DNA from: Candidatus Dormiibacterota bacterium
GTDB lineage: Bacteria > Chloroflexota > Dormibacteria > Aeolococcales > Aeolococcaceae
DNA length: 64,000 bases
Direction: 5' to 3'
Assembly: GCA_963709585.1 (NCBI GenBank)
Contig: CAVPXI010000014.1
Span: 160,001-224,000 of the forward strand
In this document: one piece after another, positions 1-64,000 of the stretch
How positions within the stretch are numbered: the stretch's first letter is position 1
Layout of the letters: every line of letters starts with the position of its first letter
Position numbers and translations under genes: made by a program
The notes under the pieces: generated by a model
Databases searched by the model: none
What the model saw: only the letters and a program-made list of their open reading frames with translations
What the model was told of the DNA's origin: nothing

Positions 1-505
1 GGAGACGCCGTCCTGGCCGAGCGCGACCGTGACCAGGTTGGCGATGTTCTCGTGGGCGCTGAAGTTGAGGTTCGAGGCCAGCGGCCGTCCGGTCCCATTC
101 GGATAGACGGTGAGCAGGCTCGGTGCCGAGCCGTTGACGGCGACCAGGTTGAGCACCACAGCGGTCGCATTGGCCGGCACGGATTCACCGGTGCGCGCAT
201 CCGTGTACCCAGTGATCTGGAGGGCAAGCGTCTGGCCTGCCCCGAGCGCGCCACAGGTGTGGATCCCGCAGAGCCCGGAGCGCGTGTCCAGGATCCGGAA
301 TGGGGCGACCGGGACGAAGCTGCCCAGCCCCGTATAGATGTAGCTGGCGGCGGCGGTTGGAGTGCTGACGCCCAGGCTCGTGGTGACCACGAGCCGGTCG
401 TATCCCGCCGGCTTGGCCGGGGTTGCAAAGGAAAACGAATACAGGGTCCTGTTCGTCGTCGTGACCGGGGTGCCTCCGAAGGTTGCGGTCATGCCCGAGA
501 TGAAC
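1..505 (-). CDS. Frameshifted continuation of the surface protein (second IPT/TIG domain plus 'PFRILDTR...VPANATAVVLNL...LTVYP...ASNLNF' beta-domain); runs off the window edge
   Basis: Manual translation after 1-bp shifts near 505 and ~240 gives FISGMTATFGGTPV...FVPVAPFRILDTRSG and GESVPANATAVVLNLVAVNGSAPSLLTVYPNGTGRPLASNLNFSAHENIANLVTVALG. Confidence 0.7.
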
Positions 506-1595
506 CGTATCCGTTTGCGGTGACGATCTGGCCGCCGCTCGTCGGGCCGGCCTCCGGGGACAGTGCGGTCACCACCGCTGCGCCGTAGTAGAGGTACGCG
601 TCCGCTGGAGAAAGCGGACTCGAAACGCCCTGGCGATTGACCTGGACGGCCGCACTTCCAGCGGGGCGAACGGGAGAGACGAAACTGAAGGAGGTAGCGG
701 TGACCGCGGTCGGGGTGACCTTAGTGCCGCCAATGCTTGCCGTCAAACCCGGCCCAAAACCAATCCCACGCACGGTGACAATCTGTCCGCCCGAAATCGG
801 TCCGATGTTGGGACTGAGCGAGTTCACTCGCAGCGCTGGACCTACCGCGACTGCCATCCCATGAAAGCTGGAGATCATCCGTGTGAACTGGGACTCTGTG
901 TACGTGTAGCGGATTCCGCTGTGATCTTCGAGGATCGTGACGTTATGGCCAGGGTCGGCGCCAACCACCACGATTGCATGATCGTAAGGGCTGTAGGGAA
1001 TGGTCTTTCCGTCGAAGGCCGTGTACGAACTGGTTGGATAGCCCGTACCGCCGGTCCCCAGGCTCCGCGTATCTATCCAGATGACCACTGGGTTACCGTC
1101 CAGAATCTGAGCTTCGATCTGTTGCGTCGTATAGCCGGTGCCAGCAAACGCAACCGTCGCCCCGGCCTCCTCGGCAATAGCGGCGATCGGCGCATAGTAG
1201 ACGCCGTAGCCGGTGTAATTCGCTTCAGAACCATACACGCTGCCGACAAAGGCTTTGAAGGCGTCACCCCAATACCGAACGCCGTTCTTGACGTGCGACG
1301 CCCGACCATCCTTGGGCAGTAAGTTGAACACCCAGTTCTGGAGTGGAATCCCGCCTGTGTTGACCTTTATGCCACGAATCGCGAGCGCCGCGGCCAACGA
1401 TGCCGATTCGCAGTCCAACGGCAGGTCCATCTTGATCGTGAAACCGGGATCCAGTTGAACCCCTCCGGAGGCGGCGGCTGGGGTCGATTGCCCTAGAAAC
1501 ATGAGCGATCCCATTGCAAGACCAACCACGGCCGTCCCTAATCGGATCCAGTGGCGGGGTGACGGATCGGCGATCGCAGGCGAGACGCGAGTCAT
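489..1595 (-). CDS. Secreted C39-like (YvpB-type) peptidase with IPT/TIG domain(s)
   Basis: Signal/TM segment; LDCESASLAAAL (catalytic Cys), GNPVVIW, HAIVVVG; IPT repeat SLSPNIGPISGGQIVTVRGIGF. ATG at 1595 has a GGAGG RBS (ORF track starts at 1733). Confidence 0.75.
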   Translation of the reverse strand: MTRVSPAIADPSPRHWIRLGTAVVGLAMGSLMFLGQSTPAAASGGVQLDPGFTIKMDLPLDCESASLAAALAIRGIKVNTGGIPLQNWVFNLLPKDGRASHVKNGVRYWGDAFKAFVGSVYGSEANYTGYGVYYAPIAAIAEEAGATVAFAGTGYTTQQIEAQILDGNPVVIWIDTRSLGTGGTGYPTSSYTAFDGKTIPYSPYDHAIVVVGADPGHNVTILEDHSGIRYTYTESQFTRMISSFHGMAVAVGPALRVNSLSPNIGPISGGQIVTVRGIGFGPGLTASIGGTKVTPTAVTATSFSFVSPVRPAGSAAVQVNRQGVSSPLSPADAYLYYGAAVVTALSPEAGPTSGGQIVTANGYGSSRA

Positions 1596-1965
1596 GCGCG
1601 AACGCCTCCCGGCTTCAACGCTCGCATACCAATCAGCCTCCGGCTTCTCTCGGTTCTTCGTCTCGAGACAGTTCGCTTGTCGGGCTCGATAAGCGTGATC
1701 ACCACATGTCGCGTTCTTGCGCGGCACTTCCATCGCCTATCACCGATCCAAGTCGCAGCAATATTTGTAGTAGGCCCAAAGGTCCCAGAAAAGTGCTATT
1801 GGTCACCCGGCGAAAACTGCCTCGATCGCGCCCTCCCTCATGCAAGTGTTCATTCCGGGAGCCAGGATGGTTAAGTCACCGGCGCGAGACTGCGGATGGC
1901 CAGTCCGCCGAATAGCGAACGACTACGCAGTCACTCTGCGTCGACGTTCCGTGACTTGTCATCAC

Positions 1966-2082
1966 CGTTGGGCATCGCCGCCGCTTTGCCGAGTTCTAGG
2001 CAGCACGCCGCCTGGGTGATGGGCGATGTCGATAATCCCTATCCCATAAGAGCAACGCGGAGCGAGAGGGATTCGAACCCTC
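1966..2082 (-). mobile_element. att-like junction 1: short tRNA-Ser 3' fragment (T-arm + acceptor, 2057-2082) with left CGTTGGG motif
   Basis: GCGGAGCGAGAGGGATTCGAACCCTC at 2057-2082 is identical to copy 4; CGTTGGG at 1966, 91 bp to the left. Confidence 0.75.
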
Positions 2083-2276
2083 AAACTTGCGCGCTGGGGT
2101 GGCACGCGACGCTGTATCGTGGACGCGCATCAGAGCATTGGAACTCTGGCACAGGCCCGTCAGGGGCGTCCTGCCGCCGTCGGAAGATGCAGCGCCAGCG
2201 TAACCTCCGCGCGACCAGCCATCTCGGCGTGCCCACCATGCTTGGTGGGTGTGCTCAGTTGGAAGGCGTCTCAGCG

Positions 2277-4778
2277 GTGGATCTGACCACTGAGCGAGGG
2301 TTCCGTGCCGTCGACATGATCAGTCGGGCCAGGGATGCCCAAGAACTCATCGACGCTGTCCTTCAGGGCCTTACATCGCATGGTCTGCGAGGCTCGTGGG
2401 GCACGCTCCGTGGTGATGAGGTGGTCATGGCCGGCGTCGCGGTGCCTGACGATGACACCGCGCGCATCGAGGAGATACTTCGGGTCCCGCTCGGATCGAT
2501 GCGCTTCCAATTGGCAGCCTACGCATCGTTCGCAACGGCCGTGCGCCGGCGCACCACAACCATCGAGGAAGCGTTCCCGCACCGGATGATCTCGATGTTT
2601 CCGAATCTCACCGACGCAGAAAGGGCCGCAGTCCGGAAGCACCTGGGTCCTGGCCCGTTGATGGTCGCGCCCATCACCGACGACGACACGATCCTCGGTG
2701 TACTCCTTGCATGGGGTCCGGGCGTGGCATCGAAGAGACGTGTGGTCGAGAGTCTGGCGACGCTGGCGGGATTGGCATGGCACAGGGTGCAAGCACCCAC
2801 GGGGGCGGTTCGCGCACCCGACAAGAGGAGCGTCTTCCCGACCGGTGAGCTCGCGAACGCCATCGCCGAGCTCCTCTCCCCCGGCACCATGCGCGCAGCG
2901 CTCCAGCCCGTTGTCCGTCTACGGGATCGCACCGTGCTGGGCTACGAGGCACTCTGCCGCTTCACACCGCGTGGTGGCTTACGGACGCCTGACGACCTGT
3001 TCGCGGCCGTCATCATCACCGGCCAGAAGCTCGACGTCGACGCTGCCTGCTTGACCGCGGCGTTCGCCGCCGGGACCCAAACGCCGCCGGCTACCCTCTT
3101 CGTCAACGTTGCCGTGGAGACGCTGGTCGAAGGAAGCCCGGCTGGAGACCGCCTCTCGCGCATGACCGAGACTGCGGGAGTTGCTCCGGAAAACGTCGTC
3201 CTCGAAGTGAGCGAACGCACTCCGATCGGCGATCTCACGCGCTTGCGACAAGTCGTCGCTGAGCTGCGCGCACGCGGCTTTCGCATTGCCATCGATGATG
3301 CCGGCGCGGGCCACGCCAGCATGCTCGTTATCGCCGAGGTGCAACCCGAGTTCATCAAGATCGACCGGGAGCTGATCCATGGGATTGACGTCAGCGCCGC
3401 ACGGCGTGCGTTGGCGGTCTCGCTGCTCTCCTTCGGGGCGCATATCAACGCTCGTGTCATCGCAGAGGGTATCGAAACCGACGATGAGCTCCAGACGCTA
3501 CTGAGCCTGGGTGTTCAATTCGGCCAGGGGTGGCTCCTCGGCCGCCCCGTAATGGTCGCGCCGCCGCTGGATGCGACCAGCGTGGTGGCCGTCACGTCCG
3601 ATTGGTTCAAGGAGCAGCGCACCGCCTCGTTCAGAACCGTGGTCCTCGAGGTATCGCCTAACCACCTCGATGGCCGCAAGCCGGCAGCGCTTGAACCCAC
3701 TGGAAAACGGTCTGCTCTGCCCCGCGCCCTTATCAATGCCGCTGCGGCGCTCCAGTCGGAGCACGACCCAGCCGGCATTCTGCGGGTCATCGCTGAGCAG
3801 CTGCCATCCGTTGTCCCTGTTGACGCTGTCTATATCTATGCCGCCGACGAGAGTGACAACAGGTTCCTCCCGGTCTATGCCACGGGGAGCGAGGCCAAAG
3901 CGCGGATGGCATACGGCTACTCCATGGATCTGGGCGTGAATGGGTGGGCATTCAAGCTTGGAATACCGCAGTACGTGAAGGATGTCAGCGCACACCCTGC
4001 GACGATCACGATTCCTGGAACGCCCGTTGGCGAGGCCGAGTCGTACCTCATCATCCCCCTCATCGCTGGGGATCGGCGGCTGGGTGTGCTCGACTGCAGC
4101 CGGCTGGGCACCAATCGATTTACGAGCCGCGACTTGGAGGCAGCAGCGCTATTCGGTCACACGGCGGCTGCCGCATGGCGCAATGCTGAGCTCCACGCGG
4201 AGCTGACCGAGCGCGCCATCTTGGACCCTTTGACGGGTCTCCTTAACAGTCGATGGCTTCGCGAGGTCGGCGAGCGCGAAGTGTCTCAGAGTCTTCGCAG
4301 TGGTCAGTCGCTTGCGGTCCTGGTGCTCGACCTCGACCGGTTTAAGCAGATCAACGATACCGGGGGGCACAGTGCGGGTGACCTCGTGTTGCGCCGGGTG
4401 GGCACTGTGCTCACCGGCATGATTCGCGCCGGTGATGCAGCGGTACAACTCGGCGGCGAAGAATTCCTCATCGTTCTCCGTGATACCGACACGGCAGGTG
4501 CCGAACGGGTGGCGGCGGAGTTTCGCGATCGGCTCGCAGCAGTTCCTCTCCCCCGGAGCTGTCTGCCTCGCCGCAAGCTCACGGCTTCTGCTGGCGTCGC
4601 CGTGCTTCCTCAGAATGGGAGCGGCCTCTCCGAGTTGGTGAGGGCTGCGGATGTGGCCATGTATGAGGCAAAGCGCGCAGGTGGTGATCGGCACCAACTC
4701 AGTTCCCACCGCCCAAACAACCGGCCATCAGTGCGACACAACGGCAAGATCGCTGCTGCGGCTGTCTTGCCCCGCTGA
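2277..4778 (+). CDS. GAF-like/EAL/GAF/GGDEF c-di-GMP signalling protein
   Basis: GYEALCRF, IAIDDAGAG, IKIDR, IAEGIE, GQGW (EAL); DPLTGLLN, DLDRFKQINDTGGH, GGEEF (GGDEF). Start placed at GTG 2277 because the upstream ORF extension overlaps att site 1. Confidence 0.9.
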   Translation: MDLTTERGFRAVDMISRARDAQELIDAVLQGLTSHGLRGSWGTLRGDEVVMAGVAVPDDDTARIEEILRVPLGSMRFQLAAYASFATAVRRRTTTIEEAFPHRMISMFPNLTDAERAAVRKHLGPGPLMVAPITDDDTILGVLLAWGPGVASKRRVVESLATLAGLAWHRVQAPTGAVRAPDKRSVFPTGELANAIAELLSPGTMRAALQPVVRLRDRTVLGYEALCRFTPRGGLRTPDDLFAAVIITGQKLDVDAACLTAAFAAGTQTPPATLFVNVAVETLVEGSPAGDRLSRMTETAGVAPENVVLEVSERTPIGDLTRLRQVVAELRARGFRIAIDDAGAGHASMLVIAEVQPEFIKIDRELIHGIDVSAARRALAVSLLSFGAHINARVIAEGIETDDELQTLLSLGVQFGQGWLLGRPVMVAPPLDATSVVAVTSDWFKEQRTASFRTVVLEVSPNHLDGRKPAALEPTGKRSALPRALINAAAALQSEHDPAGILRVIAEQLPSVVPVDAVYIYAADESDNRFLPVYATGSEAKARMAYGYSMDLGVNGWAFKLGIPQYVKDVSAHPATITIPGTPVGEAESYLIIPLIAGDRRLGVLDCSRLGTNRFTSRDLEAAALFGHTAAAAWRNAELHAELTERAILDPLTGLLNSRWLREVGEREVSQSLRSGQSLAVLVLDLDRFKQINDTGGHSAGDLVLRRVGTVLTGMIRAGDAAVQLGGEEFLIVLRDTDTAGAERVAAEFRDRLAAVPLPRSCLPRRKLTASAGVAVLPQNGSGLSELVRAADVAMYEAKRAGGDRHQLSSHRPNNRPSVRHNGKIAAAAVLPR

Positions 4779-4836
4779 TCTGACCAGGACGAACGAGGGA
4801 ACCCCACTCGGGGGATTCTCACCAGTATCCTCTTCC

Positions 4837-4880
4837 ATGCGCGTCCTAGTTCTCGGCGCGGGGTTTGGTGGTCTGGACAG
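4837..4880 (+). pseudogene. 5' remnant of an FAD-dependent oxidoreductase (SQR/NDH-2-like)
   Basis: MRVLVLGAGFGGL Rossmann start preceded by a TATCCT -10-like box; similarity ends just before the att arm at 4925. Confidence 0.55.
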
Positions 4881-4924
4881 CTGCGAACTCCTGAGCAACT
4901 TCACCCGTGCCGGATGGCTCAAGC

Positions 4925-5190
4925 CGTTGGGACTTCACTGGGACTCAGACACCATTGGGCGCGAGTAGGTCGCGCCGTTTGATAAGGCGAAGTTCCTTAT
5001 ATTGCAATGGAAAACCGGAGCGAGAGGGATTCGAACCCACGTGGCGGGTTACCCCACCAACCGCATTTTCAGAGCGTCTGAGCGGGGTGCACGGAGGGGC
5101 ATACGGGGGCACTCCGTATTCGAAATCGAAATGGAAAGGGCACCGCGGGGCAGGCGCGGGCAACCGCGTTGGGTCTCCGTTGGGTCTGGG
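4925..5190 (-). mobile_element. att-like junction 2: tRNA-Ser 3' half (5015-5072) with both flanking arms
   Basis: Minus strand reads CTGAAAA loop, TGCGG, variable arm, GGGTTCGAATCCCTCTCGCTCCG. Left repeats CGTTGGGACT/CACTGGGACT at 4925/4936; right CGTTGGGTCT x2 at 5167/5178. Confidence 0.85.
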
Positions 5191-5243
5191 ATTAGGGGCA
5201 TTTCGTCCCTGGGGACTCCGGAGCTTAGAGGTTCTGGACGTTC

Positions 5244-5984
5244 TTATCCAGGTCGGTCTGACGTCCGCGCGCTTGACGCGTGCCGGGGGTCGGGGTTAGG
5301 GTCCAGTTCGGCCAAGTCGTCCGCGAGTTGGAGCGTTTCCTCTACATGTCGCTGCGTCAGGTCGGCCGCAGTCGGGATGTCGCGCGCTGCCAGCGCGGCA
5401 GCGATCCGACTGTGGCCAACACGGCTCGTCCTGCGCAGTCCACGATCGCGCAACACGATGGCTCGGTAGCGATCAGTTCGTGTCCACAGCTGCTCCAACA
5501 GATCAGCAAGAACTTCGTTGTGCGAGGCCGCATAGATGGACAGATGAAAGTCACGATGAGCGCGAAGCTGCGCGTGCAGGTCTCCGGCGTGTGACTGCCG
5601 CGCTAGCGCTGAGATCTCTCTGAGTTCTCGTGGGGTGGCTGATTCTGCGGCCAGGCTGGCAGCGAGCGGCTCAAGCCGCACGCGCGCAACGCACAACTCG
5701 CCGAGTTCGCGCCGCGTCAGGGGTAGGACGCTCACAACCCGGTGTGGGCGAAGCGCGATCAGCCCCTCGCCCTCGAGACGACGCAAGGCCTCGCGAAGCG
5801 GAGTGACAGACAGGCCCAGAGCGTTGGCGAGGCTCTCCTGGTTTATCGTCGATCCCGGAGCGAGCGTCCCCTCAAGTATCTGCGCCCGAACCTCGACATA
5901 GGCTGCTTCGGCCTTGGTCAGAGCAATAAGGGGAACCCTTGTATACGGCGACGAAATGGCCACCCTACGCTCCACGTCTTTCAT
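5244..5984 (-). CDS. GntR family transcriptional regulator (FCD)
   Basis: wHTH LANALGLSVTPLREALRRLEGEGLI; FCD HRDFHLSIYAASHNEVL. Confidence 0.9.
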   Translation of the reverse strand: MKDVERRVAISSPYTRVPLIALTKAEAAYVEVRAQILEGTLAPGSTINQESLANALGLSVTPLREALRRLEGEGLIALRPHRVVSVLPLTRRELGELCVARVRLEPLAASLAAESATPRELREISALARQSHAGDLHAQLRAHRDFHLSIYAASHNEVLADLLEQLWTRTDRYRAIVLRDRGLRRTSRVGHSRIAAALAARDIPTAADLTQRHVEETLQLADDLAELDPNPDPRHASSARTSDRPG

Positions 5985-6066
5985 CTCCGAGCAACTGTTT
6001 ACACGAGCGTCGACGCTGGTGCGCTACCAGTCTATTCTCGCTCGGAGGTCCCATCGACCGATGACC

Positions 6067-7546
6067 TCACCGTCCAATGCCCTCCGCGCCCCTCCCCTGC
6101 CAAGGCCCCAGGTACTCAGCGAGCTCCGTCGCCACGGCCACGACCTGCGAATCGTGATAGGGGCGTCCGATGACCTGCACGCCCACTGGGAGCCCCTCAT
6201 CAGACTGGCCGCACGGAACAACCACGGTCGGAGCTCTGAGTAGCGTCACAACCCGACAGCAGCTCTCGATTTGAACTCCGTACAGGGTGTGTCGACCGAC
6301 CGTGAACTCGTCGGATCGCGGCGCAAAGGCTGGCACCGAGGCTACTGGCATGAGCAGAATCGGCCACTGCGCCATAAACCGATTGACCCGCAGTCGAATT
6401 TCGTCAGCTAAAGCGGTCAACCTTTGGAATTCCGTAAGTGTGCCTTCAGGACGAGACTCGGCCAGCCACCCGCGAACGTAGTCTGTCAATTCATCCTCGC
6501 GGCCCTGCCACAGACGTTTGTGGTCGGCGAGACCATCGAGGTTGCGGAGCGCGCGGTAGACGGACTCTGCCTCGTCCAGACCCGGCGGCCGCCGTTTGAT
6601 AACCCGAGCACCGCGATCAGCCAGCCCTTGGGCGGCGCGCTCGACCACCTTGACCACATCGGCGCGAACCGGGTGGCTACCGTCCCCGTCGCACCAGGCG
6701 ACGCCGACGCCGGCGGTGCTCTGACCCGCCGGTGATCCAAGTGGCACCGGCACGGCGTTGCCATCGACCCCATCGGGACCGGCCATCACCCCCAACAGCA
6801 CCCAGAGATCACGTATCGAGCGAGCAATCGGCGCAATCGTCTGCAGGCGCGCTTGCATCGATGCACTGTTTGGTGGAACCGGTGATGGAGAGGCTTCAAA
6901 AGGGAGTTGCCCGGTTCCCGGGACGATGCCAGGTGTTGGGCGAAGGGAGACCAGCCCAGTGCAATGGGCGGGTAGTCGAATGGACCCTCCGTAGTCAGTG
7001 CCAATGCCAAAGCCGACCATGTGGGCGCCCACCGCAGCCGCATCGCCACCGCTTGATCCTCCAGGGGAAAGTCGGTGGTCAAGAGGATTCAGAGTGTCCC
7101 CGAAAAGACGATTTCCGGTGTGGATTGCGAGCCCAAATTCGGGGCAGTTTGCCTTTCCAAGAAGAACGGCTCCGGCCGCGCTGAGACGCTCGACGGCTGT
7201 GGAGCCCCAGGGGGACGCGAAATCGCGCAAGATCAGGCTTCCGGCGGTGGCACGCACATCGCGTGTCGCGATGAGATCTTTGACCGTAAATGGGACACCG
7301 GCTAGCGGTCCCGGGTCGACGCCCCGAGCCGTCGCATCGTCGATAGATCTCGCCTGCTCCATCGCTCGATCATCAAGGCGCGTAACGATCGCATTTAAGA
7401 TTGGGTTGCTCGAACTCGACCTGCTCAATATGGGCGGTCAGTACCTCGACGGCGCTGATTTGGCGACGTTTGACACGCGCTGCAATCTCGACTGCCGACC
7501 AATCGACTGGCGATCCGTCGGCGCCGTCAGTGGGTGTCCGCATCAT
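6067..7546 (-). CDS. Amidase-signature family enzyme (frameshift near 7410)
   Basis: GPLAGVPFTVKD, GGSSGG, GTDYGGSIRLPA; N-terminus WSAVEIAARVKRRQISAVEV lies in ORF 7373-7558. Confidence 0.85.
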
Positions 7547-7596
7547 CGCCCCCAGCAACCGCGAGACACCGCGAGTCGGGAATCGTCACCAGGTAT

Positions 7597-8322
7597 CTAT
7601 CCGCTCGCGTCGTCCCATGCAATTGCCCTGACGGGTGACCCGCTCGAGTTGGGCATCCGCAGAGGGAGCCCGGCGAACCGGACTCTCCGGCCAACAAGGG
7701 GCTCCAGGTTCGTCAATCCCTCAATGATATAGATACCGGCTGCCAGGCAGATCCGATGCGCGGGCCAAGGATCTTCGACGTCGGGGCGGTAGCACTCTCG
7801 AATACAGATCCCGTCATACACGTGTTCAAAGCCAAATGGCTCGACACCGACAGCGCGAATCCCTTTTTCGACTAACCATTGAGCGCCGCTGGGCGTCATG
7901 TAGGTCTGGTTCACAAGGTATTCGTCGAAGGTACCCGGTTGCTCAGCTGAATACACGAGGACGATGTCATCGTGTCGGACTTCCGGTTTGGCTTGATCGA
8001 GATCGTCGGCAGTAAGTCCCCGACCGCGCGCGAATGAACAGTCGATCACGACGGCCTCACCGAACAAACGGCCAAGGTCAACTTGGTCGACGGATGGCGC
8101 TCCGCGAACGATATGGCTCGGTGCATCGACATAAGTCCCAAAGTGGTCATTTAGCGTCCACTGGCACTGGGCTCCATTGTCGCCTTGCTCCCAGCTCCGC
8201 AACCACGAGAACTCGAGATCCTTGACCGGGCCGTCACCGACGGCGAGCTTGCCGGCGAGCGCCACAAGTGTGTCGTGGTTCATCGGTCGGGTGAGATCGT
8301 AGATTCGTGGCGCCCAGGCCAT
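7597..8322 (-). CDS. Cyclase family (kynurenine formamidase-like) metal hydrolase
   Basis: IYDLTRP, HFGTYVDAPSH, IIEGLTNL, SSGSPVRAIA; own RBS AAGGAG before ATG 8322. Confidence 0.85.
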   Translation of the reverse strand: MAWAPRIYDLTRPMNHDTLVALAGKLAVGDGPVKDLEFSWLRSWEQGDNGAQCQWTLNDHFGTYVDAPSHIVRGAPSVDQVDLGRLFGEAVVIDCSFARGRGLTADDLDQAKPEVRHDDIVLVYSAEQPGTFDEYLVNQTYMTPSGAQWLVEKGIRAVGVEPFGFEHVYDGICIRECYRPDVEDPWPAHRICLAAGIYIIEGLTNLEPLVGRRVRFAGLPLRMPNSSGSPVRAIAWDDASG

Positions 8323-8348
8323 CGTGCCTCTCCTTGTCGATCCGTTCT

Positions 8349-9477
8349 CTAGCTGACCGCGTCCCGGATATAGTCCATGGCCCGATCGACGTCTCGCCCG
8401 CGCCCACCGAATTGCATTCGAAAGTGACCGCTGAACTCCAAACGCGGACCCCGGCGCAATCGGAACACCGTAACGAACCACGAGAGTGTGCGCGAGCGCC
8501 TCGGCGTCGCCGTCATAGTGCGGGAACACATTGAGTCCACCGGCGGGTGGTGTGCACTGCAGTAAAGGGAGCGCATCAAACGCGCGCACAAGCCGGCGGG
8601 CGCGCGAAGCTGCTTCGGCGACCATCCGATCAACCCAACGGCGAGGGCCGGTTAGCGCGGCAAGCGCCGCCGCCTGGCTGGGCAGGCTGACGCAGAGAAC
8701 TGACCATTCCAAACACGCCGCGACCCGGCCGAAGAGGCTCTCGGGCATCACCGCATAACCAACGCGCATCCCGGGCATCGCGTAGTCCTTTGAGAACGAT
8801 CGTATGAGCACGGATGGGACCGTATTCTGCCCCAAGATCACCGGTGACACGTGGTGACGTCCGCCATATACAAAGTGCGACAACGATTCATCGCTCACAA
8901 GTATCAGCCCAGCATCATGAGCCAACTCGATCGCAGCCGCAATATCTCCGTGGTCAAAGACGTAGCCGGTAGGGTTCACCGGCGTGTTGACATAAAGAAT
9001 CTTCGTTCGTCGGCTGACGTACTCCCGAGCCGACGACCACGAGGGACGAAAGCCATCCTCAAACGGAGACGGAAACTGAACTAGGCGGGCCCCAGCCATT
9101 CTCACCAAGCCTCCGATGAAGAACCCTGGGGCGGGCATGAGAACCTCGTCACCTGGCCGGAGCACCGCTCGAAACACCAGATCTAGGGCATGCATGGCAC
9201 CGTTGGTCACCAGTACCTGATCGGTGCCGGCGGCAATGCCCTCGCCGCTCAGTGCGGTCGCGACCGCTTGCCTCAGCGACGCTTCGACGTACGATGGGGT
9301 GTAGCCCTTGGCGCCCATCGATGTGCTCACGGCCTCTCGAACGTGGGGCGGAAGCTCGACGTGAATCGAGCCGCCCAGATGCAACCGGTCGTCAGGGTGA
9401 TGCTCGTCGAGGAGGCGCTCAATTTGACGAGTGACTGGCTCTGTCGCGCCCTCTGTGCTCCACGTGTCTTCGGCCAT
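8349..9477 (-). CDS. PLP-dependent class I/II aminotransferase (frameshift near 8430)
   Basis: VLVTNGAMHAL, NTPVNPTG, SDE, SFSKDYAMPGMRVG; true C-terminus GHFRMQFGG...IRDAVS is in the 8349-8633 frame. Confidence 0.85.
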
Positions 9478-9500
9478 CGTTTGTCCGAACCGTGCCAATC

Positions 9501-10919
9501 CTAGACCAACTCTTCGAAAGCGGCGCGCGCAATGCTCGCTTCAGCAGCTGCGAAGCGTTTGCGAAGCGCAAAGCTGACGCCGATACCGACGATGGCGTAA
9601 ATGACAACGACGAGTGGCAAGAAGTTGTAAGGCACAGATTCGGGACCACCGAAAGGACTCAGAGCCCACAGGGGGTATATGACCACCGCTGCGCCAACGA
9701 CCGGGAGAACAACATGGAGGATGGGATTGAAGAGGTGCTTAAGGCGCGTGCTGAAGACGATTACAGTCGAGAGGAGAATAAGGACATACACGGGCACCAT
9801 CGCAAATGTCAGAACCGTGCCGAGATACGCGTAGGTGTTCATTGGCCCAACCCATATTCCGAGCACGACGAAGAGGACCAGTGCGAGAGCCCCCTCTCCA
9901 ACGATTGCCACCACGGGAGTGCCAAATCGTGGAGAGACGGTTGCGAGAACCGATGGAAGGAGGCGGTCTCGCGCCATCGCATAATAGATACGCGACACCG
10001 CCAGAGTCGTCAGCAACAACGAGGCCGTAAAGCTCGTGACGCCGGCGACGTCGATGGCAATGCGGAACCCCGGCGCGAAGGTTTGTGCGAGGGAGTCATA
10101 CGGCGCGGCGTTCCCCACCAATCCAGAGATGTGATTGACACCAAAGCCGATAGTAGCCGCGTAGGCACCAAATGTTAGAAACACGCCACCGATGATCACA
10201 GCCGCAAAAAGAGCGATCGGGATCTAACTCCGTGGTCGGGACGCCTCCTCTCCCACCGTGGCCACCGCCTCGAAGCCAACGAAGGAGAGCACCCCGAAGA
10301 CCATGGCGCCGCCAATGGCGCCGAACCCTCCCGATGGGACCTCGAACGGAACGATGCTATTGCCGGCCGCGCCCCCCTTTGCGACCACGATGATGCTCAG
10401 AACCGTGACGATGATCAGCTCGGCAACTAGGATGACGAGCCCGATACGCACGGAAGGGCGCACCCCGAGAATGTTCACCGCAGTGACCAGCACAAGCAGT
10501 ATCAGGGCGAGCACGAGCCAATTAATGTCCACGCCGTACCGGGCCAGGATTGTCGCAACATAAACCCCAACGGCGGCGTACACGCCCGGAACCACCATAA
10601 ACGAGCCTGCGAGGACCAGCCAGCCGACCATGAAGCCGACGCGCTGGCCGAGGGCGCTACGGATCCACGAGTAGTATCCGCCGGCGCTCGCTTGATGTCG
10701 CGCGAGCTGTGCCATGCAAGACGCCACGATGAGCATCGCGATGGTCGAGAGGATGAACGCGAACGGCACCTGAGCGCCAGCAAACGACGCAGCGATCGGC
10801 GTATTGAAGTAGAGCGCGGCCGTCGGTGCATACGTAGCAGTCGCCATGGCAACTACGTCTGTTGCCGTCAGCGCATTCCGCCGGAGTGTGCCGCCCGAAA
10901 CCCCCGCCATTAGTCCCAT
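9501..10919 (-). pseudogene. APC family amino acid/amine permease interrupted by an in-frame TAG (10224-10226)
   Basis: Two same-frame hydrophobic ORFs; junction reads SFVGFEAVATVGEEASRPRS*IPIALFAAVIIGG; SAGGYYSW and MARDRLLP motifs. Confidence 0.8.
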
Positions 10920-10945
10920 GAGATGCGCCCTCCAGGATCTTATGG

Positions 10946-10986
10946 ACTATGACCTACATAGTAGAGATCTAGCCGAGGGTGGTCAA
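10946..10986 (-). promoter_or_regulatory. Sigma70-type promoter with overlapping palindromic operator for the permease-amidase operon
   Basis: Minus strand TTGACC-N17-TACTAT; palindrome ACTATG-N5-CATAGT at 10946-10962. Confidence 0.6.
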
Positions 10987-11182
10987 GGCACCCGCTCCAG
11001 CTTCGAAGGGCTACGTGTTGCAGCGTCTGTTGAGCGACGGTCGGCTGACGGCAGCGAAGGCGAGTGCTATTGCTCGGTCTCCTCCAGGCTAGTAGCTCCG
11101 AGACCGCCGATCGGCTCGTGACCCACGATCGGTGATGCCCTTCACCGTTTCGTAAGGGTGCCCAGGTACAAGTAGAGCCGTC

Positions 11183-11869
11183 ATGCCGCAGCCAACCCTC
11201 GACACCGATCTCCGCTCGCCCCTGCAGATCTGGTGGGAGGGCGGGCGGCGCAATGGCGCTGACGCGATGCGAGTGTTCGGAAACCGCGCCCTAACGTCGT
11301 GGGCGGGGTTGCTGCTGCTCCCGGGGTTGGCAGTGGTTACCCTCAGCGGCCTCGCCTTCGGCAACTACTGGCAGCTTCACTACATCGCCGGGCTTTCACT
11401 CATACCCCTCCTATTAGTGAAGCTTGGCGCCACAACCTACCGCGCTCTCTCGTACTACGCGCGGCGTGCTGTCTATCGCGCAGCGGGCGCGCCGGAGTGG
11501 GCCGGACGTCTCCTGGCCCCGGCCTTGATTGTGAGCACGATCATCGCTATGGCAACAGGGATATGGATGTGGTCGCAGCACAGTGAGGCACAGCCGTGGG
11601 CGAAACTTCATGTGCTCTCGGTTCTGGCAATGGGTGCCTGCGTGGGGCTCCACCTGCTGCTTCGTACCCCGATGTCACTGCAAGCAGTCGCGCGAGACGG
11701 AGTCGCGGCGCTTCGGCACAACGGGTCGCGCATCCGCATTGCCCTGGTCGGGATAGCACTCGCAATCGGGCTCATCGTTGGCGTGGGCGGCGGCGCCCGA
11801 TCCCCCTTTCCAAGCCGCGCAAACTCGAGCCGGGCCCGAGCGGTCGACTGCAGGCCATCCCGCCTCTGA
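11183..11869 (+). CDS. Multi-pass membrane protein (possible heme-b binding)
   Basis: About five hydrophobic helices with His at helix starts (LHYIAG, LHVLS, LHLLL); next to a ferric reductase gene. Confidence 0.65.
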   Translation: MPQPTLDTDLRSPLQIWWEGGRRNGADAMRVFGNRALTSWAGLLLLPGLAVVTLSGLAFGNYWQLHYIAGLSLIPLLLVKLGATTYRALSYYARRAVYRAAGAPEWAGRLLAPALIVSTIIAMATGIWMWSQHSEAQPWAKLHVLSVLAMGACVGLHLLLRTPMSLQAVARDGVAALRHNGSRIRIALVGIALAIGLIVGVGGGARSPFPSRANSSRARAVDCRPSRL

Positions 11870-12174
11870 CCTTGCGTCCGAGCCGCTCCATCCGGCAGCT
11901 GGCTCGCTTCCGTGGGCTGGCTTCGCACGAACGCAACGTGCCGCGCTCAGTGCGACGGCGTCAGAGCCATGAAGCATCCCGAACCGCCTGAACCTTGGCC
12001 TGACGGTGTCGATGTCGTGGTTCTCCCAGGGCCACATGCGTACTTCGAGGGATGCTTCGCCGCGGGTGCTGCAGGTCTGAGATCCGCGCCCACGCCGACC
12101 AACGGCGCGCTCAGCCGCGCTCTGCCCGAGCGCTCGTCATTCCGCCGTCAGAATCGTGGCATACCATCGGTACA

Positions 12175-13758
12175 ATGGGCATAGGGCAGGGCCGTGGCGC
12201 CGGCAAACGGTCGCGATCTCGGCGCCGAGGCTCCTCCAGCCGCGCGGCGCCTGGCTCGCGCGACGAAACGACCAATCAGCGTGGTGAACGTGCCGAGCCG
12301 TCGACCGACCGCGACGGCGCATCCGCCCTGGGGGTAGCCGACGGTGCCGGCATAGTCGTGGCGATCCCTCCCATGCGTGCGGGCGCGCAAGCGACCGCCG
12401 CCGTCCGGCGCTCGCTCCGCGTTCCTCGTTCCTGGGGACTCCGGCCCACCGACGTCACGTTGATTGTGTTCGCCAACGCCGCGCTGATCGTCGCCATGTG
12501 GGTGCGTCACGGGCAGATGCCCAACCTGGGCAACGCTGGCGCGGTGCTGTCCGCGGCTGGTCAAGTCACTGCCCTGCTTGGCACGTATTCGGCGATAGTC
12601 CAAGTGGTGCTGATGTCACGGAGCCCGTGGCTGGACCAGCTCTTCGGCATCGACCGTATCGCCGGGTGGCATCGCTGGCTGGGATTCGCCACTGTCTTCC
12701 TGATTTGTGGACACGTGGTCTTCACGACGGCCGGCTACGCCGTTAGCAATGGCCACTCCTTTCTTTCTGAGACGTGGACCTTCCTCACCACCTACCCCTA
12801 CATGCTGATGGCCTATGTCGCCACCGCACTGTTCGTCCTCATTGCCGTGGCCTCGGTCCGGGCAGCCCGGCGTCAACTCTCCTACGACAGCTGGCACTTC
12901 ATCCATCTCTTCATCTACCTGGCGATTGCGCTTAGCTTTGGTCACCAGCTCGCCGTCGGCACCGACTTCGAGCGTGACCCCGCCGCGATCACCTACTGGG
13001 TGGCGCTCTACGTCGTCGCCGCACTGCTCGTCCTCAGCTTCCGGGTGCTCATCCCCGCCCGCCTCACGATGCGTCACCGGCTTCGGGTTCGCGCCGTGGT
13101 TGAGGAGGCGCCAGGGGTCATCTCCATCTACATCACCGGCCGCGACCTCGCCGACCTGCCCATGCGCGCCGGTCAGTTCTTCAAGTTCCGCTTCCTGGCT
13201 CGGGGGATCTGGTGGCGGGTCCACCCGTTCTCGCTGTCCGCCGCCCCCAATGGTGAGTACCTGCGCATCACCGTGAAGCAACTCGGCGGCTTCACCAAAG
13301 CGGTGCGCAGCCTGCAGCCGGGGACCCCGGTGATCGTGGAGGGCCCGTACGGGATCTTCACCTCGCTGCGTCGCCGTCGCCCGCGGGCATTGCTCATCGC
13401 GGGGGGCATCGGCATCACCCCCCTCAGGGCTCTCCTCGAAGAAATGCCGCAGCGCAAAAACGGCATCATCCTGCTGTACCGCGCACGGTCGTGGCATGAC
13501 GTCGTTTTCAAGGCCGAACTCGACGAGCTGGTCCGGGCGCGCGGCGGCGAGGTGCACTACATCATCGGTCGACGGGGAACCGAGATCCATCTGAATCCGC
13601 TCGCGCCCAAATACCTGCGCACCGTGGCCCCCGACCTACGCGAGCGAGACGTCTTCGTCTGCGGTCCCAAGGAGATGATCGAGGGTGTTGACGAGAGCTT
13701 GGCATCCCTTGGTGTTCCTGCCGAACAAATCCATCGCGAGCGGTTCGCATTCCTTTGA
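12175..13758 (+). CDS. Ferric reductase-like TM domain fused to FAD/NAD(P)-binding (FNR) domain
   Basis: WHRWLG, WHFIH, GHQL heme His; GQFF, HPFSLS, EGPYG, IAGGIGITP, VCGP, ERF. Start ATG 12175 follows TACCAT-N7. Confidence 0.9.
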   Translation: MGIGQGRGAGKRSRSRRRGSSSRAAPGSRDETTNQRGERAEPSTDRDGASALGVADGAGIVVAIPPMRAGAQATAAVRRSLRVPRSWGLRPTDVTLIVFANAALIVAMWVRHGQMPNLGNAGAVLSAAGQVTALLGTYSAIVQVVLMSRSPWLDQLFGIDRIAGWHRWLGFATVFLICGHVVFTTAGYAVSNGHSFLSETWTFLTTYPYMLMAYVATALFVLIAVASVRAARRQLSYDSWHFIHLFIYLAIALSFGHQLAVGTDFERDPAAITYWVALYVVAALLVLSFRVLIPARLTMRHRLRVRAVVEEAPGVISIYITGRDLADLPMRAGQFFKFRFLARGIWWRVHPFSLSAAPNGEYLRITVKQLGGFTKAVRSLQPGTPVIVEGPYGIFTSLRRRRPRALLIAGGIGITPLRALLEEMPQRKNGIILLYRARSWHDVVFKAELDELVRARGGEVHYIIGRRGTEIHLNPLAPKYLRTVAPDLRERDVFVCGPKEMIEGVDESLASLGVPAEQIHRERFAFL

Positions 13759-13772
13759 CCTGAGGTCCCAAT

Positions 13773-14273
13773 ATGCCCACTCGAGCTGTCGTTACCCTCG
13801 CCGCCACCGTCGTCGGCCTGTTCCTTTTGGTCAGCTTCCGCACTCCGCCGTCCAACACCATTGGCTCGGGGGTGGCGCTCCTCCCCGCGCGGTCGTCGCC
13901 CTCGGCATCGAGCAGTCCGCCAGCAGTCACGCCATCGGGGGCGCCGCCCTCTGGCGGCAGGACCCCGGCGGCGACCGCGGCTCCCACTGCCGCTGGTCTG
14001 AAGGACGGCTCCTTTACCGGCCAGGACTTCCCCAACTTTTACGGCGATGTCCAGGTTCAGATCATCGTTTCAGGGGGCCGGATCACCGACGTCAAAGCGT
14101 TGCAGTATCCGACCGACCGACCTCAGTCCGCGTACATAAGTTCCGTGGCGATCCCCTACCTCCACGACGAGGTGCTCAAGGCTCAGAGCGCGCAGATCGA
14201 CATCATCAGCGGCGCGACATTCACCAGCGACAGCTACGCGCAGTCCCTGCAGTCAGCTTTGGCCCGGGCCTGA
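13773..14273 (+). CDS. Extracytosolic FMN-binding protein
   Basis: N-terminal TM; YGDVQVQIIVSGGRITDV; flavinylation motif IISGATFTS. Confidence 0.9.
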   Translation: MPTRAVVTLAATVVGLFLLVSFRTPPSNTIGSGVALLPARSSPSASSSPPAVTPSGAPPSGGRTPAATAAPTAAGLKDGSFTGQDFPNFYGDVQVQIIVSGGRITDVKALQYPTDRPQSAYISSVAIPYLHDEVLKAQSAQIDIISGATFTSDSYAQSLQSALARA

Positions 14274-14278
14274 GCTGC

Positions 14279-15067
14279 ATGGTGTCTTCCGTCGCTCCGC
14301 CACCGGGGACCGTACGCGCCGAATCCATCATGGGGACGGTGATCACAGTCGATGTGCGCGATATGGGCCTGCCCGGGTCGGCGATGGATGCGGTCTTCGC
14401 GTGGTTCCACGACGTCGACGCAACCTTCAGCACCTTCCGACCCGACAGCGAGATCAGCCGCCTGTCGCGAGGTGAACTCCGCGAGCATGAGTGCTCAGCC
14501 GACGTTCGGGAGGTCCTCGCACTCTGCGAGGAGGTCAGAGTGTGCAGCAATGGCAGCTTCGACATCCGACGGGGTGGCGGGATCGACCCCCTGGGGCTGG
14601 TCAAGGGTTGGTCAGTCGAGCGCGCATCAACAATGCTTGAGGCGGCCGGGGCCCGCAACTTCTTCATCGACGCGGGCGGTGACGTTGTCGTGCGAGGGCG
14701 GCCCGAGCCAGGCCGTACGTGGCGCCTCGGGATACGTCATCCAGAGCAGGCCGATCGCGTCGCCGCGGTGCTCGCGATTCGCGATGTTGCCGTCGCCACG
14801 AGCGGCACCTACGAACGAGGCGCGCACATCGTCGACCCGCGCAGTGGCTCGCCACCTTCCGGGCTCCTGAGCCTGACGGTCGTGGGTCCCAGCCTCACCT
14901 TTGCCGATGCGTACTCCACCGCGGCATTCGTCATGGGCGACCGCGGCGCTCCCTGGGTGGCCGGCATCGACGGGTATGACGCCTTGGCAATCACGACGCA
15001 GCGTCGCACGGTTTGGACGCCTGGTCTGGAGGCGTTGCTCGTGCGGGGCGAAGAGGCGTCCGTCTGA
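14279..15067 (+). CDS. apbE: FAD:protein FMN transferase (ApbE family)
   Basis: IMGT, FSTFRPDSEISR, DPLGLVKGW, DAGGD, VATSGTYERG, HIVDP, ADAYSTA. Confidence 0.9.
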   Translation: MVSSVAPPPGTVRAESIMGTVITVDVRDMGLPGSAMDAVFAWFHDVDATFSTFRPDSEISRLSRGELREHECSADVREVLALCEEVRVCSNGSFDIRRGGGIDPLGLVKGWSVERASTMLEAAGARNFFIDAGGDVVVRGRPEPGRTWRLGIRHPEQADRVAAVLAIRDVAVATSGTYERGAHIVDPRSGSPPSGLLSLTVVGPSLTFADAYSTAAFVMGDRGAPWVAGIDGYDALAITTQRRTVWTPGLEALLVRGEEASV

Positions 15068-15078
15068 GCGTCACCCCC

Positions 15079-15374
15079 GCATCGGTCACCTTGGTCGGAA
15101 CACCGCTTGAGTCGAGGCGACCCAACCGGGCGCCAAAGGGAAATGCGGAGCGAGAGGAATTCGAACCCTCGATACCGCTTGACGCGGTATACCGCATTTC
15201 CAGGCCGTCTGAGCGGGGTGCAGGGTAGGGCACCGACGGGCACTCAGTATTCAGATTCGAAGCGCTTCGTGCACGACAAGGCAGGCGAAGGCACCCGCGT
15301 TGGGTCTGCGTTGGGCCTGGATTTCGGGCCAAGCGGGCGGGATCGAGCGCGTAAGCACCTCAGATGACATGACC
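15079..15374 (-). mobile_element. att-like junction 3: tRNA-Ser(GGA) 3' half (15145-15203) with a different variable arm, plus flanking arms
   Basis: Minus strand CTGGAAA-TGCGG-TATACCGCGTCAAGCGGTATC-GAGGGTTCGAATTCCTC-TCGCTCCG; right CGTTGGG repeats at 15298/15309. Confidence 0.85.
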
Positions 15375-15480
15375 TTCGCGTGGCCAAGGGCTAAGGAATG
15401 ACACCCGAGCGGCGATCGCAAATTGCGTTAGTCCCCGCTATTGGGGTAGCCGGCGACGCTAACACGCCGCTACCACGACC

Positions 15481-15777
15481 TCAAAGATCAATCGGCGTCG
15501 GTGAGTGCCTCGGTTGAATCGGGTCGTCGAAGTCGCGTTCGGGGATGAGCCTGTCAACACTTGCCCGAGCCTCGCGTTCAGCCGTCTCAGCGGAGTCCGC
15601 GAAGGTCGGGCTCTTGGATATCGGCTCCCAGAATTCGCCTCGTCTACGAATCGCACTGTGGTAGGTGGAAAGTCGCCACTCCTCAAAACCGAAGCTCCCG
15701 TCCGAGTTCCGGACGATTCTCACTTCGCGCCTGCCGGGGCCGTCCTGGATCGTCTTGACCACCTCCGCCGACCCCAT
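15481..15777 (-). CDS. Small hypothetical protein
   Basis: Protein-like ORF (REVRIVRNSDGSFGFEEW); TAGAAT-N6-ATG leaderless signal. Confidence 0.65.
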   Translation of the reverse strand: MGSAEVVKTIQDGPGRREVRIVRNSDGSFGFEEWRLSTYHSAIRRRGEFWEPISKSPTFADSAETAEREARASVDRLIPERDFDDPIQPRHSPTPIDL

Positions 15778-15904
15778 ATATCGATTCTAGGAGACGTGTA
15801 AGTGTGAAAGTCCGATAGATGGGCGACACATCATGTGGATGCACGTGCTTGGTCCAAATGCCGTAAGCCGACTTCGGATCGCGGCGAATGAACCCAGCTT
15901 GGGC

Positions 15905-16510
15905 TCATCCGCCGATGGCAAGGGCGAGAAGGGTATTGACCGCAGTCTCGAACGGGCGGGTACTCCGTTGCACCTGGGCGAGTAGGAGTCCTCCTTGGAG
16001 CGTGGCGAGCAGAGTAGTGGCGAGGTCGTCCGGGTCGATCCCCGACGGGAGCTTCCCGTCGGCATGAAGGGATCTAAGTCCATCGCCGATGGCGGCTGCC
16101 CACTGATCGAACCCTGCCGCTATGAGCGCTCGGGCCTCGGGGTCACACTCGGCCAGTTGACCACCGAGCGAGCCAAGTGGGCAACCGCCCTTTGCTTTGG
16201 TGCGCTTCGCTTCGGTGATCACCATCTTCCGCCAGGCTTCGAGTCCGTTCGCGCTGCGGAGCAGCTGCCCCTGGTTATTGACGATGGCGTCGGCTTGGTA
16301 ATCGATGACCGCCTGCACGAGTGCGTTCTTATCGGGAAAGTAGTGGTACATCTGAGAGCCGCTGACGTCCGCCGCCACCTTGACGTCTTCCAAGGTGGTG
16401 CTCGCCACCCCGCGCTCATGGATCAGGGCGGCGGCCTCCTCCACTATTCGTGCCCGGGTGCGCGCTCCCTTGGGGGTGAGCCTCGGCCGGTCACTCATCG
16501 CGTTGACCAT
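15905..16510 (-). CDS. TetR/AcrR family regulator
   Basis: TRARIVEEAAALIHERG...SQMYHYFPDK; GCPLG; TAACAT-N6-ATG leaderless signal. Confidence 0.9.
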   Translation of the reverse strand: MVNAMSDRPRLTPKGARTRARIVEEAAALIHERGVASTTLEDVKVAADVSGSQMYHYFPDKNALVQAVIDYQADAIVNNQGQLLRSANGLEAWRKMVITEAKRTKAKGGCPLGSLGGQLAECDPEARALIAAGFDQWAAAIGDGLRSLHADGKLPSGIDPDDLATTLLATLQGGLLLAQVQRSTRPFETAVNTLLALAIGG

Positions 16511-16531
16511 GCACCAATGTTAGCAGGATTT

Positions 16532-16580
16532 TGAGTTTGACAACCCAGTCCTGACCTGTCAGAGTGGGTCGCACAACCCA
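16532..16580. promoter_or_regulatory. Two imperfect palindromes (putative TetR operators) between the divergent genes
   Basis: TGAGTTTGACAACCCA (16532-16547) and TGGGTCGCACAACCCA (16565-16580). Confidence 0.55.
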
Positions 16581-16606
16581 TTTTGTAGCGACAGGAGGCA
16601 CATCGC

Positions 16607-17357
16607 ATGACTGACCTCAAGGGCAAGACCGCTCTGGTTACGGGCTCGACGAGCGGGATCGGTAAGGCGACAGCCATCGCCTTGGCCGCCCGCGGCGCTC
16701 ACGTACTGGTGGTCGGGCGCAACGAACAACGAGCCAAAGACGTGGTGGCCGAGATCGAAGGCAGCGGAGGCAGCGCAACGTTCCGGCTCACCACGTTGGG
16801 CGATCTGAAATCGGCCCAGGACCTAGTCGAATGGGCCATTGAGGCAGGCGACGATCATGTCGACATCCTCATCAACAACGCTGGTGTCGCCTTGCTCGGA
16901 CCAAGCAACGCAGCCACCGAAGCCGACTTCGACGAGAGCTTTGCAGTCAACGTCAAGGTTCCGTTCTTCCTCGTGGCGTCACTGGCGCCAGCCATGGCCG
17001 AACGCGGATGGGGTTCGATCGTCAACGTCTCCACGATGGTCGCCAGCTTCGGACAGGCAGGCATGGCTCTATATGGCGCCAGCCGAGCGGCTCTCGAACT
17101 GTTGACGAAGGCCTGGGCTGCCGAATACGGCCCGCGTGGTGTTCGGGTCAACGCCGTTGCCCCCGGCCCGACACGGACCCGCACCATGGAAGCAGTCCCT
17201 GAAGAGATGGTGAATCAGCTCGCAGCACTAGCACCAGCAGGTCGCGTAGCTCAGCCCGAGGAACTTGCTGCGGCGATCGTCTTCCTCGCCAGTGATGATG
17301 CCGAGCTTCGTCCACGGCGTCACTCTTGCAGTCGATGGAGGCCGAGTAGCGACGTAA
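16607..17357 (+). CDS. Short-chain dehydrogenase/reductase (frameshift near 17303)
   Basis: TGSTSGIG, NNAG, YGASR, VNAVAPG; removing one base restores ASFVHGVTLAVDGGRVAT* ending at 17357. Confidence 0.88.
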
Positions 17358-17431
17358 CGCTTGTCGGCCGCGACGTTCAAGTGCGAAGACATAGAACACA
17401 GATCGCAAACTAACAACTGAGGAGTATCCAC

Positions 17432-17752
17432 ATGAGCGCATACGTAATTGTCGAATTCACGGTCAAAGACCCGGATGTTTATCGTGAGAAATACAGCCGC
17501 AACGCTGGACAGACGGCCAAAGAGCACGGAGGCGAGGCTCTCGCCAACAGTAACTGGGAGATCCTGCATGGCGATGGCTCGCTCACCTCAGGGGCGATCA
17601 TGCGGTTTCCGGACCATGAGGCGGCCGTCAGTTGGTACAACTCGCCTGAATATCAGCGGTTGATCGATGTCCGAAGTGTCGCGATGGATGCCCGTTTCAG
17701 CTTGCTCGACGGCCTCCCTACGCGCACAGAAGATGAGCGTACATCCCAATGA
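17432..17752 (+). CDS. DUF1330 family protein
   Basis: MSAYVIV...DPDVY...HGG...FPD...AVSWYNSPEYQ pattern; GAGGAG RBS. Confidence 0.85.
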   Translation: MSAYVIVEFTVKDPDVYREKYSRNAGQTAKEHGGEALANSNWEILHGDGSLTSGAIMRFPDHEAAVSWYNSPEYQRLIDVRSVAMDARFSLLDGLPTRTEDERTSQ

Positions 17753-17840
17753 GCGCACTTCCAGGAAAGACGGTGCTCATTACTGGCGCCAACGCCCGGA
17801 TCGGCAAGGATGTGGCCCGGCAACTGGCGTTGCGCTCTCG
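17749..17840 (+). pseudogene. Truncated SDR (N-terminal fragment)
   Basis: GKTVLITGANARIGKDVARQLA, then similarity is lost before the convergent MerR gene. Confidence 0.7.
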
Positions 17841-17908
17841 GGATTGGCGAGGAGTGAGTCGGTTCGCGTCTGATTGCCGCCAGGCCGCGTTCCAGCCGTC
17901 GGCTCCCG

Positions 17909-18412
17909 TTAGTAGTCCGGTGGGGGTGGCGGCTCGTGCTTAGGTCCATGACCTTTCCGCCCTGGACCGTGCCGCCTCGGCTGTCGCTCCGGCCCGTGTG
18001 GTGGCGGGGCTGGCTGACCCTCCGGGTAATGCTCGTCGTCCATGCCCGTCACCTCGCGGAAGGCCTTGCGCTGGTAGAGGTTGCGCAGGGCCAACTCGGT
18101 GAGCGCCACCCCGTCCCCGTCGCGCCCCGCCCGCCGGACTTCGCGCTCCGTGAGCTCCTTGAGCATCTGTAGGGCGTCCAACGACACTCCGGAGTCGATC
18201 AGACGCTTGGTCAGTCGGGCTACAGCCGTATCCCTGGGCGAATAGCGGAGTTTGCCGTGCTCTCTCGTTGGGCTGATCAGTCCGAGCTCCTCCCAGTAAC
18301 GGAGAACCCGGGCGGTGACCCCGGTGCGTTCGGCCAGCCGTGGGATGGCGACGAGTTCGTCGTCGTTGCCGGTGGTCAGCTGAGGTGGGGTTGGTGGCTG
18401 TAAATCTGCCAT
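17909..18412 (-). CDS. MerR family regulator with Pro/His-rich tail
   Basis: LAERTGVTARVLRYWEELGLISP..R. Confidence 0.85.
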   Translation of the reverse strand: MADLQPPTPPQLTTGNDDELVAIPRLAERTGVTARVLRYWEELGLISPTREHGKLRYSPRDTAVARLTKRLIDSGVSLDALQMLKELTEREVRRAGRDGDGVALTELALRNLYQRKAFREVTGMDDEHYPEGQPAPPPHGPERQPRRHGPGRKGHGPKHEPPPPPDY

Positions 18413-18562
18413 GATCGTGTAAGATTATCTCAGGCGACGGCGAGCGTGTTGAGGTCGCCCGAGATCCGCATCAAGGAGTACAGACGCATGAATCTCCAAG
18501 GCGCTCTCGCACGCCCTGTCGCAGCCAAGAGAGGGGACAGAATCTCGGCACATCGCGACCCG

Positions 18563-19588
18563 ATGCGCGTGGGCATCTGGGTGATGGCAACAGGGCTCGT
18601 CGCTGCGGCCATGTTGCTCCGAGGCGGCCGACTCGTCCGGGCGGCTACCACCACCGGACCGCCCTTTCTCACCCTGGCAGTAGTTATCGCGGCGGGGCTC
18701 GCGCTGGACCGTGCCGGGGTCTTCCGGTTCCTCGCCCGGTTGGTCGTTCCCACCTCTGCCACCGACTGGCTGGCAGCAGTTGGGGTACTCGGGTTGACCG
18801 CCGTACTCAGCGGCGTCGTCAACCTCGACGTCGCTGTGGTGGTCGCGGTACCGGTGGCCCTAACGGTAGCCCGGGAGCGGCACCTCAATGCAGGCCGCTT
18901 CGCTATCGCCGCCGCGCTGACGGCCAACGCCACCTCCTTCCTCTTGCCCACGTCCAACCTCACCACCTTGCTCGTCCTGGGTCATGCTCCGCTAACCGCA
19001 TCTACGTACGCCGGCCAGAGCTGGCTGGCCTGGCTACTGGTCACGGCGCTGACCGTTGGCGCTCTCTCAGTACTGGTGAATCGCGGCGGGCAGCGGCCGA
19101 AATCATCGGCGAAGGGCGCGCGTCTCGAGCCATCTGCTCCCAGCCAGGCGTCGACATCGGCGGACGGCCTGCTCACCTACGCGACAACTACCCGACGCAG
19201 CGCCACATTGGCGCTGCTTGATCTGCTGCCCATGTATGCCGGCGCCTCGGCGATCCGAGCACTTCTGGACGGCGGCGTGACCCTGCACGCCGGGCTACTC
19301 GGCGACGTCGGAATAACGAGCGTCTTCGCCGCCAGCGCCAACAACCTGCCTGCCGCGGCCGCCATCCTAGTCACCGGTAGTCTCTCTCGCTGGGCGACAG
19401 TGCTTGCACTGGCAATCGGCCCAAATCTGCTGCTCACCGGCTCGGTGGCGAGCTTGATCGCGCGGCGCATCGCTCGGGATCACGGCACTGACTTCGGTGC
19501 CGTCAGTTTCAGCTTGCTCGGAGCCGCACTGCTTCCCTTCCAACTCCTCCTTGGCGTCGCCGGGCTGCACCTCATGGGGGCAGTCTGA
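18563..19588 (+). CDS. ArsB/NhaD/SLC13-type ion transporter
   Basis: VNLDVAVV, ANATSFLLPTSNLTTL, ANNLPAA, IGPNLLLTGSVASL; start uncertain (18446-18563). Confidence 0.8.
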   Translation: MRVGIWVMATGLVAAAMLLRGGRLVRAATTTGPPFLTLAVVIAAGLALDRAGVFRFLARLVVPTSATDWLAAVGVLGLTAVLSGVVNLDVAVVVAVPVALTVARERHLNAGRFAIAAALTANATSFLLPTSNLTTLLVLGHAPLTASTYAGQSWLAWLLVTALTVGALSVLVNRGGQRPKSSAKGARLEPSAPSQASTSADGLLTYATTTRRSATLALLDLLPMYAGASAIRALLDGGVTLHAGLLGDVGITSVFAASANNLPAAAAILVTGSLSRWATVLALAIGPNLLLTGSVASLIARRIARDHGTDFGAVSFSLLGAALLPFQLLLGVAGLHLMGAV

Positions 19589-19737
19589 CTGCGACTACAC
19601 GCCATTGAGAGGGTTGAAGGCTCAGGTGTTGACGGCGTTGTCGAGTCGCAACACGCGGGCACGTAGCTCACGGCTCGACACCTAGGACGTGTTCCACTAC
19701 CCGTGGCAACGCAATTGGTGACTGGTGCGACCCATGA

Positions 19738-20066
19738 CGTTGGGTCTGCGTTGGGTTCAGACACCGTTGAGACGTCCGTCTCGCCCGGTGTGGTGAGTAG
19801 GAGGCCGGCAGATATCCCTGATCTCATAAAGGAACGCGGAGCGAGAGGGATTCGAACCCTCGTGGCGGGTTACCCCACCAACCGCGTTTCCAGGTCTCGG
19901 GAGCGCGGTGCAAAGCCGTGCGCCGAAGGGCACCCCGTATTCAGAATCCCGTCGCTGAAAGCACCACGATGCAGGCGAAGGCACCCGCATTGGGACTCCG
20001 TTGGGCCTGGATTTGCGGGCTCAGCGGCACGCTGTGCGGCGACCAAGTACGTCAGGTGACAAGACG
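19738..20066 (-). mobile_element. att-like junction 4 (best preserved): tRNA-Ser(GGA) 3' half (19836-19893) with both arms
   Basis: Minus strand CTGGAAA-CGCGG-TTGGTGGGGTAACCCGCCAC-GAGGGTTCGAATCCCTC-TCGCTCCG; CGTTGGG-type repeats at 19738/19749 and 19988/19999. Confidence 0.88.
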
Positions 20067-20208
20067 CTGGTGTGACCAAGGCTGATCGCACAGGTCGATG
20101 TGGTCGTTAGCGACGAGCACCGTAGTTGTGCCCGAGCGTCGACGACGCGCACTCTGAGCGCAGGGCGCCTGGGGTTGCGTCAGAGGGGGACGCTAGCGAG
20201 GAGATCGA

Positions 20209-20871
20209 ATGCCCACCGTGACGGGTCGCGCATACGATGAGCCTGTGGACGAAGTCTCTCCACCACCGGCGAAGGTCGCCTTCGACAAAATGCTGAGCGG
20301 CATCTTTCTCGTCGTCACACTCCCCGTGTCGCTGGTAATCGCCGCCGCCATCGCCATCGAGAGTGCCGTGTGCCCATCGCACCGCGGTGGAGTGTTTCAT
20401 TCTGAGTTCAGGGTGTCAGCAGGGCCCTTCAGGCTCTACAAGTTCCGCATCCTGACTCCTGCCGGCGAACAGGAAATCAAGGCAGGAGCGATGCCCAAGC
20501 ATGTTGAGAACACCCCCAGCAATCTCACCGTAGTCGGTGCGGCGCTGAAGAAGATTGGGTTGGATGAATTGCCTCAATTCCTCAATGTCATAACGGGAAA
20601 GATGAGCCTTGTTGGGCCGCGACCCAAGCCGCCTGCAGAGTACAAAGAGGAGATCGAACTTGGCCATGAGTTCCGCGCCCAGCTTCAGGCAGGCCTGACG
20701 GGTCCGGCACAAGTGTTGAAAGGTACCGTTCGCACCGGCGATGACTCGCTTCGCGCCGACCTGGAGTACGCGGATCTGTTGCGCAAGGGATCACAACTGC
20801 AGATCCTCGCGTACGATGCAAAGACGCTCCTGAAGACCGTGCGCGTGCTATTCAGGGCCTCCGGCGAGTAG
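20209..20871 (+). CDS. Bacterial sugar transferase (phosphoglycosyl transferase family)
   Basis: FRLYKFR, LDELPQFLNVITGKMSLVGPRP, GLTGPAQV, DLEY. Confidence 0.85.
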   Translation: MPTVTGRAYDEPVDEVSPPPAKVAFDKMLSGIFLVVTLPVSLVIAAAIAIESAVCPSHRGGVFHSEFRVSAGPFRLYKFRILTPAGEQEIKAGAMPKHVENTPSNLTVVGAALKKIGLDELPQFLNVITGKMSLVGPRPKPPAEYKEEIELGHEFRAQLQAGLTGPAQVLKGTVRTGDDSLRADLEYADLLRKGSQLQILAYDAKTLLKTVRVLFRASGE

Positions 20872-21301
20872 GCGACCGCATGCCCCGTAAGCTGCGCACC
20901 TCCTGACGCAAGCCCGCCGTTTGGATGGGAACATAGCCCGCAATGCGCGGGGCGAGCTTTGTACAGACGTTCGTGATCGACAAGAGCAGCTCGGCCAAAG
21001 GCGCCAAGGGCCGGTGCACAATCGCCGCTCTCAAGCCGATTGGGTCAGCAGGAGTTGCCTGATGATCACGCCACTTGTGTCCGACTGGCGGACTCGAGTG
21101 ACCCAGCGCACCGAACACCCTTGGGGTCGGCCCAAACAGTGGATCGTCGCCATGGACGAAAGCTCGAGCGCGCGCGAGGCTCGCGTGCGTGAGGAGCTTG
21201 AGATCAAGCTGAGGCATCATTCTCAGCCCTGTCGAAGTCCGACAACACGCGTATGGCCCTTGGCGTACTCCCTCGCTGAGGGCACCGTCGCGGGGGTCTG
21301 G

Positions 21302-21616
21302 CTAGCCGGATACGGGTTCTGGTAGCTCAGCTACCCATGGCTCGAGCAGGCGTCCAAAGTTGACCGTCCAGCCCACGCCGAAGACTGTCGGAACCACGAC
21401 GCGACGATCTGCTGGGTTCCAAAGTCGCTCGCGAACCCGTCCTGGGGTTGGCGGACGGAGGTCGTAGGGGATCCGACCGGCGATGCGGCCGTGCCATGTC
21501 CGCTCCTCTGGTGGCTTGCGCAGCTCGATGGCCACAGCGGCGCCGATCAGGGTCAGGCCTACTCCGACGCCCAGCCATCGCGACCTGGACCTTTGTCTGT
21601 GTCGGCGTTCACTCAT
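21302..21616 (-). CDS. DUF5808-like small membrane protein
   Basis: PYDLRPPT...WNPADRRVVVPTVFGVGWTVNFG; GGAGG RBS before ATG 21616. Confidence 0.75.
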   Translation of the reverse strand: MSERRHRQRSRSRWLGVGVGLTLIGAAVAIELRKPPEERTWHGRIAGRIPYDLRPPTPGRVRERLWNPADRRVVVPTVFGVGWTVNFGRLLEPWVAELPEPVSG

Positions 21617-21953
21617 GGGGATATCCTCCGTCACCTGCGAGGCTACCACCACCAGAGGGATCAACACATTGGCCCGTGGCCGGTTTTTCATGAAGGCAGC
21701 GGGGTCCGCTCTGACCTGATCGCCAGCAATCCCGCATCGCGCGTCCGCGCTTCTCGCGTCGACAAAGCTCCGGGTGCTTTTCTCACTCCCAGCGAAGCGT
21801 GTCGTTTGGTGGACCTGCTCCACTGAGACCGCGCGCGTCCGCCCTTAGTCGTCGCCATCAGGTGCGATGCGACGGCCCTGCTCTTCTCTGTTGCCGGGCG
21901 ATTGACCCCGACGGAACAGGGAACACTCGCTACTAACGAAGGCTCAAACGACG

Positions 21954-22212
21954 ATGCGCCGGATTACCACTATCACTGGCCCGGATGGGCAGGTCACCAC
22001 GGTAGTCACCCGCAGCTCCGGGTGCGGCTGCCTGACCATCCTCGCCGCCATCGTCGTCTTTCGTCGTCCCAGCGGGGTTCGGAGCCTGGGCCGTGCCCGC
22101 CTACTGCCTCCTCGGCGTCCTCGTCGTCGCCGGCGCGCTGAGCGCGCTCATTCGCAGGCGTGGGCCGCAGCCGCCGCCTGCACCCGCACCGCCTCCTCCA
22201 CGCGCGACCTAA
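21954..22212 (+). CDS. Small membrane protein with Pro-rich tail (frameshift near 22060)
   Basis: SGCGCLTILAAIVV joined after a 1-bp shift to VVPAGFGAWAVPAYCLLGVLVVAGALSALIRRRGPQPPPAPAPPPP. Confidence 0.55.
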
Positions 22213-22377
22213 CTAGGTCGCTGTCGTCTGGCGAAAGCGCCGCGGGTGATTAATCCTTCCTGGTGCGCAGCAGGCAGAACTCGTTGCCAGGCTGCCTGCC
22301 AGCATGGAAGCGGTCGTGTTCGGACCCGACAGAGGCGCGTGACATGCCCGCCTGCCCGAATGTCACATGTCGGGCGG

Positions 22378-23670
22378 TCAGCCGTCTCGGAACAACCCGC
22401 GCCGCAGCGCCGCTGCCGTCAACTCGTCCTGAAAACGTGGTGCTGCGAGGGCAATGAGAGCATGAGCGCGATGGGCCAAGTCCATTCCGTGGAGGTCGAT
22501 GCGACCGTGTTCGGTGGCGACCCAGTGCACGTGTGCACGGGAAGTTGTCACGCCAGCACCGTCCGCAAGCGTGGGGACGATCCGCGAGAGCTGGCCGCCG
22601 CGTGCAGTTGACAACAGGGCAATCACCGGACGGCCACCACGTGACAGCGCCGCTCCCCGCATGAAGTCCATCTGCCCACCCACGCCGCTATACATGCGTG
22701 CGCCGATTGATTCCGCGCAGACCTGCCCGGTCAGATCGATCTGCAGTGCGGAGTTGATCGCCACCATGTTGTCGAGACGAAGGATGGTCCGTGTGTCGTT
22801 GGTGTACTCGAAGGAGCGCATCTCCAGCATCGGGTTGTCGTTCGCGAAATCGTAGAGGCGTCGGCTGCCATTGAGGAACGCCACGACGAGCTTGCCTCGG
22901 TTGATGGTCTTGCGACTGCCGGTGATCACACCCGCGCTAACCAACTCGAGCACGCCGTCCGACACCACCTCGCTATGCACTCCAAGCTCGCGACGGTCGC
23001 CGAGCAGTCCCAGGACGGCGTTGGGGATCGCGCCAATCCCAAGCTGGAGTGTGGCCCCGTCCTCAATCAGCTCTGCGACATTTCGACCGACGGCAAGATG
23101 CTCCGCAGTGATCACAGGCGCGGAGGCTTCGGGCAGCGGTTCGTCCACCTCGATCACAGCGTCGAAGTCGTTGAGGTGGATAAACGAATCGCCGTGCGTT
23201 CGCGGCATCCTTGGGTTGATCTGGGCGATGCGCAGTCGCGCCGCGCGCGCGGCCGCGAGCGTGCAGTCCACCGAGACACCCAGAGAGCAGTAGCCGTGCA
23301 GGTCCGGAGGCGAGACATGGAGGAGCGCCACATCTAGCGGCAGTCTGCCCGTGCTGAACAGGCGAGGCACGTCTGAGAGGAACACGGGCAGGTACGTCGC
23401 CGCCCCGGTCGCCACCGCATCGCGCGTGGTCGAATCGACGAACAGAACGCAACGACGGATGTTCGGAGCCGCGGCCGAGGCCGCCCTGGCGACGTCACCA
23501 TTGACGTGGAGATGGATCAGCTCCACGTCATGAAGTTCCGACCTGCGGTCCAGGAGGGCGCCGAGGAGCGCGCCTGGCACAGCGCTGCCGGCGTGGAGGT
23601 AGACACGGTCTCCGCTCTTGATCAGTCGGACGGCCTCTCGGGCCGACGTTGCCTGCTTGGGCGCCGTCAT
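22378..23670 (-). CDS. Acetyl-CoA hydrolase/transferase family (4-hydroxybutyrate CoA-transferase-like)
   Basis: VSPPDLHGYCSLGVS, DGATLQLGIGAIP, HSE, INSALQIDLTGQV, SGVGGQMDF, VATEHG. Confidence 0.92.
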   Translation of the reverse strand: MTAPKQATSAREAVRLIKSGDRVYLHAGSAVPGALLGALLDRRSELHDVELIHLHVNGDVARAASAAAPNIRRCVLFVDSTTRDAVATGAATYLPVFLSDVPRLFSTGRLPLDVALLHVSPPDLHGYCSLGVSVDCTLAAARAARLRIAQINPRMPRTHGDSFIHLNDFDAVIEVDEPLPEASAPVITAEHLAVGRNVAELIEDGATLQLGIGAIPNAVLGLLGDRRELGVHSEVVSDGVLELVSAGVITGSRKTINRGKLVVAFLNGSRRLYDFANDNPMLEMRSFEYTNDTRTILRLDNMVAINSALQIDLTGQVCAESIGARMYSGVGGQMDFMRGAALSRGGRPVIALLSTARGGQLSRIVPTLADGAGVTTSRAHVHWVATEHGRIDLHGMDLAHRAHALIALAAPRFQDELTAAALRRGLFRDG

Positions 23671-23966
23671 ATGCTGATTGGTTCGGCGGTGCCGAGCATG
23701 CTCTCCTCACTGATGGGTCGGGGGCCTCCACCAATGCCCGTGCTGAGGCTCGCCCGACCGTCATAACAATCTCAGCAACACCCCGGAGATCGGCGACGGT
23801 TAGCCGGAGACCAGTCGAGCTCTTGCGAGGAGTCAGTGGTGGCGCTGCGGGCCACAAGACGCTTGTCTGAGCGACGCGGCTTTCCTGCTAGATCTTTCTG
23901 AGCTGGCGATTCGAACCCAAGAAGCGCAAGTGTTGGTGGATCGCTGGAGACCAGAGCAAGTTTGGT

Positions 23967-23995
23967 TTGACAACCTAGCATCTGCTTGGTATACT
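23967..23995 (+). promoter_or_regulatory. Near-consensus sigma70 promoter
   Basis: TTGACA-N17-TATACT upstream of the 95-aa gene. Confidence 0.75.
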
Positions 23996-24053
23996 TAGCG
24001 CAGCCTCTCAAGTAGGACCCCCAACGGGACCCGGAGGTGACGAGGAAACAGTC

Positions 24054-24341
24054 ATGACCGACCACGCCGACAAGACCCGCACCGCCAATGCCGCACTGGC
24101 AGAAGGCCTCCAGCAGACAACGGAGATCAAGCTCGCGGCCACCGAGGTCCTCAAGGGCATCACCTCCGTCCTGGTTCCACTGACCGTGTTCATGCTTCCC
24201 AACTCTGAGAAGCTCATCCCGGCCATCGACACCGTCGTGGATCGCAACTTCGACATCGTCACCAAGTTCGTCGAGTGGCAGTACGAGTTTGGGGTCGCCG
24301 TCCTCAATCAGCTGGGGTCCTTCGCGCCCACCTCCAACTGA
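24054..24341 (+). CDS. Small amphipathic helical protein (phasin-like?)
   Basis: GGAGG/GAGGA RBS, strong promoter, helical VVDRNFDIVTKFVEWQYEFGVAVLNQL. Confidence 0.65.
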   Translation: MTDHADKTRTANAALAEGLQQTTEIKLAATEVLKGITSVLVPLTVFMLPNSEKLIPAIDTVVDRNFDIVTKFVEWQYEFGVAVLNQLGSFAPTSN

Positions 24342-24395
24342 TTCCGGCAGGAGCGCGCAGCGCGACGCTGCGCGCTCCTGACCACAACGCTTGAG

Positions 24396-25109
24396 TTGAG
24401 CATGATGAGCGTCCCATGCGCACCGTCCAGGAACTTTCTCCTTCAGGCACTGCCCCCCCTGGAACGGGATGCGTTGTTTGCCCATCTTCGCCCGACTGCT
24501 CTGTCCGTAAAGACGGTGCTCTTCGAGCCTGGGGAAGCGATCGAGTCGGTCCACTTTCCGCTCGACGGCGTCATTTCCCTGGTCACTCCATCCGCCGGCG
24601 GCAGCGTCGAGGTGGCGACCATTGGGAATGAGGGGATTGTCGGGGTGCCTCTCATCCCCGCCGGAGTTAGCTGCGTCCGGGCCGTATCGCCGGTGGGTGC
24701 TCAGACGCTGCAGATGGGCGCCGCGACATTCCTAGCCGAAATTGAGCGCTTGGACGCCTTCCGCCGGCTCGTCGAACGCTACCTGCTCGCACTCTTCGCG
24801 CAGATCTCTCAATTGGCCGCGTGTAATCGCCTCCACGCCACCGAGCAACGGCTCTGCCGTTGGCTGCTCATGACCCATGATCGGGTCGCAACGGACACGT
24901 TCCCGGTCACCCAAGACGTCCTCGGGCAGATGCTCGGCTCTCGGCGTGGGACCGTCACTCTCTCGGCCCAACTCCTCCAAGCGGCGGGTCTGATCGCATA
25001 TCACCGAGGGCGCGTCACCATCGTCGATCGAGAGGGTCTCGAATCCGCTTGCTGCGAGTGCTACGCGACCCTGAAGCATCGGCTGGATCGCGTGCTCGCC
25101 CCCGGATAG
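24396..25109 (+). CDS. Crp/Fnr family regulator
   Basis: VHFPLDGVISL, EVATIGNEGIVG, ACNRLH..EQRLCRWLL, TQDVLGQMLGSRRGTVT HTH. Confidence 0.92.
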   Translation: MSMMSVPCAPSRNFLLQALPPLERDALFAHLRPTALSVKTVLFEPGEAIESVHFPLDGVISLVTPSAGGSVEVATIGNEGIVGVPLIPAGVSCVRAVSPVGAQTLQMGAATFLAEIERLDAFRRLVERYLLALFAQISQLAACNRLHATEQRLCRWLLMTHDRVATDTFPVTQDVLGQMLGSRRGTVTLSAQLLQAAGLIAYHRGRVTIVDREGLESACCECYATLKHRLDRVLAPG

Positions 25110-25443
25110 TGCGCGCACTTGCCTGTCTTCGGGTCATATCAGCAGGCGGTAAGCGGATCCAGGAAGCCAGACTCCTTGCCCCAATAAAGAGACAGACGGC
25201 GGTCGAGAGCGATTTGCGACGCTGAACCCGCCACACTCGTAGCCAGGCGAGTGCGTGGCAACGCTGATCAGGCCGAACGGGTGGCTCCGCGGTTGCAGTT
25301 GCGGGTTCGCTCCGGCGGCTTTGGCAGACGCCGGGAGAAATCGGGCGTAGGATCGTAGGTGGAAGTGGGGAGTCGCTCTCGCGCGCCGGCGCGCCGCGCG
25401 AGAGCGACCCATTGTCAGCGCCGTTACAGGTAGGGCAACCAGC

Positions 25444-26622
25444 GTGGAAGAGGCCGTCATTGTCAGCGCCGTCCGGACACCGGTAGGCACCCTGGGGGGC
25501 ATATTCGTCGAGGTTCCGGCGACGACGCTCGGTGCCATCGTGGTGGAAGAGGCCATCCGTCGCGCCGGCATCGACGTCGACCAGGTCGAGGAAATCCTCA
25601 TGGGGAACGTGCTACAGGCAGGGCTCGGCCAGAACCCGGCGCGGCAGGCGGCGCTCGGAGCCCATCTGTCGACCGCTGTCCCAGCCATGACCGTCAACAA
25701 GGTGTGCGGCTCTGGACTGAAGACGGTGGCATTAGCCGCTCAGGCGATCCGCCTCGGCGATGCCGAGTGCATGGTGGCGGGTGGCATGGAGAACATGTCG
25801 CGCGCGCCATACCTGATGGACGGCGGGCGCTACGGCTATCGCCTCGGCCACGGGCAGCTGGTGGACGTGATCATCCGCGACGGACTCTGGTGCGCCTTCA
25901 CCGACTGCCATATGGGCATTACCGCAGAGAACGTGGCCAAAGAATGGGAGGTGAGCCGGGCCGATCAGGATGGCTTTGCGGTGGCCTCGCAACGAAAGGC
26001 TGGCGACGCGATCAAAGCGGGCCGATTCAAGGACGAGATCGTTCCCGTCCCGGTGGCGCGCCGCAAGGAGACCGTTCTGGTCGACACAGATGAGCACCCG
26101 CGTCCCGCCACCACTCTGGACCTCCTGTCGGGCCTGCGCTCTGCCTTCACAAAGGACGGTAGCGTCACGGCCGGTAACGCAAGCGGTATCAACGACGGCG
26201 CAGCTGCCGTGGTGGTGATGAGCGCATCACGCGCCAAGGCCCAGGGCCTGACTCCGCTGGCCCGAATCCGCAGCTACGCCAGCGCCGGGGTGGAGCCTCG
26301 CATCATGGGGATCGGGCCGATACCGGCGGCGCGGAAGGCCATGGACAAGGCCGGCGTCGGTGTCCGTGACATCGACCTCTTCGAGTTGAACGAGGCCTTC
26401 GCCGCTCAGTCGGTGGCGGTGTGTCGGGAGCTGGCCGTCCCTGAGGACAGAGTCAACGTCAACGGCGGCGCCATTGCGCTGGGCCATCCGATCGGTGCCA
26501 GCGGAACACGCATTCTCACCACGCTCCTGTACGAGATGGCTCGCCGCGACGTGGAGCTGGGCATTGCCGCTATGTGCATCGGCGGTGGCCAGGGCATCGC
26601 CATGGTGGTCAACCGCGTCTAG
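25444..26622 (+). CDS. Acetyl-CoA C-acetyltransferase (thiolase)
   Basis: NKVCGSG, GNASGINDGAAA, ELNEAFA, GGAIALGHPIGASG, MCIGGGQG. Confidence 0.95.
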   Translation: MEEAVIVSAVRTPVGTLGGIFVEVPATTLGAIVVEEAIRRAGIDVDQVEEILMGNVLQAGLGQNPARQAALGAHLSTAVPAMTVNKVCGSGLKTVALAAQAIRLGDAECMVAGGMENMSRAPYLMDGGRYGYRLGHGQLVDVIIRDGLWCAFTDCHMGITAENVAKEWEVSRADQDGFAVASQRKAGDAIKAGRFKDEIVPVPVARRKETVLVDTDEHPRPATTLDLLSGLRSAFTKDGSVTAGNASGINDGAAAVVVMSASRAKAQGLTPLARIRSYASAGVEPRIMGIGPIPAARKAMDKAGVGVRDIDLFELNEAFAAQSVAVCRELAVPEDRVNVNGGAIALGHPIGASGTRILTTLLYEMARRDVELGIAAMCIGGGQGIAMVVNRV

Positions 26623-26839
26623 CACCTCCTCGAGCGGTGACGAACGCGGAGTGCCGGCGTCGCTGGCGTGACGGACGGCGCCGCACGCGGCGAGGGCCGA
26701 ACTCTGGAAGCGCCGCAAACTGCGAGACCTTCGGCGCCAGTCACGTGACCAACGGCCCTGGTCCGGTCAGGGCCACAAGCGTTTTACTGGGATCCGTCCA
26801 AGCCGGGACGAAGCCAACTGATTCGCGAGGAGTCGCCCC

Positions 26840-27778
26840 ATGAAAGCTGCCGTCGTGCACCGGTTCAAGCCGGCACTCATCGTCGAGGAGCGACCGATCC
26901 TAACCCCGTTGGTCGTCGAAGCCGCCCTCGGCCCTCAGGCGGCCGGACTCCCCAATACGAGTATTCGTGCCACCGAATGCGACTGGCCGATGGAGCGAGC
27001 ATTACCATTTGTCCGCGGAGACAGGCCACGGCTGAATCTGCTGCTCCTCGGGGCGCCGGCCAGTGGTAAGGGGACGCAGGCGGACCTTTTAGCCGCGCGC
27101 CTCGACATTCCCGCGATCGCGACGGGGAACATCCTGCGCGCCGAGCTCGCCGAGCGGACCGAGCTGGGGCTGCGCGTCCAGGCCTACATGCAGCGCGGCG
27201 ACCTGGTTCCGGACGCGCTGATGATCGACATCATCAGGAAGCGCCTGCGGGGGAGCGACCGCCGGGACGGCTTCCTACTCGACGGCTTCCCCCGCACCGT
27301 GCCCCAAGCCCGAGCGCTCGACGCGCTGGCGGCGTCGATGGCGACTGGCTTCGACCGCGTCCTATACCTGAACGTGCCCGAGGCTGAGCTGATCCGGCGC
27401 ATCACGACCAGGCTGACCTGCCCGGGCTGCGGACGAAGCTACGGGTTCGAGGCTGACCAGCCCCGACCGTTGGGCTGCGAGGCGGACGGCAGGGACCTCA
27501 TCGTGCGCGAGGACGACCGGCCGGAGACCGCCCAGCGCCGTATTGCGGTCTACCTGGAGAAGACGTTGCCGGTGCTCGATCACTACCGCAAGCAAGGGCT
27601 GGTCGCGGAGATCGAAGGCATCGGCTCAGTCGAGGAGGTCTCCCGGCGCATGCTGCGCGCGCTTCCCGCTCGGCCGGTGGCACAGCGTGTGCTGGGTTTG
27701 GTTGGACGTTCTCGAGGGCAGACCTCAGCGGCACGAGCGCTGGATGGCCAAACCAAACCACACGCCGGTTATCGATGA
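26840..27778 (+). CDS. adk: Adenylate kinase with a degenerate alcohol-dehydrogenase-like N-terminal extension
   Basis: GAPASGKGTQA, GDLVPD, GFLLDGFPRT, LID CPGC..C..D, REDD; first ~60 aa resemble a Zn-ADH N-terminus. Confidence 0.85.
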   Translation: MKAAVVHRFKPALIVEERPILTPLVVEAALGPQAAGLPNTSIRATECDWPMERALPFVRGDRPRLNLLLLGAPASGKGTQADLLAARLDIPAIATGNILRAELAERTELGLRVQAYMQRGDLVPDALMIDIIRKRLRGSDRRDGFLLDGFPRTVPQARALDALAASMATGFDRVLYLNVPEAELIRRITTRLTCPGCGRSYGFEADQPRPLGCEADGRDLIVREDDRPETAQRRIAVYLEKTLPVLDHYRKQGLVAEIEGIGSVEEVSRRMLRALPARPVAQRVLGLVGRSRGQTSAARALDGQTKPHAGYR

Positions 27779-28089
27779 GGTGTACGACGGTCCGCAGGTG
27801 CTCCAGGTCGAGGGCGAGACCCGCGACGAGGCGAAGCTACGCTGGGCGATCGCGAATTGAGCTGAACTCGAAGCCCACCAACCGGAAGCGGGGGCGCATG
27901 GAGAAGGTCGGCACCTCTTGAGCTTGAACTCGCAGTCAGCCACTCTCCAACGTCTACATCAACGTCTGCATCCGCGACAAACACGAGAACATCGGGGAAC
28001 ACGTGGAGACAACTAGTTGGCGAGGCACCGACGTCTCGCCCCATAACCGAAGGGCTGCGGGCTCACGTCAGCAGCCGGAGGGTGATCCA

Positions 28090-28431
28090 ATGGAGCGACA
28101 GATCATCGAATACGAGGATCGCTCGACCGGCGAGCTGCTGAGCAAGGCGTTTGTCGCGAGATGGCTGATCGAACCGGACGAGCATTACCGCTCAGTGCAC
28201 GAGGGTGATGACCTACGCAGCGGGACTCAGGTGGTGGGCGGCACTACGTTCGCCGTCGCCGAGACCGCCAATGGGCAGATGGTGATCTGGAGCGACGCGC
28301 ACAGGTCCAGATCGACATACGACGTCTACGACGGCTTCGATGAGGCCGAGTCCGCGGGCGTCCCTGGTGATGTCGTCGCCATCGCTTCCGATCGAGCCGG
28401 CATCGAGCGCGCTGGACTGCTCGACATTTAG
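28090..28431 (+). CDS. Hypothetical protein resembling the C-terminal part of EXLDI proteins
   Basis: GGAGG RBS; FAVAETANGQMVIW, DVYDGFDE..GVPGDVV, terminal LLDI. Confidence 0.65.
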   Translation: MERQIIEYEDRSTGELLSKAFVARWLIEPDEHYRSVHEGDDLRSGTQVVGGTTFAVAETANGQMVIWSDAHRSRSTYDVYDGFDEAESAGVPGDVVAIASDRAGIERAGLLDI

Positions 28432-28495
28432 CACCCCTCACGAAGTAGGGCCGCAGGCGGCGTCGTTTCGTCAGCGCAAACGCGTTTGCCTGGTG

Positions 28496-28704
28496 ATCGG
28501 AATCACATTGGCATCAGATGAGCCCCTCGTTGAGTCGGCGTGGACGCGATATTTGCAATGTGAGCCGTCCAATTGCCTTATCTGCTAAGGGAAACGCGGA
28601 GCGATAGGGATTCGACCCCTCGTGGCGGGTTTCCCCACCAACCCGGATTTCCAGAGCGTTTGAGCGGGGTGCAAGACAGGGTACGGAGGGGCATTTCGTA
28701 TTCG
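28496..28704 (-). mobile_element. att-like junction 5: degenerate tRNA-Ser(GGA) 3' half (28596-28654), right arm truncated after ~50 bp
   Basis: Minus strand CTGGAAA...TTGGTGGGGAAACCCGCCAC-GAGGGGTCGAATCCCTATCGCTCCG; on the plus strand TGAGCGGGGTGCA and GGGGCATTTCGTATTC follow. Confidence 0.8.
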
Positions 28705-28980
28705 CGCGGTCGTCAGGGTTGGGCGGATGCGCAGCTAGATACTGCAGCTCAGCGGGTGAGATCGACTGCTGCGTCATCGGCACCGGACCGAGCGGTGCTC
28801 GATCAAGAAGAGCGGAATCGACACTTGTACGATCTCCTCACATCTAAGCCCGCGCTGGCCAAGGTGACCGAAGCCGAGCCCATGCGTCAGACCTATGCGG
28901 AGCGGGGAACCCCTGAGCGGCGACGCCTGATCGGTTAAGTCCCAGCGTCAGGCCGCTCAGCGTCCGAGCCCAAGTGGCAG

Positions 28981-29078
28981 TTACGCAGCCGGCGCGGGCG
29001 TGAGGAACTGGATGTCGTCGGCGACGATCTCGAGCGCGTAGCGCGGGGTCCGTCGAGCGCTGTCCACGTGCGGCCGGT
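28981..29078 (-). pseudogene. ssb: 3' remnant of a single-stranded DNA-binding protein gene
   Basis: Manual translation TGRTWTALDG-(shift)-TPRYALEIVADDIQFLTPAPAA* matches the SSB OB-fold end pattern R.W...DG..RY..EIVADDVQFL. Confidence 0.6.
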
Positions 29079-29246
29079 CTCTGTCCTACGGGACGCGTCT
29101 CAGCAGTGTCCGAACGGCTATGGCACAAGTCAGGCGCGAACGGCTCGTTGCGATCGGCCCTGCGGGTATGCGCTCCGCATTCCGGAAGCTACTTTCGGAG
29201 CGGTCTTCGGTGCGATTGTCGTGAGATTTCGCACTAAACTCTCTCC

Positions 29247-29789
29247 ATGGGAGACCAGCTCAAACTGCCCGCGATCCCGGGGCTCGAGAGGACAGATCCG
29301 GTGCTCACGCAGGTCGATTCGTCGATCAAATGGTACGACACAAATGCTCTGCGCGCGATGCGGATCCACTTCGGACTGCGAACCACTCAACTCGTACTCG
29401 CTACGCTCATACCAATTTCGCAGGTCTTCGATTGGGGCCTCCTATCTCGTGTGTTGGCGGCTGTCTTAGCTGGCGGGATTGCTCTCTCCCAGGGGCTCGA
29501 TTCGCTCCATCATTACGGGGAGCACTACGTGGGGTGGCGAGCCACTGCTCAGCGCATGCTTCGGGAGAGATTCCTATTCTCGGCACACGCCGGTGAATAC
29601 GAGAAATTCCCTGCTCTCTCCGAGGGTGCGCGCCAGGTCCTCGCGGCGAACGTGAATGCAATAGAGGCTCAGGAGAGCCAGTCATGGCAGTCACTTCAGG
29701 CTAAGACCAGCGGCTCGTTGGCGGCGCAGCCGGCGGGGAGCATGAGTCAAGCTGACGGTGCGGCGGACGGGCCCGGCACACCCCACTGA
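29247..29789 (+). CDS. DUF4231 (SLATT-like) two-TM protein
   Basis: IKWYDTNA...two TM helices...HYVGWRATAQRMLRERFLF; TAAACT-N6-ATG leaderless signal. Confidence 0.8.
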   Translation: MGDQLKLPAIPGLERTDPVLTQVDSSIKWYDTNALRAMRIHFGLRTTQLVLATLIPISQVFDWGLLSRVLAAVLAGGIALSQGLDSLHHYGEHYVGWRATAQRMLRERFLFSAHAGEYEKFPALSEGARQVLAANVNAIEAQESQSWQSLQAKTSGSLAAQPAGSMSQADGAADGPGTPH

Positions 29790-29870
29790 TACGTCATCCG
29801 AAGCGCTCGTGTCGGGGTAGTTTCGTTTGTAGGGGAGCGCACTACATGCGAGGAATTCCGGAGTGATGGG

Positions 29871-30076
29871 TCACTCTGATTGAAGCCTTCTAGGTCGCTC
29901 ATACTTGCGGCATTCAGAGCAGGGTCGCCGTCCGTCCTTCCCGGTGACGTCGTTGTGGTCCTCGCGGATTTTCCGCCCGATCTGACACTCGCTTCGGTCG
30001 TGGTAGACCTCCATAGCGCCTCCCCGTAGCGCAGCGAATAGACCCGAGTGTAGAACGCTGGCAAGGTCCCCACCAT
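29871..30076 (-). CDS. Small Cys/His-rich putative metal-binding protein (frameshift, or short form starting at 30014)
   Basis: PAFYT... plus EVYHDRSECQIGRKI...GKDGRRPCSECRK (H-x4-C ... CxxC). Confidence 0.5.
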
Positions 30077-30330
30077 CCCACCCTAGCTGCGCCTCGGAGC
30101 GGCGTCTGTCCGCTTGGTCACACATGCGTTTCAGCAATCGATCCTCAGTCTGCGGGTAGCGAACGGTGAGCCTTGACACTAGCGTAGGTCCGCGGGCGAC
30201 ATCTGATACATCTGATAAGTGGTAAGGTTTTCGTGCTCCGGCTGTCGCAGGTAGCGTTCTTTCCGCCACAGTGGCGGGGCGACCCTAGTTGGACCCGCAT
30301 CGGGGGATCTCTACGAGCTGCACGATGAAA

Positions 30331-30765
30331 CTAGAGTTCATCAAGCACCGTCCGCGCCCGCCGCATAGCATCTAGCGCTGCTGGAAAGCCACAGTACGCG
30401 GCGCTTTGAAGAATAACCTCGCATACCTCGTGCTCCGTGCAGCCGTTGTTGATGGCGCCCCTAACATGAGCCTGAAGCTCTTCCAGTCGGTTGAGGGCTA
30501 TGAGCATGCCTATTGTCAACAGACTCCGCGTGGTCCTGGGGAGCCCGGGACGACTTCAGACCCTCCCCCACGCGACCTCTGTGACAAATCGCTGCAACTC
30601 TTCGTGCAAAAGATTCGTTCCCGTCATTGCACGTGTGACATGCTCGTCGCCCAAGACTTGGCGTCTAACAGCGAGACCCTCGTCATAGGTTGACGCTGCC
30701 CCGAGCGCCACCGGGTTATTGGGCATGCCCAGTGCGGACTCTCGTTCGCTGACGTCCTCGCTCAT
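30331..30765 (-). pseudogene. Carboxymuconolactone decarboxylase (PcaC-like) with in-frame TGA at a conserved Trp
   Basis: GLAVRRQVLG...EVAWGRV*SRPGLPRTTRSLLTIGMLIAL...HVRGAINNG...AYCGFPAA in a single frame; stop at 30556-30558. Confidence 0.85.
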
Positions 30766-31077
30766 GACTGCCTCCTTTCGCCTCTAACCATTCGAGGCAT
30801 TAGCGCGTAGGTGGATCAGGCGCGGGCCGCGATGCAGCGTAACAACGGACCGCGAACCTCACGTCTTGGACATAGTCGTGCAAAGGTCGGGGGGCAGTCT
30901 CGGAAGAACCTCAGACCATTCGGAGTTGGATAAGTCGCGCCGCATCTGGGTCAGCCACGAGTACTTGCCCATCCACATCTGTGGCCTGGACGAGGATTTC
31001 GCCGTTGCCTAAACCCGTTGGCCCAAGCATAATCAGATCCACTCAATTGTCCGATATTTTAGGTTAGGCTTACGCGA

Positions 31078-31800
31078 ATGGGAGTGAGACGCCCAGCATA
31101 CGTTGCTGTCGCTGACCATTTACGTGAAATGATCCTGGCGGGCGCCCTGCCCGCCGGCGAGCGCTTGCCGACCGAGGCCGAGCTCGGTGCACAGTTTGGG
31201 GTGAGCCGGAGCACGATCCGCGAGGCTCTCAAGATGCTCTCGTCGATCCGACTTGTTGCCACAAGCCGCGGGGTTTCCGGCGGAAGCATGGTCACAGTCG
31301 GCAATCCGGACGATGTCTCGAAACTGCTGCAGGTGGGCATCACGCAGTTGACTGCCGCGGAGAAATGCACTGTCGACGAGCTGCTCCAGACGCGCGAACT
31401 GCTCGAGGTGCCGGCCGCACGGCTCGCCGCTCAGTTTCGGACCTCGACGCAGATCAATAGCCTGTCAGAGGCGATCCCGCGCTCACTGGCCGACGCCGAC
31501 GGCGGGCAGTTGTTCGAATTGAACCGATTGTTCCACCGTGTCATCCTCGAGGCATCGGGCAACCGCCTGCTGTCGGTTATCACCGAACCTATTTTCTTCG
31601 TACTACAGACACGCTTCTTGCGCGACCGCGCGACGCCAGAGTTCTGGCGTGACGTCAACACTCAACACGCCTCAATCCTCGAAGCGGTAACCCGGGGCGA
31701 CCGCGAACTCGCGGGAGCGAGGATGCAGGAACATTTGCGCCAACTTGGGACCACGTACCGGCGCATCGACACTCATCGGCGGCGGTCGGCGGAAAGCTAA
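31078..31800 (+). CDS. FadR-subfamily GntR regulator
   Basis: GERLPTEAELGAQFGVSRSTIREAL; FCD FHRVILEASGN; TAGGCT-N7-ATG leaderless signal. Confidence 0.92.
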   Translation: MGVRRPAYVAVADHLREMILAGALPAGERLPTEAELGAQFGVSRSTIREALKMLSSIRLVATSRGVSGGSMVTVGNPDDVSKLLQVGITQLTAAEKCTVDELLQTRELLEVPAARLAAQFRTSTQINSLSEAIPRSLADADGGQLFELNRLFHRVILEASGNRLLSVITEPIFFVLQTRFLRDRATPEFWRDVNTQHASILEAVTRGDRELAGARMQEHLRQLGTTYRRIDTHRRRSAES

Positions 31801-31805
31801 GGCGC

Positions 31806-33524
31806 TTATGGCCGGGTTCGATTATCGACACCTGGCAGCATTCGCCCGGGATCCCTGGTAACCCGAACATCGACGATAGTAGGAAGGTCGTCGTGTTCAA
31901 AGGCTTCCAACAAGGCGGGCTTGAGCTCAGAGGGCTGGTCGACACGGATCCCGTGACAGCCGAAGGCTCGCGCAATGGTTGCGTAGTCCATCTCCACCAG
32001 ATCGCTGGACTGATAGTGCGCCTCACCGTACATAGCGTGCTGTAGCGCCTTGACGTAGCCGGACGCGGCATTATTGACCACGATGAGCGTGAAGACGGCT
32101 CCGGTTCGCCGAGCGGTCTCAAGCTCACCGATGGACATGTTCATGCCGCCATCGCCCGTCAGCCCCACGACAGGCCGCTCCGGCGCCGCCAGGGCAGCGC
32201 CTATCGACCCCGGCAGGCCATAGCCTATGGACGCAAACCCGCGGTCAGACACAAACGAACGCCCTGGGGTACGCACGTCATAGAGAAGGCCGGCCCAGTG
32301 CGCAGCAAATCCGCCGTCCGCGACCACTACAGCGTTGTCCGAGTTCACGGCATTCAGCTCTGCCAACAACCGACCCATCGTCACCGGGGTTTCATCGCTA
32401 CGACGAATGGCGGTGGTACTTTCCTGCCACTTTTCGCGACTGAGTCGCACCTCTTCGACGTAGTCCGCGCGTTGCGCCCGTCGCTTGCGGTCCATGGCAG
32501 CACCCAGATCCTCGAGTGCAGACCGCGCATCGGCACACAACGCGACGTCTACCGCGGTCCAGCGCCCGAGTTCTTCGGCAACAATGTCGACTTGAATGAG
32601 GGGAATACCTCGCCGTGGCAGTTCGTAGCGGCGCGTAGCGATCTCACCGAGCTTGCAACCGATCACCAGCAGGCAGTCCGAATTCTCGATCAATTCGTTG
32701 GCAATGCGCGAATACCGGCCGAAAAGCCCGGCGCAGAGGTCGGAGGAGTCGGCGATCGCTCCCTTGCCACTGAGCGTATACGCAACCGGGATGCCATGGT
32801 CTTCGGCAAAGGTGCACAGTGCGGTAGTTGCCCCTGAAAGATGCACTCCTCCGCCGGCGAGGATGAGCGGACGCCGCGCAACGTCAAGTATCGCGGCGGC
32901 CCGGACGACGTCGTCTGCAGAGGCACGCACGGGACGCGACGGAATCCTCGTCGTGGTCGGATCGATCCAGAACTCTTCCGGGCCGAAGGTATGCTCGCCG
33001 TGAGCCACATCCTCAGGCACGTCGAGCACGACCGGGCCGGGTCGACCCGCCGTGGCCACGCTGAACGCGCGTCTCATTAGCTCAGGAATCCGCTCTATTC
33101 GTTCAATCCGAATCAGGTCTTTGGCTGCGGGTCTGAGGATCGCGGTTTGATTTGCTTCCTGGGTCATGTTGCGACCTGAGCTGCCTCGTTCGGTATCGCC
33201 CACCAGAGCAACGAGCGGCGTGCCAGCATTCAGTGCCTCGACCAACCCGGTAACGAGATTAGTAGCGCCCGGACCGAGGGTTGCGTCGCACACTCCCGGG
33301 CGGCTCGTCAGGCGTGCGCCCGCATCCGCGGCGAAGATCCCGCTTCGTTCGTCATTGATTAGGTGATGCGTGAGTCCCTGCTTGCGGACGGCGTCGTAAT
33401 ACGGGAGCAATTGGAAGCCCCCCATGCCGAAGATCAGATTGACGCCGTGGCGCTGCAGCATCTCGGCTAGCGCCTGGCCACCGGTCATCCGCTGTTCAGT
33501 CTGCATCACGGGCTCCCAGTACAT
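31806..33524 (-). CDS. ThDP-dependent enzyme (acetolactate synthase-like)
   Basis: DERSG, ATLGPGATN, GPVVLDVP, GDGGMNMSIGELETA...NN. Confidence 0.9.
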   Translation of the reverse strand: MYWEPVMQTEQRMTGGQALAEMLQRHGVNLIFGMGGFQLLPYYDAVRKQGLTHHLINDERSGIFAADAGARLTSRPGVCDATLGPGATNLVTGLVEALNAGTPLVALVGDTERGSSGRNMTQEANQTAILRPAAKDLIRIERIERIPELMRRAFSVATAGRPGPVVLDVPEDVAHGEHTFGPEEFWIDPTTTRIPSRPVRASADDVVRAAAILDVARRPLILAGGGVHLSGATTALCTFAEDHGIPVAYTLSGKGAIADSSDLCAGLFGRYSRIANELIENSDCLLVIGCKLGEIATRRYELPRRGIPLIQVDIVAEELGRWTAVDVALCADARSALEDLGAAMDRKRRAQRADYVEEVRLSREKWQESTTAIRRSDETPVTMGRLLAELNAVNSDNAVVVADGGFAAHWAGLLYDVRTPGRSFVSDRGFASIGYGLPGSIGAALAAPERPVVGLTGDGGMNMSIGELETARRTGAVFTLIVVNNAASGYVKALQHAMYGEAHYQSSDLVEMDYATIARAFGCHGIRVDQPSELKPALLEAFEHDDLPTIVDVRVTRDPGRMLPGVDNRTRP

Positions 33525-34335
33525 CTCCCTTAGCCCGTATCGCAGCGTCCGCTACAGCCACGCAGAACTCCGGTACGTGCATTCCTATCGACGCGCCAAC
33601 ATCGATCGCAACATTGTTCATTGCCGAAACTACGCCATCGTTGTATGTGGACATGCCGTCTCCAATGCGAGCCGAGAGATGGTATACCGTCGCGGCCGCG
33701 ATTCCGCGGCCATTTAGAGCTGCAAGGCGGCCAACGCCGGCCGCGTCAATTCCCATCCCGGCGTCGTTGTAAACCGCCGCGAGAGCGTCGACGTGCAACG
33801 CTTCTTTGGCGTGCCCCCCGAGCAGCGCGCCGTGCGAACCGGTCACGAGAATCTGACCAGTGTCCGACTGGCGCACCAGTGAGACTAAGTCGAGCGCCCA
33901 GATCCCAGGCTGACCCTCGCGCGCGAGATGACGAGACTCCCGGATCGGGGGCACATCGCGGTTAAGCGGCTCGGCGCCCTCGAAGAGGCGTGCGGCGACT
34001 GCCGACGGCGCACCGACCGTGCACCCCAAAACTGTCCCGGCGTGATTCACATGTGTGATGACGCCGCGCCTGAGTGTGTCAACCGCATCGCCGATCCGCG
34101 CAGTGTCGTGGCCAACCGTAGCCGCGGCAATGCCAAGGTCGTCGAGCCACGCAAGCCCCGAGTACCCTGCGTCGTCCCGGCCGCCGCCAGCGTCATTGAA
34201 GATAATGGCCGTGGCTCCACGTGATGCTGCCACATACGCTGCATACACTGCTCCGTGAGAGCCGGTGATCACTAGCGTACTCACGTTGTGCCCCAGTCGC
34301 GTGACACTGTCAACGAGGATCAAATGTCGCCCCAC
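33496..34335 (-). CDS. Hypothetical protein with two tandem homologous domains
   Basis: Repeated DS/LV..TGSHG...NDAG.G.D.AG..L..L...GIAAATV....ARIGD motif. Confidence 0.8.
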   Translation of the reverse strand: MGRHLILVDSVTRLGHNVSTLVITGSHGAVYAAYVAASRGATAIIFNDAGGGRDDAGYSGLAWLDDLGIAAATVGHDTARIGDAVDTLRRGVITHVNHAGTVLGCTVGAPSAVAARLFEGAEPLNRDVPPIRESRHLAREGQPGIWALDLVSLVRQSDTGQILVTGSHGALLGGHAKEALHVDALAAVYNDAGMGIDAAGVGRLAALNGRGIAAATVYHLSARIGDGMSTYNDGVVSAMNNVAIDVGASIGMHVPEFCVAVADAAIRAKGDVLGARDAD

Positions 34336-35186
34336 GAAGACGGGCGGCTCCCTCGACGCGATCCATTCGTACCCTCGTCCCGTCTGACCATGTCACGAAA
34401 TGCCGCGATGGGCGGTCGCTTGCCGGACGGACCAATCGACGCCTCCAGTTTCGCTGCTTCCGCGAGGAGCCAACGCACTACCGACTGACGTCGCCGACCC
34501 ACAAGGCGGCTGCTTACAGCGGCGACGCTGATCGCCGCTACCGGCTGTCCGTTGCTCCCGCGGACGGGCACCCCTACGGCGCTCATGTCCGGAATCACGC
34601 GCGCATCATTGAGAGCGTACCCCTCGCGCCAACTCCGCTCGACCAACGAGCGAATGATGGAGGTATTGAGCTTTCCGAATGATCGATACCGCTCCGAATT
34701 GGCCTCAATGCAACGGTCGGCTTCGTCATCACGGAGGAAGGACAGAACGGCGAGACTGCCTGCGCCGACGCCGAGGGGGCGTCGGTCGCCGACGTTCAGC
34801 GTCAGCGTCTTGATGGGAAAGCTCCCCACGACCCTCTCGACGCACACCGCCTCGATGCCGCTGCGCGCCGTCAAGAAGACGGTGTCGCCGGTACGATCTG
34901 CAAGACGGTGCATGCCCTCTATGGCGAGTTCCGAAAGCCCGAAACGATTGGCCGCGGCCGCACCGATGGTCAGCAGTTCAAACCCTGGGTAGAGCGTGGT
35001 GTCGTCCGCGTCCTGCTCCACAAGGCCCGAGCGAATCAGCGTGCTCAGGATGCGGTGAGAGGTCGACTTGCTCAGTCCCGTCATCGTGCTGACTTCACCG
35101 AGTCGCACGCCGAGGCCTCGTCGGCTGCACACCGACCGAAGCACCGAAATCGCTCGATCGATGCTCTGAACGCTCGGCGTTTCCAT
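34320..35186 (-). CDS. IclR family regulator
   Basis: VQSIDRAISVL, GLSKSTSHRIL, GAGSLAVL, SAVGVPV...AAISV. Confidence 0.92.
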   Translation of the reverse strand: METPSVQSIDRAISVLRSVCSRRGLGVRLGEVSTMTGLSKSTSHRILSTLIRSGLVEQDADDTTLYPGFELLTIGAAAANRFGLSELAIEGMHRLADRTGDTVFLTARSGIEAVCVERVVGSFPIKTLTLNVGDRRPLGVGAGSLAVLSFLRDDEADRCIEANSERYRSFGKLNTSIIRSLVERSWREGYALNDARVIPDMSAVGVPVRGSNGQPVAAISVAAVSSRLVGRRRQSVVRWLLAEAAKLEASIGPSGKRPPIAAFRDMVRRDEGTNGSRRGSRPSSWGDI

Positions 35187-35240
35187 TGAAGCGATCCTCC
35201 CCGGGGGAGCTGCTCTTCAGCCTTGACCGGCCGTACTGCT

Positions 35241-35278
35241 GTCCCGTAGTATGGCACCCCTATCCCATCCAGTGGAAT
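35241..35278. promoter_or_regulatory. Putative IclR operator pair in the divergent intergenic region
   Basis: GTCCCGTAGTATGGCAC and ATCCCATCCAGTGGAAT resemble TTCC-N7-GGAA IclR boxes. Confidence 0.4.
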
Positions 35279-36299
35279 GAGGGCCGTAATGGTTGTCGTC
35301 CCCACTGTGCTTGGCGGGGTCCCCAGTGATCGACTGGGGGCCACGTACATGCACGAGCACATCTTCACACTCGATCTGGAAATCGAGTTGAACTATCCCG
35401 AGGGCTGGGACGAGACCGAGCGCGTCGCCGGCGCCGTTGCGAAACTACAGCACCTCAAGGAACGTGGCATCGATACGATCGTCGACCTCACCGTCCTCGG
35501 GTTGGGGCGCTACATCCCGCGGATTCAGAGGATCGCCGAACAGGTGGACCTCAACATCGTTGTGTCCACAGGCCTCTACACCTACAACGACCTTCCTCTG
35601 CAGTTCGGATTTCAGGATCCTGAAGGGCCATTCGGCTTCAAGTCCGAGCCTCTTGTGGAGATGTTCGAGCGCGACATCCTGAACGGAATCGCCGATACCG
35701 GAGTGCGTGCCGGAATGTTGAAATTCGCGACTGACGAGCCTGGACTCACCAAAGGCGTGGTGCGCGTCATCCGCGCGGTCGCAGCAACTCACAAACGCAC
35801 GCGGACGCCGATCACAACGCACTCGAATGCTCCTCTTCGTCAGGGGGTTGACCAGCAGCGTCTGCTGCGTGAAGCTGGTGTGGATTTGAGCAGCGTCATA
35901 GTCGGCCACAGTGGCGACACAGACGATCTCGCCTATCTCCGCCAGCTGATGGACGCGGGTTCGTACATCGGGATGGATCGTTTTGGGCTCGACAACATCC
36001 TTGCCTTCGAGCGTCGCTGCCAGGTGGTGGCGCAGCTGGCCGCGGAGGGGTACGCAAACCGAATGGTCCTCTCGCAGGATACCTGCGCGTCTTCGCGGTT
36101 CATGGACCAGGACCGGCTTGCTGCGCTCGTGCCCCACTGGCACTATGAGCACATTATCGACGATGTCCTGCCGGAGTTGCGGCGACTTGGGGTCTCTCAA
36201 GGCCAGATCGATGAGATGCTCGTCGCGAACCCTCGGCAGATATTCGAGTCGACCGCTGTCATGGAACGAACCACCGTCGAACAGGAGGCATCTTCGTGA
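35277..36299 (+). CDS. Phosphotriesterase family / PTE-like lactonase
   Basis: MHEH, DLTVLGLGR, STGLY, LKFA, ITTH, GHSGD, GMDRFG, LSQD, NP. Confidence 0.92.
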   Translation: MRAVMVVVPTVLGGVPSDRLGATYMHEHIFTLDLEIELNYPEGWDETERVAGAVAKLQHLKERGIDTIVDLTVLGLGRYIPRIQRIAEQVDLNIVVSTGLYTYNDLPLQFGFQDPEGPFGFKSEPLVEMFERDILNGIADTGVRAGMLKFATDEPGLTKGVVRVIRAVAATHKRTRTPITTHSNAPLRQGVDQQRLLREAGVDLSSVIVGHSGDTDDLAYLRQLMDAGSYIGMDRFGLDNILAFERRCQVVAQLAAEGYANRMVLSQDTCASSRFMDQDRLAALVPHWHYEHIIDDVLPELRRLGVSQGQIDEMLVANPRQIFESTAVMERTTVEQEASS

Positions 36300-38008
36300 A
36301 GGCTTACGAGGCATTCGCCGACGCGCTAATCGCGGAAGGGACCGAAGTCGTGTTCGGCGTTCTCGGTGGAGACAATGACGCATGGGTGCACTACCTCGAC
36401 GGCAAGGGTATTCGGTACATCCCGGCGCGTCATGAGCAAGGTGCAGTCGGGATGGCCGACGGCTACGCACGCGCGACAGGACGTCCCGGCATCGCGACTG
36501 TCACGCTCGGTCCCGGTCTTACCAATGCGATCACGCCGATGACGGCCGCCCGCCTCAGCGGATCACCTCTCATCACCATCATCGGGCAGGCGCGTGACGG
36601 CGACGGTAAGTCAGATCGATTCGGAAACATGATCATCGATCAGGAGGCGCTGCTACGCGGAAGCATCGGAACGGTGATGCGACTGAGCGGCCCTGAGCGG
36701 ATGGGCCCTGAAGTGCAAGCGTGCTTCCGCCATGTCCGGCTCGGACGTGGCCCCGCCGCATTCGTTGCGCGATGGGATCTTCTTGACCGGCGCGACGTGC
36801 CGCCCGATTGGCGCTACAGGATTTCAACGGACGCGCTGCCGCAGCGGCAGGTGGTAATGCCCGACCCCACACGAATCGAGGCAATCGCCTCAATGATATC
36901 GGCGAGCAAAAGACCTGTGATCCTCGCGGGCCGCGGGGCCATTCTCTCTAATGCCCATGACGCGTTAGTGGAACTGGCCGACCGAGTGGGTGCTGTCCTG
37001 ACCACCTCTCTCCAGGGTCGCGGCTGGTTTGACGGTGAAGCTTTCAGCGTCGGCGCGAGCGGCGGCTTTGCGTGGTCGGATACGCGAGCGATCCTCGAGC
37101 GAGCCGATCTGGTGATCGGGTTCGGCGCGAGTTTCAATCACTACACCCTCGATCACGGGCGGCTCTACCAGAACGCAAGGCTCGTTCATATCGATTCCGA
37201 CAGCCAGCACGTTGCCGATATCGCCCCGTTCGTGAACGAATCCGTCGTAGGCGACGCCAACCAGACTGCTCGGGAACTCCTCGCGACGATTTCCGAGCGC
37301 ACGCCGCGTTGGCGAACTGCGGAACTGGCGGCTGAAATCGAAGCTATCGACAAGTGGCGTGGGATCGAATTCGAGGATCGGCCCGACAGCATCGATCCGC
37401 GGCTAGTCTCCAAGGTCTGCGACGAGCTGCTCCCACGCAACAAGATCGTGGCCATTGACATTGGCCACTTCATGGCTTCTGTCGCGATACACATGACCGT
37501 CTCACACCCTTTTGACCTTGTAATTCCGTGGAGGCTCGGCGCCATGGGGTGTGCTCTTCCTCAGGCGATCGGCACCGCCGTAGCTCGCCCAGATCGTCTC
37601 ACCGTGCTCTTCATCGGAGATGGCGGAATCATGACGACGGCAACTGAGCTCGATACGGCCGTGAGAGCCCAGGTGCCCTTGCTCGTGGTTGTCGTCGACG
37701 ATGATGGATATGGTGCCGAACGCTACGGTTGCAAGGTGACGGGCAAGTCGCCGCACCTGATCAACTTCAAGAATCCGGACTACGCAACTGTTGCACGTGG
37801 ATTCGGCATGAACGCCGAGCGTATCTCAGATCCAGAGACCTTGCGACAGACGCTAAAGCGGATCGGCTATGAGGGAATCGACCGCCCGACCCTACTTGAC
37901 GTGAAGGTGCATCAGGACGTGTACACAGAAGAAATCTTCAAGGCCATGACCAGTTTCAGAGGTCGAGACTTAGTGCCGGCGGTCGCCCCAATCGCCGTGC
38001 CTGCGTAG
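36296..38008 (+). CDS. ThDP-dependent enzyme
   Basis: RHEQGAVGMADGYAR, TLGPGLTN, GDGG...DDDGYG. Confidence 0.9.
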   Translation: MKAYEAFADALIAEGTEVVFGVLGGDNDAWVHYLDGKGIRYIPARHEQGAVGMADGYARATGRPGIATVTLGPGLTNAITPMTAARLSGSPLITIIGQARDGDGKSDRFGNMIIDQEALLRGSIGTVMRLSGPERMGPEVQACFRHVRLGRGPAAFVARWDLLDRRDVPPDWRYRISTDALPQRQVVMPDPTRIEAIASMISASKRPVILAGRGAILSNAHDALVELADRVGAVLTTSLQGRGWFDGEAFSVGASGGFAWSDTRAILERADLVIGFGASFNHYTLDHGRLYQNARLVHIDSDSQHVADIAPFVNESVVGDANQTARELLATISERTPRWRTAELAAEIEAIDKWRGIEFEDRPDSIDPRLVSKVCDELLPRNKIVAIDIGHFMASVAIHMTVSHPFDLVIPWRLGAMGCALPQAIGTAVARPDRLTVLFIGDGGIMTTATELDTAVRAQVPLLVVVVDDDGYGAERYGCKVTGKSPHLINFKNPDYATVARGFGMNAERISDPETLRQTLKRIGYEGIDRPTLLDVKVHQDVYTEEIFKAMTSFRGRDLVPAVAPIAVPA

Positions 38009-38059
38009 CGGTGCCGTGAAGTGATCTCGCGACCCATGTAAGCTCCTTCCCAATCCACC

Positions 38060-39148
38060 GTGAATGTCTTTATTACCCGCACGGATGAGCCGGGGGATGG
38101 TCCGCGCCTCGCGGTCAAGGACGTCATTGATGTCGCTGGGACGAGAACGTCCCTTGGGATGCGCCCAATTCCAGAGGCGGCCCCGACCGCTCGAATTGAC
38201 GCCATCTGCGTTCGAATGATGCGCGTGGGCGGCTGCCGCGTGGTTGGGAAAGCGAACCTTCACGAACTCGCAGACGGGGGCAGCGGGATCAACCCATGGT
38301 ATGGCACGCCGACCAATCCTCAGGATGCCACTCGCATACCGGGAGGGTCGTCGAGTGGGTCGGCCGTGGCAGTGGCCGTCGGGGAGGCCGAGCTCGCGCT
38401 CGGAACTGATACCGGGGGTTCGATACGGATACCCGCGGCTTGCTGCGGCGTCACCGGCTTGAAAACCACTGCCGGATTCATACCCTTGCAAGGTGTGATG
38501 CCCCTCGCACCCACTCTCGACACGGTCGGCCCACTGGCGCGTACGTGTGCCGGCCTCGTCGAGGCGATGCGGATGTTGGAGCCGGGATTCGTAGTGGCTC
38601 GCTCCGGCCGGCTTCGGCTCGGGCGCCTCCGCACGGATGGCAGCGACGAAGTCGAGGCTGCCGTCGATCGCTGCATAGCTCTTGTGAATGATTGGTCGAT
38701 TTCCGAGTGCACGATCGACGGCTGGGAGGAAGCGAACGAAGCCGCGACGACGATCATGCTCTATGAGGCCGCCCGCACCCAAGGCCATCTGGCGGATTTC
38801 GTAGGAGCCGATGTGGCAGCGCGCTTGCGTCTCGGTTTCGAGATCTCCAACAGGGACTTCGAACATGCCCACGCTGTGCGCGGGAAGTTTCGCACATCGC
38901 TTCGCCTTGCTTTCGACGATGCCGACCTACTCGCGCTTCCAACACTCCCCTATCTTGCCCCTCCGCTCGACGATGTGCCCTCCACGTTGACGAAGTTCAC
39001 TCGACAAGCCAACCTCGGCGGCGTCCCCGCTCTCGCTGTTCCGCTCCCATCTCACCCGGTTCCGGCTTCGCTTCAACTCATTGCGACCTGGGGCTCCGAG
39101 GACCTGTTGCTTGCCGCGGGTCTTGCCATCGAACGCGCTCTCCTTTAG
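38060..39148 (+). CDS. Amidase-signature enzyme (short type)
   Basis: AVKDVID, GKANLHELA, PGGSSSGSA, GTDTGGSIRIPA. Confidence 0.9.
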   Translation: MNVFITRTDEPGDGPRLAVKDVIDVAGTRTSLGMRPIPEAAPTARIDAICVRMMRVGGCRVVGKANLHELADGGSGINPWYGTPTNPQDATRIPGGSSSGSAVAVAVGEAELALGTDTGGSIRIPAACCGVTGLKTTAGFIPLQGVMPLAPTLDTVGPLARTCAGLVEAMRMLEPGFVVARSGRLRLGRLRTDGSDEVEAAVDRCIALVNDWSISECTIDGWEEANEAATTIMLYEAARTQGHLADFVGADVAARLRLGFEISNRDFEHAHAVRGKFRTSLRLAFDDADLLALPTLPYLAPPLDDVPSTLTKFTRQANLGGVPALAVPLPSHPVPASLQLIATWGSEDLLLAAGLAIERALL

Positions 39149-39163
39149 AACCCGGCGCGCTTA

Positions 39164-40153
39164 TCAACGATCCACCTCGCTCATATCTTTATAGCGGTTA
39201 CCGGCGACACGATAGGGATTCATCGCGTTTCCCAAGATGGCCAGGTCCCGTGCATTGAGCACAATCGCTGAAGCAGCGCAGTTCTCCTCGAGATGTCCGC
39301 GACTCTTACTCCCAGGAATTGGCACAACGTCAATGCCCTGGGCAAGGACCCAGGCAAGCGCCAGTTGTGCTGGTGTTACATCCAGCTCAGTTGCGAGATG
39401 CAAGACATCCTCCAGCAGGCTGAGGTTTGCGTCGAGGTTCGCACCGACAAATCGCGGTGACAGGCGGCGAAAGTCATCTGCCGCCAGTCCGTCAATCGAC
39501 GTGACCCTTCCTGTCAGGAAGCCACGCCCGAGCGGGCTGTACGGGACCAGTCCGATTCCCAACTCGCGCAGCGCAGGAACAACGGAGATCTCGACGTCGC
39601 GGCTCCACAAGGAGTACTCGCTTTGGACCACCGAGATGGGATGCACCGCGTTGGCCCTCCGGATCGTTGACGCGCCCGCCTCGCAGAGCCCTAGCCAGCG
39701 CACCTTGCCGGAATCGACGAGACCCGCCATGGCCCCAACGGTGTCCTCGATCGGCACCGAGGGATCGACGCGATGCGCGTAGTAGAGATCGATCACATCG
39801 ACACCCAGGCGCCGTAAGGACGCATCACAGGCCTTAGCTACGTGATCGGGGCTCCCGTCGAAACCGAGCCAGGAGCGCGTGCTTGGATCGCGGAGGAACC
39901 CGAACTTCGTGGCGATAATCGCCCCTTCGCGGTGACCACGCAACGCCCGGCCAACCAGAGCCTCGTTTGTCTCTGGGCCATAGACATCGGCGGTGTCAAA
40001 CAGTGTCACCCCGAGTTCGAGGGCTCTATGAATCGTCGCGATCGACTCCGCATCGTCACCGGGCCCGTAGAAGTCGGACATCGAGAGGCACCCCAGACCT
40101 ACACATCCGACCACCATGCCTTGGCTACCAAGTGTTCGTGTTCTCAGGATCAC
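39164..40153 (-). CDS. Aldo/keto reductase
   Basis: [42 protein letters not shown]. Confidence 0.93.
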
Positions 40154-40222
40154 CGCTTCAACCCTTCAGACCAGGTTTGATGCGCGATAATTGCAATCTG
40201 AGCTAGAGGAGGTCGGTGGTAA

Positions 40223-41158
40223 ATGCCAGTCAATCGGTTGCTCATGGCAACGTCTACCACGCCCGATCTCGCAGCTGCGGCAAGCGGATGGACTAAGGCC
40301 GCTCACTACGAGCGTGTGGTCGCCGAGGCAGTGTCGCCCGAGTTGTGTCAACTGTGGGGGATCCAACCGGAAACCTCTATAGCCATGGTCGTCACACGCG
40401 CACCAGGCACCGACAGCGGCTACCTGCGCCTTGTTCGCGCGGAGCCTCGTGGTGTACGTAAGAAGATGCTCGAGACTCTCGGCCCGTTTGGGTTCGAACT
40501 CTTTGCTCGAGACGTTGATGCGGTCCACAAGGAGATGACATCCGACGGAGCATTCGTTCCGCAGACGCCTCCGACTGACTTCGACCTCAGCGGCATTGGC
40601 TCCGGGCTCTGCCGCAGTTTCGCAGCCAAAGGACCGGGTAATGTCTGGGTGCTGATAACCACGATGCTGAGCGTTCCGCCCCCTCGCGCTCTGCCGATCA
40701 CCCACCACTTCGTCGGGCCAGTGGTGACAATGCCGATAGCTGCGCTGAATCGCGCTGTTGCGGTGGAGTTCTACGCCGGCGTCCTCGGCATTCCCATCCG
40801 CTTTGATGGAAGTGTGCGCGACCGAGACGTCAATAGGATCATGGGCGCGGGTGATGACTGGCAGATGCATATCACCGTGTTCTTCATTGAGGATGGCCAG
40901 TTGGTGGAGCATCACTTTCATACGCCGGGAGACTTGATGGAAACGCCAGTAAATCCTGGATCTCTCCTCAATGGCCCCGCCATCTACACGTTCACGGTAA
41001 CCGACATCGACGCCATAGTCGCCGCAGCGCGGGACCGCCAGATTCAGGTGCGTGGCCCTATCGTGCTCGATGCCTTCCCCTACTCCCGGCGCAGGGTAGC
41101 GTGTCTCGATGGTCCCAATCACGAGATTGTGGAGATTGTTGCCGCTGAACTGGGGTAA
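40223..41158 (+). CDS. Two-domain VOC/glyoxalase family protein
   Basis: ELFARDVDAV, EFYAGVLG, FTVTDIDA, DGPNHEIVEIV. Confidence 0.8.
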   Translation: MPVNRLLMATSTTPDLAAAASGWTKAAHYERVVAEAVSPELCQLWGIQPETSIAMVVTRAPGTDSGYLRLVRAEPRGVRKKMLETLGPFGFELFARDVDAVHKEMTSDGAFVPQTPPTDFDLSGIGSGLCRSFAAKGPGNVWVLITTMLSVPPPRALPITHHFVGPVVTMPIAALNRAVAVEFYAGVLGIPIRFDGSVRDRDVNRIMGAGDDWQMHITVFFIEDGQLVEHHFHTPGDLMETPVNPGSLLNGPAIYTFTVTDIDAIVAAARDRQIQVRGPIVLDAFPYSRRRVACLDGPNHEIVEIVAAELG

Positions 41159-41172
41159 GGACGCCATCGTCT

Positions 41173-42849
41173 TCAACTGGCCCATCTCGTGCGGTCGAAG
41201 AACTCGAGGAACCGTTCCACAGTTTGTTGTGCGCCTTCCGGAGTGGCTAAACCCGGAATCTCCGCGATCTCGATACTCGGGTTGATTCGCTGGGCCGCTC
41301 CGAGGAACCGGCTTAGTGGATCCATGGACGACGCCGCGATTAGGGTCCGGGTGGCGAGGTGATGCAATTGCGCGGCAGTTGGGTACGAAAAGGCAGCGCG
41401 ATATGCGATGTGCCAGGTGTCTATGGCGCTCACGATGTCCATGTATGACTGGTGGAGGCTCGCGGCACTCGGAAGATCCCGGCGAAGTGAACCTTGGCCA
41501 GTCTGGCGGTACCACGGCCAGAATAGGCTCATGTCGCGCCGCATATGCCACGCCGATAGCAGGTGAGTGCCGTAAGGCGACGGCGTCATGGGTGCCAATG
41601 AGGTGTAGTTGGCAAGCAGATCGGCAGTCTCGGCCGAGTCAAATAAGGTGATCCCCTCCATACCAAGGGCTCGGACACGGCCAGGGTGGCGGATAGCGAG
41701 TTCCATGCCGATCAACGCCCCCGTATGCGAGCCCCAGACGTCGGCAACGGGGAGACTGAGGCGATCGAGAAGATCAGCCATGGACTCGGCGTAGAACGCG
41801 ATGTCGACGTCATCCGCGGGCGGGGGATCTGAGTGCCCGTTACCGAGCGTATCTGGCGCGATCACGCGCCGCGTTCGGGCGAATGCTTCGATGAGTGGAC
41901 TGTGTGTCCGCGCCGACCCGGGTGACTGATGGAGCATTAGCAGCGGGACACCGCTCTCTCCCGTGAATCGTGTGTGAATTTGACCGAAGGCTCCGTCGAT
42001 GAAGGACGCAGATACTCCGCGACGGGTTTTCGGCAATGATGCGTCCAGACTCCGGGAGACCCTCGGTACCGCATCTATGGAAACCGTGCTGCTCGTGGGC
42101 GCGACGCCTTCCGCGGTATTCTTGTCTTCCACCACGATGCGACCGCGAAGATTCCGCACCACGGGTGCCCAGTCAAAGCGCAAGGCCGCTCCGCCGAATC
42201 CACGCCGTTCGTCTCGGCCGTCAAGCACATCCGCCGCCCTGCGATGCAGAGACCATGGATCCGACATTTCGCGAAGGGTCCGTGCCTTTGCGGTCGTCGC
42301 AAACCAGGGCGAGAACATGCACGCTCTCCGGACGCGGTCCCACGCCTCAACGATGTGCCCACCGTCGATTCGCGGGGTCATGGGCGGAAACATTCCTTCG
42401 AGATAAGCCTCGCCGACGCGACCCTCATGCGCTGGCGGCACATCGCTCAAGATCAGCTTTTCGACCCGCGCATCGGCACGATCCGCGAAGGCGATGCCGA
42501 GAACGCCGCCCAGTCCATAACCGTGCACGATCCCCGTCGGCCAGTCCACGGCCCGCTCTACGCTGATCAGCCACTCAACGTAGGCATGAATTGATCCGTC
42601 TGCATTCGTGAGCGGGCTGCTCAGACCGTGCCCGGGCAGATCCGGCGCGAGTATCGAGTACGACTGCCCGAGATCGTTGATCTCGGGCAGCATGTTCGCT
42701 GAGGATCCCGGAACATCGTGTAGCAAGAGCAAAGGCGGACCCGATCCCGCCGACCTCACGTGCACCTGGAGACCATCGACATCGAGGATGCGTCGGCGAA
42801 TGAAGATCGTCGCCTGGCCGCGGCCCCGCGACCGCGCCAGCTCCGTCAC
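41173..42849 (-). CDS. Tandem alpha/beta hydrolase
   Basis: PLLLLHD..APDLPGHGLS (domain 1, GYGLG in place of the nucleophile motif); LHQSP..APDTLGNGHS, GSHTG (domain 2). Confidence 0.85.
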   Translation of the reverse strand: MTELARSRGRGQATIFIRRRILDVDGLQVHVRSAGSGPPLLLLHDVPGSSANMLPEINDLGQSYSILAPDLPGHGLSSPLTNADGSIHAYVEWLISVERAVDWPTGIVHGYGLGGVLGIAFADRADARVEKLILSDVPPAHEGRVGEAYLEGMFPPMTPRIDGGHIVEAWDRVRRACMFSPWFATTAKARTLREMSDPWSLHRRAADVLDGRDERRGFGGAALRFDWAPVVRNLRGRIVVEDKNTAEGVAPTSSTVSIDAVPRVSRSLDASLPKTRRGVSASFIDGAFGQIHTRFTGESGVPLLMLHQSPGSARTHSPLIEAFARTRRVIAPDTLGNGHSDPPPADDVDIAFYAESMADLLDRLSLPVADVWGSHTGALIGMELAIRHPGRVRALGMEGITLFDSAETADLLANYTSLAPMTPSPYGTHLLSAWHMRRDMSLFWPWYRQTGQGSLRRDLPSAASLHQSYMDIVSAIDTWHIAYRAAFSYPTAAQLHHLATRTLIAASSMDPLSRFLGAAQRINPSIEIAEIPGLATPEGAQQTVERFLEFFDRTRWAS

Positions 42850-43682
42850 GGAGTCGCCTCGACTGAGAGTTCTCCGTCGGCCGCATCCGGGGGCGCGGGT
42901 TGCAATCGCTCTCTAGGATCGACGGAGAGGCGGGCCGACATCAGCCGTTTCGTGTAGGGATGTTGCGGCGCTCGGATAACGGTGGTGGTCGCGCCCGCCT
43001 CCACGACGCGGCCTTGATAGAGAACCGCTACTTCTCCACTTAGGTATTCGACTGTGCTGATGTCGTGCGAGATGAAGCAGTAAGTCAATCCGAGCCGAGC
43101 TCGTAGGGTCTGGAGCAGGCTGAGAATTCCAGCGCGCATGGAGACATCGAGCGACGATGTCGGCTCATCCAAAACGATGAAGTCCGGCTGGGTGATGATC
43201 GCGCGTGCGATGCCGACGCGCTGCTGCTCTCCGCCGCTCAGTTGGACCGGGAAGCGCCTACGGAGCCGGTCGGCTACCCCGACGGTCTCGAACACCTCGG
43301 CAACCCGCCCTTCGCGCGCTTTGCGGGTCAGCGTGGGCTCGTGGATCTCAAGGGGTTCGGCGACAATGTCGCAGACTCTCATGCGTGGGTTGAGCGACTC
43401 GAACGGCTCCTGGAAGACTACCTGCATCCGCGATCGAAGTCGCCGTAGTTGTTTCTCAGACATCGCCGTGATCTCGTCATCCGCGAACCGGACGCTACCG
43501 CTGTCGGCCCGCAGCAAACCCAGCATCAGACGACCAAGGGTTGTCTTTCCCGATCCACTCTCTCCGATGACAGCCATAGTCGTAGCGGGTTCGATCGTAA
43601 GCGACACCGAATCGACCGCGACGATAGTCGAACCACCATGTTTGAATGTCTTCACTAGGTCTCGGATCTCGATCAGCGCCAT
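42846..43682 (-). CDS. Peptide/nickel ABC transporter ATPase (DppF-like)
   Basis: GESGSGKTT, LSGGEQQR, DEPTSSLD, HPYT. Confidence 0.92.
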   Translation of the reverse strand: MALIEIRDLVKTFKHGGSTIVAVDSVSLTIEPATTMAVIGESGSGKTTLGRLMLGLLRADSGSVRFADDEITAMSEKQLRRLRSRMQVVFQEPFESLNPRMRVCDIVAEPLEIHEPTLTRKAREGRVAEVFETVGVADRLRRRFPVQLSGGEQQRVGIARAIITQPDFIVLDEPTSSLDVSMRAGILSLLQTLRARLGLTYCFISHDISTVEYLSGEVAVLYQGRVVEAGATTTVIRAPQHPYTKRLMSARLSVDPRERLQPAPPDAADGELSVEATP

Positions 43683-44656
43683 GTCGGCTCACCCTGGATC
43701 GGGTAGTGGCACGCGACCCGCTGCGTGGTGTCGATTGCTTCGAGAGGCGGTTCCGTGGCACACACTTCGGTTGCACGCTCGCAGCGGTCGCGGAACGGGC
43801 AACCAGGCATTGGATCGAGGGGGTTCGGCGCTCTTCCCGGAATGGAGTAGAGCGGTTTGCCAGGACGTGGGACAGACCGCAGCAGTGCTCCTGTATAAGG
43901 ATGCGCGGGGCAGGTGAGGACCGTCCTAACGTCTCCCAACTCCATGACCTTGCCGCCGTACAACACGGTCACGGTGTCGCAGTACTGGGCAACGACACCG
44001 AGGTCATAAGTCACCAAGATCATTCCTGCGTTCTCGCTCCTCGCGCGCCCAAGAATCAACTCGAGAATCTGACGTTGCAAGGTAAGGTCGAGTGCGGTAG
44101 TCGGTTCATCCGCGATGACCAGATCGGGGCCCAGGAGAAAGGCCATGGCGATAACGACGCGTTGAGCCATCCCTCCACTCAGTTCATGCGCATGGCCCGA
44201 GAGAACCCGATCGGGTTCCCTGAGCCCCACCAACTCCAGCATCGAGGCGGATCGGACCCGATCCTCGTGTCGCGATGTCGACACTCCGTGAGCTCGCAAG
44301 ATCATTCGGAACTGCTGCTCTATTGTCAGAATCGGATGCAGGGCACCCATACTGTTCTGTCCGACGTAGCCGATCCGTGACCCTCGTACACGTCGTAGCT
44401 GTTGGCGTGGAATAGTTAGCAGATCGCCTTTGTCGGCGAAAATTGCTGTGCCATTGATGACCCTCGCGGCACTGCCCGAGAGCCCAAGAATCGTTCGCGC
44501 CACGGTGGACTTGCCGCTTCCAAACTCGCCGACCAGCCCTCGGATCTCTGCATTCGCAAGCTCCATATCGACGCCACGAACCGCCGGGAGGTGGCCAAGG
44601 CGGGTCGCGTAGCTCACCTCGAGACCAGTGACCCTGAGCAAACACGTTTCAGTCAT
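43673..44656 (-). CDS. Peptide/nickel ABC transporter ATPase (DppD-like)
   Basis: GEFGSGKST, LSGGMAQR, ADEPTTALD, HPYT, GCPFRDRC. Confidence 0.92.
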   Translation of the reverse strand: MTETCLLRVTGLEVSYATRLGHLPAVRGVDMELANAEIRGLVGEFGSGKSTVARTILGLSGSAARVINGTAIFADKGDLLTIPRQQLRRVRGSRIGYVGQNSMGALHPILTIEQQFRMILRAHGVSTSRHEDRVRSASMLELVGLREPDRVLSGHAHELSGGMAQRVVIAMAFLLGPDLVIADEPTTALDLTLQRQILELILGRARSENAGMILVTYDLGVVAQYCDTVTVLYGGKVMELGDVRTVLTCPAHPYTGALLRSVPRPGKPLYSIPGRAPNPLDPMPGCPFRDRCERATEVCATEPPLEAIDTTQRVACHYPIQGEPTWR

Positions 44657-45507
44657 AGGGAGGTACGAATCTGGTCCAACTCGACCAACGTGTCTGCGAT
44701 CACATTGAAGGAAAGCACTGAGACGCATATCGCAGCTCCGGGGAATACGACGAGCCACCACTGCCCGGCGATCAAACCGTTAGCTCCAGATTGGATCATC
44801 TGCCCCCAGCTGGGAGTCGGTGGTTGCACTCCGATTCCCAGAAAGCTCAACGAGGCAATGGCCACAATGGATAAGGCAAGGATCAATGACGTTTGTGCCA
44901 GGATCAGTTCGCGGAGGTTCGGGAGAAGGTGCCGTCGCATTACACGGTAGGGTGACGCTCCGGTCGCCCGAGCTGCTTCGATGAACCGCAACTCACGCAA
45001 CGTGAGGACATGACTCCTGACGAGACGGATGTACAGTGGAGCACCGAAGATCGCGATCGCGATCACCACCATGTACAGCTGATTCCCGCTCAATCCGACG
45101 AGGGCGAGGATGAGCACCAACAAGGGAAGCGACTGGAATCCATCCAGGACTCGCATGGCGCGCTCGCCCCATCGCCGAGATACGCTGAAAAGGATGCCGA
45201 GCGGGACGCCGATGAACATCGCCACAGCCGTACCACCCATTGCGAGCGGGAGGTCAGTGCGCGCTGCACGAATCGTCCTTGAGAAGATGTCCGCGCCGAC
45301 CTCGTCTGTCCCAAACCAGAACGCACGGCTAGGAGGCTGTAGAACCGCTATCGCGTCCGTTAAGTCTGGGTTGTGCGGAAGCGGCAACACAAATGCCGCC
45401 AGGAGCAGAATCACAATGATTGCGGCCGCAATACCAAGCTGAATCCGCAACCGGAGAGCGCCCCGACCCCGCTTCGCGGTTCTCCGACGATCAGCGACGC
45501 TGAGCAT
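44653..45507 (-). CDS. ABC transporter permease (DppC-like)
   Basis: FGTDEVGADIFSR, FIEAARATGA, HLLPN, LSFLGIG.PPTPSWG. Confidence 0.92.
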   Translation of the reverse strand: MLSVADRRRTAKRGRGALRLRIQLGIAAAIIVILLLAAFVLPLPHNPDLTDAIAVLQPPSRAFWFGTDEVGADIFSRTIRAARTDLPLAMGGTAVAMFIGVPLGILFSVSRRWGERAMRVLDGFQSLPLLVLILALVGLSGNQLYMVVIAIAIFGAPLYIRLVRSHVLTLRELRFIEAARATGASPYRVMRRHLLPNLRELILAQTSLILALSIVAIASLSFLGIGVQPPTPSWGQMIQSGANGLIAGQWWLVVFPGAAICVSVLSFNVIADTLVELDQIRTSL

Positions 45508-46630
45508 TGAAGGTGATTCTGGGGTCCAGGCGCGCTGACAAAAGATCCAGGGCGAAGAAAAGGACCAGCGTCACCGAGCCGCTCAACAGGACAAACCCTT
45601 GCACTGCAGGGATGTCAAGACGCTGGATGGATTGCACTGCGTATTGACCCACCCCGTTCCACGAGAACACGATTTCGACGATCGCATCACCGCCGATCAG
45701 CCCGGCGAGAATGATCGCGCCATAGGTGAGGAGAGAGGTGCGACCGACCAGCAGGGCATTGCGGACGAGGCGCCACTCCGACAGCCCGCAGGCCCGACCA
45801 AACCGCACATATTCCGAGGCGAGTGCGGATCCGAGGACGGCACGAGTGGTCCGTCCGAAGGCGACCGAGTAGACGATACCGAGGGTAACGACTGGGAGGA
45901 TCTCCTGCTTGATTGCATCGATGAGCGTGCCCCATTGACCGGCGAGGATCGTGTCGACGAGGATCGATCCGGTCACATGCGGCGGTGCGGTGTCTGCCAG
46001 TGGAAGCGTCCCTGATGGACCGGGAGCGACGTGAAGCACGGTGAACAGCACCACGATCAAAAGAAGGGCCAGGAGAAAGTCCGGCACTGACTGGATAAGT
46101 GTCAGCAGAAACCTCGTCAGGGTGTCAACCGGCCTCCGAGCATAATAGGCACCGAGCGTTCCGAGTGCGAGACCCAGCACCAGGGCGAGGAGAAGCGCCG
46201 GCACGATCAGGTCGAGGGTGGCTGGCAGGCGGCTCCCTAGCTCCTCGGCGACCGGTAATCCCGAGAAGAACGATGTCCCCAGGTCGCCGTGCACCACGCC
46301 TCCGATGTAGGTGAGATAGCGAGTGCCAATCGGTTGGTCGAGGCCCAATCGGTGATTCGTGGCGGCGATCTGCTGGGCCGATGCCTCCGGCCCGTCGAGA
46401 CTTTGAGCGATGTCGCCGGGGGTCACCGTCACCAGCGCGAAGGACAGCGTGACGATGGCGAGGATGCTGATCGGGAAGACGAGGATCCTTGTGAAGAAAA
46501 ATCGCTGCGCTCCGCTCATGCGCGGACGACGGGTCATGCCACCCGGTGTGTCCGCTGCGGCAGTGCGCACGGGTCCGAGCTCGGGTTGCACGGGCAGCGC
46601 TACGTTGGCGGGCTCGTCGTCTGCAGGCAC
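45491..46630 (-). CDS. ABC transporter permease (DppB-like)
   Basis: LGLDQP, GDLGTS, LPATLDL, RACGL, VEIVFSWNGVG, LDPRI; start uncertain. Confidence 0.9.
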   Translation of the reverse strand: MPADDEPANVALPVQPELGPVRTAAADTPGGMTRRPRMSGAQRFFFTRILVFPISILAIVTLSFALVTVTPGDIAQSLDGPEASAQQIAATNHRLGLDQPIGTRYLTYIGGVVHGDLGTSFFSGLPVAEELGSRLPATLDLIVPALLLALVLGLALGTLGAYYARRPVDTLTRFLLTLIQSVPDFLLALLLIVVLFTVLHVAPGPSGTLPLADTAPPHVTGSILVDTILAGQWGTLIDAIKQEILPVVTLGIVYSVAFGRTTRAVLGSALASEYVRFGRACGLSEWRLVRNALLVGRTSLLTYGAIILAGLIGGDAIVEIVFSWNGVGQYAVQSIQRLDIPAVQGFVLLSGSVTLVLFFALDLLSARLDPRITFNAQRR

Positions 46631-46771
46631 CTAGCCATCCTATCGCTGACGGAACAAGGCAGCTCTCCGTGCGAACCAGGAGAGCTGCCTCACGATGTCG
46701 TTGGCCGGTCAGGAGATCTCAGGACGAGACGCTTCTTGCTCCACGTCCGAACCCGTTCCGGATCACCCGCC

Positions 46772-48392
46772 TCACGAAGTGAAGCTCATGTCGTCGAACC
46801 GTGGTGCCAGGTTCGGGTAGTCGAAGATGCCCGTAACATTCTTCGTCGTGATGTTGATAGTCGGTTGCTCAACCATCAGTATCTCGTTGACATCTGCCAC
46901 CGCAAGGTTGCAGGCGGTCAAGAGAGCCGCATCACTTGTGGCTCCAATCGTGCTCATCGCGGTCAAGATGCTCGAGTTCGAAGGCGGGATCCGAATAGAA
47001 TCCGTAGTTCGCTGGTGACTTGCTATAGAAGAAGCCGTCCAGGTAGTACCCAGCGCTGGCCACGAACGGGCTCTGGACCTCAAGCGCCAATGGCTGGTTG
47101 CCTTTGAGGAGAGCGTTAAGGTATGCCGTGAAGGTCGGGTAGCTATTGATCTTCACCGTGATGCCGACCTTGGAAAGTTGATCCTGAACGAAGAGCGATT
47201 GCTGATCCATGCCGTTGTCCAGGGACGGAGTGTAGATGAGAGTGGTTGAGAATCCATTCGGATACCCAGCCTGAGCGAGAAGAGACTTTGCAGCGGCATC
47301 GTTGGCGGTGAGGTTCGTGTTGTTGGTGAACCCCGGCACAGGAGTCGAGTTCGGTCCACAACCCGTCGGCACCTCACCGCCGCCTGGAAAGACAGCCTGC
47401 GCGATGGCTTGTCGATCGAGTGCCATTAGAACGGCCTGCCGCACCTTCACATTATTGAATGGAGCCGCCTTGAAGTTGGGAACCAACCGAGTGAACACGG
47501 GAGCATTGATGAGCCACGGCGTAATACTCGCGTTGGTCTTCAAGCTCGGGTAGTCGATTTGCGGGACTTGCCAAGCGTAGTTGGCTTGATTGCCCTCCAC
47601 GAGTTGAATGCGACTGGCACCGTCCGTGACCTGGCGCCAGACAACCTTCTTGATGGTTGGCGCGCCACGGAAGTAGCTCGGGTTCGCGACTAGGGTGATC
47701 TGGTCGTTTGGTGTGAAGCTCTGGACTTTGTAGGGGCCGTACGACGCCACGTTCGTAGTGAGCCATGTGCGCCCCCATGGATCCGACGTGGTGGCGTGCG
47801 CCTTGACAGTCGTGGAATCCAGAATGCCCAGGTACGGTTGGTCCAGGATGGACAGCGCTATCGGGCTTGGGGCTGTCAGATTGTATGTGAATTCTTTTGG
47901 ACTAATAATCGTGATCGGATTCTTGAGATTGACATTGGCGAGGATGAACAGAAGATTCCCGACGCCGCCCGCCGCGACCGAGCGCTGGAAACTCCATTGA
48001 ACGTCGGCGGACGTCAACGGGACGCCGGCGAAGCTCTTGATTCCGGAGCGGAGAATCATGTCGTAACTCTTCTGATCGGCCGACAGCGTGTAACTCGCCA
48101 CGAGCTCAGGCTTGAGGTTCGTCCCGAAGGTCAGCTCGTGATTCGGCTGCGCACCCGACGGATTCAGCGAAAAGAGATGCGCGACGATATTTTCCGTGAT
48201 AGGGAAGCTCTGCTGAGCGGCATTGAAGTCCGGCGGATCCGGGTCGAGGTTTCCCGGAGCGAACGCAGTGACTGCGGTCAGGGTGGTAGGGCCCGCCGCC
48301 GGCGTCGAGCTGCTGCCGCACGCCGATGCGACGAGGCCAAGCCCGAGGACCCCTACGCAAGCCACCGCCGGACGGACTCTGCTCCGATTCAT
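46772..48392 (-). CDS. Family 5 ABC substrate-binding lipoprotein (frameshift near 46975)
   Basis: Lipobox LVASAC; PELV, GPYKV, ANPSYF, KVRQAV..ALDR, AKSLLAQAGYPNG; C-terminus in the 46772-47083 frame. Confidence 0.88.
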
Positions 48393-48514
48393 GTTTTCCG
48401 AGCTCCTTGTTTCCGCCGCCCGGGGTTACGCGGCTAGTGTCCAAGCTCCGGCCCACCTCGGCCACGCCCCCGGATTCGCGGGAACGAGGCGAGCCTTCGG
48501 TCGTCTCGGCGCGG

Positions 48515-48543
48515 AGTATAAACGTCTGACAATGGGAGTGCAA
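48515..48543 (-). promoter_or_regulatory. Promoter of the ABC operon with FadR-type operator in the spacer
   Basis: Minus strand TTGCAC-N17-TATACT containing ATTGTCAGACGTT. Confidence 0.75.
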
Positions 48544-48635
48544 GACATCGACCGTGTGCAGGCCCCCGCAACTCACTGGTTGGTACTCCGCCAATTGCCT
48601 CCCGCGGCTGCCAAAGCGGTGCCGCGACGGCTCTC

Positions 48636-48665
48636 TTGACCCCACCTATGTCTGACATATAACCT
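48636..48665 (+). promoter_or_regulatory. Promoter of the cupin-flavoprotein operon with a perfect operator palindrome
   Basis: TTGACC-N18-TAACCT containing TATGTC-T-GACATA (48647-48659). Confidence 0.75.
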
Positions 48666-48740
48666 ACGTGACCTATGGTTCTCGGCAAGCGCTCGGGCGG
48701 CACTCGCCCTTGTCAGTCTTCGACAGCGTAAGGGGCTGAA

Positions 48741-49592
48741 GTGAGGCCACACGTTGAATGCATCCAGCAGGCTGACCTGATCGAGCACGACGCCGAGCTC
48801 CCCGGCGCGACCGGAGGCGCGTCGCAGCGGAATCTCTCGTACGACGAGGAGGTGGGCGCCGCATCGACGCTCGTGAGGCTTGCGCAAGGATGGCGGCGAC
48901 CCCGCGGCTATCATCACGCCATTACGGAGTGGTTCGTTCTTGACGGGACCATTCTCGTCGACGGCAAGGAACGTGGACCCGGAGCGTACTGGCGGGCGCC
49001 GCGGGGGATGGTGGTTCCGGAGATACGCACCGATGATGGGGCGACCGTGCTCGTCTATCGGGAAGAAGGCGACGGCGGCTTCTCTCTGAGCGATGCTGAT
49101 CGCGCCGGCTCCGAGCATGATTGGACCGACCTCGATTCGAACGCAATGGAATGGCAGCGGGTGACCAAAGCCGGGCCAGCGCCAGGCCTCTTCATCAAGA
49201 TGCTGCACCAGCATCCCGTCACTGGTGCCTACAGTCGCCTGATATGGGCGGCGCCCGGCTGGGTCGACGCTCGCCTGGCTCATCACCCGTGTTCCGAAGA
49301 GGCATACACGATCGGTGGGTCGATGACCTATAACTTTGGCGAGTTGGAAACCGGCGTGTACTTCTACCGTCCACCATGGGTCAAGCACGGCCACTTTCTC
49401 TCCGGTCAGCCGGACGGTTGCACGTGGATCATCCGCAGTGACGGCGAGTTGGAGAATCTCTACACCGACGAGGCACGGATAATCGTTGAGGCGGAGGCGC
49501 TCAACTACGATCCTGACACCGCCTGCCCGATCATCGCCGGGATTCCGGTGCGCTCCCGAACCTTGGGAGAGTGGTCCCGCGACGGGCAGTGA
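48741..49592 (+). CDS. Bicupin, DUF4437/ChrR-like
   Basis: MRPHVECIQ, LSYD..GAST, EWFVLDG, AHHPCSEEAY, YFYRPPWVKHG. Confidence 0.8.
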   Translation: MRPHVECIQQADLIEHDAELPGATGGASQRNLSYDEEVGAASTLVRLAQGWRRPRGYHHAITEWFVLDGTILVDGKERGPGAYWRAPRGMVVPEIRTDDGATVLVYREEGDGGFSLSDADRAGSEHDWTDLDSNAMEWQRVTKAGPAPGLFIKMLHQHPVTGAYSRLIWAAPGWVDARLAHHPCSEEAYTIGGSMTYNFGELETGVYFYRPPWVKHGHFLSGQPDGCTWIIRSDGELENLYTDEARIIVEAEALNYDPDTACPIIAGIPVRSRTLGEWSRDGQ

Positions 49593-49625
49593 CGGCGTCC
49601 CCATGGACGCGTCAGGGGTGATGTC

Positions 49626-51051
49626 GTGAGCGACGCGTACGACGTCATCGTGGTTGGGGCCGGAACGGCGGGCATCCCTTGCGCAATCGAGGCGGCGCGC
49701 GGCGGAACTCCAGGTCCTCTTGTTGGAGAAGTCGGCTGACATCGGTGGGACCTTGCACGTCTCCGGCGGTCATATGTCGGCAGCAGGGACGCGCCGGCAG
49801 GCAAGTCATGGCCTCAAGGACAGCGTCGAGTTGCACGTGGCGGATGTCCTCCGGATTTCCGGAGGCACCGCGCCGGTAGAATTCGTGCAACTCGCAGCGT
49901 CCCATGCCGCGGCAACCGTCGACTGGCTGGATGAGAATGGATTCGATTTCAGTCCTGACACGCCCATCACGTACTACGGCCACGACGCGTACGGGGTCGC
50001 TCGCACCTATTACGGAAAGGACGCGGGCCGTTCGATTCTTGCCGTCCTGCGCCGCCTTCTCGATCAGGAGGTTCGCCCGGGAAGGGTGACGCTTCGCCTT
50101 GGTACTCCAGCCGAGGGATTGATCACCGAGGGCAACCGCGTTGTCGGCGTCGTCTGCGGTGACCGCGATTCGCGGGCAAGCGCGGTCGTCCTTGCCAGCG
50201 GAGGGTACGGCTCAAACCCCGAACTCTTCAAGGAGCTTGAAGGCAAGCCGCTGTTCAGTTCCACGGTTGCCGCTGCCACCGGTGACGGACTCCGCCTAGC
50301 ACAGTCGATCGGCGCGTCAGTCGCCCGGACGGGATCGTACCTGCCCACATTCGGTGGGATTCCGGACGAGGCTGGAGATCCTGTGCGCGTTCCTTGGCGA
50401 GAACGCCCCCGGCTGGTGGCCCAGGAGCGCACGCCCTGGGAGATCTACGTCGACCTGCGCGGAAGGCGCTTCATCGCAGAGGACGAGCCGAGCATGGACC
50501 GGAAGGAGCGCGCGCTCCTCGGTCTGGATCGGACCACCTTTTGGATGATCTGCGACGACCGAGCAGTGGACGAATCATCGCCTATGGTCGGAGACTGGTC
50601 TGCCGACTCCCTGCGTCAACGTGCCAACCGTCGTGCCGGCGTCCACAGCGCGCAGACGCTCGCCGCTGTCGCCGCCCTCGCTGGAATCGATCCAGATGGG
50701 CTCATGGCCACGGTGGCCGAATACAACCAGGGGGTCCGAATGCAATCTGACGCACTGGGGCGCCGGCTGCTGATGGCTCCGATCGATCGGCGCCCTTACT
50801 ACGCCATCCGCAACCATGGAACGAGTCTCCTGACTTTCGGTGGCATCGCGGTCGACATCGACCTCCGCGTGCAACGCGCCGACGGCTCGACCATCGATGG
50901 TCTGTTTGCGGCTGGTGAGGTCATCGGCGCGGCGACTCTCATGGGGAACAGCTTCTGCGGCGGAATGTCGGTAACGCCCGCGCTGACCTTTGGGCGCCTC
51001 ATTGGCCAGCGCCTCGCTCGGGCCCAGTCCAAGGCGAGCGATGCCCGATGA
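49626..51051 (+). CDS. FAD-binding_2 oxidoreductase (flavocytochrome c / KstD-like), frameshift near 49708
   Basis: YDVIVVGAGTAG (upstream frame), LLEK..IGG, VVLASGGY, TGDG, TFGGI, GLFAAGE. Confidence 0.88.
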
Positions 51052-51977
51052 CTGAACCCGTCGAGAATCCGACCTTGCGCCCAGACATGGCAGTGATCGG
51101 AGTGGAGCGAGCGGGAGGAGGCATGCGACTTCTGCACGCGCTCGGGTTTGAGACTATCGCCACATTCAACTTGACGGCGGCCGACGTCACGAGTTTGTTT
51201 GGCATTACCACTGCGACGAGCTGTCACCTCGTCGGCATCCGCGGGAGTGCGTCGGGTCGGATCCTCGCCGTCGAAACGCCGCTCCCACCGGCGCGGGAGA
51301 CGGGCTTGAAGGCGCGCGCCGTCGCAGTCGACGTGTTCACTCGGAGGCTGAGCGACGTCGTGACATTGGGCCAAGAATCCGGGGCTCAGCTGGACGGAAC
51401 TGCTGAATACACCCGCGAAGACGGCAAACACTTCGCCATGGCACGGCTAATCACATCCGACGGAGTTCCCCTCGTCGTTATCGAACCGACTGTGCCCCGG
51501 CCGAGCATTCTCGACCTCGCTCCCGACCTTCTTGTCAGCGAGGTGACCGCAACGATGTCGATCGTCGCCGACATTGAGGCGGTGAGACGTGTGTGGACCG
51601 GTGACACCGGTCTTGATGTCGTGCTCGAGTACACGCGCAGCGAACGACAGGTGGGAGAAATGCTCGAGCTGCCGAGGACAGATACCCCACATCACATCGC
51701 GCTCCTCGCGCCACGGGACGAGCCGACCTTCCGATTCGAGGTGGTCGAGTTGCCCGAGGAAACGGTCGAAAACGCATGGAACATCGCTCGGCCGCTGAGC
51801 CAGGGAGCGGTCATCACAGGATTCCGCGCTCCAGACATCATCGGGGCGCTTCGGCGCCTTGGCTCAGCATCAGCACCGGTGGACGCGCCCATCGGGATGA
51901 TTGCCAGTGGCGTGGCGACGGACGGGACCCCATTCTTCCTGCATCAGGATCGCGATAGCGATCGAGTGGCTAACTGA
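51048..51977 (+). CDS. VOC/glyoxalase-like protein
   Basis: Overlapping ATGA start; RPSILD..P....SE, VADIEA..W..TGL motifs shared with the next gene. Confidence 0.7.
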   Translation: MTEPVENPTLRPDMAVIGVERAGGGMRLLHALGFETIATFNLTAADVTSLFGITTATSCHLVGIRGSASGRILAVETPLPPARETGLKARAVAVDVFTRRLSDVVTLGQESGAQLDGTAEYTREDGKHFAMARLITSDGVPLVVIEPTVPRPSILDLAPDLLVSEVTATMSIVADIEAVRRVWTGDTGLDVVLEYTRSERQVGEMLELPRTDTPHHIALLAPRDEPTFRFEVVELPEETVENAWNIARPLSQGAVITGFRAPDIIGALRRLGSASAPVDAPIGMIASGVATDGTPFFLHQDRDSDRVAN

Positions 51978-51990
51978 GGCTCGCCCGGGG

Positions 51991-52917
51991 ATGGAGCCAG
52001 TCCGAACCAACGTCACTCGGGCACTCATTGAACCTGCCTTCGCGGTGATCGGGCTTGTGCCCGGTACCGGAGGGGGCGACCTGCTTACCGCTTTGGGCTT
52101 CGTCGTCGTCACCAGTGGAGCGTTCGACGCTGAGGTGGCGTCGGCCCTGTTCGAACTCGCCGCCGCCACCGAATACCAGGTCCTGAACGTCCCCGGCGCC
52201 GCGAGCCCGGGATACCTGCTCGCGGTGACAACTCCGAATCCCGGGCACCCAAGGCGAGGAAGGTTAACGGGGCCGATCGAACTCAACCTTTTCGCTCGCG
52301 ACGCTGACCAGTTGGCTCATACGCTCGACCGGATGTCTGTTGCACGCACCGAGATCATCCGTTGGGGCACTCGCGGCAAACAGATGGCGGACTTCCGATT
52401 CACCTCGGAAGAAGGTCTCGATGTGGTCGCCATCGAATACTCCGACCGCAGCCACGGTCGGCCCTCAGTTCTGGACACGGCACCCGAGCGCCTTACCAGC
52501 GAGCTAACCGCCGTGGCATGGATGGTCCCCGATGTCTCGGCATCTCGCGCGTACTGGGATCACGGGACAGGCATGGCGGTGGTGCTCAGCAACGAGATTC
52601 GCGACCCCTTGATGAGCGCCTTGATGGAGGTGGAGGATCTCCCTGGTCTGCGGTACGCGAACCTCGCCGCGCCGGACGAGGCCACCATGCGGCTGGAGAT
52701 CTTCGAACTAGTCGACGTCGCGACATCGCGCCGACCGCACAACGGTGTGATGAGCGGCGGTCTCCATGCTGCTGGGCTCACGACGCGCGATCTCGACGCC
52801 GCCGCGGCACTGCTAGGTGGTGTCCGGGCCATCCGGCCGACACCGCTCGGCAGACTGGCAGCCGGCACGGCCCCCGACGGCGTGGTGTGGCTCCTACGCG
52901 AGGTCGAGCGCGACTAA
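51991..52917 (+). CDS. VOC/glyoxalase-like protein (paralog of the upstream gene)
   Basis: RPSVLDTAPERLTSEL, VPDVSASRAYW, GTAPDGVVWLL. Confidence 0.7.
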   Translation: MEPVRTNVTRALIEPAFAVIGLVPGTGGGDLLTALGFVVVTSGAFDAEVASALFELAAATEYQVLNVPGAASPGYLLAVTTPNPGHPRRGRLTGPIELNLFARDADQLAHTLDRMSVARTEIIRWGTRGKQMADFRFTSEEGLDVVAIEYSDRSHGRPSVLDTAPERLTSELTAVAWMVPDVSASRAYWDHGTGMAVVLSNEIRDPLMSALMEVEDLPGLRYANLAAPDEATMRLEIFELVDVATSRRPHNGVMSGGLHAAGLTTRDLDAAAALLGGVRAIRPTPLGRLAAGTAPDGVVWLLREVERD

Positions 52918-54451
52918 CTTCCCGGCGTCGACTGCAACTCGTCCTTGATCTGTCGCTTGAGGATCTTTCCAGCCGCGTTCCGCGGCAGCGAATCGACGAA
53001 GCGAACCTCTTTTGGCAGCTTGTACCCGGCCAGAGATCCTCGCGCAAACGCAACCAGCTCCTCGGGCGAAGGTGCCTCGCCACGGGGAACGACCACGGCC
53101 ACGACGCGCTCACCCCACTTCTCGTCGGCTATACCCACGACCGCGACGTCAGCCACGGCCGGGTGCGTGTGCAGGACCTCCTCCACCTCGCGCGGGTACA
53201 CATTCGCGCCACCCGTGATGATCATGTCGCGTGCCCGGTCGACGATGTAGACATAGTTGTCCTCATCAACCACTGCGATGTCTCCAGCGCTGACGAAGCC
53301 ATCCTCGGTTGTTGCTTGCGCCGTGGCCTCTGGATCGTCGAGGTATCCACGGAATACCATGGGAGAACGGCTCCACAGCTCCCCGCGTTCACCTGCGGCT
53401 ACTGGCTGGCTATCCGGTCCCGTCAGTCGTACCTGCGTCATGAACCAGGGCGGCCCGACGCACCGCTCCTTGCGAAGTTGATCCGGTGGCCGGAGATTGG
53501 TAACGATCGACGCTTCCGTGGACCCGTACAGCTCGTGCAGGCCCGCTGTACGGAAGTTCTCGATCGTCCATACTTTGGCCTGCTGCGGCAGAGGCGCCGC
53601 GTTCACGTAGATAGTCGACAATGAGGAGGTGTCGCTCCGCGCGACGGTTCCATCTGGCAGTGCCCGCAACATCTGGATGTGCGCCGGTACCAGGAAGATC
53701 GAACTCGGTCGGTGCTGCGCGATCATCCGTAGGAGGAGTTCCGAATCGAAGGCGGGCATCATCGCGAGAGTGCCCCCCGTGACGCACGCCGCGTAGGCGA
53801 ATGCGAAGCCGGCGCCGTGGTACATGGGCGCAACCGCGATGGTCGTCTTCGCGGGCCCGAGGCCCCATTCGAGCGCCGTCAGGTAGAAGGTGATCGACCG
53901 CGAACGGTGACTGATCACCACGCCCTTGGGTTTGCCGGTAGTGCCAGCCGTGTAGCAGATGGTGAATGCATTGGTCTCGGGCACCTCGATGCGAGGGTCC
54001 ACCGCACGTGCACCATCCAGCACCAACTCGTAGTCATTGCCGAGACCGAGCGAATTCTCGATACCGGCAGTGGTCATGCCCGGCTCCACGACGCTGCGCA
54101 ACGCCTCGTCAAGAATCGCCGCCTGAGCGCGCGAGTGCTCGAGTATGTACGCCATCTCCGGTGCCGTAGAGTCGGGGGTTGATCGGCACCGAGACGAGTT
54201 CCAGCTTTCGCGAGCCCGCAGGCTATTTCCGGATACTCCAGCCGGTTGCCGGCGATCACCGCCACGCGGTCACCAACGTGCAAGCCGCGACCGATCATCG
54301 CTTGAGCCAGCCGCGAGGATCGCTCATCGAGTGCAGCGAACGTCAGTTCACGCGAGCCGTCGACTACCGCGACCGCATGCGGAGTCGCTATTGCAAATTC
54401 GCGCACGCCGTTGGCGATGTTCAGCTCCGCGCCAGTGGCCTGAGTCGTCAC
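52914..54451 (-). CDS. Acyl-CoA synthetase (AMP-forming), frameshift near 54190
   Basis: YTAGTTGKPKG, ELYGSTE, GD, DRARDMIITGGANVYP, RNAAGK; N-terminus in ORF 54074-54451. Confidence 0.9.
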
Positions 54452-54452
54452 C

Positions 54453-55481
54453 TCACATTCCCTGCGCGAAGACCTCGAGCAGCGCCCGTTGGCCTTCCCT
54501 GCTCACCTCGTTGGGCACCATGTGCGTCAGGGGGCTCAGCTTGACCACATCGGCCAGGCCGTCGTATGCCTTCAACCGTTTTCGCACCTCATCCGGCGTG
54601 CCGGAGAGCGTCAGCGCGTCGACCATCGCGTCGGGCACCGCATCCGCCATGGCGGCCTCATCGCCCGCGCGGAAGCGCTCCTGGACGAGACGGGTCTCAT
54701 TGCCGAAGCCATGGAAGTCGAAGAAGTCTTGGTAGGATCGGACAGTCGCGTAGAACGCGACCAAGCGAGCGGCCCAACGCTTCGCCTCGCGTCCGTCGCT
54801 CGCCACCATGCAAACAGCGGACGCAACCACCTCTAGGTCGGACCGCACACGGCCGACCTGCTCCAGGCCCTCCTGCAGCAGCGGCAGCGCCTTGTCGCGA
54901 AGGTACGCCGGCGAGTTCAGCTCGTGCGAGATCCAGCCATCCGCGATCCGGCCGGCGGTTCGCAACATCACCGGGCCCACCGCCCCTAGGTAGATCGGAA
55001 TCGATGTCCGGATCGGTGTGTAGGGGCGCCTATACCCCCGAACGTGGACGGGCTCGAACTCACCCTCGAATTCGATCGGCTTACCCGTGTGACTGCCAGC
55101 GACAAAACGTCTGATCACCTCGACCGTCTCGGCTATGTGCGGTGCAGGCCGTCCGTACTCCGCGTGATGCCACTCCTCGGTGAGGCGACGAACGCCCGGC
55201 CCGAGCCCGAGGACGAAGCGCCCGCGGGTCAGATCATCGAGGTCGAGTGCAGTCAGCGCAGTGATCATGGGACTCCGAACAAATGCCAGCGCGATGCCGC
55301 TGCCGACGCGAATTCGCGAGGTGGCACAGCCGATCGCGGCGGCCATAACGAACGCGGTTCGGTGCAACTCGGTTGTCCAGACGCTGTCGAAACCCGCGTC
55401 CTCCGCGGCGCGGCTGGCAGCGACCTGCTCTTCGACCGTCTCTCCCCAGGGGCCGAGCGCCAGCTTCACGGCTGTGGCCAC
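54453..55481 (-). CDS. LLM (luciferase-like) flavin/F420-dependent oxidoreductase
   Basis: AEDAGFDSVWTTE, GRFVLGLG, PIYLGAVGP, AGRIADG, GTPDEV. Confidence 0.9.
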   Translation of the reverse strand: MATAVKLALGPWGETVEEQVAASRAAEDAGFDSVWTTELHRTAFVMAAAIGCATSRIRVGSGIALAFVRSPMITALTALDLDDLTRGRFVLGLGPGVRRLTEEWHHAEYGRPAPHIAETVEVIRRFVAGSHTGKPIEFEGEFEPVHVRGYRRPYTPIRTSIPIYLGAVGPVMLRTAGRIADGWISHELNSPAYLRDKALPLLQEGLEQVGRVRSDLEVVASAVCMVASDGREAKRWAARLVAFYATVRSYQDFFDFHGFGNETRLVQERFRAGDEAAMADAVPDAMVDALTLSGTPDEVRKRLKAYDGLADVVKLSPLTHMVPNEVSREGQRALLEVFAQGM

Positions 55482-55993
55482 GCTTCACCAGCGACCGGGA
55501 AGACGTCCTTATCCTGGGGCGCGGAGCGTTTGTAGATCAGGAATGACCGCCGAAAGGTCATCACCACGTCGCCGTCCTGATTGAGCCCGCGTGTCTGCAC
55601 GCCGACGATTCCCGCGTACGGGCGAGACGCCAACTCCCGCTTCTCGAGCACCCGAGTCTCCGCAAAGAGCGTATCCCCGACGAAGACGGGATGCGGCAGC
55701 GTGATGTCGGTCCAGCCAAGGTTGGCGAACGCATTCTGCGACGTGTCAGCCACGGAGATCCCGAGCACCATCGCCACCGTGAGCCCCGAGTTCACGATAA
55801 GGCGGCCGAAGGGGGATCGCGCTGCATAAGGCGCATTGAAGTGTGCCTGGTTGGTATTCATTGTGAGGAGCGTGAACCACGTGTTGTCCGCTTCCGAGAT
55901 TGTCCGCCCCAGCGCATGCTGATAAACGTCCCCGATCTCGAAGTCCTCGTAGTACCGCCCATGCCGGTCCAGGTTGGTCGTTTTCGAATCCAC
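55466..55993 (-). CDS. MaoC family (R)-specific enoyl-CoA hydratase
   Basis: GRYYEDF, RTISEADN...NTNQAHFN, NLGW, PVFVGDTL; likely leaderless GTG start at 55993. Confidence 0.9.
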   Translation of the reverse strand: MDSKTTNLDRHGRYYEDFEIGDVYQHALGRTISEADNTWFTLLTMNTNQAHFNAPYAARSPFGRLIVNSGLTVAMVLGISVADTSQNAFANLGWTDITLPHPVFVGDTLFAETRVLEKRELASRPYAGIVGVQTRGLNQDGDVVMTFRRSFLIYKRSAPQDKDVFPVAGEAWPQP

Positions 55994-55999
55994 GCCCGA

Positions 56000-56029
56000 A
56001 CGGTAAACGTCAGACATTTCGCTCGTCAA
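56000..56029 (-). promoter_or_regulatory. Leaderless promoter with FadR-type operator
   Basis: Minus strand TTGACG-N18-TACCGT-N6-GTG containing AAATGTCTGACGTTT. Confidence 0.75.
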
Positions 56030-56048
56030 CTAGGTAATCTTTGCGGCT

Positions 56049-56372
56049 GTGAACGTCGAGTGGCACGAACTGACGATTCCGGACAGCTCACCCAAGGTCG
56101 TGGTGGCCCGGTTGCGCAAGGAGGACGCTGGCGCCTTCTGGACCCTGGTCAGATTCCCCGCTGGGTGGGTCCGTCCAGTCTCCGGTCACTATATGGTCCA
56201 GGAAGAATTCTGGATCCTGGAGGGAGAGTTGGAACTGAACGAGGTCACCTACAGGCTGGGTGAGGGCGTGAGCGTCCCGGCCGGCGCCGTGCGCACGGAC
56301 ACAAGATCACCGCGCGGAGCCCTCGTGATCGCCCGATTCGGTGGGCCCGCGACATGGGTCCCGGAACAGTGA
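56049..56372 (+). CDS. Small cupin (ChrR-like)
   Basis: LVRFPAGW.RP..GHY...EEFWILEGEL, VPAG. Confidence 0.8.
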   Translation: MNVEWHELTIPDSSPKVVVARLRKEDAGAFWTLVRFPAGWVRPVSGHYMVQEEFWILEGELELNEVTYRLGEGVSVPAGAVRTDTRSPRGALVIARFGGPATWVPEQ

Positions 56373-56391
56373 GCCTCCCCGACCAGGCCGC

Positions 56392-56421
56392 TTGACCAGT
56401 CAAATGTCTGATGTTTACTCT
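56392..56421 (+). promoter_or_regulatory. Leaderless promoter with FadR-type operator
   Basis: TTGACC-N18-TACTCT-N6-GTG containing AAATGTCTGATGTTT. Confidence 0.75.
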
Positions 56422-56427
56422 GACGGG

Positions 56428-57627
56428 GTGCTGCCGCTAGAAGACGTCAGAATTGTTGCGATCGAGCAGTACGGTGCGGGGCCGTTTGGCTCCGTGCACC
56501 TGGCCGACCTCGGTGCGGAGGTGATCAAGATCGAGGATCCGCGGTCGAGTGGCGATGTCGGCCGCTACGTGGTGCCGTTCCAGGAAGGCGAGGATAGCCT
56601 CTTCTTCGAAACCTTCAACCGCAACAAACGGAGTCTCTCCCTCGATCTCTCGACTGCGGCAGGTCGGGAGGTACTCCGCGACCTCGTCCGGGTTTCAGAC
56701 GCTGTGTACTCGAACCTGCGCGGAGACATCCCAGAGAAGCTCGGTGTCACCTACGCCCAACTCAGCGACGTGAATCCGAGAGTGGTCTGCTGCGCACTGA
56801 CCGGCTACGGGATGACCGGGCCGCGCAAGGCCGAACCCGCCTATGACTACATCCTCCAGGGGATCGCTGGGTGGATGAGCTTGACCGGCGAACCGGACGG
56901 CCCTCCAACCAAATCGGGGCTCAGTGTCGTCGACTACTGCGGGGGCTTCGTGGCAGCGCTCGCTCTTGTCGCCGGGATCCACGCAGCCCGGCGCGATGGC
57001 CGTGGACTCGACTGCGATCTGTCGCTCTTCGACGTCGCGGTCAACCTGCTTAGCTACCCTGCTACGTGGTATCTGAATCGTGGATATATGACGGAGCGCC
57101 TTGCTGCCTCTGCCCACCCTTCGCTAGTCCCATTCCAGAACTTCGAAACCAGCGAGGGCTGGATTGTGGTCGGATGCGCCAAGGAGAAGTTCTGGCAGTG
57201 CCTGACCGGGGTGATCGAGCGGCCGGAACTCGCCGAAGACCCGCGATTCCTGGATTTCGCTGCTCGGCGCAAGAACCGAGACGTGCTCGTCCCAATGCTC
57301 ATCGAGATTTTCCGCTCCCGGCCTGCGTCTTACTGGCTTCCGTTGCTGGCGTCGGAAGGTATTCCGAGCGGGCCGATCAACACAGTTGAGCAGGCTCTGC
57401 AGGATCCGCAGATAGCCGCGCGCGGCATGCTAGTTGAGACAGACCACGATCGATGGGGACGCATCACGACCCCAGCCACTCCGGTGCGCGTCGGCGAGCC
57501 TCGAAAGGCGCATCGGCGAGCACCGCATCGGAACGAGGATGCGGACGGCATTCTTCGTGTCCTGCTCGGCTATGACGAATCACGGGTGCACCAGCTCGAG
57601 GCTTCAGGCGCCTTCGGTGCAGTCTGA
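56428..57627 (+). CDS. CaiB/BaiF family III CoA-transferase
   Basis: AGPF, LADLGAEVIKIE, NRNKRSLSLDL, YDYILQG, D(169-type) in VVDYCGG. Confidence 0.93.
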   Translation: MLPLEDVRIVAIEQYGAGPFGSVHLADLGAEVIKIEDPRSSGDVGRYVVPFQEGEDSLFFETFNRNKRSLSLDLSTAAGREVLRDLVRVSDAVYSNLRGDIPEKLGVTYAQLSDVNPRVVCCALTGYGMTGPRKAEPAYDYILQGIAGWMSLTGEPDGPPTKSGLSVVDYCGGFVAALALVAGIHAARRDGRGLDCDLSLFDVAVNLLSYPATWYLNRGYMTERLAASAHPSLVPFQNFETSEGWIVVGCAKEKFWQCLTGVIERPELAEDPRFLDFAARRKNRDVLVPMLIEIFRSRPASYWLPLLASEGIPSGPINTVEQALQDPQIAARGMLVETDHDRWGRITTPATPVRVGEPRKAHRRAPHRNEDADGILRVLLGYDESRVHQLEASGAFGAV

Positions 57628-57628
57628 G

Positions 57629-58984
57629 GTGAGCGCATCCGGCAGGCTGGCCGAGTGGGCACTCGGGTTAGAGCTGGATGACATCCCAGCTGGAGTCCGC
57701 CGAGCCGCCCGACGACATGTACTCGACGCCTTGGGTTGCGGCTTGGCTGCGCGGCGAATGGGTGAGGCGGAGCCTGCCCTCGCTATCGCGGTCGGCCTGG
57801 GCGGACCGTGCGAGGCAACCGTCATAGGCGGCGACCGGACCGGAGCTCCAAGCGCCGCCCTCGCAAACGGGAGTCTCATCCACGCGCTCGACTTCGACGA
57901 CACTCATGCCGATTCGCTGGTCCATGCCACCGTCGCCGTGCTGCCCGCCGCCCTCGCGGCCGCGGAAGAGCGCGAGACCAGCGGTCAGCAGCTCCTGATC
58001 GCCGTGATCGCGGGAATTGAAGCCGTAACCCGGCTCGGAGCGGCGGTGCCCCACGGCTTCCACGCACGCGGGTTCCACGCAACCAGCGTGTGCGGGACCT
58101 TCGCGTCGGCGCTGGCCGTCTCTCGTCTCTACGGCCTGAATGAGAGCGCGGCAGTGAATGCGCTCGGGATTGCGGGGAGCTTCGCAGCCGGAAGTCTCGA
58201 GTTCCTTGCGGACGGCTCGAGCACCAAGCAGTTGCACCCGGGATGGTCGGCCCACTCCGGGTTGATCGCCAGCCGTCTGGCGGCAGCCGGCGCAACTGGT
58301 CCGGCGACAATCTTCGAGGGCGAATCCGGCCTGTATCGAGCGTACGTGGGGCGCTCGGTAGACGCCGCACGGTTGGTTACGGCCCTCGGCGAGCGATGGG
58401 AGACGGAGAGGCTGACCATCAAGCCATATCCAGCTTGTCAGCTCTCTCACGCTTCCCTTGACGCGCTGCGCGAAGCCGGCGTCCGCGCAGCCGATGTTGC
58501 CTCCATCCACTTCCGCCTGCCCGACGATGCAGCGGCCATCGTGTGCTCTCCCGAGTCCGCGAAGCTGCACCCTCGGACACCGTATGAAGCCAAATTTTCG
58601 CTGCAGTGGTGCACAGCTGCACTGCTGCTTGACGGCACACTCGGCCTCGAATCGTTCGCTCCAGGCCGTATCCAGGAGGAATCAATCCTCGAACTGGCAG
58701 CGCGCGTCACGTTCGAGACGTATGAGCCAGGTGTGCCAGCCGCGGCTGCGGGTGGCAGAGTTGAGGTGAGCTTTCGGGATGGCACGACACGCACGGGTGC
58801 GGTGAGCGGCAGTCGAGGCGGCCCCGACCACCCGCTGAGCGACGAGCAGTTGCTCGAGAAGTTCCAGCTCAACGCCGGCAGCGGCTACGAGCGACTCGCG
58901 GAAGCCGTCCTCGCGCTGGACTCGTTGACTTCGGTGACGGAGCTCACAGCGCAGTTGGGTCGGCTCGTCGGTTCACGCCAGTGA
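57629..58984 (+). CDS. MmgE/PrpD family protein
   Basis: HALDFDDTH, GFHAT, KQLHPG, FEG, KPYPAC, AKFS, GGPDHPL. Confidence 0.92.
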   Translation: MSASGRLAEWALGLELDDIPAGVRRAARRHVLDALGCGLAARRMGEAEPALAIAVGLGGPCEATVIGGDRTGAPSAALANGSLIHALDFDDTHADSLVHATVAVLPAALAAAEERETSGQQLLIAVIAGIEAVTRLGAAVPHGFHARGFHATSVCGTFASALAVSRLYGLNESAAVNALGIAGSFAAGSLEFLADGSSTKQLHPGWSAHSGLIASRLAAAGATGPATIFEGESGLYRAYVGRSVDAARLVTALGERWETERLTIKPYPACQLSHASLDALREAGVRAADVASIHFRLPDDAAAIVCSPESAKLHPRTPYEAKFSLQWCTAALLLDGTLGLESFAPGRIQEESILELAARVTFETYEPGVPAAAAGGRVEVSFRDGTTRTGAVSGSRGGPDHPLSDEQLLEKFQLNAGSGYERLAEAVLALDSLTSVTELTAQLGRLVGSRQ

Positions 58985-60097
58985 TCACCGCCATCAAGCC
59001 GGTCCGTTTTCCGTGGTTCGACTACGCGCGCTATACGTTCTCGCTGGGGCTCAATGTCGGTGGTGGGGTAGCAATGCTCAGCGGCCACACCGCGTCGGAG
59101 TTCGATCCGGAGCAACGCACGATCGTTGTCAAGGGACCGGTTGGGCAGCAGGTTCGGACCGCCTACAACAAGATCGAGGCGATTCTCGAAGCCGCGGGTC
59201 TGACACTCGCCGACATCGTTCGCGTCGTCGAGTACGTCGCAGCCCCAGCCATCGGCGACTATGCGGAGATCGAACGTGTCCGTCGCGAGGTGCTGGCAGG
59301 CGCCGACCCGGCCGTCAACACGGTGTGCGTCACGCGGCTGCTCCGTCCCGAGGCGCTGCTTGAGATCGAGGTCGTGGCCAAGAAAGGCGGCGAGGACGAC
59401 CCGCTGGACGGCGTCGTGTACCTCCCGTCGTTGACCGCTCCGGACGAGGGCGACCTCCTCGCGCAGACCGCGGCAGTGTATGAGCAGGCATCGGCACTGC
59501 TCTCGTCACTCGGCCTCTCCATGGCCAATGTGACCAAGACAGTCGATTACTGCCCCGAGTTCGGTGCTCTCCGAGTACAGGTACACCGGTCGCGTCCGGA
59601 AGGAGCAGCTCGGACCTGTCTATCCAGGGGCAACCGGAATTCTGGTCGAGCGGCTTCGCCATCCGGATGCCCTGATCCAGGTCGACTTCATGGCGTCTCG
59701 GCATCCGCCCGAGGCGGTCAACCCCGGTTGGGAGCGGTACGCAAAGCTCACCTACAGCCCGGCGGTGAAAGCCGGTCGCGTCCTGTTCATGTCGGGCCAG
59801 GCTGCGCTCGACCCACCGTCGGAGCAAGCACTGTTTGCCGGCGACGTGGTCGCGCAAGCCGACTATACGTACGGCAACATCGTTGCCGTCCTTCAGGCGG
59901 CAGGGCTGGGGCCCGAAGATCTGGTGAAAACCATCGAATACGTGTTGCCGGAGGCACTCAACGACTACCGCCAGGTTGCCGAGGTCCGTGCCCGCCGTTT
60001 GAGTGAGCCCTATCCGGCCTCGACAGGCCTCGTCATCCCCAAGCTGTTACGGCCCGAGTTTCTGATCGAGATCGATCCTATGGCGCTCTTCCCGTGA
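58981..60097 (+). CDS. Multi-domain RidA/YjgF family protein (frameshift near 59560)
   Basis: YTFS, LSGHTA, LLRPEALLEIE; second frame YPGATG, TYSPAV, MSGQAA, YPASTG, LIEID. Confidence 0.85.
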
Positions 60098-60552
60098 GCC
60101 GAACATTGCTGACTGACGACGTCCGGGCCCATATCGGACGCGAAGCGAAGTACACGGCGCCCGAACCGTTGTCGGCGGCTGCCTTCCGCTATTTCTCCAT
60201 GGCAATCGGTGACAACAATCCGCGCTGGCGCGAGGGTATTGCGCCGCCAACGTTCATCTGCGAGTTGAACCAATATCTCGATACGCGCGCCGAGATCCTG
60301 AGCGGCGGCCACCAGTGGCATCTGCCGGTCACCGGCTGCCGGGTGCTGCGTGGCGGGCACGAGTACGAATTTTTTCGTCCTGTTCGCGCGGGCGACCACG
60401 TTGCCGTTACCTGGCGGATCGCGGATATGACGGAGCGTCAGGCAAAGAGCGGCAAGTCGATGCTCATCGTGAGCTCAGAAGCTCGATACACAACGACGAG
60501 CGATGAGCCACTCGCGCTCAACCGCGAAACTCTCATCTATCAGGAACTGTGA
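60094..60552 (+). CDS. FAS1-like/MaoC-N hot-dog dehydratase subunit
   Basis: FSMAIGDNNP, APPTF, LRGGHEYEFFRPV.GD. Confidence 0.85.
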   Translation: MSRTLLTDDVRAHIGREAKYTAPEPLSAAAFRYFSMAIGDNNPRWREGIAPPTFICELNQYLDTRAEILSGGHQWHLPVTGCRVLRGGHEYEFFRPVRAGDHVAVTWRIADMTERQAKSGKSMLIVSSEARYTTTSDEPLALNRETLIYQEL

Positions 60553-60933
60553 AAGCAGGAGAGGTCCTGCCCGCGCTCGAGCGCACGCTCGACCTGGCGT
60601 CGCTAGTCGCCTATGCGGCCGCGACGTGGGACTGGTACGGCTTGCACTATGACCCTGTCGTTGTCGCCGCTCTGGGGTTACCGCAGCCTTTGGTGGATGG
60701 GCAGATGCTCGGCGCACTACTCGCCGAGCACGCACTCTCCTGGGCGCCGAAAAATGCCGAGGTCAAGCGAATGGGATTTCGCTTCAGTTCGATGGTGTTC
60801 GCGGGTGACACCGTGCGCGTTGAGGGCGAGGTCGAGTTCGGTCGCTGAACATACCGTTCGGCTGACTCAGCGGGTCCTGGTCGGCGACAACGAGGCCGTC
60901 ACGTCTGCCTGGATAGAACTTCTGCTGACGTGA
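60549..60933 (+). CDS. MaoC hot-dog dehydratase subunit (frameshift near 60840)
   Basis: YAAATWDW..LHYD, DGQM, F..MVFAGDTV; C-terminus in the next frame ending at 60933. Confidence 0.8.
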
Positions 60934-62075
60934 GCAAGCGAGTTGCGATCGTCGGCGTTGCCGAGTTCGACCTGGGCATCACCGGAAAGTCGGTCTACGA
61001 GCTGCAGGTGCAGGCGATCACCGCGGCCCTCGAGGATGCCGGACTTGATCCGAATCACGTCGACGGCCTTGCGACCAATGGTTCGTCACGGTTTGCGGCA
61101 ACCCAGGTCGCCGAATATCTCGGCATTTTCCCGCGATGGTTTGACACCACCTTCGCCGGGGGGCCATCGTACGAGGTCTTCGTCGGCCACGCCGCGCATG
61201 CGATCCGCGAAGGCGCGTGCGACGTTGCGCTCATCACCTACGGGTCGAACCAGCGATCCATGCGGTCTCGTCAACTCGCGGGTGTGGTTGATCCAGGCAC
61301 GCCCGAAGCTCAATACGAAGCGCCATACGGGCTGCTCAACCCGATCTCGGGCTACGCACTCGCGGCGCAGCGATACCTCTTCGAGTTCGGCACCACGTCG
61401 GAGCAACTGGCGGGAGTCGCGGTGGCTGCGCGCGCCTGGGCGCTCAAGAACCCCAAGGCATTTCACTACGGGTCCGGGCCCTTGACCGTCGACGACGTCC
61501 TCAAGTCACCAATGGTTAGCTCGCCACTGCACGCACTCGATTGCTGCCTGGTGACAGACGGTGGCGGTGCAGTCGTGCTCGTCTCCGAGGACCGTGCTGC
61601 GTCGCTCGCCAAGCCGCCGGTGTGGGTGCTCGGCCATGGCGAAGCGACAACGCACCAGGGCATCGCGCAGATGCCCGACCTCGTCAGGACCGGCGGAAGC
61701 GTCTCGGGCGCAACGGCCTTGGGCATGGCCGGACTCGCTCCGCGTGAAATTGATGTCATCCAAGTGTACGACTCGTTCACCATCACCGTCCTGTTGACAT
61801 TAGAAGCGCTCGGGTTCTGCGAACCTGGCGAGGCCGGGGCGCTGGCCGAAAGCGGGGCACTTGCTCCCGGAGGACGCATGGCGATCAATACGTCCGGCGG
61901 CGGCCTCTCCTATTGTCATCCGGGGATGTTCGGCATCCTGCTCCTCATTGAGGCGGTGCGCCAGCTGCGTGGCGAGTGCGGTGACCGTCAGCTCCTCAAA
62001 CACGAGACGGCCATCTGCCACGGAACCGGCGGGATGTTCTCAACGCACGCAACTGTGGTGCTCGGGCGTGGTTGA
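60930..62075 (+). CDS. Thiolase-like (SCP-x/Ltp2-type) protein
   Basis: LDCCLVTDGGGA, YDSFT, NTSGGGLSYCHPG; lacks the canonical N-terminal Cys (GGPS). Confidence 0.9.
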   Translation: MSKRVAIVGVAEFDLGITGKSVYELQVQAITAALEDAGLDPNHVDGLATNGSSRFAATQVAEYLGIFPRWFDTTFAGGPSYEVFVGHAAHAIREGACDVALITYGSNQRSMRSRQLAGVVDPGTPEAQYEAPYGLLNPISGYALAAQRYLFEFGTTSEQLAGVAVAARAWALKNPKAFHYGSGPLTVDDVLKSPMVSSPLHALDCCLVTDGGGAVVLVSEDRAASLAKPPVWVLGHGEATTHQGIAQMPDLVRTGGSVSGATALGMAGLAPREIDVIQVYDSFTITVLLTLEALGFCEPGEAGALAESGALAPGGRMAINTSGGGLSYCHPGMFGILLLIEAVRQLRGECGDRQLLKHETAICHGTGGMFSTHATVVLGRG

Positions 62076-62463
62076 GACGACGATGCCGAGCCTCATGCCC
62101 GAGGCTGCCGAGTGGTGGGAGGCCACCCGCAGCCAGCTCCTCCTCATCCAGCGTTGCCTTGCATGCGGACATCATCAGCTATACCCGCGCACGATCTGCA
62201 CCGTCTGTCATCGCACTGAGCTCGAACTGGTCGCTGCGTCAGGCGCGGGGACGGTGTATAGCCATTCCATTGTGCACCGCGCGCCCGCAGGCTTCGAGGC
62301 GCCGTATGTTGTCGCCATCGTTCGGCTCTCTGAAGGTCCCAGACTGTTGACCCATGTCATCGGATGCGCGCCCGAGGATGTGCGCTGCGACATGCCGGTG
62401 CGGATCGCATGGGAGCCGCTGCCCGATGGCCGCAACCTCCCTATGTTCGTTCCTGGGAGCTGA
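62068..62463 (+). CDS. DUF35 Zn-ribbon/OB-fold protein
   Basis: QRCLACG..YPR..CTVC, GTVYS, PYVVAIVRL.EGPR. Confidence 0.9.
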   Translation: MVETTMPSLMPEAAEWWEATRSQLLLIQRCLACGHHQLYPRTICTVCHRTELELVAASGAGTVYSHSIVHRAPAGFEAPYVVAIVRLSEGPRLLTHVIGCAPEDVRCDMPVRIAWEPLPDGRNLPMFVPGS

Positions 62464-62466
62464 GCA

Positions 62467-63621
62467 ATGGACTTTGAACTGAATGCCGAACAGGCAGCCC
62501 TACGCGACACCGTCCGGGATTTTGCGCGCCGCAGCATCGCGCCTGTCGCCCGCGAGTGGGAGCAGGCAGGACGGTATCCCGACACGCTGGTCGAGCAGAT
62601 GAAAGCGATGGGCCTCTTCGGAATGCTCGTGCCTGAAAGGTACGGGGGCATCGCTATCGACGCCGTTTCGTATTCGATCGTTTTCGAAGAGATTTCCAAA
62701 GCGTGGATGGGCGTAGCAGGCATCCTAGGATCGCACACGTTGGCCACCAGAATCCTCGCGATCCACGGCACCGAGGATCAAAAACAGCGGTGGCTCCCCG
62801 AGCTCGCTACCGGCGCGCGGCGCAGCGGTCTGGCTCTGACAGAACCGGAGGCCGGGAGTGACCTGCAGGGGATCGTGACGATCGCCCGCCGCTCAGGCGA
62901 CCACTACGTCGTGAACGGCACGAAGATGTGGATCACCAACGCGCGCCATGCCGATCCGCTCCCTGTTCTGGTCAAGACCGACCCCACTGCCGAACCCCGA
63001 CATCGCGGCATGTCAATCCTCATGATCGAGGCCGGAACGCCGGGTTTCAGCATCAGCCGAGATATCGAGAAGCTCGGCTACAAGGGGCCCGAGTCGTGCG
63101 AGGTAGTGCTTCAGGAGTGCCCGGTGCCCGTGGGGAACCTGCTGGGTGGCGTTGAAGGCCTGGGGTTGAAGCAGGCGCTATCGGCGCTTGAATTTGGTCG
63201 GTGCAATATTGCGGGACGGGCCGTCGGCATCGCCCAGGCATCGTTGGACCTGGCGCTTGCGTATGCGAAGGACCGCCGTGCCTTCGGGAAGCCGATCGCA
63301 GAGTTTCAAGCAGTCCAGATCAGGCTCGCGGACATGGCAACCGAGGTGCAGGCCGCGCGTCTTTTGACGTGGTGGGCAGCCTCTCGCCTTGACGCCGGCG
63401 CGAGGGCCGACCTCGAAACCGGGATGGCTAAGCTCTACGCGAGCGAGGTGTGCATCAAGACCTCACTCGAATGCATGCGGATTCACGGCGGCTACAGTTA
63501 CTCGAAGGAATTCGACGTCGAGCGCCTCTATCGTGACGCGCCCTTGATGGCCATAGGTGAAGGTACCAACGACATCTTGAGGACGGTCATCGCGCGCCAC
63601 CTGACGGGAGCGAGCGCATGA
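62467..63621 (+). CDS. Acyl-CoA dehydrogenase
   Basis: ALTEPEAGSD, NGTKMWITN, R.AFGKPI..FQ, HGGYSY, YRDA...IGEGT. Confidence 0.95.
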   Translation: MDFELNAEQAALRDTVRDFARRSIAPVAREWEQAGRYPDTLVEQMKAMGLFGMLVPERYGGIAIDAVSYSIVFEEISKAWMGVAGILGSHTLATRILAIHGTEDQKQRWLPELATGARRSGLALTEPEAGSDLQGIVTIARRSGDHYVVNGTKMWITNARHADPLPVLVKTDPTAEPRHRGMSILMIEAGTPGFSISRDIEKLGYKGPESCEVVLQECPVPVGNLLGGVEGLGLKQALSALEFGRCNIAGRAVGIAQASLDLALAYAKDRRAFGKPIAEFQAVQIRLADMATEVQAARLLTWWAASRLDAGARADLETGMAKLYASEVCIKTSLECMRIHGGYSYSKEFDVERLYRDAPLMAIGEGTNDILRTVIARHLTGASA

Positions 63622-64000
63622 CATCGAACTCAGGAGCGCGACCGCGTCCTCTACCTTGTTCTCGACCGCCCTGGCGCCCTCAACGCCATCAACGAGGCTG
63701 TCCTCGACCACCTGGAATCGACGTGTCGCGTGGTTGAAGATCGCGACGACATTCGCGCCCTCGTGATCACGGGCGTCGGCGACGTGTTCTCCGTCGGCAT
63801 GGATCTGACGTGCCTCGAGCGGGGATTCGAGGATCACGTGTTCTTTCGAGAATTCCTCGAGCGTTTCCATCGAATCCTGTTGCGCCTGGAACGGCTCCCG
63901 GTGCCAACCGTCGCGGCAGTCAATGGGCTCACTCGAGCGGGCGGCTTCGAACTGCTGCTCGCCTGCGATCTGGCGGTGTGTGCTGACGAGGCTCAGATTT
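63618..64000 (+). CDS. Enoyl-CoA hydratase/isomerase (partial at window edge; 5' frameshift)
   Basis: Manual translation LDRPGALNAI...FSVGMDL...PTVAAVNGLTRAGGFELLLACDL. Confidence 0.85.

Follow-up and report, generated by a model that had tools for sequence, protein, structure and literature searches.

The window analysed here, a stretch of 64,000 nucleotides on contig C14, lies in what is probably an accreted and partly decayed tandem array of integrative-element remnants, CIME-like in character, at a tRNA-Ser(GGA) hotspot. Inside the window there are five 3′ fragments of tRNA-Ser(GGA), all co-oriented on the minus strand. A repeat search of the window placed the copies at 2037-2082, 4995-5040, 15125-15170, 19816-19861 and 28576-28621; successive copies are 2958, 10130, 4691 and 8760 nt apart. 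A reading made earlier from the sequence only had reported five such fragments bounding four blocks, and all copies and spacings were recovered by the repeat search and nhmmer. The nhmmer profile of the junction, built from copies 2-4 and searched over the whole 3.52-Mb genome, additionally located a sixth copy 1.1 kb to the left of the window. The junctions are as follows.

c0, window -1103..-1173 (C14:158897-158827), minus strand: starts with CTGGAAA; type-B P arm; outside the window
c1, 2047..2084, minus strand (nhmmer 2084-2047, E 1.9e-5): T arm and acceptor 3′ strand only; P arm lacking
c2, 5002..5193, minus strand (nhmmer 5193-5002, E 3.8e-57): full type-A P arm; 3′ half from CTGAAAA; one T-stem mismatch (GTGGG)
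c3, 15133..15324, minus strand (nhmmer 15324-15133, E 5.2e-58): full type-A P arm; T loop/stem mutated (AATTCC)
c4, 19823..20014, minus strand (nhmmer 20014-19823, E 3.5e-59): full type-A P arm and 3′ half
c5, 28585..28704, minus strand (nhmmer 28704-28585, E 2.8e-25): core-proximal ~50 nt of the P arm only; mutated 3′ half (TCCGGG, GGGGTCGAAT, CCCTAT)

The intact minus-strand tRNA-Ser(GGA), predicted earlier to lie to the right of the window, is indeed present at C14 c[234610,234700], i.e. window 74610-74700, 10.6 kb beyond the right edge. One strand therefore carries six fragments and the intact tRNA within 76 kb, the fragments being 46-76 kb downstream of the tRNA; intact gene and displaced 3′ halves share replicon and orientation, as in a tDNA island. 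The array is larger than first described and comprises at least seven blocks of foreign genes downstream of one tRNA-Ser gene. In the rest of the 3.52-Mb genome nhmmer found no array copy; the other matches to the profile were the intact tRNA-Ser(GGA) and, weakly, three further tRNA-Ser sites. Within the window, ARAGORN finds no tRNA and Rfam finds no RNA family.

A full junction is attP-like and consists of a ~125-nt P arm, a core in the anticodon loop, the tRNA 3′ half and often a P′ arm. The P arm contains two CCCAACG repeats, phased TGCC motifs and TGAATAC, and the P′ arm, where present, bears the same repeats. There are two types of arm repeat, CCCAAC/T in type A and GATGCCAAT/C in type B, and both types share one core. 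Identity with the tRNA runs from the anticodon loop to the 3′ end, and the 5′ anticodon stem is not kept. That four of the window fragments begin at the anticodon loop was confirmed by alignment: the fragment starts with CTGGAAA in copies 0, 3, 4 and 5 and with CTGAAAA in copy 2, c1 being truncated. Direct repeats of CCCAACG (CGTTGGG on the plus strand) occur in the P arms of copies 2-4, and copies 2 and 4 have them on their downstream side as well, in agreement with the arms previously noticed on both sides of the latter two; a type-B-like repeat (GATGCCCAACGGTGATGACAAG) is located ~100 nt downstream of c1. In 32 junctions from many genomes, the fixed motifs are common and the spacers variable. 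None of the 17 predicted pairs shows a compensatory change (covariation term +0.19), which fits protein-binding sites rather than RNA. The variable arm exists in 25 alleles, 19 of which fold into a 7-bp stem and at least five of which occur in intact tRNAs, as expected if integration swaps 3′ halves; that of c3 is identical to the one in the intact tRNA. Signs of erosion are visible as well. The P arm is lacking at c1 and halved at c5, the P′ arm is lacking at c3, and the fragments of c2, c3 and c5 carry T-arm mutations that would be predicted to damage the tRNA if these halves were reinserted.

The blocks separated by the junctions are as follows.

block 0, 1..2046 and on to window -1103: peptidase C39-like/TIG protein (489-1733, minus strand) and a 484-aa ORF; distal bound c0
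block 1, 2085..5001: EAL-GAF-GGDEF protein (ORF 1896-4778, plus strand)
block 2, composite, 5194..15132: GntR, amidase, aminotransferase-cyclase fusion and split amino-acid permease (5244-10919)
block 2, second part, 11183-15067: cytochrome b561-like, ferric reductase-like and ApbE
block 3, 15325..19822: TetR, SDR, DUF1330, MerR and CitMHS transporter
block 4, 20015..28584: sugar transferase, DUF5808 protein, acetyl-CoA hydrolase/transferase, Crp-like regulator, thiolase and adenylate kinase
block E, 28705..64000 and on to the intact tRNA: about 46 kb of metabolic genes

Each block holds 1-9 genes, lying on both strands and including GntR, TetR, MerR and Crp regulators, and cargo genes do end near the arms as had been remarked (ApbE stop at 15067, GntR stop at 5244). 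Both ends of block 3 are complete, with a type-A P′ arm (CCCAACG twice, at about 19738-19756) and a type-A P arm, each with its core; in the other blocks one or both arms are degraded. Block 3 also contains a promiscuous 2-kb module, TetR-SDR-DUF1330 (15834-17834). A type-A P′ arm (GAGTCCCAGTGAAGTCCCAACGG at about 4925-4946) is found at the tRNA-proximal end of block 1, and no P′ arm is recognisable after c3 in block 2. Block E contains no integrase, and there are no arm repeats behind the intact tRNA. Positions 30001-50000 have no nucleotide counterpart in 41 congeners, save a stretch of ~0.3-0.8 kb at about 39270-40100, over an aldo/keto-reductase gene, with a 66-74% match.

This hypervariability of the cargo is also seen at the locus as a whole. 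On the 5′ side of the tRNA pair, G008, G012 and G010 have a conserved flank (83-89%), and everything 3′ of the tRNA differs; the sole stretch aligned at the tRNA pair in G017 is 81% identical, its wider flank being unaligned. Accessory content, unrelated among congeners, thus interrupts synteny downstream of a conserved flank. The junction architecture itself occurs in 15 of the 41 congeners, as counted from the listing, and in 44 distinct public junction clusters.

By Pfam, the 106 ORFs of C14:145-242 kb contain no integrase (no PF00589) or relaxase, in line with the absence of both, and of an intact tRNA, already noted for the window; the called block ORFs likewise hold no recombination or transfer genes of their own. 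A tblastn search of C14:158-235 kb with the type-A integrase gave no remnant at E up to 10. The tyrosine integrase expected to adjoin the intact tRNA is missing: neither the vicinity of the tRNA nor the flank as far as window 82 kb contains one, and the assembly lacks any cognate integrase, the nearest one anywhere in this genome having 49-50% identity. An unbinned integrase-bearing element may exist, since the genome is only 88.8% complete.

In four of the 41 congeners (G005, G016, G043 and G046), an integrase does lie next to the tDNA. These are cognate tyrosine integrases with two arm-site types, encoded immediately after the same tRNA or after a junction, and they bear out the proposal that the junctions are P-core-P′ att sites of a tyrosine-integrase family. 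In G016, a fragment with its P′ arm (CAGACCCAACGCAGACCCAACGG) is followed ~70 nt on by a gene for a 397-aa integrase; G005 and G046 have orthologues of this integrase (80-81% identity) immediately after the intact tRNA-Ser(GGA). In G016 and G043 the intact tRNA-Ser(GGA) is followed by a second integrase type, 54% identical, together with GATGCCAAT repeats. The layout is matched by a complete 8-kb island in the present genome, at tRNA-Ser(TGA) on contig C4, whose P and P′ arms each have two arm repeats, with TCTGAATACG and a fragment from the anticodon loop; its integrase is 49% (tblastn) to 50% identical to type A. Integrases are rare near the junctions. Of the distinct public junctions, 28 have 1.5 kb or more of sequence downstream, and only one of these has an integrase-like ORF, itself fragmentary, within 2.5 kb. 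None was found near the junctions in G005, G008, G010, G012 and G021, nor behind the ~15 of the 44 public clusters in which paired P′ arm repeats persist at a constant distance, +72 to +97 nt, from the end of the tRNA.

We propose that a hypervariable integration hotspot extends from C14:158.8 kb as far as the intact tRNA-Ser(GGA), at 234.6 kb, and that one family of tyrosine-integrase elements would insert there by recombination at the anticodon loop, with the arm repeats as the putative binding sites of the integrase. An incoming element would bring a new tRNA 3′ half, and the old half and all behind it would be pushed further downstream. Repeated insertion would give a tandem array whose block order follows the order of insertion and whose internal boundaries are hybrid P-core-P′ junctions, each made of the P arm of the tRNA-side element, the displaced 3′ half and the next element's P′ arm. 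The blocks would be CIME-like units at most, movable only on arrival of a cognate integrase-bearing element. They are presumably fixed remnants for now, because none of the seven keeps an integrase, no cognate one is assembled and the array is partly eroded.

If every block had lost its integrase by random deletion, pseudogenes would be expected; none was found, which counts against such accretion and decay. The missing pseudogenes, the integrase-less junctions, the fixed P′ offsets, the short blocks and the block-3 unit fit integrase-less spread better than simple decay. It is conceivable, though unlikely, that the blocks are active non-autonomous cassettes, short and integrase-less with complete P-core-P′ and a functional spare tRNA 3′ half, which circulate between species as excised circles inserted at the tRNA-Ser(GGA) of this Dormibacterota genus by a type A or B integrase that rare helper islands supply in trans; the locus would then be a gene-capture platform resembling an integron, with double-stranded sites and a tRNA as its anchor. 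In favour of this, integrase-less junctions are the rule (27 of 28 public clusters, six of six in this genome, no remnants), and the P′ repeats hold their offset even so. Of 35 blocks in a set that was not de-duplicated, 26 are shorter than 6 kb (minimum 1.4 kb, median about 4.4 kb). Block 3, bearing both type-A arms, is missing in one metagenome contig of run X4 and is thus present or absent as a unit between close strains; pieces of block 4 are 92-95% identical in the G017 and G016 arrays, above the 83-89% of the flank, and helper-type integrases with matching arm repeats do occur at the same tRNA. However, assembled contigs, which cannot show rare excision products, contain no circle and no core-to-core empty site, and the block-3 joint, with 13 replaced letters, falls not at the core but within the P arm, some 30-45 nt away from the loop. 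An indel distinguishes the 99%-identical pair L103/L115, and just one end of it coincides with a junction; a 5.8-kb operon common to this genome and G017 is bordered by a junction on a single side in either genome; and homology with G017, G012, L039 and L103/L115 stops away from the cores. Several arms are missing, three tRNA halves would probably be harmful on reinsertion, and the genome has no assembled cognate integrase. The idea of clean cassettes accordingly had to be given up, with homology often ending off the junctions, arms missing, one strain without a junction and three T-arm-mutated fragments; from the strain comparison it retains the unit behaviour of block 3, whereas shared segments often ignore the junction bounds.

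The strain without a junction bears on another reading, namely that the ~190-nt unit is itself a small tRNA-derived repeat (MITE/SINE-like) or a structured RNA gene and not an att scar, which we consider very improbable. One closely related contig of run X4 lacks exactly the 190 nt of the c4 unit (19814-20003), with 197 nt matched on the shorter side, and the unit is well conserved across species. The ends of this deletion share only a CAGG microhomology, which fits an ordinary deletion. In this genome and in its congeners all copies point the same way and stay on the downstream side of one tRNA; the only exception seen is contig L101, where two arm copies are inverted. Genome-wide dispersal in both orientations, as for a MITE or SINE, was looked for with the junction profile as the earlier reading had suggested, and the copies are found in the array only and on the minus strand only. 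The absence of compensatory change speaks against an RNA, as do Rfam searches with no match at gathering score in the window and none credible around c4 at E up to 1, and integrase genes are preceded by the same kind of arm repeats. Chance similarity or an assembly artefact is hardly credible. All that could favour it is the draft state of the genome, which was assembled from a metagenome and has several split genes, but the E-values of 1e-57 to 1e-59, the 15 congeners, the 44 public clusters and the contigs of four independent runs covering the junctions of this array argue otherwise.

The array is informative as to the assembly, in an uncultured soil phylum, of a flexible region of 75-150 kb at a single tRNA gene. 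Its att site is unusually legible, offers two types of arm repeat along with phased motifs and numerous spare tRNA halves, and is directly testable with the integrases of congeners. Should the integrase-less blocks be mobile, helper islands would be running a natural cassette system here; otherwise the locus is a clean record of how elements accrete and decay.

CIMEs of the Streptococcus ICESt1/ICESt3 type are att-flanked DNA without recombination or transfer genes, in tandem with related elements, and their mobilisation by accretion with an ICE has been demonstrated experimentally. The present blocks resemble them in being flanked by att sites of one family, devoid of such genes and in tandem; they differ in being known from sequence alone, and no block examined has conjugation genes. 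The likeness to integrons consists of ordered acquired units, sites of one tyrosine-recombinase family between them, and far more sites than integrase genes. Every integron feature tested failed, however. The functional integron of the sequence-only reading is not supported, and neither are its clean cassettes and adjacent integrase; the att junctions, the tRNA and the integrase-less blocks stand. Unlike integrons, the array has no intI/attI/Pc platform beside it; instead of attC-type palindromes it has ~190-nt double-stranded attP-like sites with arm repeats, without supported pairing outside the tRNA T arm; and its units are multi-gene, with their own regulators and genes pointing both ways, rather than single co-oriented promoterless cassettes.

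As in the tDNA islands described for Islander (PMC4383910), an intact tDNA is accompanied by a co-oriented displaced 3′ fragment from the anticodon loop; the anticodon-centred attP class accounts for 2083 of the 3919 islands catalogued there. That description requires each tandem member to have its own integrase (125 tandems of at least two, four of at least three), so arrays of the present kind would not pass its filter, and island finders that need an integrase per island are blind to them. In the tycheposon islands of Prochlorococcus, compared here by published description only (bioRxiv 10.1101/2020.12.28.424599), tyrosine-recombinase elements likewise target tRNA genes and push older ones inward, and partial tRNAs separate neighbours and are scattered among degenerate remnants. 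That account gives fragmented integrases in remnants and one or two elements per genome, in contrast to no integrase remnants and up to eight or more junctions per array here. The Dehalococcoides ssrA arrays, as presented in PMC3146451, are also multiple tandem islands, located in the 100 kb that follow a single t(m)RNA gene and bounded by direct repeats of the gene 3′ end with extra conserved sequence beside them. They use a serine recombinase (DsiB, CcrB-like) and a 20-bp repeat and about half keep the module, whereas the enzyme here is a tyrosine integrase, the repeat is a tRNA half of ~60 nt flanked by arms of ~125 nt and ~100 nt, and an integrase is missing from nearly every block. Sixteen of those islands have and 15 lack an integration module, and the authors propose either cis-mobilizable elements that move through accretion or else fixation (PMC3146451). 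Tandem arrays with integrase-less members are already described, and the present locus is an unusually clear example of a known sort of genomic hotspot, to which the Dehalococcoides ssrA and tycheposon islands belong.

A repeat search of the window recovered five direct copies of a tRNA-Ser 3′ fragment, spaced 2958, 10130, 4691 and 8760 nt apart, at the same places and spacings as in a sequence-only reading of this DNA. In the assembly (G000), the window occupies C14:160001–224000. Aligned on the minus strand, the copies have in common a type-II tRNA sequence from the anticodon loop CTGGAAA to the 3′ end, comprising the loop, the 3′ anticodon stem, the long variable arm, the T arm and the acceptor strand. 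Upstream of the loop, copies 2–4 have a further ~125 nt in common, and copy 5 has ~50 nt. A junction profile built from copies 2–4 was run over the whole 3.52-Mb genome with nhmmer, a search that the sequence-only reading had proposed; it returned the three full copies with E-values of 1e-57 to 1e-59, copy 5 with 2.8e-25 and copy 1 with 1.9e-5, and it added a sixth copy (copy 0) at C14:158897–158827 on the contig of the window, 1.1 kb to the left of it. The remaining matches in the genome are only the intact tRNA-Ser(GGA) and weak ones at other tRNA-Ser genes. The copies are confined to the array, and every one of them lies on the minus strand.

ARAGORN found no tRNA in the window. An intact minus-strand tRNA-Ser(GGA) had been predicted to the right of it and was found by the same program at C14 c[234610,234700], corresponding to window coordinates 74610–74700, where it stands back to back with a tRNA-Ser(CGA). 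Immediately adjacent to it, a 350-nt stretch behind the tRNA (window 74256–74605, equal to L002:10256–10605) is 91% identical to G016:C11:55914–56263, a stretch inside the array of the congener G016 that has no tRNA fragment before it.

The alignment of 32 junctions from many genomes displays fixed motifs between variable spacers. The order starts with a pair of CCCAACG repeats at a distance of 11 nt, followed by GTGCC/CTGCC/GTGCC at a 10-nt phase, TGAATACG, GTGCCC, TGCCC and CTGCAC, and then by the anticodon loop; these motifs make up the P arm, and the P′ arm lies downstream of the tRNA 3′ half. A short hairpin is located downstream of the tRNA end, and copies 2 and 4 carry a second CCCAACG-type repeat pair ~75–95 nt further on. 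The repeat word of a second arm specificity (type B), GATGCCAAT, corresponds to the P arm of copy 0 and to the repeats that follow copies 1 and 5, and therefore the array mixes types A and B. We infer that crossover would take place in the anticodon loop and that the integrases would bind the arm repeats. Among the 25 variable-arm alleles, 19 fold into a 7-bp stem and at least five occur both in intact tRNA genes and in fragments, as repeated replacement of the tRNA 3′ half predicts. Two unusual arrangements were seen as well: a near-empty unit with two junctions only ~125 nt apart (L110:100–566), and two P-arm copies inverted at a distance of 33 nt (L101:1242–1555), the sole inverted arrangement observed.

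A 161-nt P-arm query matched 11 of the 24 further congeners searched and 0 of 16 genomes from the sister family; a longer query gave P-arm-containing matches in 15 of 41 congeners. Co-oriented junctions lie 6–14 kb downstream of the intact tRNA-Ser(GGA) in G008, G010, G012 and G017; the array of G016 covers ~138 kb on one contig and goes on in another, and that of G005 covers ~78 kb. The exact junction pattern occurs at 21 loci in genome contigs, 17 of them titled Dormibacterota or Dormibacteria, and at 47 metagenome loci. Junctions were confirmed by nhmmer in 62 of these 68 loci, and these junctions form 44 clusters at ≥97% identity. The pattern matches in Cyanobacteriota, Saprospiraceae, Massilia and Faecalicatena (4 of the 21) and two of the 47 metagenome loci gave no junction by nhmmer and were dropped as chance matches.

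ORFs were called by codon-position GC over C14:145–242 kb, which yielded 108, and the Pfam scan covered 106 of them, two spanning the window ends being left out. No integrase, relaxase or transposase was identified by Pfam among these 106 ORFs, in agreement with the earlier statement that no integrase or relaxase is recognisable in the window. The cargo between the junctions, as assigned by Pfam, is as follows, with block E running to the intact tRNA.

Cargo of the blocks
Block 1: an EAL-GAF-GGDEF protein
Block 2: GntR, amidase, aminotransferase-cyclase fusion, split permease, cytochrome b561-like, ferric reductase-like and ApbE proteins
Block 3: TetR, SDR, DUF1330, MerR and a CitMHS transporter
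Block 4: sugar transferase, acetyl-CoA hydrolase, Crp, thiolase and adenylate kinase
Block E: 46 kb of metabolic genes, ending at the intact tRNA

Ten unknown ORFs of the window gave no defence match in PADLOC. A DUF4231 protein and the following small ORFs without family occupy the distal end of block E (window 29247–29789), close behind copy 5; the DUF4231 protein had no PADLOC match either. The 960-aa EAL-GAF-GGDEF ORF (window 1896–4778), as listed, crosses junction 1 (2047–2084) on the opposite strand, and its true start is probably downstream of the fragment. Adjacent split ORFs are found at window 9504–10919 and 52917–54451 and at L002:6589–8111 and 8123–9003; the genes concerned, an amino-acid permease, two AMP-binding enzymes and an amidohydrolase, are either pseudogenes of an accessory region or frameshift errors of a draft assembly.

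The integrase family PF00589 has 11 matches in this genome. C14 has a single one, at 321.5 kb and thus remote from the array, and seven of the others lie next to other tRNA genes. The sequence-only reading had proposed looking for a tyrosine integrase next to tRNA-Ser(GGA); such a gene is present directly behind the intact tRNA in the congeners G005, G016, G043 and G046, and none stands beside the array here. In G016 (C11, ~64.8 kb), a fragment and a P′ arm, CAGACCCAACGCAGACCCAACGG, precede by ~70 nt the gene of a 397-aa tyrosine integrase in which Pfam recognises Phage_int_SAM_3 and Phage_integrase. In G005 and G046, the intact tRNA-Ser(GGA) has an orthologue of this type-A integrase (80–81% identity) directly behind it, with CCCAAT repeats between the two in G005, and a 54%-identical integrase type (type B) is located behind the intact tRNA in G016 and G043, after three GATGCCAAT repeats. 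When an arm-binding domain was sought in three integrases, Pfam at E up to 0.1 named nothing in their N-terminal ~70 residues. A tblastn search with the type-A integrase (E up to 10) detected no integrase remnants in the array of this genome, and no PF00589 match lies near the junctions of G005, G008, G010, G012 and G021. Junctions as a rule have no integrase nearby. An HMM made from seven integrases of this genome, which scores the type-A and type-B proteins at E 1e-107 to 1e-111, found an integrase-like ORF within 2.5 kb downstream in one of the 28 junction clusters having at least 1.5 kb of flank, and that ORF (L091) is fragmentary. In about 15 of the 44 clusters, a pair of A- or B-type repeats is retained +72 to +97 nt beyond the end of the tRNA sequence. 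Of 35 inter-junction blocks (not de-duplicated), 26 are shorter than 6 kb, with a minimum of 1.4 kb and a median of ~4.4 kb. A phage as helper was considered and rejected, since the junction pattern matches viral contigs 0 times.

The integrase-bearing type-A element of G016 (L026:5900–14760, equal to G016:C11:55.9–64.8 kb) carries a defence-type ABC ATPase, whose best PADLOC matches are HEC-01A, AriA and GajA-like (E 1e-22 to 1e-23), together with an HTH of XRE type and, at the far end, an ORF judged by eye to be an excisionase-like HTH; its distal P arm and fragment are seemingly absent. The genome under study also contains a complete 8-kb island at tRNA-Ser(TGA) (G000:C4:62977–70928; integrase at C4:69592–70716). 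Its plan is that of the junctions with another arm word, TGACACC, of which P and P′ have two copies each; TCTGAATACG is also found, and the displaced fragment begins at the anticodon loop. Its integrase is 49% (tblastn) to 50% identical to type A. The island represents a sister system.

Clean cassette units, for which a comparison of cassette order had been suggested, did not emerge: when the 35 inter-junction blocks were compared with all loci examined, no pair had both breakpoints at cores. A 5.8-kb operon common to G017 (window 5227–10987) borders on a junction in both genomes, with its P′ side in G017 and with its P side in the present array, and its opposite end differs in each of the two. 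Homology with G012 is limited to the P′ arm and the final ~0.6 kb of the EAL-GGDEF gene, and in L039, where 97% of block 1 is present at 92% identity, the distal end is without a fragment. Between L103 and L115 (~99% identical), one end of an indel falls exactly at a junction end and the other not at a core. Several junctions of this array are incomplete or mutated: the P arm is missing from copy 1 and reduced to half in copy 5, the P′ arm is missing from copy 3, and copies 2, 3 and 5 bear T-arm mutations. Public sequencing data comprised 21 runs, all as contigs, which cannot reveal rare circles, and four were compared with the window. In a single run (X4), one assembled contig joins 15224 to 19928, skipping block 3 with 13 letters replaced (shorter side 77 nt), and both breakpoints are inside P arms; another lacks 19814–20003, the 190-nt unit of copy 4, with >98% identity on both sides (shorter side 197 nt) and only CAGG in common at the ends. 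Each joint is a single observation. Weaker joints at 2443–14292 (side 21), 15319–19837 (side 22), 5537–6326 and 8799–8958 were set aside.

The flank 5′ of the tRNA pair is 83–89% conserved in G008, G012 and G010, and the 3′ side is without synteny. Window 30001–50000 has no counterpart in 41 congeners except for one stretch of ~0.3–0.8 kb covering an aldo/keto-reductase gene (66–74% match). Some cargo is 92–95% identical between genomes, as against only 81% for the sole aligned stretch at the tRNA pair of G017, which suggests recent exchange, to judge from these identities. A 2-kb TetR-SDR-DUF1330 module (window 15834–17834) is 87–97% identical, mostly 92–97%, in 22 of 41 congeners, with sharp boundaries and flanks differing among genomes. 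It stands just after 5S rRNA-like sequence (by eye) in two genomes and adjoins the EAL cassette in contig L039; its summed contig depth is 10–50x that of its neighbours, a sum that includes contigs of other organisms. It has the look of a module that is mobile in its own right or undergoing a sweep.

The most economical account, which we consider likely, is serial integration at tRNA-Ser(GGA) with subsequent erosion. Elements sharing one family of integrases, in two arm specificities, would have inserted one after another at this gene, the array would then have been eroded and reshuffled, and the blocks of this genome would be remnants without a resident cognate integrase. Alternatively, many blocks might have lacked an integrase from the time of their entry, having been mobilised in trans or brought along by a helper in the manner of a cis-mobilizable element (CIME). 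Some weight is lent to this account by the rarity of integrase genes and pseudogenes, by the P′ arms that are retained and by the small size of the blocks. The patchy homology between genomes speaks against the cassette model, and we regard active cassettes as unlikely. Much less probable still is that the junction unit is a small repeat or an RNA: RNAalifold on the 32 junctions found compensatory change in 0 of 17 pairs (covariation term +0.19), Rfam reported nothing in the window at gathering score, and around copy 4, at E up to 1, its sole match was a plastid UTR with 31 bits against a threshold of 68. That the repeats, recovered as they are across genomes, should be an artefact is scarcely credible.

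The observation made in the sequence-only reading is confirmed and extended, and its interpretation is supported in part, as regards a tRNA att site. The array showed none of the three integron features tested, and an integron-like reading is unlikely. The literature search listed no paper on mobile elements of Dormibacterota among its top results, which is no proof of absence. Islander reported an anticodon-centred attP in 2083 of 3919 islands; its tandems, which require an integrase in each member, number 125 with at least two members and four with at least three (PMC4383910). Tycheposon islands contain stacked elements with partial tRNAs between them and scattered remnants (bioRxiv 10.1101/2020.12.28.424599). 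The closest described case is the ssrA island array of Dehalococcoides, in which tandem islands lie no farther than 100 kb from ssrA; an integration module is present in 16 islands and missing from 15, and the authors themselves raise the CIME idea (PMC3146451). The kind is already known, and the present array is a new, very legible member of it in an uncultured phylum.

Follow-up and report, generated by a model that had tools for sequence, protein, structure and literature searches.

Repeats in a Candidatus Dormiibacterota contig mark the seams of islands inserted in succession at a serine tRNA gene

The repeats in a 64,000-nucleotide stretch of a Candidatus Dormiibacterota genome (the window) are the seams of genomic islands inserted in succession at tRNA-Ser(GGA). 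The repeat copies are 3' fragments of this gene, running from the anticodon loop to the 3' end, and they mark the junctions of tandemly accreted islands. The five window repeats and their neighbours are, in an explanation that we consider likely as a whole, a tandem array of genomic-island modules in tRNA-Ser(GGA). The window modules carry ordinary metabolic and regulatory genes. The nature of the junctions, the phasing and geometry of their motifs, the covariation of an 11-bp repeat with integrase clade, and the lack of the enzymes are established here; the pairing of proteins with sites, and any activity today, are inferred.

The tRNA-Ser Array and Its Junctions

The intact tRNA-Ser(gga) gene lies 10.6 kb past the right end of the window (G000:C14 c[234610,234700]), and a sixth fragment lies 1.2 kb to the left of it. 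The copies, at C14 positions 158834, 162058, 165016, 175146, 179837, 188597, and 234606, the last being the intact tRNA, span 76 kb (C14:158-235 kb) and are direct repeats of the displaced target gene, all in the gene's orientation. Identity with the intact tRNA ends at the 5' edge of the anticodon loop, the boundary named in an earlier sequence-only reading, whose interpretation of the copies as att junctions is borne out. The tRNA core is 57 bp long and the arms about 120 bp; three different variable-arm sequences occur among the fragments, with the stem kept in each. A junction consists of the P arm of the module to its right (in plus-strand coordinates), the tRNA 3' core up to the anticodon loop, and the P' arm of the module to its left, and P arm, core, and P' arm together look like a complete attP. 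The arm sites fall into two types, A and B, and the features of the window, from left to right, are as follows.

1966..1976, plus strand: one imperfect 11-mer to the left of copy 1, CGTTGGGCATC; a hybrid between arm-site types A and B
2058..2083, minus strand: copy 1, a tRNA-Ser(GGA) fragment cut down to the T-arm and acceptor end; P arm deleted (core to the homolog of window position 2124 is 42 bp here versus 4.5 kb in genome G012)
4925..4945, plus strand: P' arm of module c1-c2; two tandem type-A 11-mers at 91 and 80 bp to the left of the core, of which the second is imperfect
5016..5072, minus strand: copy 2 core, tRNA-Ser 3' end to anticodon loop; anticodon reads GAA, one T-stem mismatch
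5073..5188, plus strand: copy 2 P arm, type A; GGGCA-type triplet 1 with GCA at 5089/5099/5109, GTATTC at 5115-5122, triplet 2 at 5140/5150/5160, 11-mers at 5167 and 5178
15146..15203, minus strand: copy 3 core; variable arm identical to that of the intact tRNA
15204..15319, plus strand: copy 3 P arm, type A; GCA at 15220/15230/15240 and 15271/15281/15291, 11-mers at 15298/15309
19738..19759, plus strand: P' arm of module c3-c4; two tandem type-A 11-mers, 99 and 88 bp left of the core
19837..19893, minus strand: copy 4 core
19894..20009, plus strand: copy 4 P arm, type A; GCA at 19910/19930 with the middle site lost, then 19961/19971/19981, 11-mers at 19988/19999
28506..28515, plus strand: single type-B-like site, CATTGGCATC, 89 bp left of copy 5
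28597..28654, minus strand: copy 5 core, degenerate, with substitutions and one inserted base
28655..28704, plus strand: copy 5 P arm, ending after the GTATTC motif; second triplet and 11-mers missing

Comparison with other genomes shows reassortment of the modules at the core. To the left of copy 2, the flank matches a G012 junction at 89.7% identity over 770 bp, while on the right side the match is limited to 112 bp of arm (76%). Loci with the intact tRNA in different genomes have a common right flank (86-93%) and nothing in common on the left. No junction pair between genomes has both flanks in common, which implies that the array turns over faster than species diverge.

Spacing and Conservation of the Arm Motifs

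All coordinates of the earlier reading were reproduced. With the loop ends (the G of ...TTTCCAG) at 5072, 15203, 19893, and 28654, the first GCA stands at +17 in copies 2-5, as that reading had claimed (5089, 15220, 19910, 28671). The 10-bp triplet that this GCA was said to open is complete in copies 2 and 3 (+17/+27/+37), but copy 4 has GCG at +27 and copy 5 retains only +17 and +37. The second triplet, at +68/+78/+88 in copies 2 and 3, has its counterpart in copy 4, and in all three copies the tandem 11-mers begin at +95 and +106. The 11-mer consensus is C(G/A)TTGGGNCT, and in the P' arm it recurs at about -100/-89. Among the left-arm repeats that had been called the same, those at 4925 (CGTTGGGACTT) and 19738 (CGTTGGGTCTG) are good matches, whereas those at 4936 (CACTGGGACTC), 19749 (CGTTGGGTTCA), and 1966 are imperfect. 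The pattern GCA-N7-GCA-N7-GCA has 5 matches on both strands of the 64 kb, against a shuffle mean of 1.17 (1/100 shuffles reaches 5), and all 5 are on the plus strand within these arms; CRTTGGGNCTNCRTTGGGNCT, with up to 2 mismatches, has 5 matches in the window versus 0.02 expected (0/100 shuffles reach 5).

An alignment of 20 type-A arms from 14 genomes provided per-position conservation. The first TTGGG lies exactly 97 bp from the loop end in 14 of the 19 arms with a findable site, equivalent to the 95 bp given earlier, which was counted from the C(G/A) start. Information content shows periods of 10 and 10.5 bp, with the observed power reached by no more than 1 in 5000 column shuffles, although the 20 arms are kin by descent and such column statistics overstate their independence; a 3-bp period is at chance level (4185/5000 and 3556/5000 shuffles reach the observed power). 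At least 17 of the 20 arms keep 67 of the 118 columns, and the spacers vary. As proposed from the window, the GCA motifs are in helical phase and conserved, and the intervening bases drift. Copies 2, 3, and 4 deviate at 3, 2, and 5 of the 67 conserved columns, respectively, not above the arms of other genomes. The most degenerate of the 20 is the L042_2143 P arm, assigned to the sole integrase-bearing type-A module, with 11 deviations and a 10-bp deletion.

Such phased conservation fits a bound protein, not RNA or coding sequence. The idea of a short coding frame, or of a structured RNA resembling tRNA, as the source of the 185-nt conservation draws on the tRNA T-arm and acceptor half in which the element ends, and on ORFs of 113-155 aa that run across the arms. 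Neither a covarying structure nor a reading frame found support: ARAGORN called no gene and no Rfam match reached the gathering score; RNAalifold on 18 sequences returned -0.22 kcal/mol in the tRNA sense and -9.04 kcal/mol on the plus strand, with covariation terms of +0.36 and +0.32 that leave pairing unsupported; conservation in the 20 arms lacks a 3-bp period; indels of 1, 2, 7, and 10 bp occur among the arms; and two scanned ORFs had no Pfam match at E up to 1. We regard this idea as next to negligible, and tRNA-like or structured RNA was rejected as an identity on the three negative RNA searches.

A second arm type has the same geometry in different letters. In the 5 copies of type-B arms, CYGWC stands at about +16/26/36 and +67/77/87 and is followed by TTGGCATC at +98/+110; the 3+3+2 layout of type A is reproduced. 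Phased short direct repeats are typical of replication-origin iterons and of clt transfer sites, and the arms could in principle be iterons or an oriT/clt-like site of hitch-hiking islands. Many islands that have kept only an oriT are described in a 2026 preprint (10.64898/2026.01.13.699239). Against this, the repeats keep a base-pair-exact distance from the crossover region, two arm types have the geometry in common, and the integrase-bearing modules contain no FtsK/TraB-like or coupling-protein gene, the PF01580 and PF12696 matches being on other contigs; an origin or transfer site is accordingly very improbable.

Arm Sites and Integrases in Relatives

For the 11-bp tandem repeats, every computable property of arm-type sites is present, namely occurrence in both arms, fixed distances, and clade specificity, and the 11-mers behave as predicted arm-type sites of a tyrosine integrase. 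No tyrosine recombinase stands beside the site in the window or in C14:158-235 kb, but one does beside homologous sites in relatives (L060, L061, L062/L066, L067, L068), where the interval from the core to the integrase start, just upstream of the gene, contains the 11-mers. The integrase-proximal repeats are CGTTGGGTCTG twice in L060, AATTGGGACT twice in L066/L067, and ATTGGCATC three times in L061/L068, and a 73-kb module of G016 that encodes a type-B integrase carries TTGGCATC sites in its P arm and also in its P' arm. Across 15 integrase-tRNA loci of the family, tandem repeats of period 10-12 at -88 to -114 were located at 11 by script and at 3 by eye, with none at the remaining one. The repeats at these 14 loci are specific to the integrase clade (GGTGTCA, GGGGTCAGA, CTGTAGGGGTA, ACTGGGGTAC, ACTGTTGT).

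The tandem 11-mers would be bound by the N-terminal domain of a heterobivalent tyrosine integrase. A Pfam search of the 75 N-terminal residues, at E up to 1, gave no match. A model of this domain has strands at 16-19, 25-32, and 38-45 and a helix at 48-64, at a middling mean pLDDT of 62.7 (blocks 62-80). Its best fold match is the AP2 domain 6sy0_A (60 residues aligned, rmsd 3.0), at a Z of 5.3 that is below the tool's informative level, and Foldseek returned nothing at E ≤ 0.001.

The GGGCA Triplets and Their Candidate Binder

The GGGCA motifs form two groups of three between the core and the P-arm 11-mers, with one helical turn from motif to motif. A small accessory protein that bends DNA most likely lands on this array, and the GTATTCA between the two groups may serve as a host-factor site. 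As the binder we infer, with about even confidence and as a first choice, the HTH_17 excisionase of the element, a winged-helix protein that would form head-to-tail oligomers. Winged-helix proteins have been described as binding in head-to-tail order, their protomers one DNA turn apart (PMC11963761). HTH_17 proteins are encoded in integrase-bearing modules (L061:8438-8641, L060:444-683, G005:C3:240762), and their type-A and type-B versions are 36% identical.

An alternative that we find doubtful though credible is that the triplets are a second kind of arm site, contacted by the integrase, or that a host nucleoid protein occupies them. The triplets share their arm with the integrase sites, the motif is short, and the two type-A modules have no xis adjoining int, their HTH_17 gene lying 7-10 kb away. 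However, the triplets are confined to the P arm while the 11-mers occur in both, and the two motifs are unlike. Furthermore, the triplet becomes CYGWC in type B alongside changed Int and HTH_17 proteins, a switch left unexplained by a host protein common to all genomes.

Absence of the Enzymes and Possible Present Activity

The earlier reading had held the junctions to be probably still or recently functional, a claim that found no support: the array is without Int and HTH_17 genes, junctions are damaged, and a soil strain lacks copy 4. Within C14:158-235 kb there is no tyrosine or serine recombinase and no HTH_17 gene (PF00589, PF00239, PF12728, PF01580, and PF12696 have no match), and Pfam scans of 30 and 29 window ORFs found no integration or transfer genes. 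The best integrase in the assembly (88.8% complete) is 48-50% identical to the cognate type and lies at another tRNA with other arm repeats. Three junctions are damaged; the P arm is gone from copy 1, copy 5 is cut short, and copy 3 and the intact tRNA are without left-arm sites. In soil run X4, one contig of a near-identical strain lacks 19814-20003, a 190-bp segment comprising the whole copy-4 junction, which argues against strong selection for the site in place.

Since the modules have neither integrase nor excisionase, their sites are orphans, and they could recombine only with a helper island of the same type that supplied Int and Xis in trans, in the manner of cis-mobilizable elements (CIMEs). 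Module c3-c4 is flanked by att sites of one family, with a type-A P arm and type-A P' sites, and integration and transfer genes are lacking. By our own reading, sites can be recognised at both ends of 11 modules, and in 9 of these the two ends agree in site type. Of the 14 genomes in which type-A arms occur, 12 encode no type-A integrase. A single integrase stub turned up beside an integrase-less junction, in a relative (L047_4523), so loss of int is no more than a possible origin for the window modules. The other left flanks searched, including those of the window's junctions, contain no integrase remnant at E below 0.001. In contigs of four soil runs there was no trustworthy core-to-core joint; contigs cannot reveal rare forms.

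The junctions may alternatively be dead scars of islands that lost int and xis, with nothing recombining now, even in trans, and arms that look conserved only from recent insertion or from selection in earlier hosts. The enzyme-free array, the want of any assembly integrase above 50% identity, the truncation of copy 1, the end of copy 5 after +50, the left-arm sites missing at copy 3 and the intact tRNA, the 190-bp deletion variant, and the integrase stub all favour this account. It accommodates less easily the few deviations in copies 2, 3, and 4, the spread of type-A arms without their integrase, the turnover of the array, and the type match of two-ended modules, which random decay would be expected to erase. 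We consider dead scars possible but improbable, and retain the orphan, potentially helper-dependent sites as our reading.

Comparison With Known Systems

The array belongs to an already known kind of att and island system. A core inside a tRNA gene, direct repeats in both arms that are distinct from the core, a putative accessory-protein array between core and arm sites, and an int gene adjoining the P' arm are features in common with heterobivalent attP sites such as those of lambda and ICEMlSym R7A (IntS/RdfS). For the latter, a 283-bp attP with five IntS arm motifs (TGKTGGTATC) and a site for the recombination directionality factor (RDF) RdfS beside P3 is described (PMC11963761). The motifs here differ (TTGGGNCT, GGGCA), the proteins are missing in this genome, and the layout is very regular, with 3+3 sites at a 10-bp period followed by two tandem arm sites.

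Dehalococcoides ssrA islands likewise present many 3'-end direct repeats of one small-RNA gene, within about 100 kb downstream; strains differ in their islands, some of which have no integration module and are discussed as cis-mobilizable, moving by accretion (PMC3146451). In those islands the recombinase, DsiB, is of the serine type and the repeat in the tmRNA gene is 20 bp long, with no long arms described, whereas the present family has tyrosine integrases, a 57-bp tRNA core, and arms of about 120 bp. CIMEs and the accretion of the ICESt1 family provide another parallel: CIMEs keep attL and attR after loss of integration and transfer genes, and newcomers integrate into an att site, giving stacked modules (PMC5704250). 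Here, by contrast, int loss is documented once only, in a relative, mobilisation is predicted, and no conjugation genes were seen in helper-like modules.

The arrangement also resembles the tRNA islands catalogued by Islander, with same-orientation displaced 3' fragments at island ends and an anticodon-centred attP, the commoner class there (2083/3919 islands). That resource requires an integrase per island and reports only four arrays of at least three islands among 2168 genomes (PMC4383910). The present array, with six fragments and no integrase, would be filtered out by Islander for want of the enzyme. As an identity, an integron, which would have IntI beside an attI site and cassettes delimited by folded attC sites, was rejected: there is no integrase in the array, and the cores are tRNA sequences with long duplex arms in which no conserved hairpin is supported.

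Implications for Gene Movement in Soil Bacteria

By itself, the window is an ordinary, partly decayed island array. The family nevertheless offers a clean, alignment-backed map of an uncharacterised attP, with a core, two three-site sets one turn apart, and two tandem arm sites, together with a second lineage in which the geometry is the same and every recognition sequence has changed. From one genus comes a table of clade-specific arm repeats for integrases targeting at least eight tRNAs. Map and table together offer ready material for studying how DNA is recognised by integrase N-domains and excisionases, and for the design of orthogonal integration systems.

More speculatively, and with low confidence, the tRNA-Ser(GGA) locus of this soil genus may be an integron-like capture platform. 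Modules of ~3-15 kb with metabolic and regulatory genes and no integrase, each with a complete, type-matched attP, would be shuffled in and out in trans by rare helper islands encoding Int and Xis. If so, the arm sites would be kept by selection on the modules themselves, far outnumbering the enzymes, as in 12 of 14 genomes. In soil bacteria, as the array also shows, att sites can be present in great excess over the enzymes that act on them, a point of relevance to the movement of accessory metabolic genes.

Tandem tRNA-Ser Fragments and the Layout of the Array

A 46-76-nt sequence was located by a repeat search in five copies, at window positions 2037, 4995, 15125, 19816, and 28576 (copies 1-5). 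ARAGORN called no tRNA genes across the window, where Rfam also returned no match at gathering score. On the minus strand the repeat reads as the 3' portion of a class-II tRNA, running from the anticodon loop through a long variable arm and the T arm to the acceptor end. The window is G000:C14:160001-224000, where G000 denotes the source genome and C14 its contig, and a whole-assembly search with the repeat returned C14 matches in a single orientation at 158834, 162058, 165016, 175146, 179837, 188597, and 234606, along with two further, weaker matches on contig C4. The match at C14:234606, 10.6 kb past the window's right-hand end, is an intact tRNA-Ser(gga) gene, c[234610,234700], with which the fragments share identity as far as the 5' border of the anticodon loop. 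The variable arm occurs in three sequence versions among the fragments, with a matching stem in each, and copy 3 carries the variant of the intact gene.

Judged from sequence, the array is what repeated site-specific integration into a single tRNA gene would leave behind. Every arriving element would carry its own copy of the tRNA 3' part, and crossover would take place in the anticodon region, which is the commoner class in passages of the Islander survey (PMC4383910). A dispersed MITE-like repeat was ruled out, as the copies are confined to 76 kb, in one orientation, beside the cognate tRNA. A 20-arm nhmmer profile run against the whole genome at E <= 10 found no extra copy except tRNA-Ser genes and two chance-level matches. 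An inverted repeat, CCCTTAT-N3-5-ATAAGGG, adjoins most tRNA fragments on their 3' side (at window ~28576-28596 and at homologous places left of most cores, anticodon loop to tRNA 3' end, in relatives) and is absent 3' of the intact tRNA of G000; through it the element may provide the rebuilt tRNA with a terminator or a processing signal.

Phased Conservation in the Junction Arms

The arm to the right of each core (P arm; distances given from the anticodon-loop end) in its full form contains two sets of three GGGCA-type motifs followed by tandem 11-bp repeats (11-mers). Copies 2 and 3 present GCA at +17, +27, and +37 and again at +68, +78, and +88; copy 4 lacks the +27 site, and copy 5 lacks both this site and anything past ~+50. 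The tandem 11-mers start at +95 and +106 in copies 2-4. All coordinates of the sequence-only reading proved correct on recheck, and the 11-mers that it placed in the left (P') arm do exist, although three of the five are imperfect matches. The pattern GCA-N7-GCA-N7-GCA occurs five times in the window, always inside the att arms; 1.17 occurrences are expected, and a single shuffle in 100 attains five. The double 11-mer occurs five times against 0.02 expected.

Core-plus-arm homologs were present in 13 of 24 same-genus genomes drawn, and beyond the genus only tRNA-level matches were found; three genomes of the draw flagged as unpublished gave tRNA-level matches only and support no result. The resulting alignment comprised 20 arms of one version (type A) from 14 genomes, three of the arms being from the window. 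Its conserved blocks run in the order GGTGCA, five variable bases, GGGCA, five variable bases, GGGCAC, and CGTATTCA, followed by a variable stretch, GGGCACC, GGCAGG, GGCAC, and then CGCGTTGGGTCTGCGTTGGGCCTGG. From the loop to the 11-mer end, 67 of 118 columns are conserved in at least 17 of the 20 arms, and the spacers are near saturation whereas the motifs are not. Of the 19 arms in which the first TTGGG could be placed relative to the loop, 14 have it at exactly 97 bp, and the rest have indels of 1, 2, 7, or 10 bp. The information profile has a period of 10 and 10.5 bp, with the observed power attained by at most 1 of 5000 column shuffles, a statistic that exaggerates independence because the arms share descent. 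Per-position conservation across these junctions is phased at 10-10.5 bp, in keeping with the helical phasing seen in the window.

A coding explanation of this conservation was set aside for want of 3-bp periodicity, which lay at chance level (attained by 4185 and 3556 of 5000 shuffles). The two window ORFs scanned here, 5002-5469 and 19703-20059, matched no Pfam family. A structured RNA was likewise rejected: besides the empty ARAGORN and Rfam results, RNAalifold of 18 arms gave no supported structure on either strand (tRNA-sense, -0.22 kcal/mol; +, -9.04 kcal/mol), and its covariation terms lent no support to pairing. Uniform conservation, RNA covariation, and a coding frame were the observations named beforehand as contradicting protein-binding sites, and none of the three was found.

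Same-Site Integrases and the 11-mers

Relatives encode integrases at this site, all of them Phage_integrase plus Phage_int_SAM_3 proteins. One is the immediate left neighbor of a junction in genome G016 (locus L060), and others follow directly after the intact tRNA (L062 and L066 in G005, L067 in G046, L061 in G016, and L068 in G043). Two types can be told apart by their identity to L060, 80-100% for type A and 54% for type B. Between the integrase start and the core, type A carries CGTTGGGTCTG or AATTGGGACT twice and type B carries ATTGGCATC three times, and in both types the arm sites beside the integrase gene are separated from the tRNA end by ~100 and 89 bp. A 73-kb module of G016 with a type-B integrase has TTGGCATC in both arms. 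Integrases of the same family at other tRNAs have tandem repeats at the equivalent position with clade-specific sequences; across 15 integrase loci, such repeats were found at 11 by script and at three more by eye, and one locus was without. The C4 island of G000, at tRNA-Ser(tga), has GGTGTCA repeats in both arms. This compact island (~7.9 kb) lies outside the window and includes the following features.

Features of the C4 island of G000
C4:62978-70928, whole island
C4:62978, displaced tRNA fragment
C4:69357-69506, HTH_17 gene
C4:69598-70704, minus strand, integrase gene

Such repeats are thus found in P and P' arms alike, keep a fixed distance, adjoin integrase genes, and covary with the integrase; we conclude that the 11-mers are probably arm-type integrase sites. 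Structural modeling only partly supports the expected arm-binding domain: integrase residues 1-85 are modeled as three strands and a helix (pLDDT ~70-80 in residues 14-66), and a VIA wide search gave an AP2 domain as the best fold match at Z 5.3, a level that the tool rates as uninformative. Foldseek against the PDB returned no match for this N-terminal domain at E <= 0.001, and Pfam returned none. The genes beside type-A integrases vary among genomes (L060:5853-7430, L062:7338-8564); one neighbor is an AAA_21/AAA_15 ATPase of a kind known from defense systems, and that in L062 is a 408-aa ORF.

The GGGCA Triplets and Their Candidate Binder

The GGGCA triplets are restricted to the P arm. A second arm type (type B) is represented by five copies, one of which is the junction immediately left of the window. 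Its CYGWC motifs fall at about +16/26/36 and +67/77/87, with an inverted TGAATAC separating the two sets, and TTGGCATC follows at +98/+110; the two arm types share identical geometry and differ in all recognition sequences. HTH_17 proteins are encoded in modules with type-A integrases and in those with type-B integrases, the two being 36% identical. Winged-helix recombination directionality factors (RDFs) and their relatives are described in parts of PMC11963761 as binding head-to-tail, approximately one DNA turn apart, beside integrase arm sites. Given this binding mode and the HTH_17 genes of the integrase modules, an excisionase is, by analogy, the first-choice candidate for binding the triplets. 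It seems somewhat unlikely that the integrase itself or a host protein occupies them, and a protein common to all hosts would leave the change of motif between types unexplained. The original reading of the arms as arm-type integrase sites accompanied by phased accessory-protein sites is supported.

Between the triplets lies GTATTCA(G/A)A (window 5115-5122, 15246-15253, 19936-19943, and 28697-28704), which is nearly invariant in type-A arms, inverted at equal distance in type B, and found also in the C4 island, an unrelated element, within its P arm. The motif could serve as a host-factor site or as a site of bending.

State of the Array in This Genome

No recombinase was found in the window, where Pfam scans of 30 and 29 ORFs returned regulators, transporters, and metabolic enzymes. 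When the whole genome was searched for Phage_integrase, Resolvase, and HTH_17, C14:158-235 kb gave zero matches; no FtsK-like or coupling-protein genes were found in the array, and autonomous islands were rejected on these absences. The nearest integrase in the assembly (88.8% complete) is that of the C4 island, 48-50% identical to types A and B. Among 42 genomes of the genus, a type-A integrase occurs in three and a type-B integrase in two, and 12 of the 14 genomes bearing type-A arms lack the type-A enzyme. An integrase stub next to an integrase-less junction was seen once, in a relative; no integrase remnants were found beside the window junctions.

The P arm of copy 1 has been lost, copy 5 is truncated, and left-arm sites are missing at copy 3 and at the intact tRNA. 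This damage, together with the lack of enzymes in the array, leaves the suggestion that the junctions are still or recently functional unsupported. At the 67 conserved columns, copies 2, 3, and 4 deviate at 3, 2, and 5 positions, respectively, on par with arms elsewhere. Among 11 modules with recognizable sites at both ends, nine are type-matched and two have an integrase, by our own reading and in small numbers.

A 960-aa EAL-GAF-GGDEF ORF (window 1896-4778) runs through the truncated core of copy 1, which makes a start further downstream probable; the 2-kb middle of the ORF (EAL and GAF, 2221-4246) is absent from the homologous module of genome G012, in which the N-terminal piece directly abuts the GGDEF part. 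The module between copies 4 and 5 contains an adenylate kinase homolog (26840-27778) with an N-terminal extension of ~65 residues.

Module Exchange and Soil Metagenomes

Modules reassort at the core: G012 shares 770 bp left of copy 2 at 89.7% identity and on the right matches in the arm only, intact-tRNA loci of different genomes have the right flank alone in common, and no junction pair shares both flanks. Contigs of four soil metagenome runs placed on window 1500-21000 confirmed the arrangement, with breaks at cores, and contained no trustworthy core-to-core joint indicative of excision, rare forms being invisible to contigs. A joint from 15224 to 19928 was rejected as an excision product, as its 13 foreign letters and 77-nt side mark it as another homologous arm; the joints 2443 to 14292 and 15319 to 19837 have sides of just 21-22 nt.

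One 651-nt contig of run X4 (depth 7, with 2 and 6 differences on its sides) lacks window 19814-20003. These 190 bp take in the copy-4 hairpin, core, and P arm, and the contig represents a near-identical strain from which the junction has been deleted. Separately, the TetR-SDR gene pair at 15822-17774 reached summed contig depths of 82-771x compared with ~1-55x alongside in the four runs, each of which also has loose contig ends near 15890 and 17720; this segment therefore occurs in many other contexts or organisms.

Comparison With Known Systems

The window junctions share the architecture of lambda-type attP. The array is similar to the tandem ssrA islands of Dehalococcoides and to streptococcal ICE CIME/accretion arrays, as far as these are portrayed in sections of PMC3146451 and PMC5704250, respectively. 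The boldest reading that the data allow, and one we consider rather unlikely, is that modules without an integrase but with complete att sites would be exchanged in trans, in a cassette-like manner.
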